A stretch of DNA of 64,000 nt from an uncultured Chloroflexia bacterium. Lineage in GTDB: Bacteria; Chloroflexota; Chloroflexia; QHBQ01; JADMIH01. Both the position numbers and the translations under genes were made by a program. Below, one piece after another: positions 1-64,000 of the stretch (the stretch's first letter is position 1; every line of letters begins with the position of its first letter). Where the stretch lies: contig CAWCNY010000001.1 of NCBI GenBank assembly GCA_963797095.1, positions 256,001 through 320,000 of the forward strand, in the 5' to 3' direction. The notes under the pieces are model-generated. The model had not been told where the DNA came from. It did not search any database and saw nothing but the letters and a program-made list of their open reading frames with translations.

Positions 1-119
1 GGAGTGTGGCGATGCAGGTGGTGCATGCAGCGCACCTTCCGGTGCTGTTGATACGCCCGCACGAAATCGTCGCAGAGGAAGCGGCGGGGAAGAGAGAACA
101 AGAACCTGCTGAGGTTTAG
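1..119 (+). CDS. Universal stress protein (USP), C-terminal end (partial at window edge)
   Basis: Frame from base 3 reads SVAMQVVHAAHLPVLLIRP...EPAEV*, the typical USP C-terminal GSV-x-VxxxA-x-PVLLI motif; stop TAG at 117-119. Confidence 0.75.
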   Translation, partial: SVAMQVVHAAHLPVLLIRPHEIVAEEAAGKREQEPAEV

Positions 120-138
120 GCAGACCTAAAAGGCTGGG

Positions 139-166
139 CGGGGTGGGCGCTAAGCCCACCCCGTTT
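139..166 (+). terminator. Intrinsic terminator hairpin
   Basis: CGGGGTGGGC-gctaa-GCCCACCCCG perfect 10-bp stem followed by TTT, just after the USP stop. Confidence 0.65.
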
Positions 167-229
167 GTATTGCCCAGGGATACTCTATGAGGTTACAATA
201 GGCCCTATCAGGGCCGAGGCCGCCCGGCT

Positions 230-1468
230 ATGGGCGACGCCAAGCTATGGCCCGAAGGCACGCCGGTGCGAGTACTTGTTCTGAACAGCGGCAGTTCTAC
301 CTTGAAGTTCGACCTGGTGGAGGTTGGGTCGGGAGATGACGCCGCTGGCGTGGTGCGTGTGGCGCATGGACTTGTGGACCGCATTGGCAGCGACGAAGCG
401 ACCTTGACCCTGAGCGCTGGAGATCGAAAGGTTGAGAGGGCCGCCGCCGCAACGGAGTACAGTCAGGCAGTCGGGGAAGCACTGGATGCGCTGGGCTCGC
501 TGTCCACAGGCGAGGTGGAGGCAATAGGCCATCGAGTTGTGCATGGCGGCGAGCGATTCGTATCTCCAACCTTGTTGGATGATGGGGTAATCGCCGCTCT
601 CGCGGACTTGAGCGAGCTTGCGCCGTTGCACAATCCGCCCGCGCTGGAGGTTATCCAGGCTGCGCGCCTGGCGGTAGGCCCCATCATGCCGATGGTGGCG
701 GTGTTCGATACCGCCTTTCACAGCAGCCTTCCTCCGGTGGCACGCACCTACGCGCTGCCTCACGATATGGCTCTGCGGTATGGGGTGAGACGATACGGAT
801 TCCACGGAATCGCCCACCAGTTCATGCTTGAGAGCTATAGCCGAATCACAGGGATGCCCAGCGAACAAGCCACGATTATTACGCTGCAACTTGGAAATGG
901 GTGTTCGGCGTGTGCCATACGCAACGGGCAGTCGGTCGATACGTCAATGGGCTTTACGCCGCTGGAAGGTCTGGTGATGGGCACGCGCTCAGGCGATATA
1001 GATCCAGGCATTGTAGGGTGGCTGGCGGAGCATGAGGGGATTTCAGCCGAAGAGGTTGTCACCTTGCTGAACAAGAAGTCGGGGCTGCTCGGTGTCTCGG
1101 GGAAAACGAGCGACATGCGCACACTGCTTGAGAGTCGCGAGCGGGATGAGGCGGCTGACCTGGCAATTGAGATATTTTGCTACAGGGTGCGCAAATATAT
1201 AGGTGCGTACCTGGTAGCGCTGGGAGGAGCCAGGGCGGTGGTGTTTGGGGGCGGGATCGGAGAGCACGCACCCTATGTTCGCCGGCGCATCCTCGACGGA
1301 ATGGAGTGGTACGGGCTGAGGCTCGATGCCGGACGTAACGGGCAGGCCACCGGCAGCGAGATGAAGATAAGCAGCGAGCGGTCGGACGTGGAAGTGTATG
1401 TGGTGCCTGTTGACGAAGCGGTGCTGATAGCCCGGCAAACGCGCGACTGTTTGGGGAGTAGCGAGTAG
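230..1468 (+). CDS. ackA: Acetate/propionate kinase
   Basis: Motifs VLVLNSGSSTLKF, GHRVVHGG, APLHNP, VAVFDTAFH, RRYGFHG, TSMGFTPLEGLVMGTRSGDIDP, GGIGE; true start may be GTG 266. Confidence 0.95.
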   Translation: MGDAKLWPEGTPVRVLVLNSGSSTLKFDLVEVGSGDDAAGVVRVAHGLVDRIGSDEATLTLSAGDRKVERAAAATEYSQAVGEALDALGSLSTGEVEAIGHRVVHGGERFVSPTLLDDGVIAALADLSELAPLHNPPALEVIQAARLAVGPIMPMVAVFDTAFHSSLPPVARTYALPHDMALRYGVRRYGFHGIAHQFMLESYSRITGMPSEQATIITLQLGNGCSACAIRNGQSVDTSMGFTPLEGLVMGTRSGDIDPGIVGWLAEHEGISAEEVVTLLNKKSGLLGVSGKTSDMRTLLESRERDEAADLAIEIFCYRVRKYIGAYLVALGGARAVVFGGGIGEHAPYVRRRILDGMEWYGLRLDAGRNGQATGSEMKISSERSDVEVYVVPVDEAVLIARQTRDCLGSSE

Positions 1469-1535
1469 CGAGTGCCGAGTATTTTGCGGAGGTGTATACT
1501 ATAGCCGGGCCACCGAGCCTGGCAATTGTATCGCA

Positions 1536-3398
1536 ATGATCAGACCCTCCAAGTCACAACTCCCCTTCATTATCATTGTCGCCCTTTTTTGTGTTTACGG
1601 GCTGATCTTTATCTACACAACGAGCTTTGTGGTGGGCGGCGAGCGGTACTTCTCGCTGTTCGATGACGCCATGATCTCGATGAGGTACGCGAAGAACTTC
1701 GCGGGTGGATATGGGCTGGTCTGGAATCCGGGAGCAGCGCCTGTTGAGGGTTATACGAACCCTCTGTGGGTGGGTTTCATGGCCTTCTGGCATCTCTTCC
1801 CGATCCCGGCCTCGAAGATGAGCCTGGCGATACAGTTGAGCGCTCTCGCGCTGCTGGTGGCGAACCTGTTCTTTGTGCGCAGGATTGCCCTGCTTATATC
1901 GGGCGGCTCGGACACGGTAGCGCTTATTGCCGTGGTGCTGACTGCGCTCTATTTGCCTCTCAACAACTGGAGCTTGCAGGGCATGGAGGTGGCCGCGCTC
2001 GCGCCCCTTGCTTCGTGGGCAGTGTGGCTGGCGCTGCGCACTTTGCAAACCTGGCGGTTTTCTCAGGCGGTCTATTTTCTCCTGGGGATTGGCACCCTCA
2101 TAAGGATGGATGCGGCGGTGATCCTGTTGGTGGTTACTTTGTTTCTTGCCGTTGCGGACAAGGAGAACAGGGCCAATCACTTGCTCTGTGGGTTCGGCGC
2201 GCTATTCTTGTTCGTGGGCGCGCAAACTCTGCTCAGGCTGGTCTATTACGGTGACTGGCTTCCGAATACCTATCATCTGAAACTGGAGGGGTTCCCGCTG
2301 CTGGGGAGATTGGCGAGAGGGCTCTATGTGCTGGGGTGGTTTGTCGCCAGCATGAGCCTGGTGGTATTCCTGGGGGCCTTTTATGTGGTCGTGGCGCGCC
2401 GCGACAAATATGTATTGCTGCTGGCATCGGTATTCCTGTCGCAGGTGGCATACAGCGTGTACGTTGGTGGCGATGCCTGGGAGTGGTGGGGCGGGAGCAA
2501 CCGCTACATTAGCATCGTAATGCCCGTATTCCTGACTCTGCTGGCATATAGCCTGTGGTATCTACTCTCAGGAAGCGGTGCAGCCGCGAGATGGTGGCGC
2601 GGGCTCGTGGATAGGGTTCCGGTGGCGGGTGCCGCTCACCTTGCCATTTTGTTGGGGCTGCTGGCCTGGGCCGCAATCGTGAATTACGGGGGAGCATCGG
2701 TGGGCCTGCCTGCATGGGGCGTGGCGATAGCGGTGTGGGTGGCTGCCGGGTTCGGAATCAGGTGGTGGGTGGGGCGGTCAGCGCCGGTAGGGGGCGCGAG
2801 CGGGAGCAGGCTCGGTGCGATCCTCAAGGCTGTGGCTTTGCCTGCCGTGCTGCTGCTGGCTATGATCGACCTGAATTCGCTGTACGTGCCGGGAGGCATC
2901 CTGGAGTGGTTGCTGGTCAAGACGCCTGTGCAGGTGCACAACAACCCGTCGATGGTTGAGAGGGCGCTGGTGCTCAGGCAGGTACTCAAACCCGGTGCGA
3001 GCTATGCGGTGGTGTGGGCCGGGATAATCCCATACTTCGCCGGTGGGGACGCAATCGACCTGCTGGGGAAGAATGACCGCACCATCGCGCAGGAGCCGAT
3101 GCACGAATATGTGGGAGCACCGCGTCCCGACTTCTACTTCTACCCGGGCCACATGAAATACGACTACGCTTATTCGGTCGGGCAGTTGCAGCCCGATTCT
3201 ATCGTGCAGTTCTGGTCTCTTGATCCCGATCCGCCCGACGAGCCTCCCAGCGTTGTGCCATTTATCGCGCGGCCTTACGTGGACGGCAGCTATGTACGCG
3301 CCGACTTCGGCTCTCTCTATATCTACCTTCAGAAGGACTCGCCTGATGTAAGATGGGATATTGTGCGCCAACTGGGGCATCCGACCTCCGGACATTAA
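1536..3398 (+). CDS. Polytopic membrane glycosyltransferase, GT-C fold (ArnT/PMT/AftB-like)
   Basis: DDAMISMRYAKN..GLVWNPG..VEGYTNPLW after the first TM helix, many TM segments, GME and RMD loop motifs, YYGDWLPNT, C-terminal DLLG/PGH motifs. Confidence 0.7.
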   Translation: MIRPSKSQLPFIIIVALFCVYGLIFIYTTSFVVGGERYFSLFDDAMISMRYAKNFAGGYGLVWNPGAAPVEGYTNPLWVGFMAFWHLFPIPASKMSLAIQLSALALLVANLFFVRRIALLISGGSDTVALIAVVLTALYLPLNNWSLQGMEVAALAPLASWAVWLALRTLQTWRFSQAVYFLLGIGTLIRMDAAVILLVVTLFLAVADKENRANHLLCGFGALFLFVGAQTLLRLVYYGDWLPNTYHLKLEGFPLLGRLARGLYVLGWFVASMSLVVFLGAFYVVVARRDKYVLLLASVFLSQVAYSVYVGGDAWEWWGGSNRYISIVMPVFLTLLAYSLWYLLSGSGAAARWWRGLVDRVPVAGAAHLAILLGLLAWAAIVNYGGASVGLPAWGVAIAVWVAAGFGIRWWVGRSAPVGGASGSRLGAILKAVALPAVLLLAMIDLNSLYVPGGILEWLLVKTPVQVHNNPSMVERALVLRQVLKPGASYAVVWAGIIPYFAGGDAIDLLGKNDRTIAQEPMHEYVGAPRPDFYFYPGHMKYDYAYSVGQLQPDSIVQFWSLDPDPPDEPPSVVPFIARPYVDGSYVRADFGSLYIYLQKDSPDVRWDIVRQLGHPTSGH

Positions 3399-3538
3399 AC
3401 AGCGGTACAGGAGCGGCTGGAGCTGGAGTGGTTACGGAGGGGTCGCAAACCCTGTCGCCCAAGTTCCTGCTCCATATTGATGTGATACTTGCCATGCAGG
3501 TTGATGTGCTCGTGGCGCGCTGGCGAGAGGTGCTTCAA
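3395..3538 (-). pseudogene. Tn3-family transposase C-terminal remnant
   Basis: Minus strand reads LKHLSPARHEHINLHGKYHINMEQELGRQGLRPLR, matching the Tn3 TnpA C-terminal HLSP..EHIN..GxY...LRPLR pattern; not in the ORF track. Confidence 0.7.
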
Positions 3539-3605
3539 TTACCGCACACTGCACACTATAGGTAACGTTGCGTGCGTTGGGGCGGTTGAGGATGGTGGTT
3601 GAGTT

Positions 3606-4092
3606 CTATCCACCCAAGCTTTGGGCGATGGTATCAACTGTTGCGTGAGCTTCATCTCGCCGCTGAGCAGCTGTCGCCAGGTATCCTTTGGGTGCTGCTA
3701 GACGCACGAACACAGCGATAATTTCCTTGGGTGTAGGATAATAGTCCAGCAGTATGGGTCCAGTGTGTCGCGCCCCGGTCCAGAAATCCTCCCACTCCCC
3801 GTCCGGCAAGTAGATGGTTTGTTGCGTGGCCCCTTCGCCTGCTACGGGAGCTACCAGCAACGCATCACCCAGCTGGTACTGGTACGCGAACTCGTATACC
3901 TGCCGATCCAGGGGGTACTCGATTGGGAGGGCACGCATGAGGGGCACACCGGTCTCGCTGGCCTTGCGAGCCTCTTCATACAGGTAAGGCAACAGGCGCA
4001 TGCGCAGCTGAGCGTAGCGGCGAAATACGGGAATCACGTCCGGGTCGCCTGTGCGCTCCTGTATATTCCACGGCGTGCGGGCTCGGCTTGGT
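3606..4092 (-). pseudogene. Glycoside hydrolase family 31 (alpha-glucosidase/xylosidase), C-terminal fragment truncated by IS6
   Basis: RTPWN..RRYAQLRMRLLPYLY..GVPLMRAL..YP.D..QYQLGDALLVAPV..YLPDGEWEDFWTG; homology ends at the IS6 left end (4093). Confidence 0.85.
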
Positions 4093-4377
4093 GGAAGCGT
4101 CAGAACTCGGACCACACACTTGGCCACGGGTAATGCATCGGTTATCCTGATAAGAAACCGAACTGAGGCTCACTGATGAATTGCCCGCACTGTTCATCCT
4201 CCTCAACCACTCGGCTTTCCAGAAAGACAGCCCTGGGCTACAGCGTCTTCCGTTGCAGGCAGTGTCACCGCATCTTCAACGAGCGGACCGGCACTCCTTT
4301 CAACTTCCTGGAATTCCCAACAGACATCGTGCTCCTGGTCGTGCTGTGGAGACTCCGGTATAAGCTAAGCCTAAGGG

Positions 4378-5853
4378 TATTGGTGACAAGTTAAGGTCAT
4401 GTGCATGATGTCAAGCTGTTTTGCTGCTGGATTTGGGTCGAGAGGTTGGGTAGAATCATGCATGAGCACATCTTCCAACCCTTCCAAACCAAAGAACAGC
4501 AGCGTCCGCCATACTCGCGCTATACAGCGGGACCGCTCCAAGCGTCCTACTGTGGGACCGCCTGCCGCTGCAGTGGAGCAGAGGCTGACTGAACTTATCC
4601 ACCCTGCTACCTATGCCCAGATAGCTGCCTATCAGGTCATGGGCTTGCGCCACCGCATCCTGACTTTGCCGGTGATGATGGCCTTCGCGTTGAGCATGAT
4701 CTGGCGTCAGATCGGCTCGGTGCGAGAAGCCGTGAGGGTACTGCATGAAGATGGAGTACTGTGGGTGCCTCCTGTGTCGGTGTCGCAACAAGCTGTAAAC
4801 CAGCGTCTGAGGACTATGCCCGCCTCGCTGTTCAGGCAGGTGCTCCTGGATGTGCTGCCCCTCATGCATGACCGCTGGCACGCTTCAGTGCGCCCCTTGC
4901 CAAGCGTGCTCACCTGGGCCAAGGGGCATTACACGGGTGTGGTGGCTTTCGATGGGTCCACCCTTGACACTTTGCTGCGTAAAGTGGGTCTGCTGCAAGA
5001 GCTCCCTGACAAGCACTCGGCCCTGTTGGGTGGGCGCATCGCGGGGGTGCTCGACCTGTGTTCTCGCTTGCCTGTGCACATCATTTATGAACCGGATAGT
5101 GCGGCGCACGACCAACTCTTCTGGGACGGGATCATCGAGACGTTGGAGAGTGGGCTGTTGGCCTTGTTTGACATGGGCTTTGTCAACTACACCTTCTTCG
5201 ACCGCCTCACCGAGCGAGGAGTGAGTATGCTGACCCCTCTCAAGGCGAATGCGGCCATACAAGTGGTGCGGGTGCTGCAACAGACGGACAGCATACACGA
5301 CTATGAAGTGGTGTTGGGTCAGGGCACCACACGCTGTGCTCACCCGATGCGGGTAGTGGAAATATCGGTGAAAGGCAAGTGGTACCGCTACCTGACCAAC
5401 GTGACCGACCCCCACAGATTGCCGGCTGAGCAGGTGGCGGCGTTGTATGCTGAGCGGTGGCGCATGGAAGATGCCTTCAACATCGTCAAGCGTCTGCTGG
5501 GACTGGCCTACTTCTGGTGTGGAGCGTCCAACGCCGTGCAGGTGCAGGTATGGGCCACCTGGATACTGTATGCGGTGCTGGTGGACCTCACCGACGCAGT
5601 GGCTGAGGCGGTAAGGCAGCCATTCAAGGCAATATCGTTGGAGATGGTGTTCCGGGCATTGTACCATTACACGCAAGCCTGTCAACGTCTGCGAGAGCAA
5701 GGGCGAGACCCTACCCTGGAGCTTGATGTGGTAGACTACCTGGCTCGCAAGGCCAAGGACCTTGACCTGCTCAAGCAGAAACGTCGTTGTCGTGCTTCTC
5801 ATGCTCAATCTGCTGTTTGACATCCCTGTGATTACCTTAACTTGTCACCAATA
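4378..5853 (+). mobile_element. IS4-family insertion sequence, apparently intact (1476 bp)
   Basis: Perfect 20-bp TIRs TATTGGTGACAAGTTAAGGT (4378-4397 / 5834-5853); 9-bp target duplication GCCTAAGGG (4369-4377 / 5854-5862). Confidence 0.93.
4462..5820 (+). CDS. IS4-family DDE transposase
   Basis: DDE motifs AFDGST, FDMGF, YAERWRMEDAFNIVKR (Y-2-R-3-E-6-K signature); likely start ATG 4462 (ORF open from 4399). Confidence 0.92.
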   Translation: MSTSSNPSKPKNSSVRHTRAIQRDRSKRPTVGPPAAAVEQRLTELIHPATYAQIAAYQVMGLRHRILTLPVMMAFALSMIWRQIGSVREAVRVLHEDGVLWVPPVSVSQQAVNQRLRTMPASLFRQVLLDVLPLMHDRWHASVRPLPSVLTWAKGHYTGVVAFDGSTLDTLLRKVGLLQELPDKHSALLGGRIAGVLDLCSRLPVHIIYEPDSAAHDQLFWDGIIETLESGLLALFDMGFVNYTFFDRLTERGVSMLTPLKANAAIQVVRVLQQTDSIHDYEVVLGQGTTRCAHPMRVVEISVKGKWYRYLTNVTDPHRLPAEQVAALYAERWRMEDAFNIVKRLLGLAYFWCGASNAVQVQVWATWILYAVLVDLTDAVAEAVRQPFKAISLEMVFRALYHYTQACQRLREQGRDPTLELDVVDYLARKAKDLDLLKQKRRCRASHAQSAV

Positions 5854-6291
5854 GCCTAAGGGATCTAGCAGAGATGTTCGCAGAGATGTTCCTGGTGCGC
5901 GGCTTCGAGTTCACTCACGAGGCAGTATGAGATTGGGAGGAGCGCTTCGCTCCCTTGATAACAGAGCAACTGCGCTCCAGGCATGGGGGCAAAGCCGGAA
6001 AATCATGGTATTGCGACGAAACCTACGTCCGCGTCGGTGGAAAATGGTGCTACCTGTACAGGGCAATCGACCGGGGTGGCAATCTGGTAGACTCGATCCT
6101 CTCGGAGCACCGCGATATGGCCTCCGCCAAGGGCTTCTTTACTCAGGCAAAAAAGGAAGATTGCGAGTTCCCAGTTCTGACGCTTCCCACTCGGTGGCAT
6201 TGTCCGGACCACGTCTGCTCCCAAGTATCGTTCGCGGACGAAGATAAAAACGAGTACGATCAGAACATCCAGATTGCCGACCTAAACATGC

Positions 6292-6633
6292 TCAACGCAG
6301 CAATCGCAGAGCCTCCTCCCCGAAAGCGATATCATCAAGCGAATTGCGCGGGGAGGCGACCAGATAGCTGAAGAACTGCCCGGGGTCCGTGTCGCCCTCG
6401 TCCAGCGACAGCCAGGACACGCGCACCCGGTCGGGGCCAGCCTTACCTGCCAGCTGGTGCGCCCAGGTACTCAGCAGCGTAGTCTTACCGAAACCAGGCG
6501 GAGCAGACAGCAGGGCCAGCCGCGTATCCTCGCGCAGAGCCTCGTCCAGGACTATTACCAGACGTGTCCGCTCGGTCACTCTGGTGCGGGGAGGAGGTAT
6601 AGCTATCTTGGTTGGGATGATAGGGGCAGACAC
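6292..6633 (-). pseudogene. MalT-like LuxR/STAND regulator, N-terminal fragment
   Basis: TKIAIPPPR..RTRL..LLSAPPGFGKTTLL..WLSLDEGDTDP; breaks down towards the IS6 right end; divergent paralog of the gene at 6836. Confidence 0.8.
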
Positions 6634-6821
6634 AGTTTATTCGATTATCCAATCCTTATCAGCTTGACCAGGCGATGAAGGGCCACAGACCACGCCGGAA
6701 AGCTGCGGTGATACCGCCCCATCGGTTGCCTGAATGGAGACCGAAGGCGTCCTTCCTACAAGTATATCCCTTTGGGAACAATGGGAATAGGCTCATTCTC
6801 ATACCTCTTGCGCGGCTGACA

Positions 6822-6838
6822 GGTATAATTAACCCATG
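6822..6838 (+). promoter_or_regulatory. -10 box directly upstream of ATG (probable leaderless transcript)
   Basis: TATAAT at 6824-6829, six nt before ATG 6836, no Shine-Dalgarno. Confidence 0.5.
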
Positions 6839-9732
6839 TCCACTCATACGCCAATCCTGTCCACCAAGCTCTACATCCCGCCACCTCCGGCTAAGGTTGT
6901 CGTGCGTCATCGCCTCGTAGAGCGACTGAATGAGGGAGTGCACCGCAAGCTAATCCTCATCGCTGCTCCTGCAGGCTCCGGCAAGACCACTCTCCTTAGC
7001 GCCTGGATCGCAGGACTGCAATCCAGTGGTGAGCATGCTCCGAAGTTCGCCTGGCTGTCCCTTGACGAAGAGGACGGCGACCCTGCTCGCTTTGTCACGT
7101 ATCTGATCGCTGCGCTACGCACCGCTGTGCCCAACATTGGAGAGGAACCACTGGCTCTGCTCCAATCCTTACAATCATCCCAGCCACCTCCGCTGGATGC
7201 GATACTTACTTCTCTGCTCAATGACATCACCGCGGCTCCGGATAGCGTATTCCTGATCCTCGACGACTACCATCTTATCGACTCTCAACCAGTCGATAAT
7301 GCCATGACCTTTCTGTTGGAGCACATGCCGCCGCCCATGCACCTGGTAATCGCCACTCGCGAGGATCCACCTCTGCCCCTGGCTCGGCTGCGTGCTCGAG
7401 GCCAGTTGACCGAACTTCGCGTCACAGACTTGCGCTTTACCAACTCCGAGGCCGCAGCCTTCCTGAATGAGACAATGGGTCTGACGATCGCGGCGGAAGA
7501 TATAACCGCACTGGAGAAGCGCACCGAGGGCTGGATTGCAGGCCTGCAATTGGCGGCCATTTCCTTGCAGGGGCACGACGATATCCACTCCGTCATCCGC
7601 TCATTCGCGGGCGACCACCGCTACATCGCAGACTACCTGGTGGAAGAGGTCCTGCAGAACCAGCACGAGTCCGTCCGCGCGTTCCTCCTCCAGACCTCTA
7701 TCCTCGACCGGCTGTGCGGACCACTTTGCGATGCCGTGACGGAACAACGAGGAGGCAAAGCGCAGTTAGAGGCGCTGGAGCGGGGCAACTTCTTTGTCGT
7801 CCCTCTGGATGACAGGCGGTACTGGTATCGATATCACCACCTGTTTGCTGAAGTTCTGCACGCCCACCTTGCTTCCGAACAACCCGATCATCTACCAATT
7901 CTGCACAGGCGAGCAAGCGAGTGGTACGAGCACAATGGTTCCGCGGCAGACGCCATGCCCCAGGCGATACACCACGCCTTGGCAGCCCGCGATTTCGAGC
8001 GAGCTGCAAACCTGGCCGAGCAGACGGTACCGGCTGTGCGCAGGAGCAGACAGGAGCCGATGTTGGGCGGCTGGCTCAAGGCCTTGCCCGACGAACTGTT
8101 CCATGTTCGGCCCGTGCTCAGCGTCTGGTATGCCCACACTCTCCTGTCCGCGGGCGAGTTGGGCCGTGTTGAGGGCCTCCTGCATAGAGCCGAACAATGG
8201 CTTGGGGCTTCGAGTTCCGAGGACGCGGCTGAGGCGGCCAGGGTACGGGCCCCCGAAGGGGAAGGCCCCGGCGGCAGCCAGGGAGGCATGGTCGTCGCGG
8301 ACAAAGAGGAGTTCCGCCGCCTTCCGGGTGCGATCGCGATTGCACGTGCCGGGCTAGCCATGGCCCTGGGCGATGTGGCCGGGGCCATCAGGTACGCCCG
8401 GCGGGTGCTCGAAGCGGTACCCGAGGACGACTATAATTCACGGGGAGGCGCCGAGGCGTTCCTGGGGCTCGCGGCCTGGCCGAGCGGGGATCTCGATGCG
8501 GCGTTCGACTCTTTTGCCAGGGGCGTCGCTCACATGCAGATGGCCGGGCAGATCTCTGACGTAGTCGGGGGAGCGACCATACTGGCTGAAATACGGATTG
8601 CCCAGGGCCGCCCGAACGAGGCCCTGCGCATTTATGAGCATGGGTTACAGCTCGCAGAACAGGTCTCGAGGGAACAAAGTGAACCTCCCCTACGAGGAAC
8701 GGCAGATATGCACGTGGGAATAGGCGGGATACTCTGTGAGCGTAGCGACCTGGCCGGCGCCGCACAACACCTGCTGAAAAGCAAGGAACTGGGCGAGCAC
8801 ACCAGCTTCCTGCGGAACCGGTACCGCTGGTGCGTTGCCATGGCTCGGGTACGAGAAGCCCAGGGTGACCTGGGCGGGGCTGTAGACTTGCTGAACGAGG
8901 CAGAGCGGGTGTATGTGAGCGACTTCTTCCCCAATGTGCGTCCCATATCAGCGTTGAAGGCACGCGTGTTCGTGCTGCAGGGCAGGTTGGGCGAAGCCCT
9001 CGCCTGGGTACGCGAGCAAGGTCTGTCCGCCGAGGACGACTTGAGCTATCTGCGCGAGTTCGAGCACATTACGCTTGCCAGGGTCCTGCTGGCTCGGCAC
9101 AAGAGCGAGAAGCCGACGGAGCCCACACGGCGGACAGCTCAGCAGAGGCATGGGATCTCCTGGAGCGCCTTTTGCAGGCGGCGGAAGAAGGTGGGAGGAT
9201 GGGAAGTGTCATCGAAATCCTGATTCTGCACGCACTTTCCCACCAGGTGCAAGGTGATATGCCTGCTCTCTCTTGCGTCGCTGGAGCGGGCCTTACACTT
9301 GCCGAGCCGGAGGGCTACGTCCGCACATTCGTGGGCGAAGGACCAGCTATGACTGCCCTGCTTGAAGAGGCCGGGAAGCGTGGGTCGTTCCTCGCTATGT
9401 CGAGTCAGCTGCTGGCGGCTGTTTTGGGTCTTCGCGCCACGAATTCAGGCTCGCCCGGAAGAGCAGGCGGATCAGGCCGGGACACTAGCCCGGGAGAGAC
9501 AGAACATTCAGGGTAGCAAGCCATCAGGCAAGTCCTGCCTGAGCCGCTGAGTGAACGCGAGCTTGAGGTGCTGCGGCTGCTGCGGAGCGACCTGAGCGGT
9601 CCGGAGATCGCCCGGGCCCTTATGGTGTCCTTGAACACCATGAACACCCACGCCAAGAACATCTACACCAAGCTCGGAGTGAACAACCGCCGTGCAGCGG
9701 TGCGCCGCGCCGAGGAACTCCAACTGTTGTAG
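6836..9732 (+). pseudogene. MalT-like ATP-dependent LuxR regulator (frameshifted near 9.1-9.5 kb; true pseudogene or sequencing errors)
   Basis: P-loop APAGSGKTT, LILDDYH, TEGWIAGLQL, YRYHHLF, TPR-like region; continues in other frames (9172-9516) and ends with LuxR HTH EPLSERELEVLRLL..HAKNIYTKLGVNNR at TAG 9732. Confidence 0.85.
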
Positions 9733-9843
9733 CTATAGCTGAAAAGCAATCATAGCCGGATAGACACCACGCGCTTGAGCCCCACAGGTCGAATGAACCG
9801 CCTGCCGGGGCTTTTTCATCCCCCGCCCACCAGGGCCGGGCTC

Positions 9844-9897
9844 GATCAACAGCAGATCACCATGTCGATCACCAGATATTGTGATGCCCTCTCACCA
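9844..9897. promoter_or_regulatory. Phased GATCACCA repeats, candidate binding sites for the MalT-like regulator
   Basis: GATCAACA 9844, GATCACCA 9855 and 9867, inverted TGTGAT 9880, CTCACCA 9891; 11-12 bp spacing upstream of the next operon. Confidence 0.5.
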
Positions 9898-9987
9898 TGT
9901 TGACCGGTAGATTGTGGTCAGAGACAAGAACGAGGGCAACCAACCGAAACATTCATCACGAACTTGGAAAACTGCACGAGGTACAGA

Positions 9988-10281
9988 ATGAACGAGACAC
10001 AAATATCAGCAGAAGGTTACGACGAGCCCGGAGTTTATGAGATCCGTGTCAGGGGACACCTCGATGACAGGTGGGCAGCCCGGTTCGACGGCCTGACTCT
10101 CACACGCGAAGGCAAGGGCGATACTGTTCTAACGGGCCAGGTGGTCGACCAGTCTGCCCTGTACGGCTTATTGAGAAAAGTGCGCGATATAGGAGTGCCG
10201 CTGATCTCGGTGACCCTCGTTGGAGCCGGCCGGATTCAGGCGGACAACACAAAAAGGAGGTTGCCTTTGACAGATGTGTAG
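9988..10281 (+). CDS. Small conserved hypothetical protein typically found beside MalT-like LuxR genes
   Basis: YEIRVRGHLDDRWAARFDGLTL..TVLTGQVVDQSALYGLLRKVRDIGVPLISV. Confidence 0.75.
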   Translation: MNETQISAEGYDEPGVYEIRVRGHLDDRWAARFDGLTLTREGKGDTVLTGQVVDQSALYGLLRKVRDIGVPLISVTLVGAGRIQADNTKRRLPLTDV

Positions 10282-10459
10282 CCCCTTTCAGGCATCATGA
10301 ACGGAGAAAGGGCCCAGAGAACTAACTCAGCCCGGAACACTACAACAACCCAACCGGAGCAACCTCACATTCGAAGGAGACAAGGAGATGAACAGCATGA
10401 ATACCAATCGCCAGACCTTAGCGTTCAAAGAAAACAACAAGCAGAACAAGGAGAATGAA

Positions 10460-11182
10460 ATGAAGATATCGAAGACCTCCAAGATAACAGCCTCGAACCT
10501 CATCCGCTGGGCGGGCTTACCGGCCATAGTGGCAGGGATCATCTTCGCGGGCATTCAGCCAATCCATCCAACTGACGCCCTTTCGTCTCTCAACACCACC
10601 GCGTGGGCAATCATCACTCCCTTGAAGACGGTCATGTGCCTCTTCTTCATGCTCGGACTTACAGGCATCTACGCCAGGCAGGTAAACAAAGCCGGTTGGC
10701 TCGGTCTGGCCGGCTATCTCCTCTTTAGCCTCTCCTGGGCGGTCAACCTGGTCTTCATCTTCGCCGAAGCCTTTATCTTGCCGCCGTTGGCGACCGCAGC
10801 GCCGAAGTTTGCGCAGGACTTCATCTTCGGGGTCATTACCGGGCGTCCCACCGAGAGTAACCTCGGAGCCCTCCCAACGATATTTGCGCTAAATGGGATC
10901 TTCTATTTGCTCGGCGGCCTGCTGTTTGGCATCGCGACGATCCGCGTCGGCATCCTATCACGCTGGGCAGCGGGCCTCCTTGCTGTCACAGCTACGCTGA
11001 CCCCCTTGGCTGCGATGTTCCCGCACGAGACCCAGCGCTATGCGGGGATACCGGTCGGGATAGCTGTGGCATGGCTGGGCTATTCTCTGTGGTCTGAAAG
11101 GCGAGCTGAAGTGCGAGAGCAAGCGCAAGAGCCGCTACCCGGCACTATAAGCGCCCGGCTCAGCCAGACCACAGCCGAATAA
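10460..11182 (+). CDS. Hypothetical integral membrane protein
   Basis: About six hydrophobic helices; AAGGAG RBS before ATG 10460 (alternative start 10388). Confidence 0.75.
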   Translation: MKISKTSKITASNLIRWAGLPAIVAGIIFAGIQPIHPTDALSSLNTTAWAIITPLKTVMCLFFMLGLTGIYARQVNKAGWLGLAGYLLFSLSWAVNLVFIFAEAFILPPLATAAPKFAQDFIFGVITGRPTESNLGALPTIFALNGIFYLLGGLLFGIATIRVGILSRWAAGLLAVTATLTPLAAMFPHETQRYAGIPVGIAVAWLGYSLWSERRAEVREQAQEPLPGTISARLSQTTAE

Positions 11183-11199
11183 CAGGCCTCGCCATCGCA

Positions 11200-11241
11200 T
11201 GGAGTGTTACGAGCAGCTATCTGGCCGCTCGTAACACTCCA
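11200..11241 (+). terminator. Strong intergenic hairpin
   Basis: TGGAGTGTTACGAGC / GCTCGTAACACTCCA perfect 15-bp stem. Confidence 0.5.
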
Positions 11242-11375
11242 AACCCGAAGTCGACCCGATGACGTCGCAGCCGAATAGACAAAGATATAGCTGCAATAGT
11301 CCCGAGGTTTTTGAAGGAAGCATAAGTTCGAATAAACAGTCCGAACCAAGCACACTAATGGAAGGAGACAAACAA

Positions 11376-12155
11376 ATGAACCCCGACAGGCATACTGCCC
11401 CAACCTCCGAGGTTGCAGCCTCAACCAGGAAGTTCGCGATAGCAGCAGGTGTGTGCTACCTGATCACCCATGTCACATCGGTCAGCGCCCCATTCCTCTA
11501 CGGCCCCATCCTGAATAATGCCGGTTTCATCTTGGCTTCGCACTCAGACGTTGGAGTGCTGGTGGGAGCAATCTTTGATCTAATCTGCGGCATGGCCATC
11601 ATCGGCACCGCAGTAGCCCTCTTTCCGGTGGTCAAGAGGCAAAATGAAGGGATTGCGCTAGGCTACGTGGGCTTGCGCACCCTCGAAGCCGGGATTATTG
11701 CTGTGGGTGCCCTCTCCATCCTCGCTGCTGTTACCCTGCGCCAGATGGGAACTGCCACTGACCCAGCCACGCTCGCTACCCTCGGAAGTGTCCTCTCGGG
11801 TATGTACAAGTGGACCGCTATGCTCGGACCCGGCCTTGTGTGCGGAGTAAACACAGTGCTGATGGCTTACCTGATGTACACGTCTCGCCTGGTGCCTCGC
11901 TTCATACCCGTGCTCGGACTGGTGGGAGGTCCCCTGGTATTCGCATATAACGCCGCCATGATGTTCGGCCTCACCAACCAGATCCAGGCTTGGGCCGCAA
12001 TCCTGGTGATCCCGATTTTCACCTGGGAAGTTTCCCTTGCCCTCCGGCTCATCGTCAAAGGGTTCAAGCCAGCTGCATTGTCGTCGATGTCCTCGAGGTC
12101 TTCCAGCGCCACCTCTGTAAGTGCTGTGCCGAATGAGCTACTGGGTTCGGCATAG
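11376..12155 (+). CDS. DUF4386-family membrane protein
   Basis: AGVCYLIT..GTAVALFPVVKRQNEGIALGYVGLRTLEA..SRLVPRFIPVLGLVG..WEVSLALRLIVKGF; GAAGGAG RBS before ATG 11376. Confidence 0.75.
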   Translation: MNPDRHTAPTSEVAASTRKFAIAAGVCYLITHVTSVSAPFLYGPILNNAGFILASHSDVGVLVGAIFDLICGMAIIGTAVALFPVVKRQNEGIALGYVGLRTLEAGIIAVGALSILAAVTLRQMGTATDPATLATLGSVLSGMYKWTAMLGPGLVCGVNTVLMAYLMYTSRLVPRFIPVLGLVGGPLVFAYNAAMMFGLTNQIQAWAAILVIPIFTWEVSLALRLIVKGFKPAALSSMSSRSSSATSVSAVPNELLGSA

Positions 12156-12189
12156 ATGACCTGCGATATATGCGATGGGTGCATGCGTA

Positions 12190-12911
12190 ACAACAACGGA
12201 ACTCGTGTGGGTGCGTGAGACGCGCTGGGAGATCGAGGAGGGCTTTGCACAACTGAAGGGCGAGATCGGACTAGACCAGGGCGAGGTACGCCACTGGGAG
12301 GCCTGGTACCCCTGGGTACCGCTTCGTGACCCTGTGCCTGCTGGCACACGCCTACGTCGTCGTGTTGCGACTGCACGCCAGACCAACGGATGGCGAGATG
12401 GCGGACACGTGCGTCGAGGCGGATGCGCAGGACCTCCTTCCGCTCACCGTGCCTGAAGTCCGGCGCTTGGTGCTGGCGCTCGCTGGTGCATCGGCGCAGC
12501 GGGCATTTCTTCTGGGCTGGTTGCGGTGGCGCCGCCGGCATCAGGCAGCTGCAGCGCGGAGTCGAGCCGCATATGCTGGGTCCTGCCGCCTTCCGCCAAC
12601 CAAAGTGAGTGTGACCCCGGTAGCAGCGGTACCGGGTGCTGGGCTGACCGATGCCGAATGGGTCCTGGTCGAGCCGCTGGTCCCGCCACAGCGCCCAGCC
12701 ACAGGACGGCCGCGGCATGACCATCGTACCGTGCTCAGCGGGATTGTATGGGTGATCCGACGGGGTGCATCTTGGCGTGCGCTACCCAAAGCCTGTGGGA
12801 AGTGGGAAGTGGGAGACAGCCTACAAGCGTTACCAACTGTGGCGCGCAGAGGGACGCTGGGAGCGCATCGCAGACGCCCTGGGGATCGAGGAGCGTGAAG
12901 TGGCGCTGTAG
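12190..12911 (+). mobile_element. IS701-family transposase C-terminal remnant followed in frame by an IS5-like (DUF4096) domain, frameshifted
   Basis: RWEIEEGFAQLKGEIGLDQGEVRHW..LTVPEVRRL..WRRRHQ (IS701), then LTDAEWVLVEPLVP..GRPRHDHRTVLSGIVWVIRRGASWRALP (DUF4096); ends GTGGCGCTGTAG. Confidence 0.75.
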
Positions 12912-13421
12912 GGCCTCCCTTTCTTTGGGACTACACCCCTGGTCTATGTCTATTACTCTCACCAATATCATGCCCCGGTAAGCGGTACCCAATACATATG
13001 ATGTTTCACGCTTTGCTGGTCACTGCTCGGCGCTTATGGTGACTTGAATCGTCACTTACACCGCCTTGTGCTCTTACGACTTTCATGGCTTTTCATGGTT
13101 ACGAGCAGGGCGATGTCCCTAAGCAGTCGCGGCCCACCTCCCCTGGCCGATGCCCAAAACGCTTGACGCTTTCCGAGCACATGGCAGATAATGTTTTGCG
13201 AAAAGAACTTATCTATTCATCGATGTGGCCAGTCGAGGATGGGCTATCAGCTATCGTGGACTAGTGCTCACCCAGCATTCCTGAGCCTATTCCCTACTTA
13301 CATCGCGCATATGGGCGAGGAGCGCGAGTGCGCACGATGCCGGTGTTGGTGTATAGGCATGGGCATGGATCGTGGCAGCAGTTGACCTGCCGCATAGTTG
13401 ATCGGTAATGGGAACTGCGTA

Positions 13422-15224
13422 ATGAAAACGGTGATTATAGGTGGTGTGGCTGCGGGAATGTCTGCCGCCGCGCGATTGCGACAACTCGATGAAAACGCCG
13501 AAATAGTGGTCCTCGAACGGGACCACTACGTCTCGTATGCGAACTGCGGCTTGCCTTACCATATCGGAGGCGAAATAGCCGACCGCGAGAAGTTGCTGAT
13601 TGTCACGCCCGACCACCTGCGCACGACCCTCGCCATCGACGTGCGTACGGGGCACGAGGTCACAGCTATTGACCGCGCTGCCAGGACCGTCACGGTAAGA
13701 GAGCAATTGCACGGTGAGGCTGAACGGGTCTACACCGAGACTTACGACACCCTTGTGCTTGCTCTGGGCGCCGAGCCGGTTCGCCTGCCGGTGCCCGGGG
13801 CCGACCACCCGCGTATCTTTACTCTGCGCACGATCCCCGATATGGACCACATCAAGGCGCAAGTCGACGCTGGTGCTGCTGGTGCTGCTGGTGCTGCTGG
13901 TGCTGCTGGTGCTGCTGGTGCTGCTGGTGCTGCCCGCGCGGTGGTAATTGGCGCCAGTTACATCGGGGTGGAAATGGTCGAGGCGCTGCACAGGCGCGGC
14001 CTCTCGGTTGACCTCGTTGAACTACAGGACCAGGTTATGCCTCTGCTCGATTCGGAGATGGCTGCTGACCTGCGCTATCACATGGAAGCCAAGGGTGTGA
14101 AGGTGCATACCGGCACTGCTGCCGGCGAGTTTGCCGGTGTCGGCGGCCGCGTCAAAGTGGCCCTCGCGGACGGCACCACACTGCTGGCGGATCTGGTGGT
14201 CGCGGCGGTAGGTGTGCGCCCTGTGTCCGCCCTGGCAAAGGAGGCGGGGCTAGAGCTCGGCCCTCGCGGCGGCATAAAGGTCGATTCACATATGCGCACC
14301 TCCGACCCGAACGTCTACGCAGTAGGCGATATGGTGGAGGTTGTAGATACAGTAACAGGTGAGAGTTCGCTCATAGCGCTCGCGGGCCCGGCCAACCGGC
14401 AGGGACGCATCGTGGCCGATAACATTGCAGGTCGTGACAGCTCTTATACCACCACGCAAGGCACCGCCATCGTGCGGATATTTGACATAGTGGGCGCTAT
14501 AACGGGAGCGTCCGAAAAGGCGCTGAAGCGTACCGGGCGACCCTACCGCAAAGTCTATCTGCACCCCTCAAGCCACGCAGGATACTACCCTGGCGCCTCA
14601 CCGATGCATATGAAGCTGCTCTTCTCGCCCGCGGACGGCAGACTATTGGGGGCGCAGATCGTCGGCTTCGACGGCGTCGACAAGCGCATCGACGTGCTGG
14701 CAACGGCCCTTCGGGCGGGGATGACAGTATATGACCTGGAGCACCTGGAACTTGCTTACTCTCCTCCCTACGGCTCGGCGAAAGATCCGGTCAACATGGC
14801 AGGGTTCGTCGCCTCTAATCTACTCCGCGGAGATGTGGGGTTCTGGTACGCCGAAGACTACCCTCACCTTACAGCGGACGCGCTTTTTGTTGATGTGCGC
14901 AGCCTGCAAGAGTACGACGAGTGGCACATTGAAGGGGCGGCCCACTTCCCACTTCCGGAGTTGCGTGACCGCCTGGATGAACTGAGCGCTCTCTCGGCGG
15001 GCAGGCGAGTGCTGGTCTATTGCACGGTTGGGTTTCGCAGCTACCTGGCGTATCGAATCCTCGAACAAAGCGGCTTCGCAAACGTTGCGACCCTGGCGGG
15101 TGGCGGCCAGACCTTTGCGTGCTATCACCCCTCTCCGCTGGGGACCGGACTCCAGACCGAACCCTTCGTTGCTCATGCTGAGGAAGACGTGCATGCCCTT
15201 TACGAGCTGGCCGGTGAGATCTGA
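13422..15224 (+). CDS. CoA-disulfide reductase-rhodanese fusion (CoADR-RHD / persulfide reductase)
   Basis: IIGGVAAGMSAAAR, redox Cys in SYANCGLPY, YAVGD, ELAYSPPY, C-terminal rhodanese DVR..YCTVGFRS. Confidence 0.9.
   Translation: MKTVIIGGVAAGMSAAARLRQLDENAEIVVLERDHYVSYANCGLPYHIGGEIADREKLLIVTPDHLRTTLAIDVRTGHEVTAIDRAARTVTVREQLHGEAERVYTETYDTLVLALGAEPVRLPVPGADHPRIFTLRTIPDMDHIKAQVDAGAAGAAGAAGAAGAAGAAGAARAVVIGASYIGVEMVEALHRRGLSVDLVELQDQVMPLLDSEMAADLRYHMEAKGVKVHTGTAAGEFAGVGGRVKVALADGTTLLADLVVAAVGVRPVSALAKEAGLELGPRGGIKVDSHMRTSDPNVYAVGDMVEVVDTVTGESSLIALAGPANRQGRIVADNIAGRDSSYTTTQGTAIVRIFDIVGAITGASEKALKRTGRPYRKVYLHPSSHAGYYPGASPMHMKLLFSPADGRLLGAQIVGFDGVDKRIDVLATALRAGMTVYDLEHLELAYSPPYGSAKDPVNMAGFVASNLLRGDVGFWYAEDYPHLTADALFVDVRSLQEYDEWHIEGAAHFPLPELRDRLDELSALSAGRRVLVYCTVGFRSYLAYRILEQSGFANVATLAGGGQTFACYHPSPLGTGLQTEPFVAHAEEDVHALYELAGEI
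13869..13931 (+). repeat. 9-bp tandem repeat GCTGGTGCT x7, in frame (AGA)7
   Basis: Seven perfect units just before the NAD-binding VVIGASYIG motif. Confidence 0.95.
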
Positions 15225-15401
15225 GTATCGAGCCTGCTGTAGCCGGCGGGCGGTCACGGAGTTGCGGTAAGGGTCGAAGAAGAGGCGAAATCCTGACGCC
15301 ATGACCGGCGCAGGGACCCGTTCCCAGAGGCGCACGCAGAGGCGCACGCAGCCTGGGTACTTCGAGGATAGAGATCCAGGCGTCAGGCGCCGTAGGCCCT
15401 T

Positions 15402-15478
15402 AACCTGCCGAGGTGCAAGCGCACCTCGGCAGGTTGAGATGTTCGGTTGCCCATCGCCATCCCGATGGCGATGGGCAA
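15402..15478. terminator. Twin hairpins between convergent genes
   Basis: AACCTGCCGAGGTGC-aagc-GCACCTCGGCAGGTT (15402-15435) and TTGCCCATCGCCATC-cc-GATGGCGATGGGCAA (15447-15478). Confidence 0.65.
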
Positions 15479-15505
15479 GTAGTGAGCGCCGTGGAGGTCG
15501 ATCTT

Positions 15506-15973
15506 CTACGCCAGCTGGGTGCTCAGGTAGCTCTCAAGTCCCATCTGCTCGATCTGAGCCCGCTGCTTCTCTCCCCAGTCCAGGTGCCCTTCTTCCATCT
15601 TGAGGATCGTGGTCAGCAAGTCCGCTGTAGCCTGATCCTCCGAGTCATGTGCCAGGCGGATGGCGGCATTGTAGGCGGTCACCGCCGCCGCCTCAGCCTC
15701 ATCATCGTTGCCGATGAATTGTACCACGCTCTTGCCGATGTGTATCGGGTTGAGTTGGGACACAATGGGAGTGCCTCCCAGGAAGATAATGCGTTGGATA
15801 AGCCATTCGGCATGGTGCATCTCGTCGATAGCCTGATGCTCAATGGCTTCGTGCAGTTTGCCGTAGCCCCAGTTCTCGCACATCTCTGAGTGCACCATGT
15901 ACTGGCTGATGGCAGTTAGCTCGTCGGCCAGCAGGTGGTTGAGCACCGTTAGCAGCTTCTCGTTACCCTTCAT
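15506..15973 (-). CDS. bfr: Bacterioferritin
   Basis: MKGNEKLL..LADELTAISQYMVHS..IDEMHHAE..EEGHLDW..QIEQMGLESYL; ferroxidase residues and heme Met present. Confidence 0.93.
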   Translation of the reverse strand: MKGNEKLLTVLNHLLADELTAISQYMVHSEMCENWGYGKLHEAIEHQAIDEMHHAEWLIQRIIFLGGTPIVSQLNPIHIGKSVVQFIGNDDEAEAAAVTAYNAAIRLAHDSEDQATADLLTTILKMEEGHLDWGEKQRAQIEQMGLESYLSTQLA

Positions 15974-16542
15974 TTTCCATGTTCTCCTTCCGTTTTCACT
16001 TTTCACTCTTCTCTTTTTGGGCTCTCACTGCCACAACACCGCCACTCCACTTCACGGCTACTCCGCGATCAAATCACGCCTTTCGATTTCCAGTGCCCGC
16101 CGTGCCGTGGTTACATAACCATTGAGTGGCTCCGGGCCGGCAAATCGCGGCGCGGTTCGGTCTCAACCCGAATGGCAGCCTGATGTCTCTGTAGCCGGAG
16201 GGCCGCCGTGGCCCGCGGTCAGCCTTGCACAGTGAGGGTGCGGTGACACTTTGTTCCATCCTAGCGTACGGAGGTGACGCACAGAGTGTAAATAGGTAAA
16301 AGCTGAGTTTAATATGATCGGGGCAGGAAAAGGGAAGTCCACGCGGTTTCGACGGATCGATTGCGAAGCCCAGCGCAATGGGCACTATGAGGCATCGCTG
16401 TCAGATTTGTGATTCACATAAACGGCCAGTGTGTCCCGTTTCCACTGAAGGCCGGGCGCGTTCTCCTCGACGGGTTCCGCTCCTTGCAGGCCCGGGGGGA
16501 GAGCCTGGATAGTGCGGATACCTCATCTAAGCTCAGTTGGGG

Positions 16543-17615
16543 TCAGGCCGCCTCTCGATAGTAGTCGTGGATGATGCCGCCGAGTACGTCCCGACATCTC
16601 ACCGGGCCTTCTTTGTGGGCGTGCTCGATGGGTATTGGAGAACGCTGCTCCACGCCTTGGTGGGGTCGCCTGCCGTTGTAATAAGCCGCGTACTCGCCCA
16701 TTACCCGCCGTAGGTGTCCTTCACCCAGTATCAGTAAGCGGTCCAAGCATTCCTCCCGCACTGAGCGGACCCAGCGCTCAGCGAAGGCATTTGCCCGCGG
16801 CGCCCGGTACGGCGTCTTGATGATTTCTATGTCTTCCGCTTCAAACACCCATCGAAGCTCGCAGTGAACTTCGCATCCCGGTCGTGGATAAGGAATCGCA
16901 TGGGTGGTCGCCCTTCTCGCTCTTCTTGCTCCTGTTGCAGTGTCCAGGTGAGGTTACGGGCTTGTTGGGTGACCCACTCCTCTGTTGGGTGGGGAGTGCA
17001 ACCGGCGTGTGCTAAGCTCTATAAAGAACAGCACGTAGAGGGTCTTGAGCCAGGCTGTCTCGACGGTGAACATGTCGCAAGCCAGGAACTGCTCCCGATA
17101 GTGACCCAGGAAGGAGCGCCAACTACTGCCCTTTCTTGCTCGCTCGGGAGCAGGCGGAACTTGCTGGCGTTTCAGTATGTCTCTTACTGTCGAGCGCCCA
17201 ATTCGGTGGTCAAGTTTGATAAGCTCTCCATGCAGCTTACTATAACCCCAACTTGGGTTCTCCTGAGCCAGGCGTAAGAGTAGGTTGGCCAATTCAGGGT
17301 CGGTTGCATGACGCGGGGAAAAGCCGTGCCGCTTGAGAGTCCACTTGCGGCGCACCAACTCGCAGGCCACCGCAGGAGGGTATCGGGCTTGAAAAGCAAG
17401 GAGACGTGGTTCAAGCGTTCCCGGCCCTCTCGCCCGATGGCTGTAAATCTAGCAGCAAGGACCGCCAAACCGAACTTCTCCCAACGAGAGATGTGTGGAG
17501 TGGTGGGATGACGGCGTTGTAGGATACGGAGTTGCTGACGGAGTAACAGTATCTGCAAGTCCTTGTGGCGTTCGGAGCGACGGGTGAGTTGGGTGATGGC
17601 GAATAGGTCAAGCAA
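16543..17615 (-). mobile_element. Integrase-core (IS481/IS3-like) transposase pseudogene
   Basis: Frameshifted pieces KDLQILLLRQQL..KPDTLLRW, RLAQENPSWGYSKLHGEL, ACDMFTVET..LYVLFFIE, PRANAFAERWVRSVREECLDR..YNGRRPHQG..LGGIIHDY. Confidence 0.85.
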
Positions 17616-18069
17616 TAAGGAAGTGAGCAGACGGCGTCAGCTACCCGGCGTCAACTACTCGTGGAGTGAGAATAGCTACTCCGTTGACGTGCGCTTTCGT
17701 GGCCGCAAGGAGACCATCTTGACCAATTCCGCAAGCCTGACGATGCGCTCGTCAAGAGTGCCCTCTGCCCGGACGCCGAACATTCTAAGGGCCAGCCTTA
17801 CAGGCGTTCCTCTGGGGGGGTGTAACGTGCAATAACTCATCCGCATTCGAATGGTGCCTATGGGGTCGTTTTTGGAGGTCACAATGGACGGTACCAGAAA
17901 TATGCGTTGTATGATTCACACACATGAGTTTTGGCACTCTGGCTGAGATGGACTCGCCGGAAAATATCGTGCAGCCTCCGCAAAAGGCTCTGCAGGACCC
18001 CCCCGGCAATAGTCTCTCAGTCGGACAACAGAAGTCAGTCATCTCTGATTTCTGATTCTGATAGCAATA

Positions 18070-18088
18070 GGGGCGGCTATGCCGCCCC
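18070..18088 (-). terminator. Hairpin downstream of glutamate dehydrogenase
   Basis: GGGGCGGC-tat-GCCGCCCC. Confidence 0.5.
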
Positions 18089-18115
18089 CATCGTGATGGC
18101 GTACCCTTCGTTGGT

Positions 18116-19390
18116 CTACGGGAAGACCCCTCTCAAGCGCGTAACCTCGGCCACGCGGCCGATGGCGAGCATGTAGGCGCCGATGCGCATGTTGACGTTG
18201 TTGTTCTGGGCGGTCTCGTAGACGTCCTTGAAGGAGCGCTTCATTACCTTCTCCAGCTTCTCGTTGACATCGTCCTCGGCCCAATAGTAGCCCTCGATGT
18301 TCTGTGCCCACTCAAAGTAGGAGACAGTGACGCCGCCTGCATTGGCGAGGATATCAGGGAGGACCATGATGCCTTTGTCGTAGAGGATCTTGTCGGCTTC
18401 GGGAGTGGTGGGGCCGTTGGCGGCTTCGGCTATCATTTTGGCTTTGATGCGCCCGGCGTTTTCTGCCGTTATGACGCTCTCAAGAGCGGCGGGAACCAGG
18501 ATATCGCACTCGAGCTCCAGCAGTTCTGCGTTAGTGATCGGATCGGTACCTGGGAAGCCGACCACGGAGCCGTGCTCTTGCTTGTAGAGGAAGGCACCGG
18601 TGGGATTGATCCCCTTCGGCGAGTAGATGCCCCCCTGGCTATCGGATACGGCCAGGATTATGGCCCCGTCTTCTGCCAGCAGCCTTGCTGCGATGGCGCC
18701 TGCATTGCCGAAGCCCTGCACTACCACGGTAGCGCCTTCGAGCTTCATGCCCTGGGTCTTTACCGCCTCGCGCACGACATACTGGAGGCCACGGGCTGTG
18801 GCTTCGTTGCGCCCCAGCGAGCCTTCGAGGGCGATAGGCTTGCCGGTGATAAGGCCTGGGATCGGATAGCCTCTCATCATTGATACAGTGTCCATAATCC
18901 AGGCCATTGTCTGGGCGTTAGTGTTGACGTCGGGGGCCGGGATGTCAATCTCGGGGCCGATGATTGGAGCGATCTCGGCGGCATAGCGGCGAGTGAGGCG
19001 CTCAAGTTCGTTCATACTCAGCTGCTTGGGATCTACAATGACCCCGCCCTTAGCCCCACCGTAGGGGATGCCGACCACCGCGCACTTCCATGTCATCCAC
19101 ATGGAAAGGGCCTTCACCTCGTCCAGCGTCACGTCCTGGTGGTAGCGGATGCCACCCTTGGCCGGACCCCTGGTGAGCGAGTGCTGCACCCGGAAGCCGG
19201 TGAAAACCTTGTTGGTGCCGTCGTCCATGCGCACCGAGAAGTGCACTATCAACTCGCGCTTGGGCTGGGAGAGGATCTGCTTCATCCCTTCGTCCAGGTT
19301 GAGTCTCTCGGCGGCGGCCATAAACTGGTCGACCGCAATCTCGTAAGGATTGGGTTTTGCCTGTGCCTGTAGTACCTTCTCTGCGTACAT
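18116..19390 (-). CDS. gdhA: Glu/Leu/Phe/Val dehydrogenase (glutamate dehydrogenase)
   Basis: RGPAKGGIRYH, MTWKCA, GGAKGG, DIPAPDVNT, VQGFGNAG, EAANGPTT, ANAGGVTVSYFEW. Confidence 0.93.
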   Translation of the reverse strand: MYAEKVLQAQAKPNPYEIAVDQFMAAAERLNLDEGMKQILSQPKRELIVHFSVRMDDGTNKVFTGFRVQHSLTRGPAKGGIRYHQDVTLDEVKALSMWMTWKCAVVGIPYGGAKGGVIVDPKQLSMNELERLTRRYAAEIAPIIGPEIDIPAPDVNTNAQTMAWIMDTVSMMRGYPIPGLITGKPIALEGSLGRNEATARGLQYVVREAVKTQGMKLEGATVVVQGFGNAGAIAARLLAEDGAIILAVSDSQGGIYSPKGINPTGAFLYKQEHGSVVGFPGTDPITNAELLELECDILVPAALESVITAENAGRIKAKMIAEAANGPTTPEADKILYDKGIMVLPDILANAGGVTVSYFEWAQNIEGYYWAEDDVNEKLEKVMKRSFKDVYETAQNNNVNMRIGAYMLAIGRVAEVTRLRGVFP

Positions 19391-19442
19391 TGGTGTTTCT
19401 CCTTGATTTAATATTTGTCTATTCCTAGATTGCCGGAGGTCT

Positions 19443-19732
19443 GGAAGTGTCAGAACTCAGAAACAGAGACTGCCTTGAGAACGGCGCCAACACTCGTGAT
19501 GGTCGCGCTATACTCCCACGTTAACAGTAGTGGACAAGGGTTACAAAACAGGTAGACCTGGGTACACGGAAGGTGACAAAGGCAGACGAACAGCACGCAT
19601 AGCTGTCCTGGCGGAAGTGTCAGCACTCAGGACAGGGCCATGAAAACCGACCCAGATGCGAGCATATTCACGCTTGCAAGGCAACCAACAAACGCCTGTT
19701 TATAGCCTTGTGCCCTGAGTTCTGACACTTCC
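19443..19732. mobile_element. IS6-derived miniature element(s), no transposase
   Basis: GGAAGTGTCAGAACTCAG at 19443, GGAAGTGTCAGCACTCAGG at 19613 and inverted CCTGAGTTCTGACACTTCC at 19714-19732; same motif as the IS6 ends at 4093, 6187 and 33825. Confidence 0.65.
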
Positions 19733-19853
19733 GGTCTGGTAGCTATGTGACTCTCTTCCACAAACGCGGTGAAATCGGGCATGCGTGGATTGGAGGCGTG
19801 CCAGAAAGGCGGCCTGCCCAGCCACTTGACGGCAAAACATTCGCTCTACCTGA

Positions 19854-20858
19854 CTATCGGTGCGTCGGCCGCCTGAAACTCTGGAGGGCGCGCACGTACT
19901 GGGCGCGCTCAAAGGCGGCAGGGTCGGGGCTGTTGCGCTGGCTCATGCTGGCGTGCATCTGACCCACCGACTCATATTCATACTCGCCCATCCAGTCCAG
20001 TATCTCCGTCTCGATCACCGAAATGTGTTGGATGCCACGCCGCAGCAGGGCTGAGCAAAGCATAGTGACATTGGCCCCGGCCATGACCATCTTAATGGCG
20101 TCTTGGCCCGTATGGATGCCCCCCGACGCCGCAAGGTCCACCCTCACACGCCCCTGCAGCATGGCGATCCAGCGCAGAGGCAGGCGCAACGCCTGGGGTG
20201 TGCTCAGGAGGATGTGCGGGCGCACCTCCAGGTGCTTGAGGTCGATATCGGGCTGGTAGAAGCGATTGAACAGCACCAGGGCATCGGCCCCTGCCCGGTC
20301 CAGCCGCCCGGCCATGTGCGCCAGGTTGCTAAAGAACGGCCCCAGTTTTACTGCCAATGGGATGCGTAACTTGCTCTTGACCGCTTCCACGATGTCTATG
20401 TACAGTTGCTCCACCTCGGCAGCGTGGGTGTCAATGTTGTTAGGGAGATAGAAGATGTTGAGTTCAAGGGCATCGGCCCCCGCCTGCTCGATATTGGCTG
20501 CATAGTCGGTCCAACCGCCCAGGGAGACTCCGTTCAGACTGGCGATTACCGGGATGCTCACCATCTCCTTCGCCTTGCGAATGTGTTCCAGATACTCCTC
20601 CGGCCCGACTTGGAACTCGGATGGCTCAGGAAAATAGGTGAGAGCTTCGGCGAAGCTGTCAGTGTGCGCGGTCAAATGGTAGTAAAGGTCGTGGCGCTCC
20701 TGCTCGATCTGCTCTTCGAACAACGAATGCAGCACGACCGCAGCCGCCCCCGCGTCCTCCATTCGCTTGATATTGCCTACGTCCTCAGAGAGAGGCGACG
20801 CCGAGGGTACGAGCGGGGTTCGCAGCTTCATGCCCATATATGTGGTGGACAGGTCCAT
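19854..20858 (-). CDS. Dihydroorotate dehydrogenase-like flavoprotein (nifJ-associated)
   Basis: MDLSTTYMGMKLRTPLVPSASPL, SLFEEQI, DALELN, PLAVKL, LFNRFYQPDID, SGGIH, AFERAQY. Confidence 0.9.
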   Translation of the reverse strand: MDLSTTYMGMKLRTPLVPSASPLSEDVGNIKRMEDAGAAAVVLHSLFEEQIEQERHDLYYHLTAHTDSFAEALTYFPEPSEFQVGPEEYLEHIRKAKEMVSIPVIASLNGVSLGGWTDYAANIEQAGADALELNIFYLPNNIDTHAAEVEQLYIDIVEAVKSKLRIPLAVKLGPFFSNLAHMAGRLDRAGADALVLFNRFYQPDIDLKHLEVRPHILLSTPQALRLPLRWIAMLQGRVRVDLAASGGIHTGQDAIKMVMAGANVTMLCSALLRRGIQHISVIETEILDWMGEYEYESVGQMHASMSQRNSPDPAAFERAQYVRALQSFRRPTHR

Positions 20859-20868
20859 TGATTGCCTC

Positions 20869-23800
20869 CTATTTGCCCGTCTTGCCGGTGCCTGGCAAGC
20901 CCGCCTGTTGGTCGTCGTATGGGGGTTCGGTCACTCTACCTTCGATCGAACCCTTGTCATCCAATCGCAACGCCCCGATCTGCCTTCCTGCCAGGTATTC
21001 GTAGAACTTGCGTCTGTAGTCTACGTCGTCCTGGGCCTGGGCAAGCAGTTGCCGGGCATGCTCGGGGTGAGTCTTGTAGAGCATCTTGAAGCGGTTCTCC
21101 ATATTCATGTACTGGTCGAGCGGCATGGTGGGTGAGCGCGAGTCGAGGGTGAGCGGGTTGCGGCCTTGCTCCTCCATGTCGGGGTTGTAGCGGTACAGGA
21201 GCCACTGGCCGCTGTCCACAGCCGCCTTCTGGTTCTGCATCCCCTTCGTCATGTCGATGCCATGGGCGATGCAGTGGCTGTAGGCGATGATGAGGGCAGG
21301 CCCGTCGTAAGCCTCGGCCTCCAAGAAGGCTTTCAGAGTATGTTCGTCCTTCGCGCCCATCGCCACGCTCGCCACGTAGATATTGCCATAGGTCATGGCG
21401 ATCAGGCCCAGGTCTTTCTTGCGCCCAGGCTTGCCGCCCGCAGCGTATTTGGCGACCGCGCCACGCGGGGTGGACTTGGACATCTGGCCGCCGGTGTTCG
21501 AATAGACCTCCGTATCGAGTACCAGCACTTTTATGTTGCGCCCGGTCGAGAGCACGTGGTCCAGCCCTCCGAAGCCGATGTCGTATGCCCACCCGTCGCC
21601 CCCCACGATCCACACGCTCTTACGCACCAGCATATCGGCCATCTGCAGCAGATGTTGGGCGTCTGCTGCGGATTGAGTGGACTCTACTTGCGCAAGGCGC
21701 GCCTTCAGTTCGGCTACTCGCTCTCGCTGCTCATGGACGCCTGCTTCGTCGCGCTGGTCGGCTTCCAGGATGGCGGTTGCCAGCTCTTCGCCTACTTGCG
21801 AGGCCAGTTTCTTGAGCAACTCGCAGGCGAAGTCGTGCTGCTTGTCGAGCGATACCCGGAAGCCCAGACCGAACTCGGCGTTGTCTTCGAAGAGGGAGTT
21901 ACTCCATGCTGGACCTCGCCCCTCTCGGTTGTGCGCCCAGGGCGTGGTGGGCAGGTTGCCGCCGTAGATAGATGAACAACCCGTCGCGTTGGCGATCACA
22001 AGGCGGTCTCCGAATAGCTGGCTGAGCAACTTGAGGTAAGGGGTCTCGCCACAACCCGAACACGCGCCAGAGAACTCGAACAGGGGCTGTTGCACCTGCT
22101 GTTGGCGTATACTGTTCTCCTTGATGCGCAAGCGGTCCATCTCAGGCAGGTCCAGGAAGAACTGCCAGTTTTCCCTCTCTTGCTCGCGCAATGGGGCCTG
22201 GGGCTGCATGTTGATCGCTTTGAGGCGCGCTTCCGACTTATTTTTGGCGGGGCACACCTCCACGCAAATACCGCAGCCAGTACAATCTTCCGGCGCCACC
22301 TGAATGGTGTAAGCCTGGCCTTGCCACTCGCGGTCGCGGGCGCCGGTATGTTTGAAGGTGACGGGTGCCCTCTGGGCGTCGCCTCCCAGTTCGGCCTCAT
22401 CGTACACCTTGATACGGATCACCCCGTGCGGGCACACCATCGCGCACTTGCCACACTGGATGCACACGTCGGGGTCCCACACTGGTATCTCGTCTGCGAG
22501 GTTGCGCTTCTCGTATTGAGATGTGCCTGTAGGATATGTGCCGTCAACGGGCAACGCGCTCACAGGGAGTAGATCGCCCTCGCCTGTGATGATCTTGCCC
22601 AGCACCTCGCGCACGAAGGGCGTCGCGGCTTCAGCGTCGAGCGCCGAGTACCGAGTACGGAGTGACCCCATCCCACTGGATACCAGCTGTTCGGTACTCG
22701 GAACTTCGATCTTGTGCAGATGTTCCAGTGTGCGGCTTACTGCTTGCAGGTTCATCTGGACTATGTCTTCGCCTTTCTTTCCGTAGCTCTTGCGGATGGA
22801 TCGCTCAATGGCGGCCAGCGCTTCTTCTTTGGGCAGTACGCCCGAGATGGCAAAGAAGCAGACCTGCATTATGGTGTTGATCTGGCGCATACCGCTCTCG
22901 CGCCCCACTTTTTGGGCGTCTATCACGAAAAAGTTGAGGCCCTTTTCGATAATTTGCCTCTGCACCGTAGGCGGCAGGTGTTCCCAAACCTCGTTCGGTG
23001 GGTGGTGCGTGTTCACCAGGAAGACCCCGCCGCTTGTGATGTCCTTGAGCATATCGTAACGGTCAAGGAACACCGGCTGGTGGCAGGCCACGAAGTTGGG
23101 GCGCTGGATGAGGTAAGCGGAGCGGATGGGATCGGGGCCAAAGCGCAGGTGCGACACGGTCATAGCGCCCGATTTCTTGGAGTCGTACACGAAGTAACCC
23201 TGGGCATAGTTGTCTGTTTCTTCGCCAATGATCTTGATTGAGCTCTTGTTGGCGCCCACCGTGCCGTCCGAGCCGAGGCCGTAGAAGAGGCCCCGGATCA
23301 CATTGTCCGGCTCGATCACAAAGTCGGGGTCATACTCCAGGCTGGTGTGGGTCACGTCGTCGTTGATGCCCACCGTAAAGTGGTTGCGGGGGTGTGGTTC
23401 GGCCAGGTTGTCGAAGACCGCTTTGATCATGGCCGGGGTGAACTCTTTGGAGGAGAGGCCGAAGCGCCCTCCCACTATCACCGGGTATGAAGCCAGGTGA
23501 CGGTGGGATTGCGCTTCGCTCGATTTGCTCAGCCGCTCGTGGATCGCCCCCAGGCAATCAAGGTAAAGCGGCTCGCCCAGGCTGCCCGGCTCTTTGGTGC
23601 GGTCCATCACGGCCATTGCCCTCACGGTCGGCGGCAAGGCGTCCACGAATCGCTGGCCATCAAACGGCCTGTACAACCGAACTTTGAGCACGCCCACGCG
23701 CTCGTCCTGGCTATTGAGATAGTCTACCGTTTCGTGGGCGGCTTCTGCGCCCGAACCCATGACAACGATCACGCGTTGTGCGTCGGCCGCGCCGTGATAC

Positions 23801-24585
23801 TCGTACAGCTTGTACTGCCTGCCCGTCAGCGTGGTAAACCTGTCCATTGCGTCTTGCACAACGTCGGGGCAGTTCAGATAGTATGAGTTGACCGTTTCGC
23901 GGGCCTGGAAGTACACGTCGGGGTTCTGGGCCGTGCCCCTGATGACGGGGTGGTCGGGCGAGAGGGCGCGGGCACGATGCTCCATGACCCGCTCATCGTT
24001 GATCATGGCTTGAAGGTCACTTTCGTTGAGCAACTCGATCTTGGCGACCTCGTGGGACGTACGAAAGCCGTCGAAGAAGTGGATGAACGGTAGTCGCGCC
24101 TCAAGGCTGGCGGAGTGAGCGATCAGCGCGAAGTCCTGCGCTTCCTGCACGGAGGCCGAGCAGAGCATCGCAAAGCCGGTGGGCCGCGCGGCCATTACGT
24201 CGCTGTGGTCTCCGAAGATGGAGAGGGACTGCGCCGCCAGCGAGCGGGCTGCAACGTGGAACACCGCTGGGGTAAGCTCGCCTGCGATCTTGTACATGTT
24301 GGGCAGCATGAGCATCAGCCCTTGAGAAGCCGTGAAGGTAGTGGCGAGGGAGCCGGTCTGGAGCGCGCCATGCACAGCTCCCGCAGCGCCGCCTTCGCTC
24401 TGCATCTCCACGACCGAGGGCACCGTCCCCCAGATGTTGGGCACGCCCTCGGAGGCCCATTGGTCGGCCCATTCGCCCATCGGGGATGAAGGGGTGATCG
24501 GGTATATGGCTATGACTTCGTTGAGCCGGTAGACTACGCGAGCCACCGCCTCGTTACCATCCAATGTTGCCAGGGGTCTGTTCAT
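20869..24585 (-). CDS. nifJ: Pyruvate:ferredoxin (flavodoxin) oxidoreductase
   Basis: YPITPSS, EMQSEGGAAG, GLGSDGTVGANK, two 4Fe-4S motifs (CIQCGKCAMVCP, CTGCGICVEVCP), ACSGCGETPY, GGDGWAYDIG. Confidence 0.96.
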   Translation of the reverse strand: MNRPLATLDGNEAVARVVYRLNEVIAIYPITPSSPMGEWADQWASEGVPNIWGTVPSVVEMQSEGGAAGAVHGALQTGSLATTFTASQGLMLMLPNMYKIAGELTPAVFHVAARSLAAQSLSIFGDHSDVMAARPTGFAMLCSASVQEAQDFALIAHSASLEARLPFIHFFDGFRTSHEVAKIELLNESDLQAMINDERVMEHRARALSPDHPVIRGTAQNPDVYFQARETVNSYYLNCPDVVQDAMDRFTTLTGRQYKLYEYHGAADAQRVIVVMGSGAEAAHETVDYLNSQDERVGVLKVRLYRPFDGQRFVDALPPTVRAMAVMDRTKEPGSLGEPLYLDCLGAIHERLSKSSEAQSHRHLASYPVIVGGRFGLSSKEFTPAMIKAVFDNLAEPHPRNHFTVGINDDVTHTSLEYDPDFVIEPDNVIRGLFYGLGSDGTVGANKSSIKIIGEETDNYAQGYFVYDSKKSGAMTVSHLRFGPDPIRSAYLIQRPNFVACHQPVFLDRYDMLKDITSGGVFLVNTHHPPNEVWEHLPPTVQRQIIEKGLNFFVIDAQKVGRESGMRQINTIMQVCFFAISGVLPKEEALAAIERSIRKSYGKKGEDIVQMNLQAVSRTLEHLHKIEVPSTEQLVSSGMGSLRTRYSALDAEAATPFVREVLGKIITGEGDLLPVSALPVDGTYPTGTSQYEKRNLADEIPVWDPDVCIQCGKCAMVCPHGVIRIKVYDEAELGGDAQRAPVTFKHTGARDREWQGQAYTIQVAPEDCTGCGICVEVCPAKNKSEARLKAINMQPQAPLREQERENWQFFLDLPEMDRLRIKENSIRQQQVQQPLFEFSGACSGCGETPYLKLLSQLFGDRLVIANATGCSSIYGGNLPTTPWAHNREGRGPAWSNSLFEDNAEFGLGFRVSLDKQHDFACELLKKLASQVGEELATAILEADQRDEAGVHEQRERVAELKARLAQVESTQSAADAQHLLQMADMLVRKSVWIVGGDGWAYDIGFGGLDHVLSTGRNIKVLVLDTEVYSNTGGQMSKSTPRGAVAKYAAGGKPGRKKDLGLIAMTYGNIYVASVAMGAKDEHTLKAFLEAEAYDGPALIIAYSHCIAHGIDMTKGMQNQKAAVDSGQWLLYRYNPDMEEQGRNPLTLDSRSPTMPLDQYMNMENRFKMLYKTHPEHARQLLAQAQDDVDYRRKFYEYLAGRQIGALRLDDKGSIEGRVTEPPYDDQQAGLPGTGKTGK

Positions 24586-24794
24586 GCTATTGCCGATCCC
24601 TTTCTCCGCTCTCCGCTTTATCGTCCCCGTTTTTCGCTCCACACTATGTTCGCACTATCCTCTCGTTGGCGCTCCCTATGGAAACGTGGACTTTAATTAG
24701 GAATGACAGAACAATGGGCCGGCCCACCTCAGTAGACCGGCCCACCCACGGCTATGCGGGCAGCCAGGGAACTATCCCGCTGCCTTGCAGCTTG

Positions 24795-24823
24795 ACTATA
24801 GCACCGTAGCACCGGATTGTAAA
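24795..24823 (-). promoter_or_regulatory. Sigma70-type promoter for nifJ
   Basis: Minus strand TTTACA-N17-TATAGT. Confidence 0.55.
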
Positions 24824-25068
24824 TGGTCAGGTACATCAGGGTCAACAATTAGTGACAGCTCTGGACGGCATAAATGCTAGTAGCTTCTACGGTCTTGCAC
24901 CGATGCGTATCCGTCTATATGCCAACAGGGTTTGCACAGGCAGACACTTGCTACATATTACGGTGTACAAGTTACGGTGTACAAGCGTTCGGTACGCTAC
25001 AGCAACCCGGTGAATGTATCAAACTGTCAAAGTGTAGTTCCCGAAGGAGCGGGGGAACTATTCAACGG

Positions 25069-25725
25069 TTAGTCGGGGTAGTTCAGAAGTTCGGCTGGTA
25101 TTGTGATGAGCCTGGTGCCATAGCGAACTCCCGGTGTTTCCGCAAACTCCTGAGCTTCATTGAAAAGGCCACCCAGGCACATCTCATAGCCCCTAATCGT
25201 CAGATCAACCGAGTCAATCATGAAATCACTTAGCTGGCCCATCATAGTACCTGCATCGGTCACTACCCTGCTGCCCAGGAGGCTGGTTATCTGAATAAGT
25301 GGCGGGGAACTCAGGGAGCTCGGGGGGCCCAGGGAGCCCAGGGCACCCGAGGAGCTCGTGGCAGTTTTACCGCTTGTAGTGCCAACGGCACCTCTGTTCT
25401 GCGAGGCTCCTATGCTCTGTCCAGCGGTGGCCTCAGCCATGCCAGTCATGTTTGCCATACGCGAGGGGGGCGAGAGGTTGGGGACGGTGGGGACGGTGGG
25501 GACGGTGGGGACGGTGGGGAGGGTGGAGATCGTAACGGCATCGCCGCCCACGTTCTTGACGTCGGCCACGGGTACTGTCTGCGCCGGGTGAGACATATCT
25601 GTTCTTACCTCAATGCTCACTATGTGGTGGCTCTCTGGTTCGATCATCAAGTCCTCGACCTCGCCGATCTTCCCGGCGTTTTCGAGATTGACAACAGCCC
25701 GGCCTTTCAGCTCTGAGAATTTCAT
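25069..25725 (-). CDS. Tandem PRC-barrel domain protein with low-complexity linker
   Basis: SELKGRAVVNLENAGKIGEVEDLMI..VGGDAVTI and LLGSRVVTDAGTMMGQLSD; (PTV)n linker from 9-bp repeat at 25480-25524. Confidence 0.8.
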   Translation of the reverse strand: MKFSELKGRAVVNLENAGKIGEVEDLMIEPESHHIVSIEVRTDMSHPAQTVPVADVKNVGGDAVTISTLPTVPTVPTVPTVPNLSPPSRMANMTGMAEATAGQSIGASQNRGAVGTTSGKTATSSSGALGSLGPPSSLSSPPLIQITSLLGSRVVTDAGTMMGQLSDFMIDSVDLTIRGYEMCLGGLFNEAQEFAETPGVRYGTRLITIPAELLNYPD

Positions 25726-25910
25726 TGGGTTCCTCCTGGATCCCGTTGTGTGAGCGATTAGCCGACAGAAATCGAAGCGTATCTGGAGCCCACTCCCGTC
25801 AATCATTCTACTCTAGCCATTGCCCATGCCTGGGTTACAGCTCAAAAATCGCGTCCCGCACACCTCTTGCCTTGGCATTCTGCACCAGGGACGCTGGTCT
25901 GGACATGCTT

Positions 25911-26684
25911 CTATTGGGCCGTGTAGCCGCCGTCTATCACCAGTTCGGTACCGGTGACGAACTTCGACTCGTCCGAAGCGAGGTAGACCACTCCGTAGGC
26001 GATGTCGTCCGGCTCGCCCATGTGTCCCATTGGGTGCAGGCCCTCCAGGTAGCTCTGCATCGCTCCTGGATCTCCCCCCGCCTCCATGGCTGTCTGCACC
26101 ATCGGCGTAACGATGTAGCCCGGGTGTACCGAGTTGACGCGGATGTTGTAACCTGAACGTGCGCAATGGAGCGCGGCGGATTTAGTGAAGATGCGGACGC
26201 CGCCCTTACTTGCGTTGTACGACGCTGCGGTTGCCTCACCGACGATCCCCAGGATAGAGGACATATTGATGATGGAGCCGCCTTTTCCGCCGCGCTTCAT
26301 TGCCTGGATGCCGTACTTGGTACCCAGGAACACCCCGTCCAGGTTGATGCTCATGAGGAAGCGCCAGTCCTCAAGTGTGGCCTCCTCGACGTTGGTGGTC
26401 TTTCCTACGCCTGCGTTATTCACCACGACATCAAGCTCGCCGTAGGTCTGCAGGGTAGTTTTGATTATCTGCTGCCAGTCGGCCTCACTGGCAACATCGT
26501 GCCTGATGAAGACGGCGTCGCCTCCGGCCGACTTGATCTCCTCGACCACCTGGCAACCTTCCTCTTCTTTGATATCGGTGACGACTACTCTGGCACCTTC
26601 CTCTGCAAGTCTGATGGCGCAGGCCCGCCCGATGCCGAGTGAGCCGCCTGTTACGATAGCTACTTTATCTTGAACACGATTCAT
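25911..26684 (-). CDS. Short-chain dehydrogenase/reductase
   Basis: TGGSLGIG, NNAG, YNASK, IRVNSVHPG, DGGYTAQ. Confidence 0.92.
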   Translation of the reverse strand: MNRVQDKVAIVTGGSLGIGRACAIRLAEEGARVVVTDIKEEEGCQVVEEIKSAGGDAVFIRHDVASEADWQQIIKTTLQTYGELDVVVNNAGVGKTTNVEEATLEDWRFLMSINLDGVFLGTKYGIQAMKRGGKGGSIINMSSILGIVGEATAASYNASKGGVRIFTKSAALHCARSGYNIRVNSVHPGYIVTPMVQTAMEAGGDPGAMQSYLEGLHPMGHMGEPDDIAYGVVYLASDESKFVTGTELVIDGGYTAQ

Positions 26685-26713
26685 GTAATTTCTCCTCTTG
26701 ATATGCGTCTCAT

Positions 26714-27547
26714 TTACTCGCCAGGGGCCGTTCGGCGTCTTGAGCGCAGATTGGTAACGGCTACGATCGGTGAGCTCACAGACCGATCTAATTGTCGGAA
26801 CACCGGGACTCTACGGCCCTGCGAGTTCGATCTAGACAGTGAGTGTAGCTCCCGCAATGCCATCCTGGTGTGGAATTTGACTGCGCTGAGCGGCTGCCTG
26901 AGTTCGACTGCTATCTGGGCTTGAGATAAGCCCCTGAGGTAGGCGAGTTCGAGCACCTGCCGTTGCGCAGATGCTAAATGCTCTACTACCTGTTGCAATG
27001 GGGGCTGCCCCTTTTTCGATAACTTCCGGTCGGCGGCACTGAGGGCGGCATCAACCATGATATCCACGAGATTCGCTGCCACTGATTGCTCAATAGCCTC
27101 TGGGGCTACTTCGGGGTGTCTTACTCGCAGTAATCTCAGTTCAGCTAAGCACTTGTTATGCGTAACGTTTAGTAGCCAGCTTTGAAACCAGCCTTCCTGT
27201 GCCGAGTAGTTTGCAGGGTTGATTTCAGGGCGTATCACAGGGCGTATCACAGGACATACCCAACATACCCATAGCTTCTCGAACGCTTCCTGCATCGCTG
27301 GCACCGCCACGCTAGATTGACCCAACATTCTGTATGCCAGGCTAAAGGACTGTCGAACGAAGGCGTCGTACAACTCCTCAAGCGGAAAGGCGCCGGCCCT
27401 GGAGACCCGGCGCACTATTTGCTCGCGAGCCATAGGTACGGGTGCCAGGCGAGTCAGACCATCCTGTGCCAACACTACCTCAGCTCGGGTATCCCTACCT
27501 GCGTTACCATTAGTTATAGGTGTGGTAGTGGACGTGGCTATGTTCAT
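26714..27547 (-). CDS. ECF-type sigma-70 factor (degenerate region 2)
   Basis: FSLAYRML..QEAF, FQSWLLNVTHNKCL, region 4 QRQVLELAYLRGLSQAQIAVELRQPLSAVKFHTRMALREL. Confidence 0.7.
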   Translation of the reverse strand: MNIATSTTTPITNGNAGRDTRAEVVLAQDGLTRLAPVPMAREQIVRRVSRAGAFPLEELYDAFVRQSFSLAYRMLGQSSVAVPAMQEAFEKLWVCWVCPVIRPVIRPEINPANYSAQEGWFQSWLLNVTHNKCLAELRLLRVRHPEVAPEAIEQSVAANLVDIMVDAALSAADRKLSKKGQPPLQQVVEHLASAQRQVLELAYLRGLSQAQIAVELRQPLSAVKFHTRMALRELHSLSRSNSQGRRVPVFRQLDRSVSSPIVAVTNLRSRRRTAPGE

Positions 27548-27754
27548 GATCTCTCTGGGAACTTGTGACTAATGGGGATGCTCCCTTCCCCTTCTCCGAT
27601 TCTCTGCTCGCAGCACCCGCCGCACCCCGGTAATCCCGCTAGTCTGCAGACACACAAATACCCTGGTCTCGGACCAGGGTATTCTATCTACCGGCAATAC
27701 ACGCCACCCGGCGCTGGCATCATCGAGCATTATCGGGCAACATTGGTCATTCCA

Positions 27755-29704
27755 TTACGCTCGGCTCAGTAATCCCCTCTCCGTTGCCACAGCCACTGCC
27801 TCGCCACGGCTAGCGACTTGGAGTTTCTGCAGGATGTTCCTTACGTGGTACTGCACCGTCTTGGTCGTGATGTTCAGTTGCGCGCCTATCTGCTTGTAGG
27901 GCATACCTTGAGCCATGCAACCCAGGATATCCATCTCGCGCTTGGTCAGCGCGTCAGGATCCACTTCCCGCCGAGCCAGCACGGCAAAGCGGTCCATCAC
28001 CCTGGTCGCCAGCGCGGGAGCGAGCGAAGACTCTCCACTGCCTGCGGCGCGCACAGCGGCTATAACGGTCGCAGGTGTTGCGTCCTTGAGCAAGTAGCCC
28101 CGCGCCCCCGCCTTGAGGCCGGCGAAGACCTCCTCATCCTGGTCGAACACGGTCAATATGACCACTTCAACCGCCGGGTGCGCCGCTCGCAACCGGGGTA
28201 GTGCTTCGATGCCCGACAGCCCGGGCATCTGCAAATCCAGGAGGACGACGTCAGGATGCAGGCGGGTCACCTGCTGGATTGCCGCCAGGCCATTTTCCGC
28301 CTCCCCTACGATCTCTATGTCCGGTTGCCCCTCGAGGATGTGGCGGATGCCTTGCCTCACAATAGAGTGGTCGTCCACGATCAGGACGCGGATGTGGCGA
28401 GCGTCCGAATGAGGAAGACTTACCAGATCAACAGGGGGAGGCCAAGCGGAAGGCTCGCGTAGAGCCTCAAGCAGGGTATCCTGCACGGGTAGCATAACAG
28501 CGGCCATAGTGGTACCCGAGCGGATGTAGGGAATGGTGGCGCGTACAGCAGTGCCATGTCCAGGGTGGCTGGTGACAAGCAGATCCCCGCCCAGGATACG
28601 CGCCCGCGCCGCCATGCTCAGCAGGCCGAAGCCGCCTTCATCTCTCGGTGCGGTAGCCCTCGTTGTACCTTTATTACTTGTAGTGCCCGGAGCTCCGGGC
28701 ACAAAGCCGACCCCGTCGTCTTCGACCGTGAGGACGACGGCTCCCTCCTCGAACGCCAACCCCAGGATGACGTGGCGGGCGGCGGCATGCTTGTATATAT
28801 TCTGAAAGGCTTCCTGGGCTACTCGGAATAGCGCTGTTGCCAGGTCAGGGGCCAGCAGACGTTCGACCCCATTGACGTAGAACTGGGTTGTGATGCCAGC
28901 CCGTTTCGCAAGTCCTGATAGCTCCACTGCCAGGGCGTCATGTAGCGACTGGTGCTGCAGAGGCGTTGGGTGCAGCCCCAGAACGGAGCGCCGAGCCTCC
29001 TCCAAAGCGCCACGTGCCAGTGCCTCAGTTTCGGCTAGGACATCGGCGTCCGCTCGCCTTCGCCTCGCTTTGTAGGGTTTGAGGGATTCGAGGTTGATTA
29101 TAATGCCGGCGAGCGACTGAGCCAGTGTGTCATGGATTTCTCGCGCAATGCGATTGCGCTCCTCAACGACGGCCAGGGCGCGGGCACGTTCATCCAGGCG
29201 GCGATGTTCCAGCGCCACAGCGAGCAGGTTGGCGATGGGCTCCACCAGAAGCACATCCTCAGGGCCATGGATGCCTGGCGTATTGCTGATGACAACAAGC
29301 CCGCCCAGTACGTGAGGAGCCGCTGCAATGGGCACAATCACGCCCGCGCGCCCGGTCTGCTCCAGAAGGAGCCGGTCGCCGGGGTACTTTTCCGCCGTGG
29401 CCGCGAAATCTGTGACGACGACCGGCTGATTGGCAAGCAGAGTGGGACCAAATGAGAAGTCGCTGAACGGCAAGGATCGCCCGGCTGCCTCCGTTGGTGT
29501 TGGGGGATTGCAGAAGGCGACGGCGAGCTCATGGGCATCGTCTGCGCGCCTGGACTCCTTAGCCTCCCCAGGATCCCCGGCACTTGGCCTCAGCAGCACG
29601 GCCAGGGCATCATGGACGAGTATGTGCTCAGCCTGTTTGGCGACGACGTCGAAAATCCGAGGGATGTCCAGGCCAGCGGCGATTGCCCGCATGATCACCG
29701 TCAA
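27755..29704 (-). CDS. Hybrid GAF-HisKA_3-HATPase-REC-LuxR HTH protein
   Basis: ERNRIAREIHDTLAQ H-box, EAFQNIYKHA, DDGVGF, GFGL; then VLIVDDH..LLDLQMP..GYLLKD receiver and LTKREMDIL..TVQYHVRNILQKL HTH; start uncertain. Confidence 0.88.
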   Translation of the reverse strand: MTVIMRAIAAGLDIPRIFDVVAKQAEHILVHDALAVLLRPSAGDPGEAKESRRADDAHELAVAFCNPPTPTEAAGRSLPFSDFSFGPTLLANQPVVVTDFAATAEKYPGDRLLLEQTGRAGVIVPIAAAPHVLGGLVVISNTPGIHGPEDVLLVEPIANLLAVALEHRRLDERARALAVVEERNRIAREIHDTLAQSLAGIIINLESLKPYKARRRRADADVLAETEALARGALEEARRSVLGLHPTPLQHQSLHDALAVELSGLAKRAGITTQFYVNGVERLLAPDLATALFRVAQEAFQNIYKHAAARHVILGLAFEEGAVVLTVEDDGVGFVPGAPGTTSNKGTTRATAPRDEGGFGLLSMAARARILGGDLLVTSHPGHGTAVRATIPYIRSGTTMAAVMLPVQDTLLEALREPSAWPPPVDLVSLPHSDARHIRVLIVDDHSIVRQGIRHILEGQPDIEIVGEAENGLAAIQQVTRLHPDVVLLDLQMPGLSGIEALPRLRAAHPAVEVVILTVFDQDEEVFAGLKAGARGYLLKDATPATVIAAVRAAGSGESSLAPALATRVMDRFAVLARREVDPDALTKREMDILGCMAQGMPYKQIGAQLNITTKTVQYHVRNILQKLQVASRGEAVAVATERGLLSRA

Positions 29705-30256
29705 AGGCGTAGCAGGGACAGATGCGACATGTGCGCCTGGTTGTGAGGAGGCTTTATTCGTATCTATTGCCCTGGTTGTTCAATTCCACGTTCAACTTTC
29801 ATAGTCTACATTTTCCATTATACTGGTCGACCGAAATCCGTAAAGAGAGGCCCGGCCTTCTGAAGCGAACGAAGAGCTCAATGGCTGCAAATTGCATCAA
29901 AAGCACAGCACTGAGTGGTGACCAACTGGAAGAAACCCTGGCTGCTTCGCATCAGTTGCGCAGTATTGTTATAGACCACCTGCATCGCACACATCGCAGC
30001 CACGGCCCCCCCGCTCCCGGCTACGTCCAGGCAGTTGTCGCTCCTGTTGATAGGCGTCATCACCAGCGGCCCCTGTAATCACCCCGGGACCGGGCACTGA
30101 CAATATGTGCCTGACCCTACTCTGTTTCCAGCGCAGTCCATGCACATGATGCGATCTGTCTTCCTGAATCCGTTGGTGATATAGTTATAGTTACGGTAGT
30201 GTACCAAACTCGTCTGCATCGTCCGCAGCAGCCATCTCTTAAGGAGGAGAAATGCT

Positions 30257-30631
30257 ATGCCCAGCTTCAACCGGGATATCGCCAACCTTGCAAGAAAGAA
30301 CTCGTTCTTCCGTCAGGAGGTAGTCACCGGCACCCACAGCCAGGTCGTCCTGATGAGCATTCCCCAGGGCGGGGAGATAGGCGAGGAAACCCACCTCGAC
30401 GTTGACCAGACGCTCATCATTGTGGTAGGTCATGGCAAAGCGATCTTGAACGGCGAGCAAAGTGAGGTTGGGCCGAACAGTCTATGCTTCGTGCCTGCCG
30501 GAACCAGGCACAATTTCGTCAATACAGGCGACACCGACCTCAAGCTCTACACCGTTTACGCCCCGCCGGAGCACGCGCCCGGTACGGTACACAAGACCAA
30601 AGCTGAAGCTGACGCTGCCGAGCACCAGTAG
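30257..30631 (+). CDS. Cupin domain protein
   Basis: QVVLMSIPQGGEIGEETH..DQ..VPAGTRHNFVNTG..LKLYTVYAPPEH; AAGGAGG RBS. Confidence 0.88.
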   Translation: MPSFNRDIANLARKNSFFRQEVVTGTHSQVVLMSIPQGGEIGEETHLDVDQTLIIVVGHGKAILNGEQSEVGPNSLCFVPAGTRHNFVNTGDTDLKLYTVYAPPEHAPGTVHKTKAEADAAEHQ

Positions 30632-30800
30632 CGCACCAGTGGAGAGCATTCTCCCACTCTGCTGCGGAAGTGACTTGTCGCTCCAGCACTGAACCTGTCG
30701 GTCGTGACTTGATAGGAACCGGTCATCATTTTGCCTGAGAGGCCTGTCACTTCCGGACATCCTAAAAGACTTCGCGGTAATTCATGGAGGCAAATGAACC

Positions 30801-33646
30801 ATGAGTTTGCCACTGGAAGATAGCGCAGCAGCCAAATCGACCCACACGTCTGGCACGTCTGGCACGTCTGACACGTCTGACACGTCTGACACATCTGATG
30901 CAACCCCGGTGGCTAATATGGCCAATGCACAAAGAGCAGGACCGGTGGTGCCTCACGTGCCACCGGGCGGGGGGGAATTGGGCCGGCATCGGCAGCCTGG
31001 GCAGCCTCGGCAGCATCGGCGGGATGGCAGCAACCATCGCTCCCCACCCTGTTCAAGCAGCTGAACACGTCGCAACGTGGCCTGACCGCTCGGGAGGCTC
31101 GGGAGCGATTGGCGCGCTTTGGCCCCAATGAACCTGCGCCCGCACGCCGGAGGCCGCTTGTGGTGCAGGTACTCCTTCTCTTTGCCAACCCGCTGGTGGG
31201 CATACTGCTCTTCGCGAGCCTGGTATCGATCATCGTAGGGGACGAGATAAACGCTGGCATTATCCTGGTAATAGTGCTGCTCAGCGTAGCTCTCAACTTC
31301 TTCCAGTCCTACCGGTCTCAGCATGCTGCCGAGCGGCTACGGGCGCAGGTGGCTCCCACAGCCACAGCCCTTCGCGATGGCCAGTGGGTAGAGATACCCA
31401 GGCGTGAGCTGGTGCCAGGTGACATCGTTAGGTTGTCACCTGGAGATATGGTGCCCGCCGATGCCCGGCTGATAGATGAGCGAGACCTGCATGTACAGGA
31501 GGCGGCTCTCACCGGGGAGTCGATGCCGGTCGAAAAAGAAGCAATAGACGTGGACCTTGATGCCAAAAGCCCCCTTGAAGCAAGAAATACGGTCTTCCTG
31601 GGCACCTCAGTGATAAGCGGTATAGCAACGGCTTTGGTCGTCTTTACCGGGCGCAACACGCAGTTCGGGGATATAGCGACGCGCCTGTCGACTCGTCCCC
31701 CGGAAACCGAGTTCGAACGTGGTACCAGGCAATTCGGCTTACTCATAATGAGCACCGTCTTCTTCCTGGTGCTCTTCGTGTTCGTGGTTACCATCGCGGG
31801 GCACAAAGGCACACCCCTGGAAGCTCTGCTGTTCGCGGTGGCCCTCGCTGTGGGGTTGACCCCGGAATTCCTGCCGATGATTACCACTGTTACGTTGTCG
31901 CAGGCGGCGATGCACATGTCGCGCCGGAAGGTGATCGTAAAGAACCTTGCAGCCATACAAAACTTCGGCAGTATTGACATCCTGTGCTCGGACAAGACCG
32001 GAACGATCACCAGCGGGGAGATGGCACTGGACGGGCACCTCGACCCGCTGGGCAAACCAAGCGATAAGGCGTTGCTCCTCGCATACATAAACAGCTCTCT
32101 CCAGATGGGAATGAAGAACCCACTTGACGAGGCAATCGTGCAGCACGAGCAGGCTGAACACCTCGATATCTCGGGCTACACCAAACTTGATGAAATACCG
32201 TTTGATTTCGAGCGGAGGCTGCTGTCGGTGGGTGTAGAGGTGGCGGCGCAAAGTGCTGATACTGCAGGTACTGGCGGTGGCGCAGGGCCTGGTGCGGGCG
32301 CCAGTAGAGGCGCGGGTGCAAAGCGGCTGATGATTACCAAGGGCGCGCCGGAGAGCGTGCTGAGTGTCTGTACCACTTACGAGATGCCGACGAATGAGAC
32401 AGAGAGTCAGTCCGACGTCCTGAGCTTGTGAAGGATGGACGAGAGGGGCCGCAATCTGTGCCAGACAACCTATCAGGATCTGAGTGCGAACGGCTATCGG
32501 GTGCTTGCTGTCGCCTGCCGGCCTGTAGAAGTGCAGCAAGCTTACAGGCTGGGGGACGAGCACGACCTGACACTCGTGGGTTTCCTCACTTTCCTTGACA
32601 GGCCACTGCCCGATGCGGCCTCTTCGCTGGAGGCTATGCGGCGGGATGGAGTAGACGTAAAGATCCTGACCGGGGACAACGAGCTTGTGGCTCGCCACGT
32701 CTGTACTGCGGTTGGTCTGGACGCGGGTAAGATCGTGCTGGGGGAGGAAATTGAAAAGATGAGCGACGTGGCGCTAGCCCATGTGGCCGAACAGAACAGC
32801 GTGTTCGCGAGGGTGTCACCCGCCCAGAAGAACCGGATCATTCTGGCGCTCAAGGGCCGCAGCCACGTGGTCGGCTATATAGGGGACGGCATAAACGATG
32901 CGCCATCTCTGCACGCGGCAGATGTCGGTATATCAGTAGCCGGTGGGGTGGACGTAGCCAAGGACGCCGCCGACATCATCCTGTTCGAACAGGGACTGGG
33001 AGTGCTGCATAGCAGCATACTGGAAGGGCGCCGGGCCTTCGGCAATGTGATGAAGTACCTGCTGATGGGCACAAGCTCCAACTTCGGCAACATGTTCTCG
33101 ATGGCAGTGGCCTCGGTATTTCTGCCTTTCCTGCCAATGTTGCCCACTCAAATCTTGCTCAACAACTTCATGTACGATCTGGCCCAGGTGACCATCCCCA
33201 CCGACAACGTCGACCGGGAGTTTATCGTGAAACCGAGGCGTTGGGACATCTCGATAATACGAGATTTCATGGTTTACATCGGGCCGATAAGCTCGATCTA
33301 TGACTTTCTGACCTTCTTCGCCCTGCTGTGGGTGTTCAAGGCACCTGAGGAGTTGTTCCACACTGGGTGGTTTGTGGAGTCGCTGGCCACGCAGACGCTC
33401 GTGTTGTTCGTGATACGCACGCTGGGCAACCCCTTGCGGAGCAGGCCAAGTACACCGCTGGCCATCACGACGCTGATGGTGGTGCTGGTGGGCATCGCGC
33501 TGCGTGTCTCGCCACTGGCCCCATTCCTTGGGTTCGTGCCGTTGCCCATGGGTTTCTTCCTGTTCCTCGGGGGTGCAACAGTGACCTATTTGCTGCTGGT
33601 GCAGGTGGCGAAGCGCCGAATCATGCGGCGCTGGCTGGGGGCATAA
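30801..33646 (+). pseudogene. mgtA: Mg2+-transporting P-type ATPase, disrupted (frameshift at a G7 run near 30969 and in-frame TGA at 32429)
   Basis: LTGES, VGLTPEFLP, CSDKTGT, KGAPE, TGDN, GDGINDAP, SSNFGNMFS, GWFVESL..VIRT. Confidence 0.85.
30845..30898 (+). repeat. 9-bp tandem repeat CACGTCTGR x6 (TSG/TSD) at the mgtA N-terminus
   Basis: Six near-perfect units. Confidence 0.9.
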
Positions 33647-33649
33647 GTT

Positions 33650-33825
33650 GGGGCACAAGAGAAGGTGACTTTGCCTGAACAGCGCCTAATGTTCCGGCAG
33701 CGATTTGGAGACCTGCAATACCTGATGAAGGCTGCCTAACGGCACGTAGTTGCTGCTGTTTGGCCATCGTTAGGACGCTCGAAGCTTCACAAGGAAGATT
33801 GCGAGTTCCCAGTTCTGACGCTTCC
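33650..33825 (+). mobile_element. IS6 right-end remnant
   Basis: Encodes ..EKVTLPEQRLMFRQRFGDLQYLMKAA* (IS6 transposase-like C-terminus); 35 bp at 33791-33825 are identical to 6153-6187, including the TIR. Confidence 0.8.
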
Positions 33826-33826
33826 A

Positions 33827-34984
33827 TCATTCAGTCCTCCCGCCAAGGTTCTCGGCCACCCAGTCGACGATGTAATCAAGGGCATTGGCGCTGTTATCGA
33901 CACTGCTGTGCTCGATACCGCCCTCGCGGGGGGTGAATATCTTCAACTCGCGCTTGGGGCTGTTGACTAGCTGGTCGTAGGTCTGATAAGCATATTCGAC
34001 AGGTATCTGGCGGTCGTTGTGCCCATGGGTGACGAGAAACGGCACCGTGATGCGGTCGAGAACCCCGTTTAGCGTCACTCGCTCCGCTATCCGCATGAAT
34101 TCGTCCATATCCTTCGCGCCCCAGACCCACATGACATGCTCCCAATAGTGCGGCACGGGGCGCTCGCCCGCGAGGGCGAGCCGGCGCTTCTGGACCTCGC
34201 CCCAGTTGTGGTTTGCGCCCCACACCGCGCCCAGCGCAAAGCGTGGCTCGAAGGCCACCGCGCGAGGGCAGAAGTAGCCGCCGAGGGAGACGCCATGCAA
34301 ACCGATGCGCTTGGGGTCCACATCATCGCGCGTTTCCAGGTAGTCCACCACCTTGCTCGCCCATAGCTCGGCGTTGTACACCGCCTTCATATTGTGCAGT
34401 CGCAGAGCCTCGCCGGTGCCCGGCTGGTCTACAATGAGGGAGGAGATGCCCCTCCTTGCGAGCTCACGAGGGCCACCCACTCGGTAGATCATCTCCTTCG
34501 TGCTGTCGAGGCCGTTGACCTGCACCAGGATAGGCGCAGGTCCACTGACACCTTCCGCGCGCACATACAGGCCCGCGATGTGGGCGTCTTGGTAGCGAAT
34601 CTCCATGCGCTCGCAATTCTCCCGAGCCAGCCGCACACCTTTCTGGAACGTTGCCTGGAACTTAGCATAGAGCGCTTTGCGCGGCTCGTAACCGTGAGCC
34701 TGCATCCGCTCGCCGATTAGGTAGTAGGTTGCTGCGCGCCCCAGCTTGTTCCCCGCGCTGAGCAGCCTCCCCCGCGCCTCATCTTCGTCTGCCAGGCCGG
34801 CGAGTTTGTCGCCCGTTGCCACCCAGGACTGCATGAACGCCTGCGTCCCGGGATCGTCCCCTTGCCTGGCGATTTCGAGGAGGGGACGGCACATTTGGTC
34901 GATCTCGCCGATTTTCGCCCCCATTTCCATCGCCAGGTTGATCGACAGGTTCCAGACGTAGTTGCCCTTGAAATATTCAAACAT
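33827..34984 (-). CDS. Alpha/beta hydrolase (2,6-dihydroxypseudooxynicotine hydrolase-like; possible C-C hydrolase)
   Basis: NGLDSTKE, VDQPGTGEA, nucleophile elbow GVSLGG, HGHNDRQI, GGIEH. Confidence 0.8.
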   Translation of the reverse strand: MFEYFKGNYVWNLSINLAMEMGAKIGEIDQMCRPLLEIARQGDDPGTQAFMQSWVATGDKLAGLADEDEARGRLLSAGNKLGRAATYYLIGERMQAHGYEPRKALYAKFQATFQKGVRLARENCERMEIRYQDAHIAGLYVRAEGVSGPAPILVQVNGLDSTKEMIYRVGGPRELARRGISSLIVDQPGTGEALRLHNMKAVYNAELWASKVVDYLETRDDVDPKRIGLHGVSLGGYFCPRAVAFEPRFALGAVWGANHNWGEVQKRRLALAGERPVPHYWEHVMWVWGAKDMDEFMRIAERVTLNGVLDRITVPFLVTHGHNDRQIPVEYAYQTYDQLVNSPKRELKIFTPREGGIEHSSVDNSANALDYIVDWVAENLGGRTE

Positions 34985-35060
34985 CAACACACCTCCCGGC
35001 ACGTGCCCGCAGGCGCTGCCTTACCGCCGTTTCTCCAGAGCGCTATCTGGTTGGAAGGTC

Positions 35061-36005
35061 TCAATTCGCCATGGCATTGCGAATGAGAAGCTCCACTGTG
35101 CCATCGTTGTGGAATCCAAGACTTTCTGCGGTGCGGGCATATAGTGGCGGGTAGTGGCCAAACGCCGATTCGAGCGTCTCGTTCGGCTCGTAACGGACGA
35201 GTTGGCGGCGATCCTCCCCGTAGCAGCGGGCAAGAGCCTCCACCAGCTCCTCAATTGAGAGGCGCAGCACCGGCAAGACCATTGTACGCGCCGATCTACG
35301 TGTCTCCGGCGTAAGTCTCGCCGCGTGCAGCAGATTGTCCACGCAGCATCCAACCGACATCCACCATGCGACGGCACGGGCCGATACCGGGCAGGTGTAC
35401 GGCTCACCCGCAGCCAGCTTCCAGAAGATATCGCTCATGAACGCGGACAAGAGGCCTGAGGGTTCCGGCGGCCGCGCGACTATGCCGGGTAGCCGCAGCG
35501 CGATCCCGTCGATCCAGCCTCGCCTGCTGTAGTCACTGACAAGTATCTCCCCGATCAACTTGTGCGCACCATACGACAGCGTAGGTTTGGGTAGCGTGGC
35601 GTCATTTACCGCCGAGGGGAGAGGCTCTCCGTAGACGGCGATGCTGCTGGCGAGAACCGTTGTCGGCCGGCTGCCGAGTGCCCGTAGCTGCTCCAGGAGT
35701 TGGAGGGTGGCGTCGAGATTGACTTTGAGACCGAGCTCGTACTGCTGCTCGGCCAGTCCTCCTGGGATGCTCGCCAAATGGAAGACAGTGTCTACTCCCC
35801 CGCCCAGTGCTCGCTGCAATATTCCCACATCTGCGATGCTGCCGGGATATTGCTCGACACGCCGGTCTGCAGCTTCGCCGTCAAAGCGCTGGTCAATCAG
35901 CACAAGGCGTTCGAGGGGCTCGCCCAGGCCTGTGCCATCCACGAGCAGACGGCGCACCAGGCGACGTCCGACAAAGCCGCTTGCTCCCGTAATCAGCACC
36001 TGCAT
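35061..36005 (-). CDS. NAD-dependent epimerase/dehydratase (extended SDR)
   Basis: LITGASGFVG, FHLAS, ASSIAVYG, SYGAHK, RLPGIVARP. Confidence 0.88.
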   Translation of the reverse strand: MQVLITGASGFVGRRLVRRLLVDGTGLGEPLERLVLIDQRFDGEAADRRVEQYPGSIADVGILQRALGGGVDTVFHLASIPGGLAEQQYELGLKVNLDATLQLLEQLRALGSRPTTVLASSIAVYGEPLPSAVNDATLPKPTLSYGAHKLIGEILVSDYSRRGWIDGIALRLPGIVARPPEPSGLLSAFMSDIFWKLAAGEPYTCPVSARAVAWWMSVGCCVDNLLHAARLTPETRRSARTMVLPVLRLSIEELVEALARCYGEDRRQLVRYEPNETLESAFGHYPPLYARTAESLGFHNDGTVELLIRNAMAN

Positions 36006-37006
36006 TACGCTTCACCTCGAGCTGGCACAGGTGCGCGCACCACCCGCTGGTCGATAGCGCCAAAGACGCTCCGGCCCTGGGCGTCGAGCACTTCCATGCG
36101 CACCATGTCGCCAAAGCGCATGAACCCGGTCGTCGGGGCACCATGATCGAGGATTTCGATTACGCGGCGCTCGGCGATGCATGCGCAGCCGGCGCTTCGG
36201 TCGGCGTTGGACACGGTGCCGGAGCCGACGATCGTTCCGGCTCGCAACCGGCGTGTCCTGGCGGCGTGCGCGATGAGATCGAAGAAGGTGAAGTGCATCT
36301 CGGCACCGCTCGGCCTGCCGAACTGCGCCCCGTTCAAGTAGACGTTCAGCGGCAGATGCACCCTTCCATTGCGCCACGCCCCGCCAAGCTCGTCTGGGGT
36401 GACGGCTACCGGCGCGAAGCTCGTCGCGGGCTTTGTCAGGAAGAAGCCGAAGCCGGTCTTCATCTCACGAGGGCCAAAAGCGCGCAGGCTCCAATCGTTA
36501 AGCAGCACGACCAACTTCAAGTGCTCTACAGCCTGCTCCGGCGTGCAGCCCATCGGTACATCATCGACGACGACCCCGTATTCGCCCTCGAAGTCGATGC
36601 TGTAAGTTTCGTCGGGCATTGGCACATCGTCGCACGGCCCAACGAAATCGTCTGAGCCGCCCTGGTAAATCAGAGGGATCGTCTCCGCGTCGGGTGGTGG
36701 TTCGAGATGGTAGGCTTGCTCCATCAGCAGGCCGTGGCTGAGAAAAGCCGAGCCGTCGCACCACTGGTACGCCCTCGGCAACGGCGGTGCCGCGGCCTGC
36801 GGCTCAAACGCAAACGTTTCGGGCGACCCACCCGCGTTTACTTCGTCGCACAACTGGCTTAATTGTGATGCCGTTTCGGCCCAGCCGTCGAGTGCCTGCT
36901 GGAGCGTCTTGGCCACCATGCTTGTCCTTGCAGCGCGGGATAGGTCGCGTGAGACCACGACAAGTGTGCCGTCGCGGCTGCCGTCTTTGAGAGTTGCAAG
37001 CCTCAT
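36005..37006 (-). CDS. Fumarylacetoacetate hydrolase family protein
   Basis: MRLATLKDGSRDGTLVVVSRDL, PLPRAYQWCDGSAF, YQGGSD, IDFEGE, LNDWSLR, GTIVGSGTVSN. Confidence 0.9.
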   Translation of the reverse strand: MRLATLKDGSRDGTLVVVSRDLSRAARTSMVAKTLQQALDGWAETASQLSQLCDEVNAGGSPETFAFEPQAAAPPLPRAYQWCDGSAFLSHGLLMEQAYHLEPPPDAETIPLIYQGGSDDFVGPCDDVPMPDETYSIDFEGEYGVVVDDVPMGCTPEQAVEHLKLVVLLNDWSLRAFGPREMKTGFGFFLTKPATSFAPVAVTPDELGGAWRNGRVHLPLNVYLNGAQFGRPSGAEMHFTFFDLIAHAARTRRLRAGTIVGSGTVSNADRSAGCACIAERRVIEILDHGAPTTGFMRFGDMVRMEVLDAQGRSVFGAIDQRVVRAPVPARGEA

Positions 37007-38061
37007 AATTGACCTCTTCCTGGCTCCGATCGCCAATGGATCATGGGCTGGCCCGCGACGGGGCTGCGAAAATAAGGGATCGTAGTGCCTCGCAAGCTGC
37101 CGAGGTAGACAGTCCGCAGGTTAGGTCCACCAAAGGTCACGCTCGCCATCCACGGGCAGAGCGTGCCGTGATTGGCGCCCATGATCTCGGGTGTGAGCGT
37201 GCCGGCCCGGAAGTGCTCTTCGTAGACGGCGTTCGCCTGCGGGTTGCTATCGTCTAGCAGCGTCAACACGTCGCCTTCGGGCGTGATCGCCACCAGCTTG
37301 TCGAGGAAGATCAGCGTTACCCACAGGTTGCCGTAGCTATCGAAGGCGAGTCCATCTGGGTGCCCTTCAAGCTCGCTGGGGCCATACACCTCGCGGTCGG
37401 TCAGGGAGCCATCCGGGTGGGCGCGCATCCGCGAGATGTGCCGGCCTGTGCTCTCCACGACGTACAGCCACTCCTCCTTGTCGTCAAAGCGAATCTCGTT
37501 GGTGCCGTTGAAGCCCTCAGCTACGATGCGGATGCCCAACTCATCGATCAGCCCGATGTAGCCATCGGGTGTCTTCGAGTTGACTTGCCTGGTCCACGGA
37601 ACCTCACGCGTGGTGACCGTGAACCAGATGCGATTCTTGGAGTCGCGTAGCGGAAAGTTAGCCTTGCCGAGCGGCTGCCCGTCGATCTCGGTGTACAAGG
37701 TGTATAACCGCCCCTCGCATGTCATTCTCTCGATCGCATCGGTGCCCCAGTTGGCGATGATGAAGTCGCCATTCTCGGCAAAGGCGAGGCCGTTCGGGAG
37801 CGATCCCTGCGCCTTCACGTATCGATCATTGAAGGCGGCAGTGCCGAGGGCCTTCTGTTCTATATAGGACGCGACCAGTTGCTGCTCACCGTCGGGCCTG
37901 ATCCTCATCACGCCCCCGCGCGCATCCGCTGCCCAGATCGTGCCGTCGGGCTCGGTGAGGATGCACTCCGGGCGCTGGAGGTCGTGGCCAATCGTGCGGA
38001 TCGACTCGCGATCCAACTGCCAGCCGTCGAGTGGATTGGGTGTGGAACGTGCCATAGTCAT
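37003..38061 (-). CDS. SMP-30/gluconolactonase-family beta-propeller
   Basis: LQRPECI, PNGLAF, TNEIRF, PDGLAFDSYGNLW, SVTFGGPNLRTVYLGSL. Confidence 0.85.
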   Translation of the reverse strand: MTMARSTPNPLDGWQLDRESIRTIGHDLQRPECILTEPDGTIWAADARGGVMRIRPDGEQQLVASYIEQKALGTAAFNDRYVKAQGSLPNGLAFAENGDFIIANWGTDAIERMTCEGRLYTLYTEIDGQPLGKANFPLRDSKNRIWFTVTTREVPWTRQVNSKTPDGYIGLIDELGIRIVAEGFNGTNEIRFDDKEEWLYVVESTGRHISRMRAHPDGSLTDREVYGPSELEGHPDGLAFDSYGNLWVTLIFLDKLVAITPEGDVLTLLDDSNPQANAVYEEHFRAGTLTPEIMGANHGTLCPWMASVTFGGPNLRTVYLGSLRGTTIPYFRSPVAGQPMIHWRSEPGRGQL

Positions 38062-38242
38062 AGTATCGGTATTCGGTATTACTGATTCATGTGTGTCGCC
38101 CCAGGCGACCAGATGCCTTGCTTGCCGGGGAAAGGATGCCGAAGGAATTCGGGTCGAGGTACTCTTTCAAGTCTTCGATAGATTCCATGGCCTCCGAGAA
38201 TATCAGCTCGGATACCCGGGGCGGAAGAATCTGGCTCATAGG

Positions 38243-39088
38243 TCAGTTCTTTTCATTTATTTGGTCAAGTGATCGGTCAAGCCTACCGGTGGGGTTGCGC
38301 CCCAGCAGAATATCCTCAGTCCGTTCGCGGATCTGCCAGTTCCGCTCCGGATGCGTCAGGATGTAGAACCGCTCCTCACGCACTGCCTCCAGCACGAGGT
38401 AGGCCACCGATTCGGGAGGCATGGCTGTTTCGAGCGCCTGCTGCAGACGTTGCGGAAGCGCAACGTCTCCGGGCTCTTCTCCGGATCGCGAGGCGCTGCT
38501 CAGAATGTCGGTCCTGACGACGCCCGGGAGCAACAGGGACACACCGATCTGAGGCGAGTGCTCGGCCAATTCGTGGTAGAGCGCCTCGGTGAAGCCCACA
38601 ACTGCGAACTTGGTCGTCCGGTATACACCTAGCCCCGGCGGAGAGATAACCCCAGCTATCGAGGCCGTGTTCACGATATGGCACGGCACCCCCTGTGCGC
38701 GCATGATGGGGGCGAATACCCGGACGCCATCTACGACGCCCCAGAGGTTGACGCCAAGCGCCCATTCCCAAACCGCGGCGGTGCTCTCCAGGATCTGGGT
38801 CATGATCCCAACGCCTGCGTTGTTACACAGTAGATGGACACCACCGAAGGCACTCACGGTCGCCTCGGCCAGCGAGTTTATGTCCTGGGCTTTTGACACG
38901 TCCGTTGGCACGGCCAGTACGTGTGCGCCTGATGCTTGCAGCTCGGATGCAGTCGCCTCCAGGGCAGATACCCTCAGATCAGCGAGCACGACGCGCATCC
39001 CTTCCTGGGCGAACCTGAACGCTAGGGCTTTGCCGATCCCGCTTGCCGCCCCCGTAACGACTGCAACTTTATCTCGAAACTCACGCAC
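38243..39088 (-). CDS. Short-chain dehydrogenase/reductase
   Basis: VTGAASGIG, LCNNAGV, VNTAS, YRTTK. Confidence 0.9.
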   Translation of the reverse strand: MREFRDKVAVVTGAASGIGKALAFRFAQEGMRVVLADLRVSALEATASELQASGAHVLAVPTDVSKAQDINSLAEATVSAFGGVHLLCNNAGVGIMTQILESTAAVWEWALGVNLWGVVDGVRVFAPIMRAQGVPCHIVNTASIAGVISPPGLGVYRTTKFAVVGFTEALYHELAEHSPQIGVSLLLPGVVRTDILSSASRSGEEPGDVALPQRLQQALETAMPPESVAYLVLEAVREERFYILTHPERNWQIRERTEDILLGRNPTGRLDRSLDQINEKN

Positions 39089-39320
39089 CAGGACGATCCC
39101 CTCGCGCTTGCTCCTCCAACCTGATTTTCAGGGCAATAACGAAAGCCGTGCCAGGTGCGCCGTATGCCGAATCGGATAAGTGGTTCTGGGTATATTTGCG
39201 AATAAGCTCCTCAGCATCTGCGTCTTGCAGCGCGAGCGGCGCATGAACATGCTTCACGTGGTGAAACTCTGCCTGAGTCATGCCCGGTCGCCGCCCTGTC
39301 GCGATGAGGAACTTGATCAT
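39081..39320 (-). CDS. EthD-like protein (short, possibly truncated)
   Basis: MIKFLIATGRRPGMTQAEFH..HAPL..KYTQNH. Confidence 0.55.
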   Translation of the reverse strand: MIKFLIATGRRPGMTQAEFHHVKHVHAPLALQDADAEELIRKYTQNHLSDSAYGAPGTAFVIALKIRLEEQARGDRPGA

Positions 39321-40111
39321 AGCTCCTCCTCGAACATGGCCACCACTCGGCTCCAGGCGGCGCCGGTGCCCCGCAGGTTGACGGGGAAGGCCATCACCGT
39401 GAAGCCGAAGGGGGCTGGGAGTTGATCAAGGTTCGCCAGCTTCTCGATCTGGCAATACTCCTTTTCGCGCCCCAGTATGTGCGACTCCCAGAACTGCGAT
39501 CTGCCCGCCTTAGCCTCCTCAGCCATCACGTCGTTGGGGCGGTCGAGACCCCAGGCGTCGATGCCGATCAGCTTCACGCCCCGGTCGATCAGCCATTCGG
39601 TGGCTGAGCGCCGCAGACCGGGGTGCATCAGCTCGTAACCCGGCTCTTTGAAGTGCTTGCTCGTATCGGTGCGCACCAGCACGATATCGTAGGGCTTGAG
39701 GGTGTAGCCGATGCGCTCAAGTTCCGCCTGCACGTCCTCGTCCGTGATCCCTTCTCCTCGCTTTTTGTGCGTCATGTTCAGGAGCACGCCATCACCGAAG
39801 CACCAGCGTATAGGCACCTTGTCGATCGTGCGCGTCTCGCCGAGTTTTGCCGGCCCGTAGTGGAGGGGCGCATCAATATGCGTGCCTGAGTGGGTGGTGA
39901 GGGTCACCGTTTCGGCGTTCCACACAGCGCCGTCAGGCCAGTACGTTTCATCGAGGCCCACCACCTGCTTGCTCTGGTTAAGGCCTCGCTCCTGGCTCAT
40001 ATACTCTATGTGGTGTTTGTTGAACTCGAACTCCGAGGTTTCGTTGCCCAGACAGTCGCTGAGATCTATCAGCGTGACCCTTTTGCCTCGGTACTCAAAC
40101 ACCTCTGCCAC
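39317..40111 (-). CDS. Cyclase family metal hydrolase (kynurenine formamidase-like)
   Basis: THSGTHIDAPLH, VLVRT, IGIDAWGLD, IEKLANLDQLP. Confidence 0.9.
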   Translation of the reverse strand: MAEVFEYRGKRVTLIDLSDCLGNETSEFEFNKHHIEYMSQERGLNQSKQVVGLDETYWPDGAVWNAETVTLTTHSGTHIDAPLHYGPAKLGETRTIDKVPIRWCFGDGVLLNMTHKKRGEGITDEDVQAELERIGYTLKPYDIVLVRTDTSKHFKEPGYELMHPGLRRSATEWLIDRGVKLIGIDAWGLDRPNDVMAEEAKAGRSQFWESHILGREKEYCQIEKLANLDQLPAPFGFTVMAFPVNLRGTGAAWSRVVAMFEEEL

Positions 40112-40165
40112 TGCGTTTGTCCTTCAGACTGAATGAGTTACAAAATAACGTCCGCCCAAGGTGCC

Positions 40166-41305
40166 CTATGCGGGCTGCGCTGCTAACTCGAATGACCTGC
40201 GTGTCGCCCCCTCGACGTCGGCATTGGGGCTGTGCTCTCGCTCCCAGCTGGCTATGAGCAACGAAATATCCACGAACTCCTTGCAGCGCTCGAAACGGCG
40301 GTTGCTGTAGTGCTCAAGCGCCTGGGCCAGGTCGTCACTCTTTGCCAGCTCGTCGCCGAGCACCACTGCGTCTTCCATCACCATAGCGGCACCCTGGGCT
40401 ATATGTGCCGTCATAGCATGCGCCGAGTCTCCCACAAGCACCACTCGGCCGCGGTGCCACGGAGCGGGCACCAGGATCGACTCGAAGGGGCGGTAAACCA
40501 CGTGGGAGGAATCGGTGATCTGGTCCTGGATGTCGATCGCAGGGCCAGGTGGGTAGGGTGCAAGCAGAGCCCGCATCCGACTGGCAAGCTCGCTTTCCGG
40601 CACGCGCAGCTCCGCGCCGGGGGCTGGTGTCTCTACCAGGAATATGTACATAAGATCAGGGCTGAGAGGGACAAAACCGACGCGAGGATCGAGGCCCATG
40701 AACATCCAGATGTCCTTGATTTCCTTGGGCTTGGGGAGGTTATAGCGCCAGACCATCTGCCCCTCGAAGTGCGGCTGCAACTCCTCCCCCTCACCGAACA
40801 CCAGCCGCCGCACAAGGGAGCGCAAGCCGTCGGCGCCAACGAGCAGGTCGTACTCTCCTGTTGTGCCGTCGGTGAAAGAGACGTGGACGCGGTCGGGCGT
40901 CTGCTCCAGGCTCCGCACAGTGACACCGACCTGGACCGGGACGCCCTCAGCGTGAACAGCGTCCTGAAGGATAGAGTGCAGGCGAGGGCGTGCGATGGCG
41001 TTGGTGGCAGGGAATTGCGGCCCTGCGAGCTTCGGCTGGGGGATGCGTGCGATCAAGTGCCCATCAGGCGTGTGTAGCTCAAGCGCGTCCATGCCGTAGC
41101 CTTCGGCCACGACACGCTCGGCGAGGCCCAGGGCAGCTAGAGCGCGCAGGGCGTTCGCCTGCTGAATGATCCCGACCCCGTAGACGTCCCACCTGGGGTT
41201 CACCTCTACTATTTCACACTCAATATCTGCTTTGCACAGCGCGACGGCGGTGCAAAGCCCCCCGATCCCCCCGCCGACAATCAGAACCCTCTGCACTGAA
41301 GCCAT
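40166..41305 (-). CDS. FAD-dependent monooxygenase (group A aromatic hydroxylase)
   Basis: IVGGGIGG, LLVGADGLRS, RVVLVGDSAH..AQGAAMVMEDA. Confidence 0.9.
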   Translation of the reverse strand: MASVQRVLIVGGGIGGLCTAVALCKADIECEIVEVNPRWDVYGVGIIQQANALRALAALGLAERVVAEGYGMDALELHTPDGHLIARIPQPKLAGPQFPATNAIARPRLHSILQDAVHAEGVPVQVGVTVRSLEQTPDRVHVSFTDGTTGEYDLLVGADGLRSLVRRLVFGEGEELQPHFEGQMVWRYNLPKPKEIKDIWMFMGLDPRVGFVPLSPDLMYIFLVETPAPGAELRVPESELASRMRALLAPYPPGPAIDIQDQITDSSHVVYRPFESILVPAPWHRGRVVLVGDSAHAMTAHIAQGAAMVMEDAVVLGDELAKSDDLAQALEHYSNRRFERCKEFVDISLLIASWEREHSPNADVEGATRRSFELAAQPA

Positions 41306-41308
41306 AGC

Positions 41309-42355
41309 CTACTCCTTTGTTGTCTCGCGTGTCGTCTCGCGTGTTGTCCTGTGCCCTTCGCCCATGATGCTGGCGGACATTGCCAGCTCAGGCTCGCCGA
41401 TCACAGGGCCCGCTGCGGGCGGGAAGGCCTCGAGCATCGAAGGGGGCATCTCGATGTTGCGATACATGGAGTTGGGCCCTTCCGTGCCTTGCCAGTCGAC
41501 CGGCTCCCAGTCGGGCACGTAGTTGCGGTACCCCAGACTGTTCAGCTCGATGCGCAAACCCCCAGGCTCGCGGAAGTAGAGGTACATCTGCTCGCCGATG
41601 CCGTGCCGCCCGGGTCCGAACTCGATAGGCGTGCCCGCCTCCACGAGAAGGTCGGCGGCGCGAAGCAGGTCCTCCGACTCCTCCATCCAGAAAGCCAGGT
41701 GGTGAAAGCGAGCTGGTACGCCCGAGAAGTCGCCCGCTATGCCTAAGTCGTGCGAGGTCTCGTTGGTGGTTGTAACTGCGAAGACAGCTCTCTGGGGGTC
41801 CGGATCGAAAGGGATGTAGGCCATGACACGGAAACCGAGGACGTCTCGGTTCCACGCCGCCGTGCCACGCACGTCGTTGGCCGCCACTGTAAGGTGATCG
41901 AGTTGACGAGGTGCGATGCCGCGGGCTATGCGCTTTTGCGGGCGGTCGGGGTAGCTCGACCGCTGCTCTGGCGATGCTTTGTAGCGCTCTACTTCCCAGA
42001 ACACCTCCATCGAGTGCCCGTCGTGGCCCCGGAAGCGGTAGGAGCGCCCATGCCCGACCGACCGCTCGATCCACTCTCCTCTGGTGCCGCTGGCCTCGAT
42101 GCCGGCCACCGCTTCCTCCAGCTCCTCCGGGCCGAGGGTGCGCCAGGCACCATGGCCGAGAGCGGGCTGGTCGCCCTGGGTGAGAATCAAGCTGTGCTGA
42201 TAGTAATCGCCCCAGCAGCGCAAGTAAACAGACTGACCTTCCCTGTGGACCTCGTCCAGCCCGACGACATCTTTGAAAAAGGCGACCGATTGCTCGAGCC
42301 TGGGCGTGATAAGCTCCACGTGTGCTATGTGAGCGAGCAAGTGCTTTCGTCCCAT
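41309..42355 (-). CDS. Extradiol ring-cleavage dioxygenase (VOC, catechol 2,3-dioxygenase-like)
   Basis: HIAHVEL, VYLRCWGD, LDHLT, SHDLG, HHLAF, GPGRHGIGEQMYLYFREPGGLRIEL. Confidence 0.9.
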   Translation of the reverse strand: MGRKHLLAHIAHVELITPRLEQSVAFFKDVVGLDEVHREGQSVYLRCWGDYYQHSLILTQGDQPALGHGAWRTLGPEELEEAVAGIEASGTRGEWIERSVGHGRSYRFRGHDGHSMEVFWEVERYKASPEQRSSYPDRPQKRIARGIAPRQLDHLTVAANDVRGTAAWNRDVLGFRVMAYIPFDPDPQRAVFAVTTTNETSHDLGIAGDFSGVPARFHHLAFWMEESEDLLRAADLLVEAGTPIEFGPGRHGIGEQMYLYFREPGGLRIELNSLGYRNYVPDWEPVDWQGTEGPNSMYRNIEMPPSMLEAFPPAAGPVIGEPELAMSASIMGEGHRTTRETTRETTKE

Positions 42356-42376
42356 GTACTTCTCCTCAATACTACT

Positions 42377-42412
42377 CTGCTACCCGTCCCTGCTACCCGT
42401 CCCTGCTACCCG
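42377..42412. repeat. 13-bp tandem repeat CTGCTACCCGTCC (about 2.8 copies) next to the dioxygenase RBS
   Basis: Direct reading. Confidence 0.85.
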
Positions 42413-42680
42413 AGCCCGGCCTGCTCAGAGCACTCCCAGGCACATTGCACCCTACCTTGCCTAGCCAAGTCCAGCCCTCCGCCGTCAGGTTAGGGGCATG
42501 TCCATCTGTCTTGCCGGCACTCTACACGACTAACAGGAGTAAGGACCAAATGAGATGGGCAGAGTATATATCGCCCTTGCGCCGCGGACTACCAAAAAAA
42601 GCTGGGGAAACGACAACTCCCCGGTTGAGCATCTTCTCCCAAAATACAGGTAGTGCTCTCAGCTTGAGCTCGTGGCGGTT

Positions 42681-42803
42681 GTGTCAGCCGGTGGCCGTGT
42701 TAGCGGGTGGGTAGTGTCAGCCGGTGGCCGTGTTAGCGGGTGGGTAGTGTCAGCCGGTGGCCGTGTTAGCGGGTGGGTAGTGTCAGCCGGTGGCCGTGTT
42801 AGC
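42681..42803. repeat. 33-bp tandem repeat (3.7 copies), intergenic
   Basis: GTGTCAGCCGGTGGCCGTGTTAGCGGGTGGGTA at 42681, 42714, 42747, partial at 42780; no spacers. Confidence 0.95.
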
Positions 42804-43149
42804 CGGGCCGTGTCTATTGACAGAGCGCGCGGCGGCCATTCGCGTCGATACATCCACCTTGCAATGCAGTTGGTAGTGTGCAGACAGCTGACAGGTAGCT
42901 GACCACTATGTGCTCAGGCCGATCACCAGCCTCTCGTCGATCTGCAGGCTGGACAGAGCGCCTGAGACCTTGTGCAAGGAGAGCCCAAAGCCCGGAGTCT
43001 TCACAAGAAACGGCGCCTCCTGATCGGCGGAGCCCTGCCGATCAGGAGCGTCGCCAATGGCTGAATGCATCCAGCCTTCATAGCTCGAGAACCACTATGC
43101 GCTACCAGATAGGGAACGCTTGCACAAGAAACCTCAATCCAGGAGAACC

Positions 43150-44184
43150 TTATTTCGCGGCCGGATCGGCTTCGGCCAGTAAGCGCGAACACATCCGGTG
43201 CCAAGCCTGCACTTCCTGCAAGCCAATCGGCTCCTCGGTAAACGCCTGCCCTTCCCACTCAGCCGAGATCGTCCCCATGTAGGCGGTGCGTTTCAGGAGG
43301 GCCATGATCTCCTCGTAAGGTATGGAAGGCTCGTGACCCAACTCGTCCACATGGTAGAACTTGCCGTGAATATGCCGGGCGTAAGGCAGCAACTCCGTCC
43401 ACATCTCCACAGACATGTGGCCGAACATTGTCATCGCCGTGTTCAGCTGGCCCATCACTGCCGGGCCGGCGCCGAGCCTGGCACCTGCCTCATGCAGAGC
43501 ACCAAACTTCTCGGGTATGCTCTTGTCGGTGTACCAGATCTCTTTCACGGCCTGGATCAGTTTCTCAGTCCCCCCTGCGCGTCGCAAGTTGCCCCAGTAG
43601 CCTTCCGGAATCGAGCGCATGCTCGTACTGAAGTCGGGGATGAAGCCGAGGAAAGGGGAGCCGACACGGTCGTACATCTCGCGAAATGCCACCACATCCG
43701 GGTGATCAACTGCAAGAGGCGAGTGCAACTCGCACGCAAGCTGTATGCCATATTTTTCGGCGGTGGGCACCAGCTCCTCCATGACGTCAATTCCAGCGCC
43801 CGGCTGGTAACGGTATACGGGGAAGCCCATTTTGGCGCTGCTGACGATCTGCCGCTTAATGTAGTCCAATCTCTCGTCGTGCGTCATGAGGCGGTCCTTA
43901 CGCCTCCCGATGTCGGAGTTGCCACCCAGGCAGGAAGGGATGAGGCCATTTTTCTCGAGGAGCTCCCGGAAATGGTTCGCGGTCTCGTCCGAGACGTCCG
44001 GGAAGTCGCGGAAGCTCTGGAAGCCCACCACCTCCACCGCCGGGCCGAGGCCAAGCTCGGCTATCTTTGCCAACATCTCCTCCAGGGTGTAGAGTCGCTG
44101 CTGCCATTCGTTGGTCAGGCTGAACAGGGTAGTACCGAGCACCGGCCCACCTGGCCCTTTTGCTTCTTGTTGAGCCATCATCAA
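43150..44184 (-). CDS. C-glycoside deglycosidase alpha subunit 1 (xylose isomerase-like TIM barrel)
   Basis: CELHSP, IPDFS, HIHGKFY, SAEWEG motifs; start overlaps the stop of the beta-subunit gene. Confidence 0.8.
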   Translation of the reverse strand: MMMAQQEAKGPGGPVLGTTLFSLTNEWQQRLYTLEEMLAKIAELGLGPAVEVVGFQSFRDFPDVSDETANHFRELLEKNGLIPSCLGGNSDIGRRKDRLMTHDERLDYIKRQIVSSAKMGFPVYRYQPGAGIDVMEELVPTAEKYGIQLACELHSPLAVDHPDVVAFREMYDRVGSPFLGFIPDFSTSMRSIPEGYWGNLRRAGGTEKLIQAVKEIWYTDKSIPEKFGALHEAGARLGAGPAVMGQLNTAMTMFGHMSVEMWTELLPYARHIHGKFYHVDELGHEPSIPYEEIMALLKRTAYMGTISAEWEGQAFTEEPIGLQEVQAWHRMCSRLLAEADPAAK

Positions 44185-44594
44185 CCTCCACTCGCTTCGC
44201 TTGCGACCTGGGTGGTCGAGTATCTGGTGGGAATGGTTAGGAATAGCCCGGGGCCAACCGCTATATATGGGAAGCGGAGCGCGATTTCCGCCTCAACGGT
44301 ATGCTCCTCTCCCGGCTTGACCTTGCCGGGATCCTGGACGTGCACGTGAGCTGTGTCCTGCACGAACCAGAACTCCTCGACCTTATCTTCCATTTCCTGG
44401 AGGGTGAACTGCTTGCCGTTCACCTCGAAGCGTATCGCTCCGGGGTTGACCGGCTGCCCGTCCAAGCTCAAGGCGACCTTCTCGACGCACGATATCGGCA
44501 AGGAACGATACCAGTTCAGGCGAACCCCAACTTCGTATCCGTCGTTGTTGGCTCGCAGGCTGTTATCTTCTACAATGCGCAAATCTGCTCCCAT
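44181..44594 (-). CDS. C-glycoside deglycosidase beta subunit 1 (DUF6379-like)
   Basis: About 137 aa; VRLNWYRSLPISC..LDG..WFVQD..GEEH..LRFPY. Confidence 0.8.
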   Translation of the reverse strand: MGADLRIVEDNSLRANNDGYEVGVRLNWYRSLPISCVEKVALSLDGQPVNPGAIRFEVNGKQFTLQEMEDKVEEFWFVQDTAHVHVQDPGKVKPGEEHTVEAEIALRFPYIAVGPGLFLTIPTRYSTTQVASEASGG

Positions 44595-44610
44595 GCTTTG
44601 CTTACCTCCT

Positions 44611-45606
44611 TTACTCCGCAAGCAGGCGCGAGCACATATCATTCCAGGCCTTTACTTCCTGGAAGCCGATCGGCTCTTCAGTGAACGCATGCCCTTCCCA
44701 TTCGGCCGAGATCGTGCCCCTATATCCTGTGCTCTTCAGCAGGGCCATAATCGCCGAGTAGTCTATTGAAGGCTCCTGTCCCAGCTCATCGACGTGGTAG
44801 AACTTGCCGTGGCAGTGGCGCGTATATGGCAGCAGGACCGCCCAATCCTCCACCGGCATGCGGCCGTTCATCGAGATCACCGTGTGCAGCCTGCCCTCCA
44901 TCGCTGGGCTAACCCCAAAGCGCTGGAAGATCTCGTGCGCTGCGGCGAACCGCTCCGGCCCGCTGTCGATAGTGCGCCAGACCTCTTTGGTCTGCTCGAT
45001 CAGCTCTTCGGAGACTCCAGCCCGACGGGGGCCTTCCCACTGTCCCTCGGCAATCGACTTCATGCTTGAGCCGAAGTCGGGCACGAAGCCCAGGTAGGGA
45101 GTTTGCAGACGCTCGATAAGCTCCAACAGCCTGACCACGTCGGGCGACCTGGTCGTTTGAGGAGAGTGGACCTCGCACCCGATGTGCACGACCTCACGCT
45201 CGGCCAGAGGCAGTAGTCTCTCGTAGATGTGCGTGGGCAGGTTGGTGACGAGGCGCAGCACCGGAAAACCCATCTTGTGCGCGCTCATAAGCTGCCGCTC
45301 AACGTAGTCGATTATCTCGTCGTCGGTCAGGAAGCGGTCGCGCCACAGACCGTAGTCGAGATTGCCACCGAGCGAGCTTGCTACGAAGCCATATTTGTCC
45401 ATCAGGTCCCGCCAGTGGCCCGCGAACTGGTCCGACACATCGGGGTACTCTCGGAAGCTCTGGAAGCCGACCGCTTCAATCGCGGGTCCCAGCCTTAGCT
45501 CCGCGACTTTGGCCATCATGCTCTCGAGGGTATAGAGTCGCTGCTGCCACTCGTTTGTGAAGGAGTAGATAGAGACGCCAAGAATGGGTCCTTCTGTCTT
45601 CATCAC
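44611..45606 (-). CDS. C-glycoside deglycosidase alpha subunit 2
   Basis: CEVHSP, VPDFG, HCHGKFY, SAEWEG; close paralog of 43150-44184. Confidence 0.8.
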   Translation of the reverse strand: MMKTEGPILGVSIYSFTNEWQQRLYTLESMMAKVAELRLGPAIEAVGFQSFREYPDVSDQFAGHWRDLMDKYGFVASSLGGNLDYGLWRDRFLTDDEIIDYVERQLMSAHKMGFPVLRLVTNLPTHIYERLLPLAEREVVHIGCEVHSPQTTRSPDVVRLLELIERLQTPYLGFVPDFGSSMKSIAEGQWEGPRRAGVSEELIEQTKEVWRTIDSGPERFAAAHEIFQRFGVSPAMEGRLHTVISMNGRMPVEDWAVLLPYTRHCHGKFYHVDELGQEPSIDYSAIMALLKSTGYRGTISAEWEGHAFTEEPIGFQEVKAWNDMCSRLLAE

Positions 45607-46037
45607 TTTACTCCTGTCACGCCTGTCACGCCCGTGACATCTGATGCGACTTGCTTATCTGAGCAGGTGCTGGTCAGCACCAGGCACTTCCCCGGCCCGA
45701 CCACCATGTACGGCCGGCGCATAGCCAGCAGGGCGTCGACCTTGTGCTCCTCACCCGGCTTCACGCTGCCCGGCCGGTGAACCCGCACCCAGAGCGTATC
45801 TTGCACGAACCACTGCTCGTAGATCTTGTCCTCGAGCTCGGCGAAGCTGTAGCGGTGGCCGTTGATCTCGAAGATCATGTCCTTCTTGTCGATCGGCTGC
45901 CCATCAAGGCTGATCTCAAGCTGTTCAAGGCAAGACAGGGGGAGAGAACGGTACCAGTCGAGGCGAAGGCCGATTGCAAACCCGTCGTCCGTCGCCCGCA
46001 AGCTGTTGTCCTCTACGATGCGCATGTCCCAACCCAT
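45603..46037 (-). CDS. C-glycoside deglycosidase beta subunit 2
   Basis: LRLDWYRSLPLSC..WFVQD..PGEEH..RRPY. Confidence 0.8.
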   Translation of the reverse strand: MGWDMRIVEDNSLRATDDGFAIGLRLDWYRSLPLSCLEQLEISLDGQPIDKKDMIFEINGHRYSFAELEDKIYEQWFVQDTLWVRVHRPGSVKPGEEHKVDALLAMRRPYMVVGPGKCLVLTSTCSDKQVASDVTGVTGVTGVK

Positions 46038-46127
46038 AGTCGTTTACCTCCATGTAGCCCGGTTTGCCCCGCCTGGCTCATTTAGAGACAGCTCAGTCTG
46101 CGGGCACCTACTGAGTGGCTGAGCAGA

Positions 46128-47249
46128 CTATCCCAGTCGAATAGTGCGCCCCTCCCGCGAGGACTGGTAAATCGCCAGGATCATCTCCAGGCTCTTGATC
46201 GCCTCCTCACCCTTTATGTCCGGCTGCACCCCCGCCTCCAGACTGGCGTAGAAGTTGTCGATCTGCTGCTTGTGGCTCACACCCCAGTAGCCCCTTGGCG
46301 CTTTCCAGGTCACGGGAATCAGCAGCACTCCCCACTCGTTCAGAGTACGCATGGCTGCCTGGCCGGTGCTCTCGTTGAAAAAGGCCTGGAAGTCCGCCTC
46401 GTTCAGAGTCACCGTCGGGTCGTTGACAACGGTCAGCTCGCGGCCGTTCTTGTAAGTGATAATAGCTTTGTCGAACTCAAGCAGGGCTGTGCCGTGCTCG
46501 CAGTGTGTCTCCACAACCACGGGGGCGTTGTAGCTGAAGTTGTTGGTGGCGAAGAAGACCGACTTCAACCCGTTGCGGTAGGTGATCAGTCCCTCGGCTG
46601 TGTCTTCAGTCTCGATCTCCGGGTGGTTGCGGTTGGCAATAGTGGCTTGGATGCTGGCGATCGGATTGTCCACGAACCAGCGGGCCAGGTCCATCACGTG
46701 TATTGACTGGTCAATCATGAGAGAGCCGCCCTCTTTATCCCAGGTGCCGTGCCAGTCGCTGCGCTTGTAGTAGTCGGCGGGCTTGGTCCACGAGAGGATG
46801 ATGCGCTGCCCCACGATCTTACCCAAGCTTCCATCCGAGATGGCCGCTTTGACGGCCACTGACGCCGAGTTGTAGCGGTTCTGGCTGATGACGCCGAGGG
46901 TGACGTTGTTGCGCCGAGCGGCCTCTACCATGGCCCTTGCATCTTCCATGTTGATGGCCATCGGCTTCTCGGTGAGCACATGCTTGCCGGCATTCATGGC
47001 ATCTATGGCCATGGGCGCGTGCAGGTAGTGTGGGGTCAGGATATGCACAACGTCAATATCGTCCCGCCCTAGCATCTCGTGGTAGTCCTCGTAAGCCTCA
47101 CACCCCAGCAGGGCGGCTGCCGTCTGCCTGGCCTCGAATTTGACGTCACATACCGCCCTCACCTGCACATTGGCGAGCAGGTGCAGCGGGAAGGCGTGCA
47201 TACCGAAGATAGCACCGCAGCCTATAATCCCAACCCCATACGTTTTCAT
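46128..47249 (-). CDS. Gfo/Idh/MocA oxidoreductase
   Basis: GIIGCGAI, GKHVLTEKP, QNRYN, GGSLMIDQSIH, ETEDTA. Confidence 0.9.
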   Translation of the reverse strand: MKTYGVGIIGCGAIFGMHAFPLHLLANVQVRAVCDVKFEARQTAAALLGCEAYEDYHEMLGRDDIDVVHILTPHYLHAPMAIDAMNAGKHVLTEKPMAINMEDARAMVEAARRNNVTLGVISQNRYNSASVAVKAAISDGSLGKIVGQRIILSWTKPADYYKRSDWHGTWDKEGGSLMIDQSIHVMDLARWFVDNPIASIQATIANRNHPEIETEDTAEGLITYRNGLKSVFFATNNFSYNAPVVVETHCEHGTALLEFDKAIITYKNGRELTVVNDPTVTLNEADFQAFFNESTGQAAMRTLNEWGVLLIPVTWKAPRGYWGVSHKQQIDNFYASLEAGVQPDIKGEEAIKSLEMILAIYQSSREGRTIRLG

Positions 47250-48397
47250 CCTACAGTGTCCTCCTGTCTCATATGAACAACATCACCCGTGGCCGCCGAC
47301 GTGTAGATTGCCTCCAGGATCTGAGTGACGGTGTAGGCCTGCTCGGGCTTCACAACCAGCTCGGCCCCCGTCCTGATGCTGTTGAACCATGCCTCCTGCT
47401 CCTTGTACATGCCGGGGAAAAACTCCGGCGGCTGGCCGCTGCCGATGAATGTGCCGCCGAGTGCGTAGTTCTGGATGTACAGTCTGCCGTTGTGTTCGCC
47501 GTTCACCCGCACGTGGAAAGTGCGCTCGCCGCCGAAGTCGGCGGTACGCACCACCGGCCCGGGTGGTGGGTACATGTCCGCCCCCGCCTTCGTGCCGCAC
47601 AGAAGCGTCATAGTCTGGTCTGCCACGATCGTATTCAAAGCCCACGAGGCCTCCAGAATGACGGTAGCACCATTCCTGAACTTGACGAGGCCGAATGCGC
47701 TGTCTTCGACTTCGTAGGTGGCAGGGTTCCATGGGCCGAAACCATTTGCCTGGCTGCCGATCTTGCCAATCTTGTCGAAGGTCGAGCCGAGCACCGTCAC
47801 AGGCTCATAGTTCTGCAGCATCCACAAGGTGATATCCAGTGCGTGTGTGCCCAGGTCGATGAGTGGCCCGCCACCTTGCTTCTCTTTGTCTGTGAACACG
47901 CCGTGAGTAGGCACGCCACGCCTGCGGATCGCAAGGGCCTTGGCGAAGTAGATCTCGCCCAGCTCGCCCCCCTCGCACAACGACTTCATGAACAGAGTAT
48001 CCTCACGGAAGCGGTTCTGGTAGCCGATCGTGAGCAGCTTGCCGCTCGACCTGTAGGCCTCGAGCATCGCTTTGGCCTCGGCCGCGGTCTTGGCCATCGG
48101 TTTCTCGCACAGCACGTGCTTGCCGGCCCTGAGGGCAGCGACCGTGATCTCGGCGTGCGAGTTGTTGGGCGTGCAGACGTGTACCACGTCGACGTCGTCG
48201 CGCGCAACCAACTCCCGATAGTCCTCGTAGACCCCAGCATCGGGGGGACCGTAGCTCTTGGCTGCTGCCTGAGCACGCTCGACGATGATGTCGCAAAAGG
48301 CCACTATCTCCACGTCTGGCTGCCGGGAGATGCTAGGCAGGTGTTTGCGGTTGGCAATACCGCCGCACCCCACGATGCCTATTCTGATCTTGTTCAT
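47246..48397 (-). CDS. Gfo/Idh/MocA oxidoreductase, DgpA-like glycoside 3-dehydrogenase
   Basis: IGIVGCGGIANRKH, VHVCTPNNSH, CEKP, GYQNRFRE, RRRGVPT.GVF.DKEKQGGGPLIDLGTHALD; the pattern resembles DgpA-type enzymes as recalled (not searched). Confidence 0.85.
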   Translation of the reverse strand: MNKIRIGIVGCGGIANRKHLPSISRQPDVEIVAFCDIIVERAQAAAKSYGPPDAGVYEDYRELVARDDVDVVHVCTPNNSHAEITVAALRAGKHVLCEKPMAKTAAEAKAMLEAYRSSGKLLTIGYQNRFREDTLFMKSLCEGGELGEIYFAKALAIRRRGVPTHGVFTDKEKQGGGPLIDLGTHALDITLWMLQNYEPVTVLGSTFDKIGKIGSQANGFGPWNPATYEVEDSAFGLVKFRNGATVILEASWALNTIVADQTMTLLCGTKAGADMYPPPGPVVRTADFGGERTFHVRVNGEHNGRLYIQNYALGGTFIGSGQPPEFFPGMYKEQEAWFNSIRTGAELVVKPEQAYTVTQILEAIYTSAATGDVVHMRQEDTVG

Positions 48398-48487
48398 GTG
48401 CCTATTCCTTTCCAGCTAGGATTGCTTGAGTATGACAATGCCCAGGACAATGCTGCCAGCGTTACTCGGACACGTTGTCCGGGGACC

Positions 48488-48565
48488 TTGACCAGACAGC
48501 ACATTGCTGCTATAATATGCTTACACGTGTAAGCATATTATAGCAGAGGTTCGTTTTTGTGTCAA
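48488..48565. promoter_or_regulatory. Face-to-face sigma70 promoters overlapping a 40-bp perfect palindrome (candidate LacI operator)
   Basis: Plus strand TTGACC-N17-TATAAT (48488-48516); minus strand TTGACA-N17-TATAAT (48565-48537); palindrome CTGCTATAATATGCTTACAC|GTGTAAGCATATTATAGCAG at 48507-48546. Confidence 0.85.
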
Positions 48566-48627
48566 TTGCCTCAAACAACCAAAGTGCCGGACACTCGACC
48601 GGCAAGTCAGCACGTGAGCAACCAGCG

Positions 48628-49743
48628 ATGCAGGACAACCAACACGACCGACAACACGACCGACAACACGACCGACAACACGACCGACAACACGACTGCA
48701 ACTCCAGGCCCGAACCCGAACCTGAGCCCGAAGTGAGGCCGAAGCGCACGGGCCGACCTACCAGGGGCGACGTGGCTCGACTGGCGGAGGTCTCCGGCGC
48801 GACTGTGTCGTACGTGCTCAACGATGTGCCGGATTCCCGCATAAGCGAGGCGACCAAAGAGCGGGTGCGGCAGGCTGCAGCGAAGCTGGGGTACGTCCCT
48901 GACGAGCTGGCAAGCTCATTACGCTCCGGCCGCAATGATCTGGTGCTGCTGCCCTTTTTCGACTGGCCATACAACCAGAGTTCCATCTCCTTCTTGCAGG
49001 AGCTTGCCAGGCAGCTGTCCGGAATGGGTTATTCCGTCATGCTGCGCTTTTTCGGGCAAGAGGAGAAGCGTGCCCTGGCGCGCAGGATCGCCTCGTTTCA
49101 CCCTGCGGGTGTGATCGTTATGTCGGAGGAGCTGTCGCCGGACGACCGCGAAATCCTGGCTCGCAACGGCGTGCAGGCGGTGCTCGTGTATGGGGGAACG
49201 ACGGGGGACCCGGCGCGTACGGTGCCCATAGACTTTACCCATGCCGGAGAGCTCGTCGGGCAGTATCTAGTCGATAAAGGGCACCGCCGCCTGGCAGGGG
49301 TGGTACCGCGCGACCGGCGCATCCTCAGGATAGGTCTGCAGCGGTTCGAGGGGCTGCGGCGAGTAGGCGAGCGGTTGGGCGCGTCAGTTGAGCGCGTTGA
49401 CATGAGCTATGACATCGGTGAGGCGGCCAGGCTCGCTGCCGCATGGCAGCGAGGTCCTCGGCCCAGCGCCGTATTCGCCTATAACGACGAGTACGCCTTC
49501 CTGCTGCTCGCCGCGCTACAGGACGCGGGCCTGCGAGTGCCGGACGACATCGCCCTGGTGGGCTGCGATGACTTGACCTTATGCCTCCTGACCAGGCCGC
49601 GCCTGACGTCCGTGCACACCGGGATACCTGAGCGCATCCAGGCGCTGGTCACATACTTCGATGCGCTGATGCAGAGCCGGACGCCCGAAAAGCCGCCCAG
49701 TTTTGATTTGTCGTTCGACCTGGTGGTCAGGGAGTCGGCATAG
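48628..49743 (+). CDS. LacI-family transcriptional regulator
   Basis: PTRGDVARLAEVSGATVSYVLN..TKERVRQAAAKLGYVP, AVFAYND, VPDDIALVGCDD, PRLTSV, LVVRES; start uncertain (48559, 48628 or 48732). Confidence 0.92.
   Translation: MQDNQHDRQHDRQHDRQHDRQHDCNSRPEPEPEPEVRPKRTGRPTRGDVARLAEVSGATVSYVLNDVPDSRISEATKERVRQAAAKLGYVPDELASSLRSGRNDLVLLPFFDWPYNQSSISFLQELARQLSGMGYSVMLRFFGQEEKRALARRIASFHPAGVIVMSEELSPDDREILARNGVQAVLVYGGTTGDPARTVPIDFTHAGELVGQYLVDKGHRRLAGVVPRDRRILRIGLQRFEGLRRVGERLGASVERVDMSYDIGEAARLAAAWQRGPRPSAVFAYNDEYAFLLLAALQDAGLRVPDDIALVGCDDLTLCLLTRPRLTSVHTGIPERIQALVTYFDALMQSRTPEKPPSFDLSFDLVVRESA
48640..48696 (+). repeat. 12-bp tandem repeat CAACACGACCGA x4.75 (QHDR)n
   Basis: Direct reading; lies N-terminal to the LacI HTH. 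Confidence 0.9.
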
Positions 49744-49754
49744 GCGGGCCGGCT

Positions 49755-50095
49755 CTCGAGCTACAGCTGCTCAAGTTGTTCGTGTAAGGAGATATTTCGT
49801 CTACGCAGACTGCGAAGGCCCTCTAGCGCGCCCGCAGTGAGATTGGGAATGTATTAGTGGGTACCAGCACCAGCAGCACTAGCGCCAGCATCAGCATCAG
49901 CACTGATGCTAAACTGAATGTCGAGCGGTGGTGACCGTGACTACGATCGTGACTATGATCGTGACCGTGGCTATGATCGTGATCGTGACGCAGATCCCCA
50001 TGTTTTTGGGGTATTCTGTCGGCCTGTATGAGTGTATGCTCCCATTGCGGATGAAAACCCCGGACTGTTCGACCAGGGGGTAACCGGGCCGTGTC
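49755..50095 (+). repeat. Degenerate copy of 50683-50962 (small-ORF remnant plus conserved non-coding leader)
   Basis: Colinear matches, e.g. CCGCAGTGAGATTGG, AACTGAATGTCG, TCGTGATCGTGACGCAGA, TGTTTTTGGGGTATTCTG, TGTATGCTCCC, ATGAAAACC, TCGACCAGGG; this ORF copy has stop codons. Confidence 0.85.
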
Positions 50096-50140
50096 AGCCG
50101 TGACAGCAGTTCCTGTTTTGTCAAGCACAAGGAGGACGGA

Positions 50141-50527
50141 ATGAAGCACGTAATAGATCCGGAGGACGTAGAGAAGTGGCCCTTGGAGAAGCACATCGGT
50201 GTCACATCGAAGCTGCTTGCGGACGGCCAGAACATGACCGTGCTCTGGTCGCGCTGGGAGCCGAACGCCAGCGCGCCTGAGCACACCCACCCGCACGAAC
50301 AGATCGGTCTTTGCCTGCAAGGCGAGATCGTCTTCACGATAGACGGGCAAGACCATGTGGTGCGCGCCGGGGAATTCTACCACATCCCTCCTAACGCACC
50401 ACATTCCGAAAGGAACACCAGTGCAGAGCCGGCGGTTCTGACCGATTTCTTCGCGCCAGTCCGCAGCGACCTGCTAGAACGCCGATTCGAGCCAACAATT
50501 GTCGGACCGGATAGCTCAGGGCAGTAA
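50141..50527 (+). CDS. Cupin domain protein
   Basis: PEHTHPHEQ..GEIVF..IPPNAPHS..DFFAPVR; AAGGAGG RBS. Confidence 0.88.
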   Translation: MKHVIDPEDVEKWPLEKHIGVTSKLLADGQNMTVLWSRWEPNASAPEHTHPHEQIGLCLQGEIVFTIDGQDHVVRAGEFYHIPPNAPHSERNTSAEPAVLTDFFAPVRSDLLERRFEPTIVGPDSSGQ

Positions 50528-50597
50528 GGGCCCGCAGATGAAGGGCTCATCAGCTGGGCTATCGGGTGACTCACCAGAGAAAGGGTGAAGAGGAACT

Positions 50598-50834
50598 ATG
50601 ATAGTGAACATCAGGCGGCGCACTTTGGCCGGCGTGCCGGCTACCCTTGAGGTTGAGGAGGACGGATTGCTGACCTTCGCCCTCGAGCTGCAGATGCTCA
50701 AGCTGTACGAGCAAGGAGACATCTCGTCTATGCAGGCTTCGGAGACCCTCCAGCGTGTCCGCAGTGAGATTGGAAAAGTGCTGGGGCCCGCCAGTACAGG
50801 TACGGGTACGGATACGCAACTGAATGTCGGATGA
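50598..50834 (+). CDS. Small protein, possibly UPF0175-like HTH
   Basis: ALELQMLKLYEQGDISSMQASETL resembles the UPF0175 LY..G.IS..A pattern; GAGGA RBS. Confidence 0.4.
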   Translation: MIVNIRRRTLAGVPATLEVEEDGLLTFALELQMLKLYEQGDISSMQASETLQRVRSEIGKVLGPASTGTGTDTQLNVG

Positions 50835-50995
50835 TCACGACCAAACTCGTGATCGTGACGCAGAATCCCGTGTTTTTGGGGTATTCTGCCCGCCTGTGTG
50901 ACTGTATGCTCCCGTCGCAAATGAAAACCACAGGCCGGTCGACCAGGGTAAGCAGGCCGCGTAAGCATTCAATTTGGACATAGGAGGACGTTCGA

Positions 50996-51397
50996 ATGCT
51001 GGATCCACAGACCATTCAGATGAAAGGCTTCAGGAATGTCGTGCAGGACGGCCAGGCGGTTGGCTTCCAGGTGCGGGTGCGCTGTCCTTACTACCGAGGC
51101 ATCTGGCTCTCGCTTCTGGAGAAGGCTGAGCTGGCCGTAAATGGCGAGACGTTCCCGCCTGAGAAAGTGCGGTGGACGATAAACGGCGAGAACTTCACGA
51201 GCCCACAATTGGCCGTGCAGTCCCAAAAGCGCTGGCTCTTCGAGGAGCCGGTGACCCTCACTGTGGACAAGCCCGGCGGCTTAGTGCCGGGCCTCCACGA
51301 CGTCGAGGTGTCGATCAGCTGGCGTTGGTCGTACATCCCAATCGAGTTTCAACCAACGACGAATATTTCCCACAGGAAACTGGTTCTGGTTCGATAG
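50996..51397 (+). CDS. C-glycoside deglycosidase beta subunit 3
   Basis: GFRNV..GFQVRVRCPYYRGIWLS..VNGE..RWLFEE..KPGGLVPGLHDV..RWSYIP. Confidence 0.85.
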   Translation: MLDPQTIQMKGFRNVVQDGQAVGFQVRVRCPYYRGIWLSLLEKAELAVNGETFPPEKVRWTINGENFTSPQLAVQSQKRWLFEEPVTLTVDKPGGLVPGLHDVEVSISWRWSYIPIEFQPTTNISHRKLVLVR

Positions 51398-51438
51398 CGT
51401 CGCGTACCCTGTGATCGCACGCGACCAGGAGAGACAAA

Positions 51439-52398
51439 ATGACTACAACCCCGTCCGATATACAGCTAGGCGTTACCCTGTACAGCTATGGCGGCGACTT
51501 CCTGGTGACCATGAGCCTGGAAGATTGCCTTGCGGACATCGCAGACATAGGCGCGACCGGCGTCGAGATCCTGGCCGATACTCACATACCTGGCTATCCC
51601 AATCCCACCGCCGAGTGGATCGAGGAGTGGCACCGGTTGCTCAAGAAGTACAACCTCACCCCTACCTGCTACTCCAGTTGGGTCGATACCCGCCTCCATA
51701 ACGACCGGCCTCTGCCGGTGGACGAAGCCGCGGCCATACTTCGTCGCGATGTAGAGCTTGCTCACAAGCTCGGTTTCACGCTCGTCCGACCGAAGCTTGG
51801 TGTTGTCAGCCAGGACCTCATACCCGATCCGGTGTGGCGCGAGACTGTGAAGCGGGTACTGCCCGATGCACAAAAGTACGGCGTGCGTATTGTACCTGAA
51901 ATCCACGCACCGACGCCGCTCAAATCCAAGATAGTTAACGACTACCTGGCTCTGACGAAGGAGACGGGCACGAGATATTTCGGCCTCCTCGTAGACACGG
52001 GCATATTCCAGGACCGGGAGCGAGCCGCGGAACATGCCGACTCGCAGTACATCTTCGGCCAGGTGATTACCGATCCAGCCATAAAGGCCCGGGTCGATCG
52101 CGAAATGTCCAGGCCTCTGGGTGTAGACCCTGCTGATCTGGCTGAAGTGATGCCATACGTATACCATATACACGGCAAGTTCTGGGAGATGACCGACGAC
52201 CTGACAGATCCTCACATACCGTGGGATAGAGTCATCAAGGCGTTGGTGGAGGGGGGCTACAAAGGCTCGATATCGAGCGAGTACGAAGGAGCCAGAGACC
52301 TCTTCCGCGCCTCGGACATGCTGCGCCGCCAGCACGTGATGCTACGCAGACTTCTGGCTGAGCACGGTGTGGACGTACCTTTCAACCAGTCGGTTTAG
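51439..52398 (+). CDS. C-glycoside deglycosidase alpha subunit 3
   Basis: GVTLYSY, PEIHAP, LVDTGIF, HIHGKFWEM, SSEYEG. Confidence 0.85.
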   Translation: MTTTPSDIQLGVTLYSYGGDFLVTMSLEDCLADIADIGATGVEILADTHIPGYPNPTAEWIEEWHRLLKKYNLTPTCYSSWVDTRLHNDRPLPVDEAAAILRRDVELAHKLGFTLVRPKLGVVSQDLIPDPVWRETVKRVLPDAQKYGVRIVPEIHAPTPLKSKIVNDYLALTKETGTRYFGLLVDTGIFQDRERAAEHADSQYIFGQVITDPAIKARVDREMSRPLGVDPADLAEVMPYVYHIHGKFWEMTDDLTDPHIPWDRVIKALVEGGYKGSISSEYEGARDLFRASDMLRRQHVMLRRLLAEHGVDVPFNQSV

Positions 52399-52415
52399 TA
52401 GATGCGTGGTCACGG

Positions 52416-52452
52416 CGAGGGGGATGGCGCGAGCGGTATGCCATCCCCCTCG
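52416..52452. terminator. Hairpin between convergent genes
   Basis: CGAGGGGGATGGC / GCCATCCCCCTCG 13-bp stem. Confidence 0.65.
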
Positions 52453-52477
52453 TCCGTCCCAGACCGAGCGGTTCCAC

Positions 52478-53431
52478 TCACATACCGGTGAGGCGTGCAA
52501 CGACAGTTGCGAAAGGCGCTGGATCCGGTATCCCCCCTAGAATGGTTACGTAGGACAGGCCCAACAGCTCACGGCGCATCTGCAGGTCCTCAATTATCTG
52601 TTCAACGCTCCCTATGAGGGCGTGCGGAGACTGCACGACGTCTGCCGGGGTGGCCGACGCCGCTATTGGGCCCCAGCCCCTCAGGAACTCCGCTGCCGCG
52701 CCCTCCCTGTCGTCAGTGACGGCCACGAACAGCACCGGATGGTTCAGCTCAAGCTCGGTGAAGCGGTCACCGGCTGCAGCCCGAATCCACTCCACTTTCC
52801 GGCGCGTTGCCTCGGCAGTGAGGCTGGTGAAGTCCAGCATGCCATCTCGAGTGGTCCTAAGGTTGAGGCTTACGATGTTGGCCTCGCGGGCAGCCAGCGA
52901 GAGCATTCGCTGCCCGCCGCCGCCCAACAGGATCGGCGGGTGAGGCCGCTGCAATGGCGTGGGCCGCGATACGAGGTTATCGGTCCTGTAGTACTTGCCG
53001 GTGAATGATACCGGCTCTTCCTCTGCGGCAAAGAGTTGCTTGATCAGGCGCACCGCCTCTTCAAGTCGCTCTATACGCATGCCTGGTGGATCGAGAGGCA
53101 TTCCTCTCTCCAAGTAGTCCCCCTGGCGCCACCCTGTGCCCAGGCCAAGCTCCAGGCGCCCCTCTGACAGCACATCTATGGTCGACATCTCTCTGGCCAC
53201 TATGGTCGGGTGCCAGAAGTCATTGCCCAGGACGTAAGAACCGAGCCGCATTCGGCTGGTCAACGCGACAGCGTGCGCAAGGGCTGCTAATGGGGCAAAA
53301 GGGGAGAAAGTGTGATCGGCTACCGAGAACGTAGAGTATCCCTGGTCCTCAGCCTTGCGGATCAGCTCTTTCCAATCTGCCAGCGATCGGCTGCCGAATG
53401 CATTCAGGCCAAAGCGAAACGGTCGTGGCAT
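52478..53431 (-). CDS. LLM-class flavin/F420-dependent oxidoreductase (TIGR03621-like)
   Basis: RPFRFG, AEDQGYSTFSVADH, NDFWHP, SEGRLELGLGTGW, PPILLGGGGQRML. Confidence 0.85.
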   Translation of the reverse strand: MPRPFRFGLNAFGSRSLADWKELIRKAEDQGYSTFSVADHTFSPFAPLAALAHAVALTSRMRLGSYVLGNDFWHPTIVAREMSTIDVLSEGRLELGLGTGWRQGDYLERGMPLDPPGMRIERLEEAVRLIKQLFAAEEEPVSFTGKYYRTDNLVSRPTPLQRPHPPILLGGGGQRMLSLAAREANIVSLNLRTTRDGMLDFTSLTAEATRRKVEWIRAAAGDRFTELELNHPVLFVAVTDDREGAAAEFLRGWGPIAASATPADVVQSPHALIGSVEQIIEDLQMRRELLGLSYVTILGGIPDPAPFATVVARLTGM

Positions 53432-53595
53432 AGGTGCTCCTAAGTTGCGCTTGCTGTGTGAGGCTGTGCCTCGTAGCTATTAGCTATTGCCTACATACCC
53501 CTGGTGCCTAGACTCTAGATGGCTGCGTGCCCACAGCACGCCGCACTCCGCTGTGCAGCACACTGGAGAGCCCACCGGCCCGGGGCGGAGCAGGG

Positions 53596-54750
53596 CTAGC
53601 CGACGCTAACCCACCTCTCCTTACGGGCACTGCGCAGGATAGCTTCTGCTACCACTCGCTCGCGGTGCCCGTCCACGAATGTAGGAAAGTCAGGCGTGGC
53701 CATGAAATCGCCCCTATCCAGGTAGCTGTAGATCAAGCTGCAGAGGCTTCTGAAAGTTTCGAAGTAGCCCTCTACGTGCCCCGCCGGGTAGAAAGCAAAG
53801 TGCCGGATCTCGGGCGGCATGATCGCCCAGTCTTTCAACAACAGCTCGTTGGGCCTATCGCGGTGTCCAATCCACATCTCGTTCGCCTCTTCGGAATCCC
53901 ACGCGATCGATGAACTCGACCCGGTGATTTCATAAGAGAGCCTGTTCTTGCGCCCTGGACACATCTGTGAAACGGTCATTACTCCGCGAGCGCCCCCCGC
54001 ATAGCGAAACAGCACGGTAGCGTAATCTTCCGTAGTGACCTGCTGCTCAATGAATTCCACCTGCACTGGCAGACGGCTCGTGAACGTCTCGACCGGCCGT
54101 CCAGGCTTGCGGCGCACGGGCAGAAAGGTCTTGAAATCGGCCAGCACCGACTCAACTCGCAGGCCCGTCATATGGGAGATCAGGTCCATCCAGTGCGAAC
54201 CGATGTCCGAAACGGTGCGCAACTCGCCGCCCTTTCCCGGCTCAAGCCGCCAGTTCCAATCGGTCGGATACACCAGCCAATCCTGCAGGTACGAGCCCTG
54301 CACAATGCGCACATCACCCAGCTTGCCCTCCTGGACGAGAGCGCGAGCGTGCTGGTTGAGCGGGTAGTAGCGCAGATTGAAGCTCACCGCATTTACCAAC
54401 CGCTTCTCCTTCGCAAGCCTGACCAACTCACCCGATTCTCGGCTGTCCATGGCAAGTGGCTTTTCGCATACGACGTGCTTTCCCGCTTCCAGAGCCGCCT
54501 TCGCTTGCGGAAAGTGCAGGTGATTTGGTGAGGCGACGTGCACAACGTTAATATCAGGGTCTGCAATTAGCTCCTCAGCTGAGCCGTACGACCGCGGCAC
54601 GCCCAGGCTGTTTGCCTTGTCGGCCGCCCGATGGGGGTCGCTGCCGGCTACGGCCAGCACTTCAAGCCCCAGGCTGCGGAGCGCCGCCAGGTGCACCGCG
54701 CCGATGAAGCCGGTGCCGATCAGTCCTATATGCCATCTTCTTTCCGCCAC
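53596..54750 (-). CDS. Gfo/Idh/MocA oxidoreductase
   Basis: [49 protein letters not shown]; GTG start with AGGAGG RBS. Confidence 0.9.
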
Positions 54751-54953
54751 AGCAGAATCCTCCTGTACGCAAGCAATCGTTATGCCTTGCGCTGCGTTCG
54801 CCACTGGAGCCGCCTTGCTGCGCTTCTCATCCGGGAGGCAGGATGGGAGCATTATCCACCCAGAGGGCAGAGGGAGGCAAGGTCGGTGCGTTGGTAGCGC
54901 TCCTACCTTGCCTCCCTGCCTCGGTCCTCAGGAGATCGGGTTACGCACGCAAA

Positions 54954-55953
54954 CTAAAACAGTGTTGCTTCGATAGTCCTTATCAACTGGTGGTGACGCT
55001 GGATCTGCTCAAAGGCGTCCAGGTCTGCATTCCAGTGATGCCCCTCATACTCGGTTGACACATAACCCTTGTAGCCAGCTTCATGCAGGGTTTTGACTAT
55101 TTCAGGATAGCGAACGGCGTTCTCGTTGAGGTTTTCGTCGATATGGAAGAACTTACCATGAACGTGGAACACGTGCTGGATGATCTTCGTGAACATTTCC
55201 GGGTCTCCGTCGATAAAGTACTGCGTCGAATTCAAGACCCATAAGCTGAGCAAGCTCGTCGCCGCCAGCCTCCTTAATCAGGTCTACAACTTCAGGTTCG
55301 AATTTCTCGCCGAAATTCTTGCCCTTCTTCCCAATTTTGTTCCACCAGTCAGTTATGAGTGAGATATACCTCTCATCAACGCCCTGATCTCTGAAGCGCT
55401 TGTAGTAGACGTCACTGGGCTCCCGGCACATTGTGCCGCAGTCAATACAGACACCAAGGTGCTCAGGGAACTTCTCGCAAAGCTCGATTTTCGAACCGAT
55501 GAGCTCCATGGGAGTGGGGCAGTGAACCTCGTAGACGAACTTCATGCCAACTTTCTCACAGTATGCACCGATCCTCTCATACATGCTGAATCGGTAGCCG
55601 GAACGGAGGATAGGGAAGCCCAGCTTCTTGGCTGCGTCAATCTGCACCTTCAGGAACTCGAAGGCTTCATCATCTGTGACAAAACGATGAGCAGGACGAG
55701 AGAGGTCCGAGTAGCCGCTGTAGCAGGCGGGCACGAGGCCATATTTGTCGAAGGCGCTCCTGAGTTTGTGCTCAACTTCCAGCGAGAGATATGGATATGA
55801 GCGGTCGAACATCGGAGTGACGATCTCAAGACAGGTGCCCTCTCCGAGGGAACCGATCAAACGCAGGATGTCGTCAAACGAGTACGTGTAATTGTAGTAT
55901 TCTCGGTTGAAGCTGTACATCGTAACGCCCAGCTTCAATGGCTCTTTAGTCAT
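54954..55953 (-). pseudogene. C-glycoside deglycosidase alpha subunit 4, single frameshift near 55236
   Basis: GVTMYSF, YEVHCP and CIDCG in ORF 55153-55953; HVHGKFF and STEYEG in the next frame (54954-55253). Confidence 0.8.
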
Positions 55954-55967
55954 CGTCTTTTCCTCCC

Positions 55968-56375
55968 TCAGGCCGCTACATTCTCGTAGACCATTTTCTT
56001 CTGGCAGACGCCATACTCAACAAAGTCGTGAGAGTCCAGATATGGGATACGCACCTGCGCCATCAACCTCACGTCATGCTCTCCTTGAGAGAGAGGCTCG
56101 TCAAGGTGAAGCTCAATGGTCTTGGTATCGAGGACAAACCATTGCTCATCTATAAGCTCATGGAGCTGATCCAGGGTGTAGACGTATCCATCGGCCTGAA
56201 GTCTTAGTGACGTCCTGGGTATGTCCTTGCCATCGATCCTGAACTTCAGATCAGCTACTGCGGATAGCGGAAGCGAGCGATACCAGGGTAATCGCATCCT
56301 TACACATACAATCTTGTCGTCTTTGCTGTTCTTGGGGAACAAGTCATCGCCTCCAAGCATAAGCTCGTCATGCAT
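55968..56375 (-). CDS. C-glycoside deglycosidase beta subunit 4
   Basis: MRLPWYRSLPLSAV..IDG..WFVLD..GEHDV..RIPY; GGAGG RBS. Confidence 0.82.
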   Translation of the reverse strand: MHDELMLGGDDLFPKNSKDDKIVCVRMRLPWYRSLPLSAVADLKFRIDGKDIPRTSLRLQADGYVYTLDQLHELIDEQWFVLDTKTIELHLDEPLSQGEHDVRLMAQVRIPYLDSHDFVEYGVCQKKMVYENVAA

Positions 56376-56410
56376 GGGAGCACCTCCTTTTGTAGTTTGC
56401 TGCTCCAGTC

Positions 56411-56454
56411 TTCCCACATTTCTACCGGTTGGAATTACGGTAGAAATGTGGGAA
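56411..56454. other. Perfect 17-bp inverted repeat in a structured intergenic region
   Basis: TTCCCACATTTCTACCG-N10-CGGTAGAAATGTGGGAA. Confidence 0.8.
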
Positions 56455-56542
56455 TTGAGGTGGGAGTTCCGGCCTCCTTTTGTGCGCTCCAAGATTATCC
56501 GGCGGCAAGAGGCGCAGGATAACTCCCAACTCTACTTCACTT

Positions 56543-57694
56543 CTATACCGTAGCCAGCTCCTCGCCCATGTGAATCACATCGCCGGACGCCGCGGATCTA
56601 TAGATGGCTTCCAGGATGAGCGTAACGGCATAGGCTTGCTCAGGCTTGACCACCAACTCGGCGCCATTGCGCACGGCGTTGAGCCAAGCCTCCTGCTCCT
56701 TGAACATACCAGGGAAGTCTTCCTTCGCGTCCGGGCCGCCGATGAAGGAGGCGCCCAGCGTGTAATTCTGGATGTACAGTTGCCCGTCGTTTTCGCCGTT
56801 GACCCTCACCTGGTAGCTGGGAGCCGACTGGAAATCGGCTGTGCGTACGACCGGTCCCGTGGGTGGGAACATATCTGCTCCGGCCCTGGTGCCACAAAGC
56901 ATAGTCATTGCCTCGTTGGCGACAATCATATTGATAGCCCAGGAAGCTTCAAGCACGATTGTAGCGCCGTTCTTCATCCTTACCAGTCCGAAAGCGCTAT
57001 CCTCGACCTCATAGTTGTCGGGATCCCACGGGCCCATGCCATTGGCCGGGCTGCCGATCTTGCCGATCTTGTCGAAAGTCGAGCCGAGCACGGTGTCAGG
57101 CTCGTAGTTGTTCATCATCCAGAGGGTGAGGTCCAGCGCGTGAGTGCCCAGGTCAATAAGGGGGCCTCCGCCCTGCTTCTCTTTGTCCATGAACACGCCC
57201 CACGTCGGCACGCCTCGACGCCTGGTAGCGAACGCCTTGCCCAGGTAGATATCGCCAAGCTCGCCGTTGTCGGCCATCTTCTTCATAAGGAGCGAGTCCT
57301 CGCGGAAGCGGTTCTGGTAGCCGATTGTGAGGAGCCTGCCGGTCTCTCTGTACGCGTCGAGCATCGCTTTGGCATCGGCAGCGGTCTTGGCCATCGGCTT
57401 CTCGCACAGGACGTGCTTGCCGGCCCTCAGGGCAGCGACCGTGATTTCGGCGTGCGAGATATTGGGCGTGCAGACGTGTACCACGTCAATGTCGTCGCGA
57501 GCTATCAAATCGTGGTAGTTCTCATAGACGGCGGCATCGGGGGTGCCGTATTGCTTGGCGCATGCCTCGGCCTTCTCCACTATGATGTCGCAAAAAGCCA
57601 CCATCTCAGCATCGTCGCGGCGCGCGAGGGAGGGCATATGCTTGCGAGTGGCGATAAAGCCGCAGCCCACGATACCCACTCTTGTCTTTTTCAC
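56543..57694 (-). CDS. Gfo/Idh/MocA oxidoreductase, DgpA-like (close paralog of 47246-48397)
   Basis: VGIVGCGFIATRKH, RRRGVPTWGVFMDKEKQGGGPLIDLGTHALD; shared PVVRTADF..VRVNGE..LYIQNY segment. Confidence 0.88.
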   Translation of the reverse strand: MKKTRVGIVGCGFIATRKHMPSLARRDDAEMVAFCDIIVEKAEACAKQYGTPDAAVYENYHDLIARDDIDVVHVCTPNISHAEITVAALRAGKHVLCEKPMAKTAADAKAMLDAYRETGRLLTIGYQNRFREDSLLMKKMADNGELGDIYLGKAFATRRRGVPTWGVFMDKEKQGGGPLIDLGTHALDLTLWMMNNYEPDTVLGSTFDKIGKIGSPANGMGPWDPDNYEVEDSAFGLVRMKNGATIVLEASWAINMIVANEAMTMLCGTRAGADMFPPTGPVVRTADFQSAPSYQVRVNGENDGQLYIQNYTLGASFIGGPDAKEDFPGMFKEQEAWLNAVRNGAELVVKPEQAYAVTLILEAIYRSAASGDVIHMGEELATV

Positions 57695-57747
57695 CTTTGT
57701 TCTCCTTTCATTATTCCTGTTGGTAGATTGGATTGCTATTAGCCTGT

Positions 57748-57781
57748 CTGTCCCACGGAGCGAGCTCCGGCTGTGGGACAG
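57748..57781 (-). terminator. Hairpin downstream of glucokinase
   Basis: CTGTCCCAC...GTGGGACAG stem. Confidence 0.45.
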
Positions 57782-57809
57782 GCGTAAATCCCAAGAGCCA
57801 CGGCTTGCG

Positions 57810-58805
57810 CTAGCCGGCCAGCGCCATACCATAGGCGGCAGCGCCGAGTAAGCCCACTTTCGGGTTCAAAATGACGCGTACGGGCACGTTGCTCAGCATT
57901 TCGCGGAATCGCCCCTTGCTGTGCATTGCCTCCAAAAACGCGGGCTTCTGCAGTTGCTCCACTATACGCGGAGACATGCCTCCGCTCAGGTAAAGCCCGC
58001 CCGTGGCCAGCACCTTGAGCGCCAGGTTGCCTGCTTCCCCTCCCAGGATAGCCACGAATAGGTCGATGACCGCACAGGCCAGGTCACACTGCTTCGTCGG
58101 GTCCTGCGCTGCCGCCAGAATAACGGGTGTGGGGTCGGCGGCAGCGGCCAACTGCTCCGCCAGCCAGTCAGGCTCCGGGTACCCAATCGATTTCAGGTAG
58201 CTGTACAGGTTTGGAATACCCAGTCCACCCGAGCAGACGCGCTCGACGCTCACGTGATCGAAGCCCTTTTTGTTCATATACTGCAGCAGGCCTATTTGCA
58301 GTTCGCCGACAGGCCCGAACGATACATGACTCCCCTCGCAGCCATAAGGGTGGTAGCGCCCTTCAGCCCAAGTTAGGAACCCTTCGCCAAGGCCGGTGCC
58401 CGGCGCCAGCACACCGATATTGCCTTCGGGGAGCGCCGTGCCTTCGTTGAGTGTAAATATATCCTCCGGCTGCAGGCTCGGGATAGCATTCGCTATTCCC
58501 TGCATGTCGTTCAGCACTGCCACGGCCTTCCAGTCGAATGTCGACTTGATTGTCGGTCCGTCGATTACCCAGGTCAGGTTTGTGATTTTCGCCCGCTGAG
58601 CGAGCACCGGCCCGGCTACCGCGAAGCATGCCGTATCAACGGGCATCTCTACGGTGGCCAGAAACTCGCGGATCATATACTCGAGGCTGGTATACCGCCC
58701 GCTCGGAAAACTGATTTCGGCCAAGGGCTGGCTCAACCCGGCATCGCTGGAGTAGACCGCCAGGATGGTCTTTGTACCGCCGATGTCACCTGCAAGTACA
58801 TTCAT
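57810..58805 (-). CDS. glk: Glucokinase
   Basis: LAGDIGGTKT, AVAGPV, TNL.W, LND, PGTGLGE, EGSH, ERVCSG, GGLYLSGG. Confidence 0.92.
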   Translation of the reverse strand: MNVLAGDIGGTKTILAVYSSDAGLSQPLAEISFPSGRYTSLEYMIREFLATVEMPVDTACFAVAGPVLAQRAKITNLTWVIDGPTIKSTFDWKAVAVLNDMQGIANAIPSLQPEDIFTLNEGTALPEGNIGVLAPGTGLGEGFLTWAEGRYHPYGCEGSHVSFGPVGELQIGLLQYMNKKGFDHVSVERVCSGGLGIPNLYSYLKSIGYPEPDWLAEQLAAAADPTPVILAAAQDPTKQCDLACAVIDLFVAILGGEAGNLALKVLATGGLYLSGGMSPRIVEQLQKPAFLEAMHSKGRFREMLSNVPVRVILNPKVGLLGAAAYGMALAG

Positions 58806-58807
58806 GG

Positions 58808-59770
58808 CTAGGCCCACCACATGGCTGCCGGCTGCTCGATCAGCAGCACGTCCTTGAGGAAGCTCACCGCCCGCTGGAACCCCTCGTCCACCGACGCCAT
58901 AGCGTCCTCGTGTTCTATGGAAAGCACGCCGTCGTAGCCCACAAGCCGAAGGGTGCTCACGAGAGTGCGCCAGGTTAGCTGGTCGTGGCCGTAGCCGACG
59001 GTACGGAAGGTCCACGAGCGGTGCAACAGGTCGCTGTACGGCTTGGTATCGAGCACCCCGTTGACGGCCACGTTGAGCTTGTCCACGAAGGTATCCTTGG
59101 CGTGCACGTGGTGGATTGCCCCGCCCAGGGCGCGTATCGAAGCTTCCGGTTCGATGCCCTGCCAGAATAGATGGCTCGGGTCGTAGTTGGCCCCCACGAC
59201 CGGCCCGACAGCTTCGCGCAGCCGCAAGAGCGTCTCCGGGTTGTAGACGATGAAGCCCGGGTGCATTTCAAACGCCAGCTTCACCCCGTTATCGGCGGCG
59301 AACTTGCCTGCTTCCCGCCAGTAAGGGATCGCCTTTTCCTCCCACTGCCATTTGAGCAGCTCCTCAAATTCCGGAGGCCACGCGCAGGTTACCCAGTTAG
59401 GGTATTTGCCTCTGTCCGAATCGCCGGGACAGCCGGAGAATAGGTTGATCACCCCCACGCCCAGTTCCGTCGCGAGGTGTACAGTGTCGCGGTAAACGCT
59501 GTCGTACTGCCTAGCTGTATCGGGGTCGGGGTGCAGAGGGTTGCCGTGACACGAAAGAGCGCTTATCACCAGCCCGCGCGCTTCGACGGCCTTGCGCAGT
59601 GCGGCAGCCGCCTGCTTATTCTTGAGCAGCTCGGCGGGGTTGGCGTGGGTATTGCCAGGCCAGGCGCCGGTGCCGAACTCAACGGCCTGCAGGCCCATCG
59701 AGGCCACATTGTCCAGCACCTCCTCCAGCGGGCGATCCTGGAAAAGCACAGTAAGAACTCCAAGCTTCAT
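58808..59770 (-). CDS. Sugar phosphate isomerase/epimerase (YcjR/IolE-like TIM barrel; candidate 3-keto-sugar hydratase or epimerase)
   Basis: SCHGNPLHP, FEMHPG, NYDPSHLFWQG, HVHAKD, LSIEHED. Confidence 0.85.
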   Translation of the reverse strand: MKLGVLTVLFQDRPLEEVLDNVASMGLQAVEFGTGAWPGNTHANPAELLKNKQAAAALRKAVEARGLVISALSCHGNPLHPDPDTARQYDSVYRDTVHLATELGVGVINLFSGCPGDSDRGKYPNWVTCAWPPEFEELLKWQWEEKAIPYWREAGKFAADNGVKLAFEMHPGFIVYNPETLLRLREAVGPVVGANYDPSHLFWQGIEPEASIRALGGAIHHVHAKDTFVDKLNVAVNGVLDTKPYSDLLHRSWTFRTVGYGHDQLTWRTLVSTLRLVGYDGVLSIEHEDAMASVDEGFQRAVSFLKDVLLIEQPAAMWWA

Positions 59771-59953
59771 AGACGGCCTCCTTTTTGCTCTCGTCGGTGA
59801 GCGTAACCATGCAATCACCGATCAAGGCCTAACTCCGAACATCTATTCCGCTAGGGTGAATGCTTCTCCTGCTGAGCACAAGGGTATATCGTTGCGGGTC
59901 TTCCCCTGTGTGCGCAGCACGTAGTCGCGTAGTAGTAGTATATGAAGCATTCA

Positions 59954-61183
59954 CTAAAGCGAATCAGATACGTCGGACACCGCTATCCACCGCTCCTCAC
60001 GGGCGCTGCGCAGGATAACTTCTGCCACCAGCCGCTCACGATGCCCGTCCTCAAAAGTTGGGAAAGTGGGCGCGGCCGCAACGTCGCCCCTGTCCAGGTA
60101 GCCATAGAAGTCCCGGCAAAGGCTTCCCAAAGGGTCAGGTGAGACATTGAAGGCACCCGAGGGGTAGCCGCCACTTGCAGCGTCACCTGCAGGGTCGCCG
60201 AAGTCGGAGCCCTCTTCCTCCGACGCGTTGGGTCGATCCTTGTGCAGCATCTGGTTGGGTCGATCCTTGTGCAGCATCTGGTTGGGTCGGTCCCAGTGCC
60301 CTATCCATAGCTCATGCGGCTCGTCAGCGCTCCATGCGATGGCCTCGCGCCAGCCGTCGATCTCATACGTAGTTCTGTTCTTGCGTCCGGCGCTGACCCG
60401 GCAGACAGTCAGGACGCTTCGCGCCCCATCTGAATACCTAAGAAAGACGCCCGCATAATCGTCGGTTCTGGCCTCAAGGCCATGCAGCTTCTCATCATCC
60501 TGAACTTGTGCCGGCGATCCCTCGCTGGGAGCACCGCTCCGTCGGGCGGGCTTGCGAGCCACCGACCAGAAGGCGCCCATATCGGCCATAACGGCCTCCA
60601 CTTCCAGCCCCGTGATATATGAGATCAGGTCGATCCGGTGGCCGCCCACGTCCAATGCAGAGGGGATCTCGTCCGCCGGCATCGGCGCCAGGCGCCAATC
60701 CTGCAAGCATGAACCTCGCACGACGTACACGTCTCCAAGCTCCTGGCTCCTAGCCAGCACGTCCACGTGCTGGCTAGGAGGGTAGTACCGCAGGTTGAAC
60801 ACCGTCGCGTTTGCCACCCGCTTTTGCGCCGCGAGCCGGGCCAGCTGATAGGACTCCCTCGGATTCATCGCCAGCGGAGTTTCGCAGGCTACATGTTTAC
60901 GAGCTTCCAGGGAGGCTCTGACCTGCGAGAAGTGCAGATCAGCTGGCGTGGTGATATGCACGACGTCGACCTCAGGGTCGACCAGTAGTTCCTCGGCCGA
61001 GTTGTATAGCCGAGCCATTCTGAATTGCCGGGCTACCTGCTTAGTCTCGTGCGGGTCACTGCCTGCAAGAGCCACGATGCTGTTCCCCAGGCCACTCAGA
61101 GTCTCAAGGTGCGACATGGCAATCGAGTCTGTGCCGATCACACCACGACGCCATTTTGTTCCGACCATCGTCACTCCCTTCAC
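59954..61183 (-). CDS. Degenerate Gfo/Idh/MocA paralog of 53596-54750
   Basis: Same layout but GVIGTDSI (Rossmann glycines lost), CETP instead of CEKP, internal deletion, 27-bp duplication at 60227-60289. Confidence 0.7.
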   Translation of the reverse strand: MKGVTMVGTKWRRGVIGTDSIAMSHLETLSGLGNSIVALAGSDPHETKQVARQFRMARLYNSAEELLVDPEVDVVHITTPADLHFSQVRASLEARKHVACETPLAMNPRESYQLARLAAQKRVANATVFNLRYYPPSQHVDVLARSQELGDVYVVRGSCLQDWRLAPMPADEIPSALDVGGHRIDLISYITGLEVEAVMADMGAFWSVARKPARRSGAPSEGSPAQVQDDEKLHGLEARTDDYAGVFLRYSDGARSVLTVCRVSAGRKNRTTYEIDGWREAIAWSADEPHELWIGHWDRPNQMLHKDRPNQMLHKDRPNASEEEGSDFGDPAGDAASGGYPSGAFNVSPDPLGSLCRDFYGYLDRGDVAAAPTFPTFEDGHRERLVAEVILRSAREERWIAVSDVSDSL

Positions 61184-61282
61184 TCGGCCCCCTCCCCAGT
61201 CAGCCCCAGCACTAGCGCATTTCCAACAGAGGTTCGCGAAATCAGGCTTCTCTTCCCCAGCAAATCAGCACGTAAGGGCCAG

Positions 61283-61687
61283 TCAACTCGCCAGGGTAAG
61301 TTGCTTGCTGTCCTGACCGAAGAAACCTTTCCCGCCGAAAGAGAGGATGTAGGAGATCACCATGTGCTGCCGCAGCTCCACCGTGTGCTCGCCCGGCGCC
61401 AGGCCGCCCGGTTTGTCCACGGTCAGGATGCCGACATCTCCAAACTCCCACTTCTCTTCCGTTTCGTTCTTGATTTCGCTCAAGCGGAAGTTGTGGCCGT
61501 TGATGGTAAGCGTTATCTGCTCGGGAGCGAAGCGCTCGCCGTCGACGGTGAGATCCGTATCGCCCAGCAGCGACAGCACGACGCCGCGATAATAGGGCAG
61601 GCGTATACCGATCTGGAAACCGGTCACCTTGCCCTCCTGCTCGACGTTGCGGAATACCTCACCCACGATCAAATACTTGTCAAACAT
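61283..61687 (-). CDS. C-glycoside deglycosidase beta subunit 5
   Basis: MFDKYLI..FRNV..GFQIGIRLPYYRGVVLS..VDGE..KWEFG..KPGGLAPGEH..ISYI. Confidence 0.87.
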   Translation of the reverse strand: MFDKYLIVGEVFRNVEQEGKVTGFQIGIRLPYYRGVVLSLLGDTDLTVDGERFAPEQITLTINGHNFRLSEIKNETEEKWEFGDVGILTVDKPGGLAPGEHTVELRQHMVISYILSFGGKGFFGQDSKQLTLAS

Positions 61688-61730
61688 CGTACATTTACCT
61701 CCCCTGCCCACCGGCAGGCTCAACTCGTGA

Positions 61731-62720
61731 CTATTCCTCGCCCAGTAGCCGCTTGAACATCTCCTGCTCGCGGCGTACCTGCTCCACGCTGTCCACCTCG
61801 TATACATCCTGTATATGGCGGTTGCCCTCGTACTCGCTGGACAGGTAGCCGCCGTAGCCCGCCTCCACAAGAACCGGGATGACGTCCTCGTAGGGGATGC
61901 TGTACTCGGTGTAGTCGGGCAGCATCTCGTAGAACTTGGCGTGGATATGGAAGATGAAGTCCTTTATCTTCAGCAGATCGCGCGGGTTTGAGTAGATGTA
62001 GTGGCCCGCCATACTCGCCAGGGCCACGTCTTGCTCGTTGCCGCCCATCGCTTTGACCTTGTCGACCAGGTCGTCCAGCGGTTCGTGGCTGTAGTAGCGC
62101 TCTACTATATACCCGACTATAGTCTCCTGGGCGCCGTCGCGCACGTAGCGCTCGGTAATTACTCGAGGGAAGCGCTTGACGAAGATGCCCATGTCGGGGA
62201 TAAACCCGAGGAACTTCGTGCCCGTGCGCTCTATAGTCTCGATGTGGGCCTTGATGCGCTCGTGGTCCACACTGAACGGCGAGTGGATCTCGACGCCCAT
62301 CTTCACGCCTATCTCCTCGGCGTATGGTATCGCCTTCTCCGCAATCTCAGGCGGTGTGTTTGCTATGACTCGGATTACCGGGCAGCCGAGCTTCTTCGCG
62401 AACTGCAGGTCGCGCACCACCGAGCGCAGCATTTCGTCCTCGTCCAGCAGGCGGCCCTGGTAGCGGTTGCGGTCAAGGAACATGTCGTGGCAGGTGGGCG
62501 TTGTGCCGTACCTCTCCATCCATTCGTGCCAGTTGTCGAAGAAGGCCCCGCCCGGGTTGGGGAAGCCGGGGGCCATCTGCTCGCCGATGATCTCTATGCC
62601 CTTTGCGCCCATCCTGGCAGCGGCGGCTATGCAATCTTCCAGGCTCATCTTGCGCAGGAAGTACTCTTCCTGGAAGCTGTACAGGCTCACTCCGCGTCTA
62701 ATGCCGGTCGTGTTGGTCAT
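61731..62720 (-). CDS. C-glycoside deglycosidase alpha subunit 5
   Basis: RGVSLYSFQEEY, GVEIHSP, IPDMGIF, HIHAKFYEM, EYSIPY, SSEYEGNR. Confidence 0.87.
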   Translation of the reverse strand: MTNTTGIRRGVSLYSFQEEYFLRKMSLEDCIAAAARMGAKGIEIIGEQMAPGFPNPGGAFFDNWHEWMERYGTTPTCHDMFLDRNRYQGRLLDEDEMLRSVVRDLQFAKKLGCPVIRVIANTPPEIAEKAIPYAEEIGVKMGVEIHSPFSVDHERIKAHIETIERTGTKFLGFIPDMGIFVKRFPRVITERYVRDGAQETIVGYIVERYYSHEPLDDLVDKVKAMGGNEQDVALASMAGHYIYSNPRDLLKIKDFIFHIHAKFYEMLPDYTEYSIPYEDVIPVLVEAGYGGYLSSEYEGNRHIQDVYEVDSVEQVRREQEMFKRLLGEE

Positions 62721-62784
62721 TGTTTTTACCTCTTCGCGGCCCTGGGCCGTAGAGCGTGGTGACCTGGCTTCCACCCGGCACGCC

Positions 62785-63714
62785 CTACTCGGACCGGGCC
62801 AGTATGCTATCGATATCTTTCAGTTCCTCGGGCGTCAGGGTCCAACCGGCGGCCGCGACGTTGGCCCGTACTTGCTCAGGCTTCGTCGCACCGGCGAAAA
62901 CCGAGGCCACGACCGGGCGCGCGAGCAGCCATGAGACCGCGAGATCGAGCAGCGACCGGTCGTGAGCTTGCGCGAAGCTTATGAGGTCTTCGACCAGCGC
63001 CAGGTTGCGCTCCGTGAGGACCTGTGAGGCCCGGTCGCCAGGATCAGCGATGCGCGTCCCCTGCGGTACAGGTTTGCCGGCGCGAAACTTACCTGTGAGC
63101 AGCCCGTTAGCGAGGGGTGTATAAGGCAAGAAGGCCAGCCCTTGCCTTTCGCACTCAGGCAGGAGTTCCTGCTCCGCGTCGCGGCGCAGCATGTTGTACT
63201 GGTTCTGGACGCTGACAAAGTGCACGCCCTGGCCCTGGGCGGCATCCTCCGCCGCGCGCAACTGCTCCTCCGTGAAGTTTGAGCAGCCTATCTCGCGCAC
63301 CTTGCCCGCCCGCACCAGATCGGCGAGCGCGCCCAGCGTCTCCTCAAGCGGGGTCCTGGGGTCAGGCTGGTGAAACTGGTAGAGGTCGATCCGGTCGGTG
63401 CCGAGCCGGCGCAGGCTGCCTTCCACCGCCTGCTGTATGTAGGCCGGGCTGCCGCCGCTCTCCGGCCCCGACGTGTGATGCCCGAACTTGGTGGCCACGG
63501 CCACCTCATTGCGGCGGCTGCCCAGCGCCCGGCCGAGGTACTCCTCGCTCTTGCCGGCGCCGTACATTTCGGCTGTGTCGAAGAAGGTCACACCGGCATC
63601 AAGCGCGGCGTTGACGACAACCGCCGTGCCCTCGGCATCGAGCCGACGGCCGAAATTGTTGCACCCCAGGCCCACCACCGATACCTGGAGCGATCCTAGC
63701 TTGCGAGTTTCCAT
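62785..63714 (-). CDS. Aldo/keto reductase
   Basis: VGLGCNNFG, FFDTAEMYG, ATKFG, SLRRLGTDRIDLYQFH, GCSNF, PLANGLLTGK. Confidence 0.92.
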   Translation of the reverse strand: METRKLGSLQVSVVGLGCNNFGRRLDAEGTAVVVNAALDAGVTFFDTAEMYGAGKSEEYLGRALGSRRNEVAVATKFGHHTSGPESGGSPAYIQQAVEGSLRRLGTDRIDLYQFHQPDPRTPLEETLGALADLVRAGKVREIGCSNFTEEQLRAAEDAAQGQGVHFVSVQNQYNMLRRDAEQELLPECERQGLAFLPYTPLANGLLTGKFRAGKPVPQGTRIADPGDRASQVLTERNLALVEDLISFAQAHDRSLLDLAVSWLLARPVVASVFAGATKPEQVRANVAAAGWTLTPEELKDIDSILARSE

Positions 63715-63755
63715 AAGGCCGGTATTCCTTTTATGCACTTGCGCCTCGCCATGGC

Positions 63756-64000
63756 CTAGGCGGCTACTTTGAGCACCTTCGTATCGCGTCCCGCGAAGGT
63801 CTGCTGCCAGTAGCCGATCCGCAGGTAGGGTGCGAGCGACAGTGTGTGCTCGCCCGGCTTGAGGCCGCCCGGCTGATCTATCGTCACGATGCCCACCTCG
63901 CCGAACTCCCACCGGTCGTTTTCCTCTGTGAGAAACTGGTCGAGAGTGTACGTGTTGCCGTGGAGAGTCACGCGGATCCGGTCACGCGGTATGCTCTCAC
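63756..64000 (-). CDS. C-glycoside deglycosidase beta subunit 6 (partial at window edge)
   Basis: RWEFGEVG..QPGGLKPGEHTL..LRIGY, clear paralog of beta 3 and beta 5. Confidence 0.8.
   Translation of the reverse strand, partial: ESIPRDRIRVTLHGNTYTLDQFLTEENDRWEFGEVGIVTIDQPGGLKPGEHTLSLAPYLRIGYWQQTFAGRDTKVLKVAA

Follow-up and report, generated by a model that had tools for sequence, protein, structure and literature searches.

Fourteen CGD gene pairs beside a candidate fde-like ring-cleavage operon in a Chloroflexia genome

Only a few C-glycoside deglycosidases (CGDs), which release C-linked sugars from plant polyphenols, have been characterised; they are slow and position-specific. A Deinococcus CGD-GMC cluster (PDB 8QVC) has reportedly been described in a paper on D. 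aerius, which may already mention the genes neighbouring the CGD. The dgp cluster of the gut strain PUE (DgpA, DgpBC/PuCGD) and the dfg cluster of Eubacterium cellulosolvens each hold one CGD pair in an anaerobic host (PMC8563793, PMC10628242). The gut anaerobe Catenibacillus decagia carries six dgpBC clusters and 11 DgpA homologues, for which a wider substrate range has been proposed (PMC11170127). Soil actinobacteria encode CarA/G3Ox-CGD clusters with several CGD pairs per cluster, two in P. siccitolerans (PMC10646112, PMC8563793), and a split has been drawn between NAD oxidoreductases in gut bacteria and FAD oxidases in soil bacteria (PMC10646112). The fde cluster of Herbaspirillum seropedicae and the ifc cluster of Variovorax V35 encode an FAD monooxygenase, a VOC dioxygenase, an alpha/beta hydrolase, a cyclase, an FAH-family protein and an epimerase (PMC11069340, PMC11303751).

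The island described here spans about 63 kb and extends past the window, the whole stretch of 64,000 nt that was analysed, so that it is larger than the preliminary description of that stretch had it. It shares with the PUE and E. cellulosolvens clusters a DgpA-type NAD oxidoreductase, alpha/beta CGDs whose metal-binding and catalytic residues are identical, and a sugar route inferred to run through oxidation, elimination, hydration and reduction. Unlike them, it holds 14 CGD pairs, three DgpA orthologues, a glucokinase and a predicted O2-dependent ring-cleavage operon under a common promoter motif. The expansion of C-deglycosylation genes resembles that in C. decagia, which however has fewer CGDs and cleaves the aglycone reductively (FLR, Fcr, Phy), whereas the pairs of the island lie in one 36-kb array. 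Several CGD pairs per cluster also occur in the soil actinobacteria, with up to five pairs and a monooxygenase about 10-18 kb away in genomes G944, G970, G1069 and G1189; unlike the island, these clusters use GMC oxidases and often have fused subunits, and no DgpA orthologue was found in those examined. Since the CGD pairs stand beside a ring-opening operon that has the same promoter motif, we consider it likely that the island encodes a co-regulated route that would take the sugar off plant polyphenol glycosides and then open the aglycone ring.

The CGD genes, 14 alpha and 14 beta, all lie within C1:299150-334940, and a genome-wide search found the 14 PF19906 beta genes in C1:300265-334679 and zero elsewhere. 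Each of the 14 TIM-barrel alphas adjoins a beta, the partner assignment being ambiguous for alpha11-13 and beta6a/6b. This copy number, on which the preliminary description did not remark, is new, the highest seen elsewhere being 5-6 pairs. In the window, the minus strand carries alpha1 (43150..44181), beta1 (44181..44594; PF19906), alpha2 (44611..45603), beta2 (45603..46037; PF19906), alpha4 (54954..55953), beta4 (55968..56417), beta5 (61283..61684), alpha5 (61731..62720) and beta6a, which is cut by the window end (63756..64000), while beta3 (50996..51397) and alpha3 (51439..52398), which has a short lid region, are on the plus strand. Past the window, C1:320001-353000 holds 8 further betas, 9 further alphas and the third DgpA, in addition to a MalT/LuxR regulator, a second LacI, a family-5 ABC transporter and MFS, LLM, PNPOx and DLH genes.

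Residues E144, H146, D176, H260, K262, E296 and E298 are invariant in 13/13 intact alphas (in the AgCGD2 reference, the metal ligands are E147/D179/H269/K271/E305 and the catalytic residues H149/E307), which upholds the identity first given to the CGD genes. Alpha4 is frameshifted by an extra base near 55230 and its seven active-site residues are divided between two frames; one low-depth contig of run X1 is without one base at 55229. Alpha5 matched PDB 8QVC at E 5e-120 and is 57% identical to the D. aetherius CGD alpha. In a quick tree with long branches, from which the divergent alpha4 was excluded, the alphas fell into four deep clades interleaved with metagenomic sequences, which together with alpha4 argues against a recent burst from one gene. 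Pairwise identity among the CGD paralogues is 23-69%, so that a misassembled or collapsed repeat was ruled out.

Within the island, three proteins are DgpA orthologues with 66-74% identity to each other, and two of these are in the window: Gfo2 (47246..48397, minus; E ~1e-119) and Gfo4 (56543..57694, minus; 74% to Gfo2). Gfo2 matched DgpA1 (9M3D) at E 5.8e-121 and DgpA (7XR9) at 9.5e-119, as compared to 4e-31 for the best non-DgpA match. A tblastn search of the 93%-complete genome with the D. aetherius GMC protein turned up no GMC glycoside oxidase, and the sole GMC_oxred_C match is partial and on contig C4. These results are consistent with the Gfo-type first oxidation proposed in the preliminary description. 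The remaining oxidoreductases on the minus strand are Gfo1 (46128..47249), a Gfo/Idh/MocA protein and candidate 3-keto-sugar oxidoreductase with 66-75% identity to the gene at the same position in metagenomic DgpA-CGD modules; Gfo3 (53596..54852; nearest solved relative 6A3F); Gfo5 (59954..61183; 46% to Gfo3); an aldo-keto reductase (62785..63714); and an F420-dependent LLM oxidoreductase (52478..53431; TIGR03621 over cut-off). A cofD gene was found in the genome. Also on the minus strand are a glucokinase (57810..58805; TIGR00749 over cut-off) and a TIM-barrel protein (58808..59770), a candidate 3-keto-glycal hydratase that we take to be DgpD-like; it has no characterised PDB match and is 77% identical to a gene in a DgpA-hydratase-glucokinase module (locus L129).

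Downstream of CGD pairs 1 and 2 and on the same strand, as first described, eight genes run from 42355 to 33827 on the minus strand, their intergenic distances lying between -8 and 181 bp; the EthD gene listed among them is reduced to a remnant of 79 aa (39081..39320; profile positions 1-39 of 96 only, E 4.7e-5). The first gene encodes a VOC extradiol dioxygenase of a catechol-2,3-dioxygenase-like lineage (41309..42355; TIGR03211 272 bits, below the cut-off of 320, with PDB C23O matches), which is single copy in the genome and 60% identical to that of D. aetherius. It is followed by an FdeE-like group A flavin monooxygenase (40166..41305; NCBIfam PRK06847, 469.5 bits vs a cut-off of 372) with GxGxxG, DG and GD motifs and 41-47% identity to Pseudomonas fde-type loci (41% to the monooxygenase in the C-D-E order of locus L056); its mass of 41.4 kDa compares with 41.1 kDa for purified FdeE. 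Further along are an FdeG-like cyclase-family protein (39317..40111; HxGTHxD motif), a short-chain dehydrogenase (38243..39088; Pfam adh_short, PRK06194 303 bits, slightly below cut-off), an SMP-30/lactonase-family protein (37003..38061; Pfam SGL, 70% to D. aetherius and 72-74% to Meiothermus and Thermogemmatispora loci), an FdeI-like FAH-family hydrolase (36005..37006; Pfam FAA_hydrolase, 54-64% to Pseudomonas-locus homologues) and an FdeJ-like NAD-dependent epimerase/dehydratase (35061..36005; Pfam Epimerase, 49-58% to deinococcal and Pseudomonas homologues). The last gene encodes an FdeB-like alpha/beta hydrolase, predicted to be a C-C or ester hydrolase (33827..34984; Pfam S9/FrsA), with 77% identity to D. 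aetherius and 68% to Pseudomonas L056; its best PDB match is 2,6-dihydroxy-pseudo-oxynicotine hydrolase (E 6e-17). CGD alpha1 and the VOC gene are 794 bp apart; the gap contains a tandem repeat of 33 bp as well as a promoter-like site, and the aromatic operon is therefore probably a transcription unit apart from CGD pairs 1 and 2.

For a held-out scan of the genome, a PWM was built from four CGD/transporter promoters, its motif columns picked after all five sites had been seen; it gave 6 predicted activator-box sites, all inside the island. The two additional sites are the VOC promoter and that of the DLH-MFS operon at the far end of the island. The predicted box at 42563..42606 (minus; held-out PWM) is followed after 27 nt by a TATACT -10 element and heads the aromatic operon. 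Predicted boxes with a -10 element also precede the cupin gene (49997..50040, plus) and CGD pair 3 (50867..50910, plus), the latter promoter being a duplicate of the former. A palindrome with 18-bp arms (48507..48565), a candidate LacI operator, overlaps divergent sigma70-type promoters, one with a perfect consensus. A gene for a LacI-family regulator lies at 48559..49743 (plus). The MalT/LuxR protein probably acts as activator at the common box, and LacI would likely repress the DgpA operon. A terminator-like hairpin at 42622-42604 was dropped as a terminator because it overlaps the promoter box of the VOC operon and such sites are no commoner than in shuffled sequence (12 vs 11.2).

The coupling of CGD genes to ring cleavage is not unique to this genome: the aromatic operon is found beside CGD genes in other genomes, in three other phyla, there with one to five CGD pairs. 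A run of CGD, VOC, cyclase, FAH, hydrolase and monooxygenase genes occurs in 5/5 CGD-positive Deinococcota (151 searched), one being a D. aetherius plasmid (locus L013) with a CGD alpha nearly identical to 8QVC. There, CGD is followed by VOC, cyclase, FAH, hydrolase, monooxygenase, SMP-30, SDR and epimerase genes, and six of the eight aromatic genes are 43-77% identical to those of the island; unlike the island, the plasmid has a single CGD pair, a GMC FAD oxidase in place of DgpA, another gene order and FAH and SDR genes that are not orthologous. GMC oxidases are found in the deinococcal and actinomycete CGD clusters alike. Of 23 CGD-positive sphingomonad and actinomycete genomes, 9 have a PRK06847 monooxygenase no more than 25 kb from CGD-beta, as compared to ~0.7 expected; in the remaining 14, the distance is 40 kb (2) or 70 kb (1), the genes are far apart (2) or on different contigs (5), or there is no match at E 1e-60 (4). 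The monooxygenase was present in 15/18 CGD-positive and 2/19 CGD-negative sphingomonad genomes, counts that include non-independent kin and a control search with 30 rather than 49 candidates scored per genome. In the scan of genome contigs, an alignment query gave matches and a single-protein query gave none. Only 1/79 PRK06847 loci had a CGD within the flanks examined, and the operon therefore also works without deglycosylation. The contig is placed in the Chloroflexia, the host is likely a soil bacterium, and heme-copper oxidases are encoded in its genome. Together with the common promoter motif and the co-location in three phyla, these oxidases are consistent with the early proposal that NAD-dependent oxidation is coupled to O2-dependent ring cleavage.

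In the proposed route, glycosides would enter via the family-5 ABC and MFS transporters, and the DgpA orthologues, by homology, would oxidise the sugar at C3 with NAD. The CGD pairs, with their conserved active sites, would then catalyse Mn-dependent beta-elimination to the aglycone and a 2-hydroxy-3-keto-glycal, the paralogues likely dividing C6/C8 positions, scaffolds and perhaps O-glycosides among them, as characterised CGDs do. By analogy with the PUE and Agrobacterium pathways, hydration by the TIM-barrel protein, reduction by Gfo or AKR proteins and phosphorylation by glucokinase would give glucose-6-P. By analogy with fde and ifc, the PRK06847 monooxygenase may ortho-hydroxylate the freed resorcinol or phloroglucinol ring with O2, after which the VOC protein would carry out meta-cleavage and the lactonase, cyclase, FAH, epimerase and hydrolase would trim the product.

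The operon had been likened to fde clusters, and this resemblance stands in part. Using Pseudomonas loci with VOC-Rieske-FMO order as a proxy for the H. seropedicae Fde and Variovorax Ifc proteins, counterparts of FdeB, FdeG, FdeI and FdeJ were family matches with 40-72% identity. Over 154 aa, the VOC protein shares only 27% identity with the gene at the fdeC position in Pseudomonas L056 (a proxy by gene order); it belongs to a lineage common to Deinococcus, Thermogemmatispora and actinomycetes (43-68%), the Pseudomonas/Novosphingobium types being at 22-32%. FdeD, a Rieske 2Fe-2S ferredoxin, is absent from C1 (all 8 Rieske matches in the genome are off C1), as are FdeA and the LysR regulator from the island, which adds a lactonase and an SDR and is joined to deglycosylation. 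Since the dioxygenase lineage differs and FdeD is absent from the contig, the operon is by homology fde-like and not fde in the strict sense. A cupin had been noted nearby: a monocupin gene is present (50141..50527, plus), but 7.8 kb off, on the opposite strand and with CGD genes around it. The one close relative in the compared loci (68%) is flanked by two CGD alpha genes. PDB matches of the cupin are diffuse, and its single-sequence fold has a pLDDT of 37, too low for use. This candidate outside the operon is probably not FdeH. Matches of the D. aetherius cupin on contig C3 are regulator-type genes.

A flavone substrate for the operon is suggested by its likeness to fde, and it is unlikely, though worth weighing, that the coupling is real with xanthones, chromones, dihydrochalcones, anthraquinones or small acyl-resorcinols as the main aglycones. 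The VOC lineage, the absence of FdeD and of a clear FdeH, and the extra SMP-30 lactonase and F420 enzymes point that way, as does the use of mangiferin and carminic acid as substrates by characterised CGDs; IfcA and FdeE, at 36% identity, also differ in substrate scope. The identity of the hydrolase, FAH, epimerase and cyclase to fde-order Pseudomonas loci argues for flavonoids, and FdeE reportedly acts on flavanones, flavones, isoflavones and flavonols.

The cluster had further been put forward as a candidate complete mineralisation island. This is not upheld: the pobA-pcaHG-pcaB-pcaD lower pathway, which would finish any B-ring acid, is located on contig C8, and the island is therefore not self-contained. 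Nor is C-glycoside specificity of the array assured, since PuCGE cleaves 3-keto O-glucosides as well as 3-keto C-glucosides. With O-glycosides more abundant and diverse, sugar salvage genes inside the main operon and the lower aromatic pathway off-island, the array might mainly gain sugar from O-glycosides by 3-keto elimination while the aromatic operon detoxifies phenolics; we find this rather improbable, as all 14 betas, the aglycone-binding subunits, are kept, GH3 and GH1-like glycosidases are also encoded in the genome, and a pobA-pca pathway exists for the later steps. That operon and array are chance neighbours, or the array a decaying or misassembled accumulation, is very improbable: the alpha4 frameshift, the EthD truncation, the 794-bp gap with its hairpin, assembly indels (recA is split) and the lack of an island-spanning contig in public runs X1-X4 are outweighed by the common promoter box, the recurrence in three other phyla, the divergence of the paralogues, fragments of both island halves at 95-100% identity in soil runs, and 46 synonymous vs 18 non-synonymous listed single-letter differences in island genes.

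Returning to the co-regulated route, DgpA together with a predicted O2-dependent ring-cleavage operon is a new combination, found here in the genome of a Chloroflexia bacterium; the locus breaks the simple gut-NAD/soil-FAD split (PMC10646112) and places Chloroflexia among the candidate polyphenol degraders of soil. A bolder reading, which we offer tentatively, is that this is the largest known CGD battery (14 pairs, at least five deep lineages), each member tuned to its own position, sugar or scaffold, fed by gut-type, NAD-dependent DgpA enzymes and under one activator that also drives the ring-cleavage operon. It would then exemplify a hitherto unrecognised cross-phylum 'deglycosylate-then-meta-cleave' supercluster acting in soil on recalcitrant C-glycosides of plants, and several paralogues might cut substrates that no known CGD accepts. 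Fed by common upstream oxidoreductases, fourteen presumably co-regulated paralogues offer a natural panel on which to study C6/C8, scaffold and O- vs C-specificity, and a source of biocatalysts. The recurrent link of CGD to an fde-like operon, seen also beside the near-identical 8QVC orthologue in D. aetherius, predicts the fate of the aglycone after C-deglycosylation in aerobes and is testable in cultured Deinococcus or Novosphingobium.

As to the origin of the island, vertical inheritance in the genus was rejected, CGD-beta being over cut-off in 0/24 congeners, VOC in 0/25 and the monooxygenase in 0/12, many of these genomes being incomplete. A foreign-GC signature was also rejected, as GC and GC3 are the same as in the flanks.

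Two features set the locus apart: its array of 14 pairs of C-glycoside deglycosidase (CGD) subunits, and the combination, in a member of the Chloroflexia, of DgpA-type oxidoreductases with O2-dependent ring cleavage; all of the enzyme families are already known, and the coupling of CGD to a monooxygenase recurs elsewhere. The aromatic operon occupies positions 33827-42355 on the minus strand and contains a run of nine genes, for a VOC dioxygenase, FAD monooxygenase, cyclase, EthD, SDR, SMP-30, FAH, NAD epimerase and alpha/beta hydrolase, with intergenic gaps of -8 to 181 bp. All families named in the preliminary description were present, but the EthD gene is a 79-aa remnant covering profile positions 1-39 of 96, and the cupin gene, described as nearby, is encoded on the plus strand at a distance of 7.8 kb. 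The VOC gene is set apart from CGD alpha1 by a gap of 794 bp. This gap contains a 33-bp tandem repeat (42677-42803, 3.8 copies, 98%), located between alpha1 and the operon promoter.

The operon had been likened to the fde clusters. According to the Fig. S5 text of PMC11069340, these encode a hydrolase (fdeB), glyoxalase (fdeC), 2Fe-2S protein (fdeD), FAD hydroxylase (fdeE), MFS transporter (fdeF), cyclase (fdeG), cupin (fdeH), FAH (fdeI) and epimerase (fdeJ), and the available part of PMC11303751 supports C8 hydroxylation by FdeE. As a proxy for the H. seropedicae proteins we used a Pseudomonas locus (L056: hydrolase, LysR, VOC-Rieske-FMO). The likeness held for the monooxygenase, hydrolase, FAH and epimerase (41%, 68%, 60% and 50% identity, respectively), but not for the VOC protein, which showed just 27% identity over 154 aa. 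The latter is C23O-like and belongs to another lineage, with 56-68% identity to VOC proteins of Deinococcus, Thermogemmatispora and a few other loci. Moreover, none of the eight Rieske matches in the genome was located on contig C1, which carries the island. Judged from these comparisons, strict fde membership fails because of the different VOC lineage and the lack of a Rieske match on C1, although the operon would probably act like fde by analogy, with ortho-hydroxylation followed by meta-cleavage.

A search of the whole genome with PF19906 identified 14 CGD-beta matches, all at C1:300265-334679 (window 44265 to 78679), and a profile search for the alpha subunit identified 14 genes, in 15 ORF pieces, which were likewise confined to this stretch. 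The island is thus larger than first described and continues past position 64000. To the right of the window are nine further alpha genes, a third DgpA orthologue, a MalT/LuxR-type regulator and a second LacI, along with a family-5 ABC transporter and MFS, LLM, PNPOx and dienelactone-hydrolase-family genes. Pairwise identities among the paralogues were 23-69% for the alphas and 20-68% for the betas. The residues that bind Mn and catalyze cleavage, as identified in the accessible text of Mori et al. (PMC8563793), were invariant in all 13 intact alphas, and alpha5 matched the solved deinococcal structure 8QVC with an E-value of 5e-120. In alpha4 these residues are present, divided between two frames. 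One base is missing at 55229 in a single low-depth contig of metagenome run X1, and recA is also split by a frameshift (G000:C6:978910-979873), which points to indel errors in the assembly, making it plausible that the alpha4 break is an assembly error.

In a quick tree of 147 rows, with alpha4 left out and long branches flagged, the 13 alphas formed four deep clades interleaved with metagenomic sequences. Accordingly, the array appears to have built up from old lineages, with some duplication, and not in a single recent burst. By comparison, the maximum was three CGD pairs per locus among 80 metagenomic loci, most of them on short contigs, and the highest printed count that we found, in the accessible part of PMC11170127, was six dgpBC clusters in Catenibacillus decagia.

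Oxidation of the sugar by an NAD-type Gfo enzyme, as previously proposed, was supported by orthology, the activity itself being predicted. Gfo2 matched DgpA (E 9.5e-119) and DgpA1 (E 5.8e-121), with the next match at 4e-31, and Gfo4 and Gfo6 were 66-74% identical to Gfo2. A tblastn search of the genome with the D. aetherius GMC oxidase gave no match. The deinococcal and actinomycete CGD clusters, in contrast, carry their own GMC oxidase, and no DgpA orthologue was detected in 30 CGD-positive comparison genomes, bar one partial match of 39%. A split between NAD oxidoreductases in the gut and FAD oxidases in soil is stated in the accessible text of PMC10646112, which also describes two CGD pairs adjoining G3Ox in P. 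siccitolerans.

In three metagenomic loci (L120, L124 and L129), genes for DgpA, glucokinase, another Gfo and two pairs of CGD subunits were found together as a module, at 60-77% identity. In L129 it includes the TIM-barrel protein, by its context a candidate DgpD-like hydratase, the sole PDB match of which is uncharacterised. The order DgpA-(hydratase)-(glucokinase)-Gfo-beta-alpha-alpha-beta was conserved in these contigs and in L162, and no monooxygenase was found in the retrieved flanks of the four modules. As far as the accessible text of Bitter et al. (PMC10628242) goes, a route of oxidation, elimination, hydration and reduction is described for PUE, Agrobacterium and Bacillus smithii, and PuCGE also cleaves 3-keto O-glycosides, so the substrates here may be O- as well as C-glycosides. 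Three LLM genes and one PNPOx-like gene, probably F420-dependent, are located within or beside the regulon (52478-53431; L002:10863-12609 and 16085-17041), and could possibly serve in reductive activation of aglycones.

The aromatic operon and the CGD array have a promoter motif in common, a CCC-R-K-S-TTTTT box located 27 nt before TAT(A/G)CT. A PWM was trained on four sites (cupin, CGD pair 3, the main CGD operon and the ABC transporter, the first two being duplicates), excluding the VOC promoter, which scored 26.85 as compared to 26.97-31.29 for the training sites; this test was only partly held out since the motif columns were picked with all five sites in view. Genome-wide, only six sites were within 4 bits of the VOC-promoter score, all at C1:298606-352955. 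The cupin and CGD pair 3 have the same promoter in duplicated intergenic blocks (49752-50078 and 50679-50948, 81-84% identical). The DgpA-Gfo-CGD2-CGD1 operon is headed by a perfect sigma70-type promoter and a palindrome with 18-bp arms, the core of which recurs, with one mismatch, in the second LacI promoter. Two of the five palindrome-core matches in the genome are in the island.

Co-location of CGD and fde-like genes in other genomes, which the preliminary description had suggested looking for, was found in several phyla. CGD-beta was identified in 5 of 151 Deinococcota (one match each), 18 of 251 genomes from the family of Sphingomonas Root710 (at most three matches) and 5 of 301 from the class of Saccharopolyspora rosea (at most five). 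All five Deinococcota carry CGD alpha, beta, GMC, VOC, cyclase, FAH, hydrolase and FMO in a single run. Among the 23 sphingomonad and actinomycete genomes, 19 contained a PRK06847 monooxygenase match (E<=1e-60), the distance to CGD being at most 25 kb in 9 of them and at most 50 kb in 11; about 0.7 would be expected by chance within 25 kb, with the reservation that kin are not independent. CGD-negative controls had matches in 2/19 and 3/19; here the number of candidates scored per genome was lower, and related genomes again do not count as independent. In a search of plasmids, CGD-beta was found in 23 records and the monooxygenase in 26, the two being about 10 kb or less apart in D. aetherius (a replicon also counted among the five Deinococcota, with a CGD alpha nearly identical to 8QVC), Novosphingobium P6W and Sphingobium TomTYG65. 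The converse did not hold: of 79 monooxygenase loci, just one had CGD in the retrieved flanks. The TomTYG65 cluster region also has a chalcone synthase annotation (L015:42009-43076), some 16 kb away from the monooxygenase gene. The CGD subunits are fused in one ORF in actinomycete clusters and in G037 (L095-L103, L104-L107 of G1084, and L108), and G1084 has two near-identical CGD-GMC-VOC-FMO clusters. Within the literature covered, we found no publication on CGD clusters that adjoin an fde-like operon, nor any on CGDs in Chloroflexota; their unreported status is provisional because this coverage did not extend to figure supplements or to the majority of subscription papers, the D. aerius study among them.

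The placement of the host in Chloroflexia or Chloroflexota was supported by RpsB, the named relatives of which have these labels at 73-87% identity. CGD-beta was above the cut-off in none of 24 congeners and in one genome each among 40 relatives, 300 class members and 400 phylum members, and the VOC gene and monooxygenase were found in 0/25 and 0/12 congeners, respectively, many of these genomes being incomplete. Short pieces of both the aromatic and CGD halves were recovered at 95-100% identity in four soil-metagenome runs from two studies, one of which is possibly the source sample itself. The genome carries heme-copper oxidase genes and cofD. The idea of a complete mineralisation island was not borne out: pobA-pcaH-pcaG-pcaB-pcaD, all above NCBIfam cut-offs, are located on another contig, C8. 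We infer the substrates, the reaction order, the targets of the regulators and growth on aglycones. Genes for PFOR, DHODH-like and glutamate dehydrogenase proteins (18116-24642, minus strand) and acetate kinase (230-1468) suggest a facultative lifestyle, which would fit an NAD-dependent, O2-independent deglycosylation step.

One contig of run X1 meets unlike sequence just beyond the hydrolase stop, hinting at a left island border at position 33824 with a different flank in a related strain. A P-type (Mg-like) ATPase gene (31109-33646, plus strand) is interrupted by a stop at 32431 that leaves two ORFs; either the assembly is wrong at this point or the gene may be a pseudogene. Further left of the island are a second MalT-like ATPase/TPR regulator (6836-9223) and two IS4/5-type transposase genes (4399-5820 and 12326-12898).

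Follow-up and report, generated by a model that had tools for sequence, protein, structure and literature searches.

The right end of the window (the whole 64,000-nucleotide stretch analysed in the present study) carries the initial 21 kb of an island of roughly 47 kb, whose host is an uncultured Chloroflexia-like soil bacterium. This locus is best read as an island for C-glycoside catabolism, extreme in form but of a type already known, and is built around 14 gene pairs for C-glycoside deglycosidases (CGDs), two-part enzymes that cut the very stable carbon–carbon bond of plant C-glycosides. The reading taken as a whole, i.e. that the island serves C-glycoside catabolism through 14 CGDs most likely directed at different aglycones or linkages, we consider probable. 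In addition to the CGD genes, the locus contains three DgpA-like oxidoreductases, a TIM-barrel/glucokinase module, LacI regulators and an Opp-type ABC transporter of the peptide/nickel-type SBP5 family.

Gene content of the island and proposed pathway

Searches of the 6.0 Mb genome with PF19906 and alpha-subunit HMMs clearly show exactly 14 CGD alpha and 14 CGD beta genes, all of them within approx. 36 kb of the contig (C1:299153-335042) and none elsewhere. The window holds five alpha/beta pairs and a sixth beta gene cut by its end, and the array extends 15 kb beyond this point, so that the 'six or more' pairs of the sequence-only reading understated the set. All 14 betas matched PF19906 above cut-off (E values of 6.6e-18 to 1.4e-38), and chance is excluded because none of 14 control genomes had a match. 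PF01261 was matched by each of the 14 alphas, one of them in two pieces, and a local alpha HMM recovered all 14 with no further alpha in the genome.

A Pfam scan of 23 ORFs in the window region matched PF19906 (CGDB, formerly DUF6379) to five complete small genes (E 5e-20 to 1.5e-37), each adjoined by a PF01261 TIM-barrel gene, which agrees with the earlier proposal that the small gene beside each TIM barrel is a beta subunit that such a profile search would recognize. On the reverse strand, alpha 1 (A01; class I, AgCGD2-like; 43150..44184; PF01261 E 1.3e-14; 7dnm_A E 2e-61; 7/7 catalytic residues) has its start overlapped by the stop of beta 1 (B01; WYRSLP; 44181..44594, 44181-44642 in the Pfam scan; PF19906 E 3.3e-25; 7dnm_B, 'AgCarC2', E 8.7e-16). 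Alpha 2 (class I; 44611..45606, reverse; PF01261 E 5e-11; 58% identity to alpha 1; catalytic residues kept) likewise overlaps beta 2 (WYRSLP; 45603..46037, reverse; PF19906 E 2.8e-22) by 4 nt at its start. Pair 3 is the one pair on the forward strand and comprises beta 3 (YYRG, DfgB/8qrz-like class; 50996..51397; PF19906 E 3.1e-36) and alpha 3 (A03; DfgA/8qrz-like class; 51439..52398; 8qrz_A E 2.3e-88; 7bvs_A E 6.1e-76; catalytic residues kept). The frameshift-split alpha 4 (54954..55953; pieces 55153-55953 and 54954-55253) and beta 4 (divergent WYRSLP; 55968..56375, 55968-56492 in the scan; PF19906 E 5.2e-20; at most 30% identity to other betas) are again on the reverse strand, as are beta 5 (B05; YYRG; 61283..61687, 61283-61870 in the scan; PF19906 E 1.5e-37; 8qvc_B E 1.4e-21) and alpha 5 (A05; class II, 8qvc-like; 61731..62774; 8qvc_A E 6e-120), which has a 93% ortholog (P0026) in a metagenome. 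Beta 6 (B06; YYRG; 63756..64000, reverse) is cut by the window end, as had been suspected; PF19906 matched the fragment (63756-63998) with an E value of 3.9e-15 and the whole gene (C1:319756-320148) with 7.9e-36, and no alpha belonging to it lies next to it. The variation in order and strand described previously was borne out (beta→alpha in four pairs, alpha→beta in one), and both beta subtypes, WYRSLP and YYRG, are real.

The accessory genes lie on the reverse strand unless stated otherwise. G1 (46128..47249), a GFO/IDH/MocA oxidoreductase according to Pfam, adjoins class I pairs both here and in the two arrays of the Chloroflexia MAGs G452 and G453, where its orthologs (72% and 66% identity) occupy the same position. 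G2 (47246..48397) is a DgpA-like C-glycoside 3-oxidoreductase, matching 7xr9 ('DgpA'; E 9.5e-119, over residues 1-372 against 7xr9_A) and 9m3d ('DgpA1'; E 5.8e-121), and the DgpA-like G4 (56543..57832; local DgpA HMM E 3e-261) and G6 share 73 and 70% identity with it respectively. Divergent consensus promoters (48488..48565), whose hexamers give 12/12 and 11/12 matches, lie over a perfect 40-nt palindrome (48507-48546; stem of 18 pairs), a candidate LacI operator whose core occurs once in the window and was not found in the locus L015. The LacI-family regulator (48559..49743, forward; PF00356 and PF13377) probably starts later than the ORF start at 48559, since its HTH begins at ORF residue 71; its ortholog in G452 (56%) is divergent from G1. 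The island further encodes an F420-dependent luciferase-like oxidoreductase (52478..53431; PF00296; TIGR03621 307.7 bits, cut-off 213), a glucokinase (57810..58805; PF02685 E 7.7e-90; TIGR00749 242 bits, above cut-off), an aldo/keto reductase inside the array (62785..63714; PF00248 E 1.3e-78) and two more GFO/IDH/MocA oxidoreductases identified by Pfam, namely G3 (53596..54852), which is distantly levoglucosan-dehydrogenase-like, and G5 (59954..61183; 50% identity to G3; best PDB match 6a3f, E 4.9e-24). Levoglucosan dehydrogenase itself (NF052479, cut-off 650 bits) was rejected as an assignment, as scores of 173.5 for G3, 107.5 for G5, 114.1 for G2 and 99 for G1 mark distant relatives only. 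AX (58808..59818; PF01261 E 1.1e-35) is a single-subunit xylose-isomerase-like TIM barrel with no beta partner, in which we found no HxHxKF or ExEG motif and which the CGD-alpha HMM did not match. Its best PDB match (2zds) was uninformative and its sole NCBIfam match (IolE) fell far below cut-off; orthologs with 73-75% identity stand beside glucokinase in G452 and G453, the AX→glucokinase adjacency being kept, and we propose, as a guess, that AX may process the sugar product as a hydratase or lyase. Meta-cleavage genes neighbour the island.

In the pathway that we propose, the Opp-type ABC importer would take up aryl C-glycosides, although its membership of the SBP5 family speaks against this, and one of the three DgpA-like NAD-dependent oxidoreductases would, by their similarity to DgpA, oxidize the C3-OH of the sugar; three such enzymes for 14 lyases would fit a promiscuous first step, which we assume. 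One of the 14 Mn-dependent CGD heterodimers would then cleave the C-C bond of the 3-keto-C-glycoside, using the conserved His as base and the E/D/H/K/E metal site. As the gene order is conserved, AX may hydrate the resulting 3-keto-2-hydroxy-glucal, after which a GFO enzyme would carry out a reduction and glucokinase a phosphorylation; more speculatively, the aglycone might pass to the meta-cleavage genes.

The CGD-type identity of both subunits, as first suggested by the sequence-only reading, is well supported at the level of sequence by the Pfam matches, similarity to solved heterodimers, retention of all catalytic residues and the presence of DgpA-like partners. Many or all of the pairs might instead act on other 3-keto sugars (O-glycosides, levoglucosan-type anhydrosugars or glycans) within a general oxidize–eliminate–hydrate–reduce pathway, as would fit the distant relationship of G3 and G5 to levoglucosan dehydrogenase and a beta-less AX that could be an O-glycoside lyase. 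This seems unlikely to us, however, as all 14 alphas are accompanied by PF19906 betas, strong similarity to solved CGDs extends to both subunits, and in the PDB B01 and B05 match only the heterodimer entries of the best alpha hits and the fused 8qrz chain. In addition, the O-glycoside lyases described from the gut did not degrade 3-keto-C-glycosides, and the accessible part of the report on them mentions no beta subunit (10.1101/2024.03.25.586180).

Paralog classes and pairing of subunits

The paralogs are old, since identity is at most 71% among the alphas and 66% among the betas, and at least four deeply separated classes can be told apart, each matching different solved CGDs. The class I pairs (A01/B01, A02/B02 and A11/B11) are nearest to the AgCGD2 group. 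Class II contains eight alphas, whose closest solved relative is 8qvc_A, while their betas stand closest to 8qvc_B. Single paralogs have 80-93% orthologs in other metagenomes; the orthologs of A13 and A12, which are neighbours here, have a 4,190-bp longest-contig entry in common and thus probably lie on one contig, as do, on a 112-kb contig, four further orthologs with a common 112,251-bp entry.

Twelve pairs are unambiguous, with alpha and beta adjacent on the same strand and several overlapping by 1-4 nt. For A12, for A08 or A14a, and for B06 and B08 we found no unambiguous neighbour, and a mirror-tree test gave no assignment. Alpha and beta classes are co-typed in the array. The same holds, together with gene order, for 150 adjacent pairs at loci elsewhere, where class I stands with class I in 26/26 cases (beta→alpha in 25/26) and A05-like alphas are followed by their beta in 75/75. 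The sequence-only reading had raised the possibility of combinatorial alpha/beta mixing. Were subunits to mix in trans, more than 14 specificities could arise; by adjacency, a class II beta (B06) and an alpha of that class (A12, A08 or A14a) are without partner and might be one such case, and a pocket built from both subunits (Mori 2021, PMC8563793, as far as accessible) would favour it. The equal numbers (14/14), the co-typed classes, the adjacency of twelve pairs and the published exchange of beta subunits between PuCGD and EuCGD, which yielded no complex in the part of the study available (Mori 2021, PMC8563793), nevertheless leave mixing unsupported, and we regard it as distinctly unlikely.

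Catalytic residues, pocket positions and the interrupted alpha 4

Alignment to 7dnm_A, against which residue numbering was checked, showed that the ExH, D, HxHxKF and ExEG motifs, present as previously described in the five TIM-barrel genes of the window, are exactly the Mn-binding and catalytic residues of AgCGD2. Seven residues (E147, H149, D179, H269, K271, E305 and E307 in AgCGD2 numbering) are invariant in 14/14 alphas; their roles are taken from the accessible part of Mori 2021 (PMC8563793), in which E147, D179, H269, K271 and E305 bind Mn, His149 is catalytic and Glu307 is supporting. In contrast, the lining of the aglycone pocket is variable: at the positions equivalent to R123, S124, N248 and M249, 7-9 different residues each occur across the 14 alphas, with the caveat that for class II this mapping depends on how variable regions align with AgCGD2. 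The lid region shows the highest column entropy (2.0-2.5 bits compared with a mean of 1.59). With identical predicted chemistry but differing pocket and lid residues, the pairs most likely differ from one another in the aglycone or linkage position that they accept, and the substrate-diversified panel envisaged by the sequence-only reading is plausible given these patterns, the age of the paralogs and their 80-93% orthologs elsewhere.

One gene departs from this picture, as alpha 4 carries a frameshift near 55229 in this assembly, its pieces covering Pfam profile positions 11-166 and 164-237 with the catalytic residues present across both. Pair 4 also has an atypical GC content (0.50-0.51, alpha 4 itself 0.51) compared with 0.56-0.66 for the rest. 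Together with the differing copy numbers of related arrays (5, 11 and 14), this might suggest that the copies are largely redundant or decaying and have not diversified in function, the family being one of neutral birth-and-death or serving gene dosage. We consider this highly improbable, since every catalytic residue is kept in all 14 alphas, no interruption was seen in any array gene other than alpha 4, and orthologs at 80-93% are retained elsewhere even though paralogs share no more than 71%. Moreover, a relative's sequence from soil run X2 (one 151-nt contig at depth 2, 96% alike) is without one base at 55229 and has the alpha 4 frame open.

Related arrays and known systems

The accessory core (DgpA, G1, AX→glucokinase, LacI and the ABC transporter) recurs at 46-75% identity in G452 and G453, which have 11 and 5 pairs respectively, and the array looks like a birth-and-death expansion around this common core. 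Within the groups sampled, few genomes have the beta family, with matches above cut-off in 0/25 same-genus genomes and in 1/400 other genomes of the class. Among the fetched loci of at least 10 kb, 16/43 have clusters of 2-3 pairs, and six dgpBC clusters have been published for one genome, so the earlier premise of one pair per cluster was too narrow; as to whether arrays are common, small clusters are, among fetched loci, and the beta family itself is not, in the groups sampled. An assembly or binning artefact is scarcely credible, as, despite the metagenome-style assembly (8 contigs, 93% complete) and the missing same-genus matches, the array lies on a 592-kb contig without N, G452 and G453 likewise have arrays of this design on one contig each, orthologs probably co-occur on contigs as described above, and the copies are too divergent for collapsed or expanded repeats.

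The soil actinobacterial CGDs AgCGD2 (7dnm/7dnn), AgCGD1, MiCGD (CarB/CarC) and MtCGD have the same alpha TIM barrel and small beta, with identical Mn site and His/Glu catalytic residues. The first step in the Microbacterium system is performed by the FAD-dependent oxidase CarA, whereas in the present island a DgpA-like enzyme of the GFO family would take that step. These soil CGDs are alpha–beta heterodimers, with one homolog per genome in Microbacterium and two in A. globiformis according to the accessible text (Mori 2021, PMC8563793), compared with 14 in one locus here. The gut systems DgpA/DgpBC (strain PUE; 7bvr, 7xr9) and DfgAB (Eubacterium cellulosolvens; 7bvs) share the two-step oxidation and C-C cleavage, G2, G4 and G6 resembling DgpA very closely (E about 1e-119) and pair 3 being DfgA-like (E 6.1e-76). 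However, DgpBC and DfgAB are alpha4beta4 octamers from Firmicutes with one pair per operon, whereas the present system has a soil Chloroflexia-like host, 14 pairs and three DgpA-like genes. The entries 8qvc/8qvd/8umc (TIM barrel plus 'DUF6379' chains), of whose kind eight paralogs occur here, and 8qrz/8un2, a 435-aa chain with fused beta and alpha regions to which the unfused A03 is nearest, presumably derive from Deinococcus, where two CGDs are encoded in one cluster.

Catenibacillus decagia also has many divergent CGD pairs per genome, read as reflecting a broad C-glycoside range, but there, in the part of the report accessible, they lie in six dispersed dgpBC clusters with 11 separate dgpA homologues outnumbering the lyases (Goris & Braune 2024, PMC11170127), whereas here 14 pairs and three DgpA-like genes occupy one locus, with the pairs in a single 36-kb array, in another phylum and habitat. 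The gut clusters AL/BT1-3, as described in the available text, combine a GFO 3-oxidoreductase, a TIM-barrel lyase, hydration of 3-keto-2-hydroxy-glucal and reduction, which by analogy suggests a plausible role for AX, G3/G5 and glucokinase, although the lyases of those clusters left 3-keto-C-glycosides uncleaved and hydration there is the work of a DUF1080 protein (10.1101/2024.03.25.586180). The 14-pair cluster is the largest such set among those examined in this analysis, and its 14 versions of one enzyme offer a ready-made natural panel from which to learn how CGDs choose their substrates.

Extent of the array and identity of its genes

Six-frame ORFs of the window were scanned against Pfam (23 ORFs, then 32 ORFs), and the small genes that the sequence-only reading had described as beta subunits all proved to carry PF19906 (C-glycoside deglycosidase beta subunit, formerly DUF6379). 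The five complete betas of C-glycoside deglycosidases (CGDs), namely beta 1 (w44181-44642, in window coordinates), beta 2 (w45603-46037), beta 3 (w50996-51397, plus strand), beta 4 (w55968-56492) and beta 5 (w61283-61870), gave E-values of 5e-20 to 1.5e-37, and the ORF cut by the window end, beta 6 (w63756-63998), matched with an E-value of 3.9e-15. The TIM-barrel partner described for each complete small gene was found as a PF01261 gene beside all five betas, and the varied order and strands were likewise borne out, with beta preceding alpha in four pairs, alpha preceding beta in one, and pair 3 on the plus strand. The two beta subtypes, WYRSLP and YYRG, are clearly visible in the beta alignment. 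A sixth TIM-barrel gene of the window, AX (w58808-59818), has no beta partner and lacks the CGD motifs.

The array had been estimated at 'at least five, probably six or more' pairs; it runs past the window end, and its total is 14 alphas and 14 betas. The window spans C1:256001-320000; Pfam scanning of 21 ORFs from the adjoining 32 kb (L015, L016) revealed a further eight betas and nine alphas at L015:181-14940, all on the minus strand, and a whole-genome search returned 14 PF19906 matches above the cut-off, all on contig C1 between 300265 and 334679. When the whole genome (6.0 Mb, 93% complete) was searched with HMMs made from the array's own alphas and betas, the yield was exactly 14 alpha genes, in 15 ORF pieces, and 14 betas, all confined to C1:299153-335042.

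With residue numbering fixed by alignment of alpha A01 to PDB 7dnm_A (AgCGD2), the shared ExH, D, HxHxKF and ExEG motifs noted from the sequence correspond to E147/H149, D179, H269/K271 and E305/E307. Excerpts of Mori et al. 2021 (PMC8563793) identify them as Mn ligands, catalytic base and the Glu that supports this base, and all seven positions are invariant in 14/14 alphas, pair 4 being read across its two pieces. The variable C-terminal stretch of the betas, which differs in both length and sequence across the alignment, is the presumed counterpart of the beta7-beta8 loop that the same excerpts (Mori et al. 2021, PMC8563793) put beside the aglycone. In addition, the positions of the AgCGD2 aglycone pocket (R123, S124, N248 and M249) are each occupied by 7-9 different residues among the 14 alphas, and variability along the alpha protein is highest in the lid segment.

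A search of PDB sequences matched the alphas and betas class by class to solved CGD heterodimers. A01 and B01 matched 7dnm_A (E 2e-61) and 7dnm_B ('AgCarC2'; E 8.7e-16), A05 and B05 matched 8qvc_A (E 6e-120) and 8qvc_B ('DUF6379 domain-containing protein'; E 1.4e-21), A03 matched 8qrz_A (E 2.3e-88) and 7bvs_A (E 6.1e-76), and A14b was roughly equidistant from all solved CGDs (E about 1e-41). We take 8qvc and 8qrz to be Deinococcus CGDs. No NCBIfam model matched any of the four CGD alphas and two betas submitted (0/6).

CGD alpha 4 (w54954-55953) lies in two overlapping frames, of which the piece at w55153-55953 covers Pfam profile positions 11-166 and that at w54954-55253 positions 164-237. 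The frames meet near w55229, where there is no homopolymer run. A base is missing at w55229 in one 151-nt contig from soil run X2 (96% alike, depth 2), and in this single shallow contig the frame reads straight into the HVHGKF motif; the break in alpha 4 is therefore either recent or an assembly error. In the search of sequencing runs the best run contained 0.16 of the sampled words and matching contigs were short and shallow, so that they have no bearing on habitat or expression and the parts left uncovered are meaningless. Pair 4 is also atypical in composition, with a GC of 0.50-0.51 and a GC3 of 0.60-0.62 compared with a GC3 of 0.68-0.87 in the other array genes. One alpha in the five-pair array of another Chloroflexia MAG (G453:C10:158141-159188, L049) is likewise in two overlapping ORF pieces, and may represent another frameshift or assembly error.

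Classes, pairing and age of the paralogs

The array genes fall into two main classes and three divergent pairs (A03/B03, A04/B04 and A14b/B14). Class I, which is AgCGD2-like, comprises A01, A02 and A11 with WYRSLP betas in the order beta then alpha, and class II, which is 8qvc-like, comprises A05, A07, A08, A09, A10, A12, A13 and A14a with YYRG betas, which usually follow the alpha. We checked these pairing rules on other genomes and on metagenome contigs, from which 150 pairs with both genes adjacent on one strand were typed by nearest paralog. Class I alphas accompanied class I betas in 26/26 outside pairs, with the beta first in 25 of them; A14b-like alphas accompanied B14-like betas in 5/5, and A05-like alphas were followed by a beta in 75/75 cases. 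Four exceptions among the 150 pairs seemingly consist of an alpha followed by the beta of the next pair. This co-typing separates classes, not partners within class II.

Natural beta-alpha fusions also exist, since P0161, P0166, P0180, P0184, P0189 and P0238, all retrieved with the beta profile, are one-chain proteins of 430-500 aa whose beta domain is N-terminal, and PDB 8qrz_A (435 aa) carries a beta match at residues 4-116 and an alpha match at 141-429. The N-terminal position of the beta domain agrees with the beta-to-alpha gene order of the 8qrz class.

Within the array, 12 pairs are clear by adjacency. B06 follows B07 and lacks an alpha, B08 is upstream of A08, and next after A12 comes the class I pair B11-A11, so that a single alpha and a single beta of class II are left as 'orphans'. 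When the eight class II alphas and betas were compared by mirror-tree over all 40,320 assignments, the three based on adjacency ranked 139th, 658th and 3,470th (r 0.71, 0.62 and 0.44).

Identity among the paralogs does not exceed 71% for alphas and 66% for betas, and it is 20-35% between classes; single paralogs are closer to orthologs in public metagenomes than to each other: A05 and A12 have orthologs at 93% identity (P0026 and P0006 respectively), A13 at 89% (P0001), A08 at 86% (P0011) and A07 at 78% (P0017). Judged by identical contig size, orthologs of A13, A08 and A05 seem to share one contig of 112,251 bp with an A09-like protein, and those of the neighbours A13 and A12 on one of 4,190 bp. 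In a FastTree phylogeny of 191 alphas, the smallest clade holding all eight class II paralogs also takes in 52 outside sequences, and only A09, A12, A13 and A14a cluster locally, in a group of 14 leaves that includes their metagenome orthologs (FastTree supports only). Because the class II paralogs interleave with outside sequences and have close orthologs elsewhere, the array is old and has been maintained, and is not the product of a recent tandem burst. No clear 1:1 orthology was seen between this array and those of the two other Chloroflexia MAGs, G452 and G453, the best cross-genome identities (45-65%) being no higher than those between paralogs.

Accessory genes, regulation and surroundings

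Three of the GFO/IDH/MocA oxidoreductases of the island (G2, G4 and G6) are DgpA-like (7xr9, E 9.5e-119) and 66-73% identical to one another. G1 is a GFO enzyme separate from this set, and G3 and G5, which are 50% identical, are distant relatives of levoglucosan dehydrogenase far below the NCBIfam cut-off. A 27-nt repeat (2.5 copies, w60227-60293) lies within G5, which is followed consecutively by AX and a glucokinase gene. The DNA just past the last pair (L015:15012-19609 and L016:176-6078) encodes a STAND-ATPase/TPR/LuxR regulator of 1,056 aa, which is upstream of B14 and shares its strand, another LacI regulator and an ABC transporter of the Opp/Dpp type made up of five genes.

Comparison with the CGD-array contigs of G452 and G453 recovered, in or beside both arrays, orthologs of DgpA (60-72% identical), G1 (66-72%) and the ABC transporter (46-66%), together with AX orthologs (73-75%), each with glucokinase (61-62%) directly after it; a LacI ortholog (56%) was present in G452 only. 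The comparison supports a putative conserved accessory core combined with a variable number of lyase pairs. By analogy with the gut pathway of a preprint (10.1101/2024.03.25.586180), accessible excerpts of which state that gut TIM-barrel lyases also slowly hydrate 3-keto-2-hydroxy-glucal, AX would salvage this compound.

Between G2 and the LacI gene, a divergent pair of near-perfect sigma-70 promoters occupies w48488-48565. Their hexamers match at 12/12 and 11/12 positions, each has a TG extension, and the pair overlaps a perfect 40-nt palindrome (w48507-48546; core TGCTTACACGTGTAAGCA). The palindrome is likely to be a LacI operator, a candidate for control of both the G2-G1-B02-A02-B01-A01 operon and lacI itself; no second copy with three or fewer mismatches was found in the window or L015. 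A perfect 12-nt tandem repeat (CAACACGACCGA, 4.8 copies, w48640-48696) in the 5' part of the LacI ORF is probably upstream of the real LacI start.

Directly upstream of the array and on the same strand, w33827-42355 holds an aromatic-catabolism-like cluster encoding a catechol-2,3-dioxygenase-like extradiol dioxygenase, a PRK06847-family FAD monooxygenase, a cyclase/arylformamidase-like protein and an SDR, as well as SGL lactonase-like, FAA-hydrolase-family and erythronate-dehydrogenase-like epimerase-fold proteins and an S9 hydrolase. By its adjacency, this cluster could degrade released aglycones. A 33-nt repeat (3.8 copies, 98% matches, w42677-42814) lies between the dioxygenase gene and CGD alpha 1. 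Further upstream (w31109-33646), a single in-frame TGA (w32429-32431) interrupts a P-type cation ATPase and leaves two ORFs in one frame; this could reflect a pseudogene, an error in the sequence or a site of read-through. A truncated GH31 glycosidase fragment beside DDE transposase genes (IS4/IS5- and IS240-type fragments; w3606-6371 and 12326-12898) suggests a rearranged, flexible region upstream of the island.

Transposase genes are 30-40 kb upstream of the array, and array GC3 is mostly 0.70-0.87 compared with a genome long-ORF mean of 0.69 (sd 0.07). A nearby PFOR gene is present in 1/5 same-genus genomes, and around the congener's PFOR there was no further synteny: within 60 kb, an identity of at least 55% to the region studied here was reached by PFOR and its neighbour alone. 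GC3, transposases and lack of synteny fit acquisition of the island into a flexible region.

Rarity and significance of the array

PF19906 was above the cut-off in 0/25 genomes of the same genus (with one sub-threshold match), in 1/60 relatives including those 25, and in 1/400 others of the class and 1/400 others of the phylum. In the order around G452 it was found in 5/150 other genomes (3, 6, 1, 8 and 3 copies), and in the phylum around G455 in 2/400 others (1 and 4-5 copies). The nearest relatives fetched were G452, with 11 pairs in 46 kb, and G453, with five in 34 kb. More widely, out of 1.84 billion cluster representatives the beta profile retrieved 1,075 at E <= 0.001, of which 633 reached <= 1e-10. 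One pair per cluster, as the sequence-only reading had described for the characterised loci, proved too narrow: among 43 loci of at least 10 kb and at most 21 kb, chosen by similarity to class II genes and including parts of G452 and G453, 26 had one beta, 12 had two, four had three and one had none, so that 16/43 carried two or three. Across the roughly 1,400 genomes searched, 14 was the highest count. Small multi-pair clusters are thus ordinary and arrays of at least five pairs rare. According to excerpts of Goris & Braune 2024 (PMC11170127), Catenibacillus decagia has six clusters of dgpBC and 11 homologues of dgpA, which these authors interpret as we do the array here; for Arthrobacter globiformis, excerpts of Mori et al. 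2021 (PMC8563793) give two CGDs.

As judged from its sequence, the array is a genuine, exceptionally expanded C-glycoside catabolic island. CGDs break a bond beyond the reach of ordinary glycosidases, their known substrates being flavone, isoflavone, xanthone and anthraquinone C-glucosides, and what becomes of C-glycosides from diet and medicines, among them puerarin, vitexin, orientin, mangiferin and carminic acid, is determined by these enzymes. To our knowledge, only a handful have been characterized, and the rules of C6, C8 and aglycone specificity are still being worked out. The enzyme family and pathway logic are already known; the scale, contiguity, 14:3 lyase-to-oxidase ratio, conserved core and host lineage appear new as far as our searches reach, subscription journals and closed supplements lying outside them. 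Neither a link between Chloroflexota and C-glycoside deglycosylation nor a mention of DUF6379 was found in the literature searched (subscription journals being outside its scope).

A04/B04 share no more than about 35% identity with the other alphas and betas in the comparison. A14b/B14 and A04/B04 may be two deep lineages without a close solved relative, A04/B04 being judged against the other alphas and betas only. A joint reading, which we offer tentatively and consider rather unlikely as a whole, is that the array is a natural enzyme library reaching beyond the known CGD substrates. A14b/B14, A04/B04 and some class II paralogs would then cleave C-glycosides or other 3-keto-glycosyl C-C bonds in compound classes so far unconnected with the enzyme family, and the orphan B06 would pair in trans with A12. 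If this joint reading is true, 'C-glycoside utilisation loci' of soil Chloroflexia add lyase pairs round a fixed transporter/oxidase/salvage core, much as polysaccharide utilisation loci grow by adding glycosidases.

With 14 intact-looking paralogs (alpha 4 being frameshifted in the assembly) of at least four deep classes in one genome, the array is a compact comparative set, and its shared chemistry and differing pocket residues therefore make it usable for finding specificity determinants and new biocatalysts. The accessory core of importer, DgpA, G1, AX, glucokinase and LacI could mark such loci elsewhere, and the locus suggests that uncultured soil Chloroflexia are specialised in consuming plant C-glycosides.
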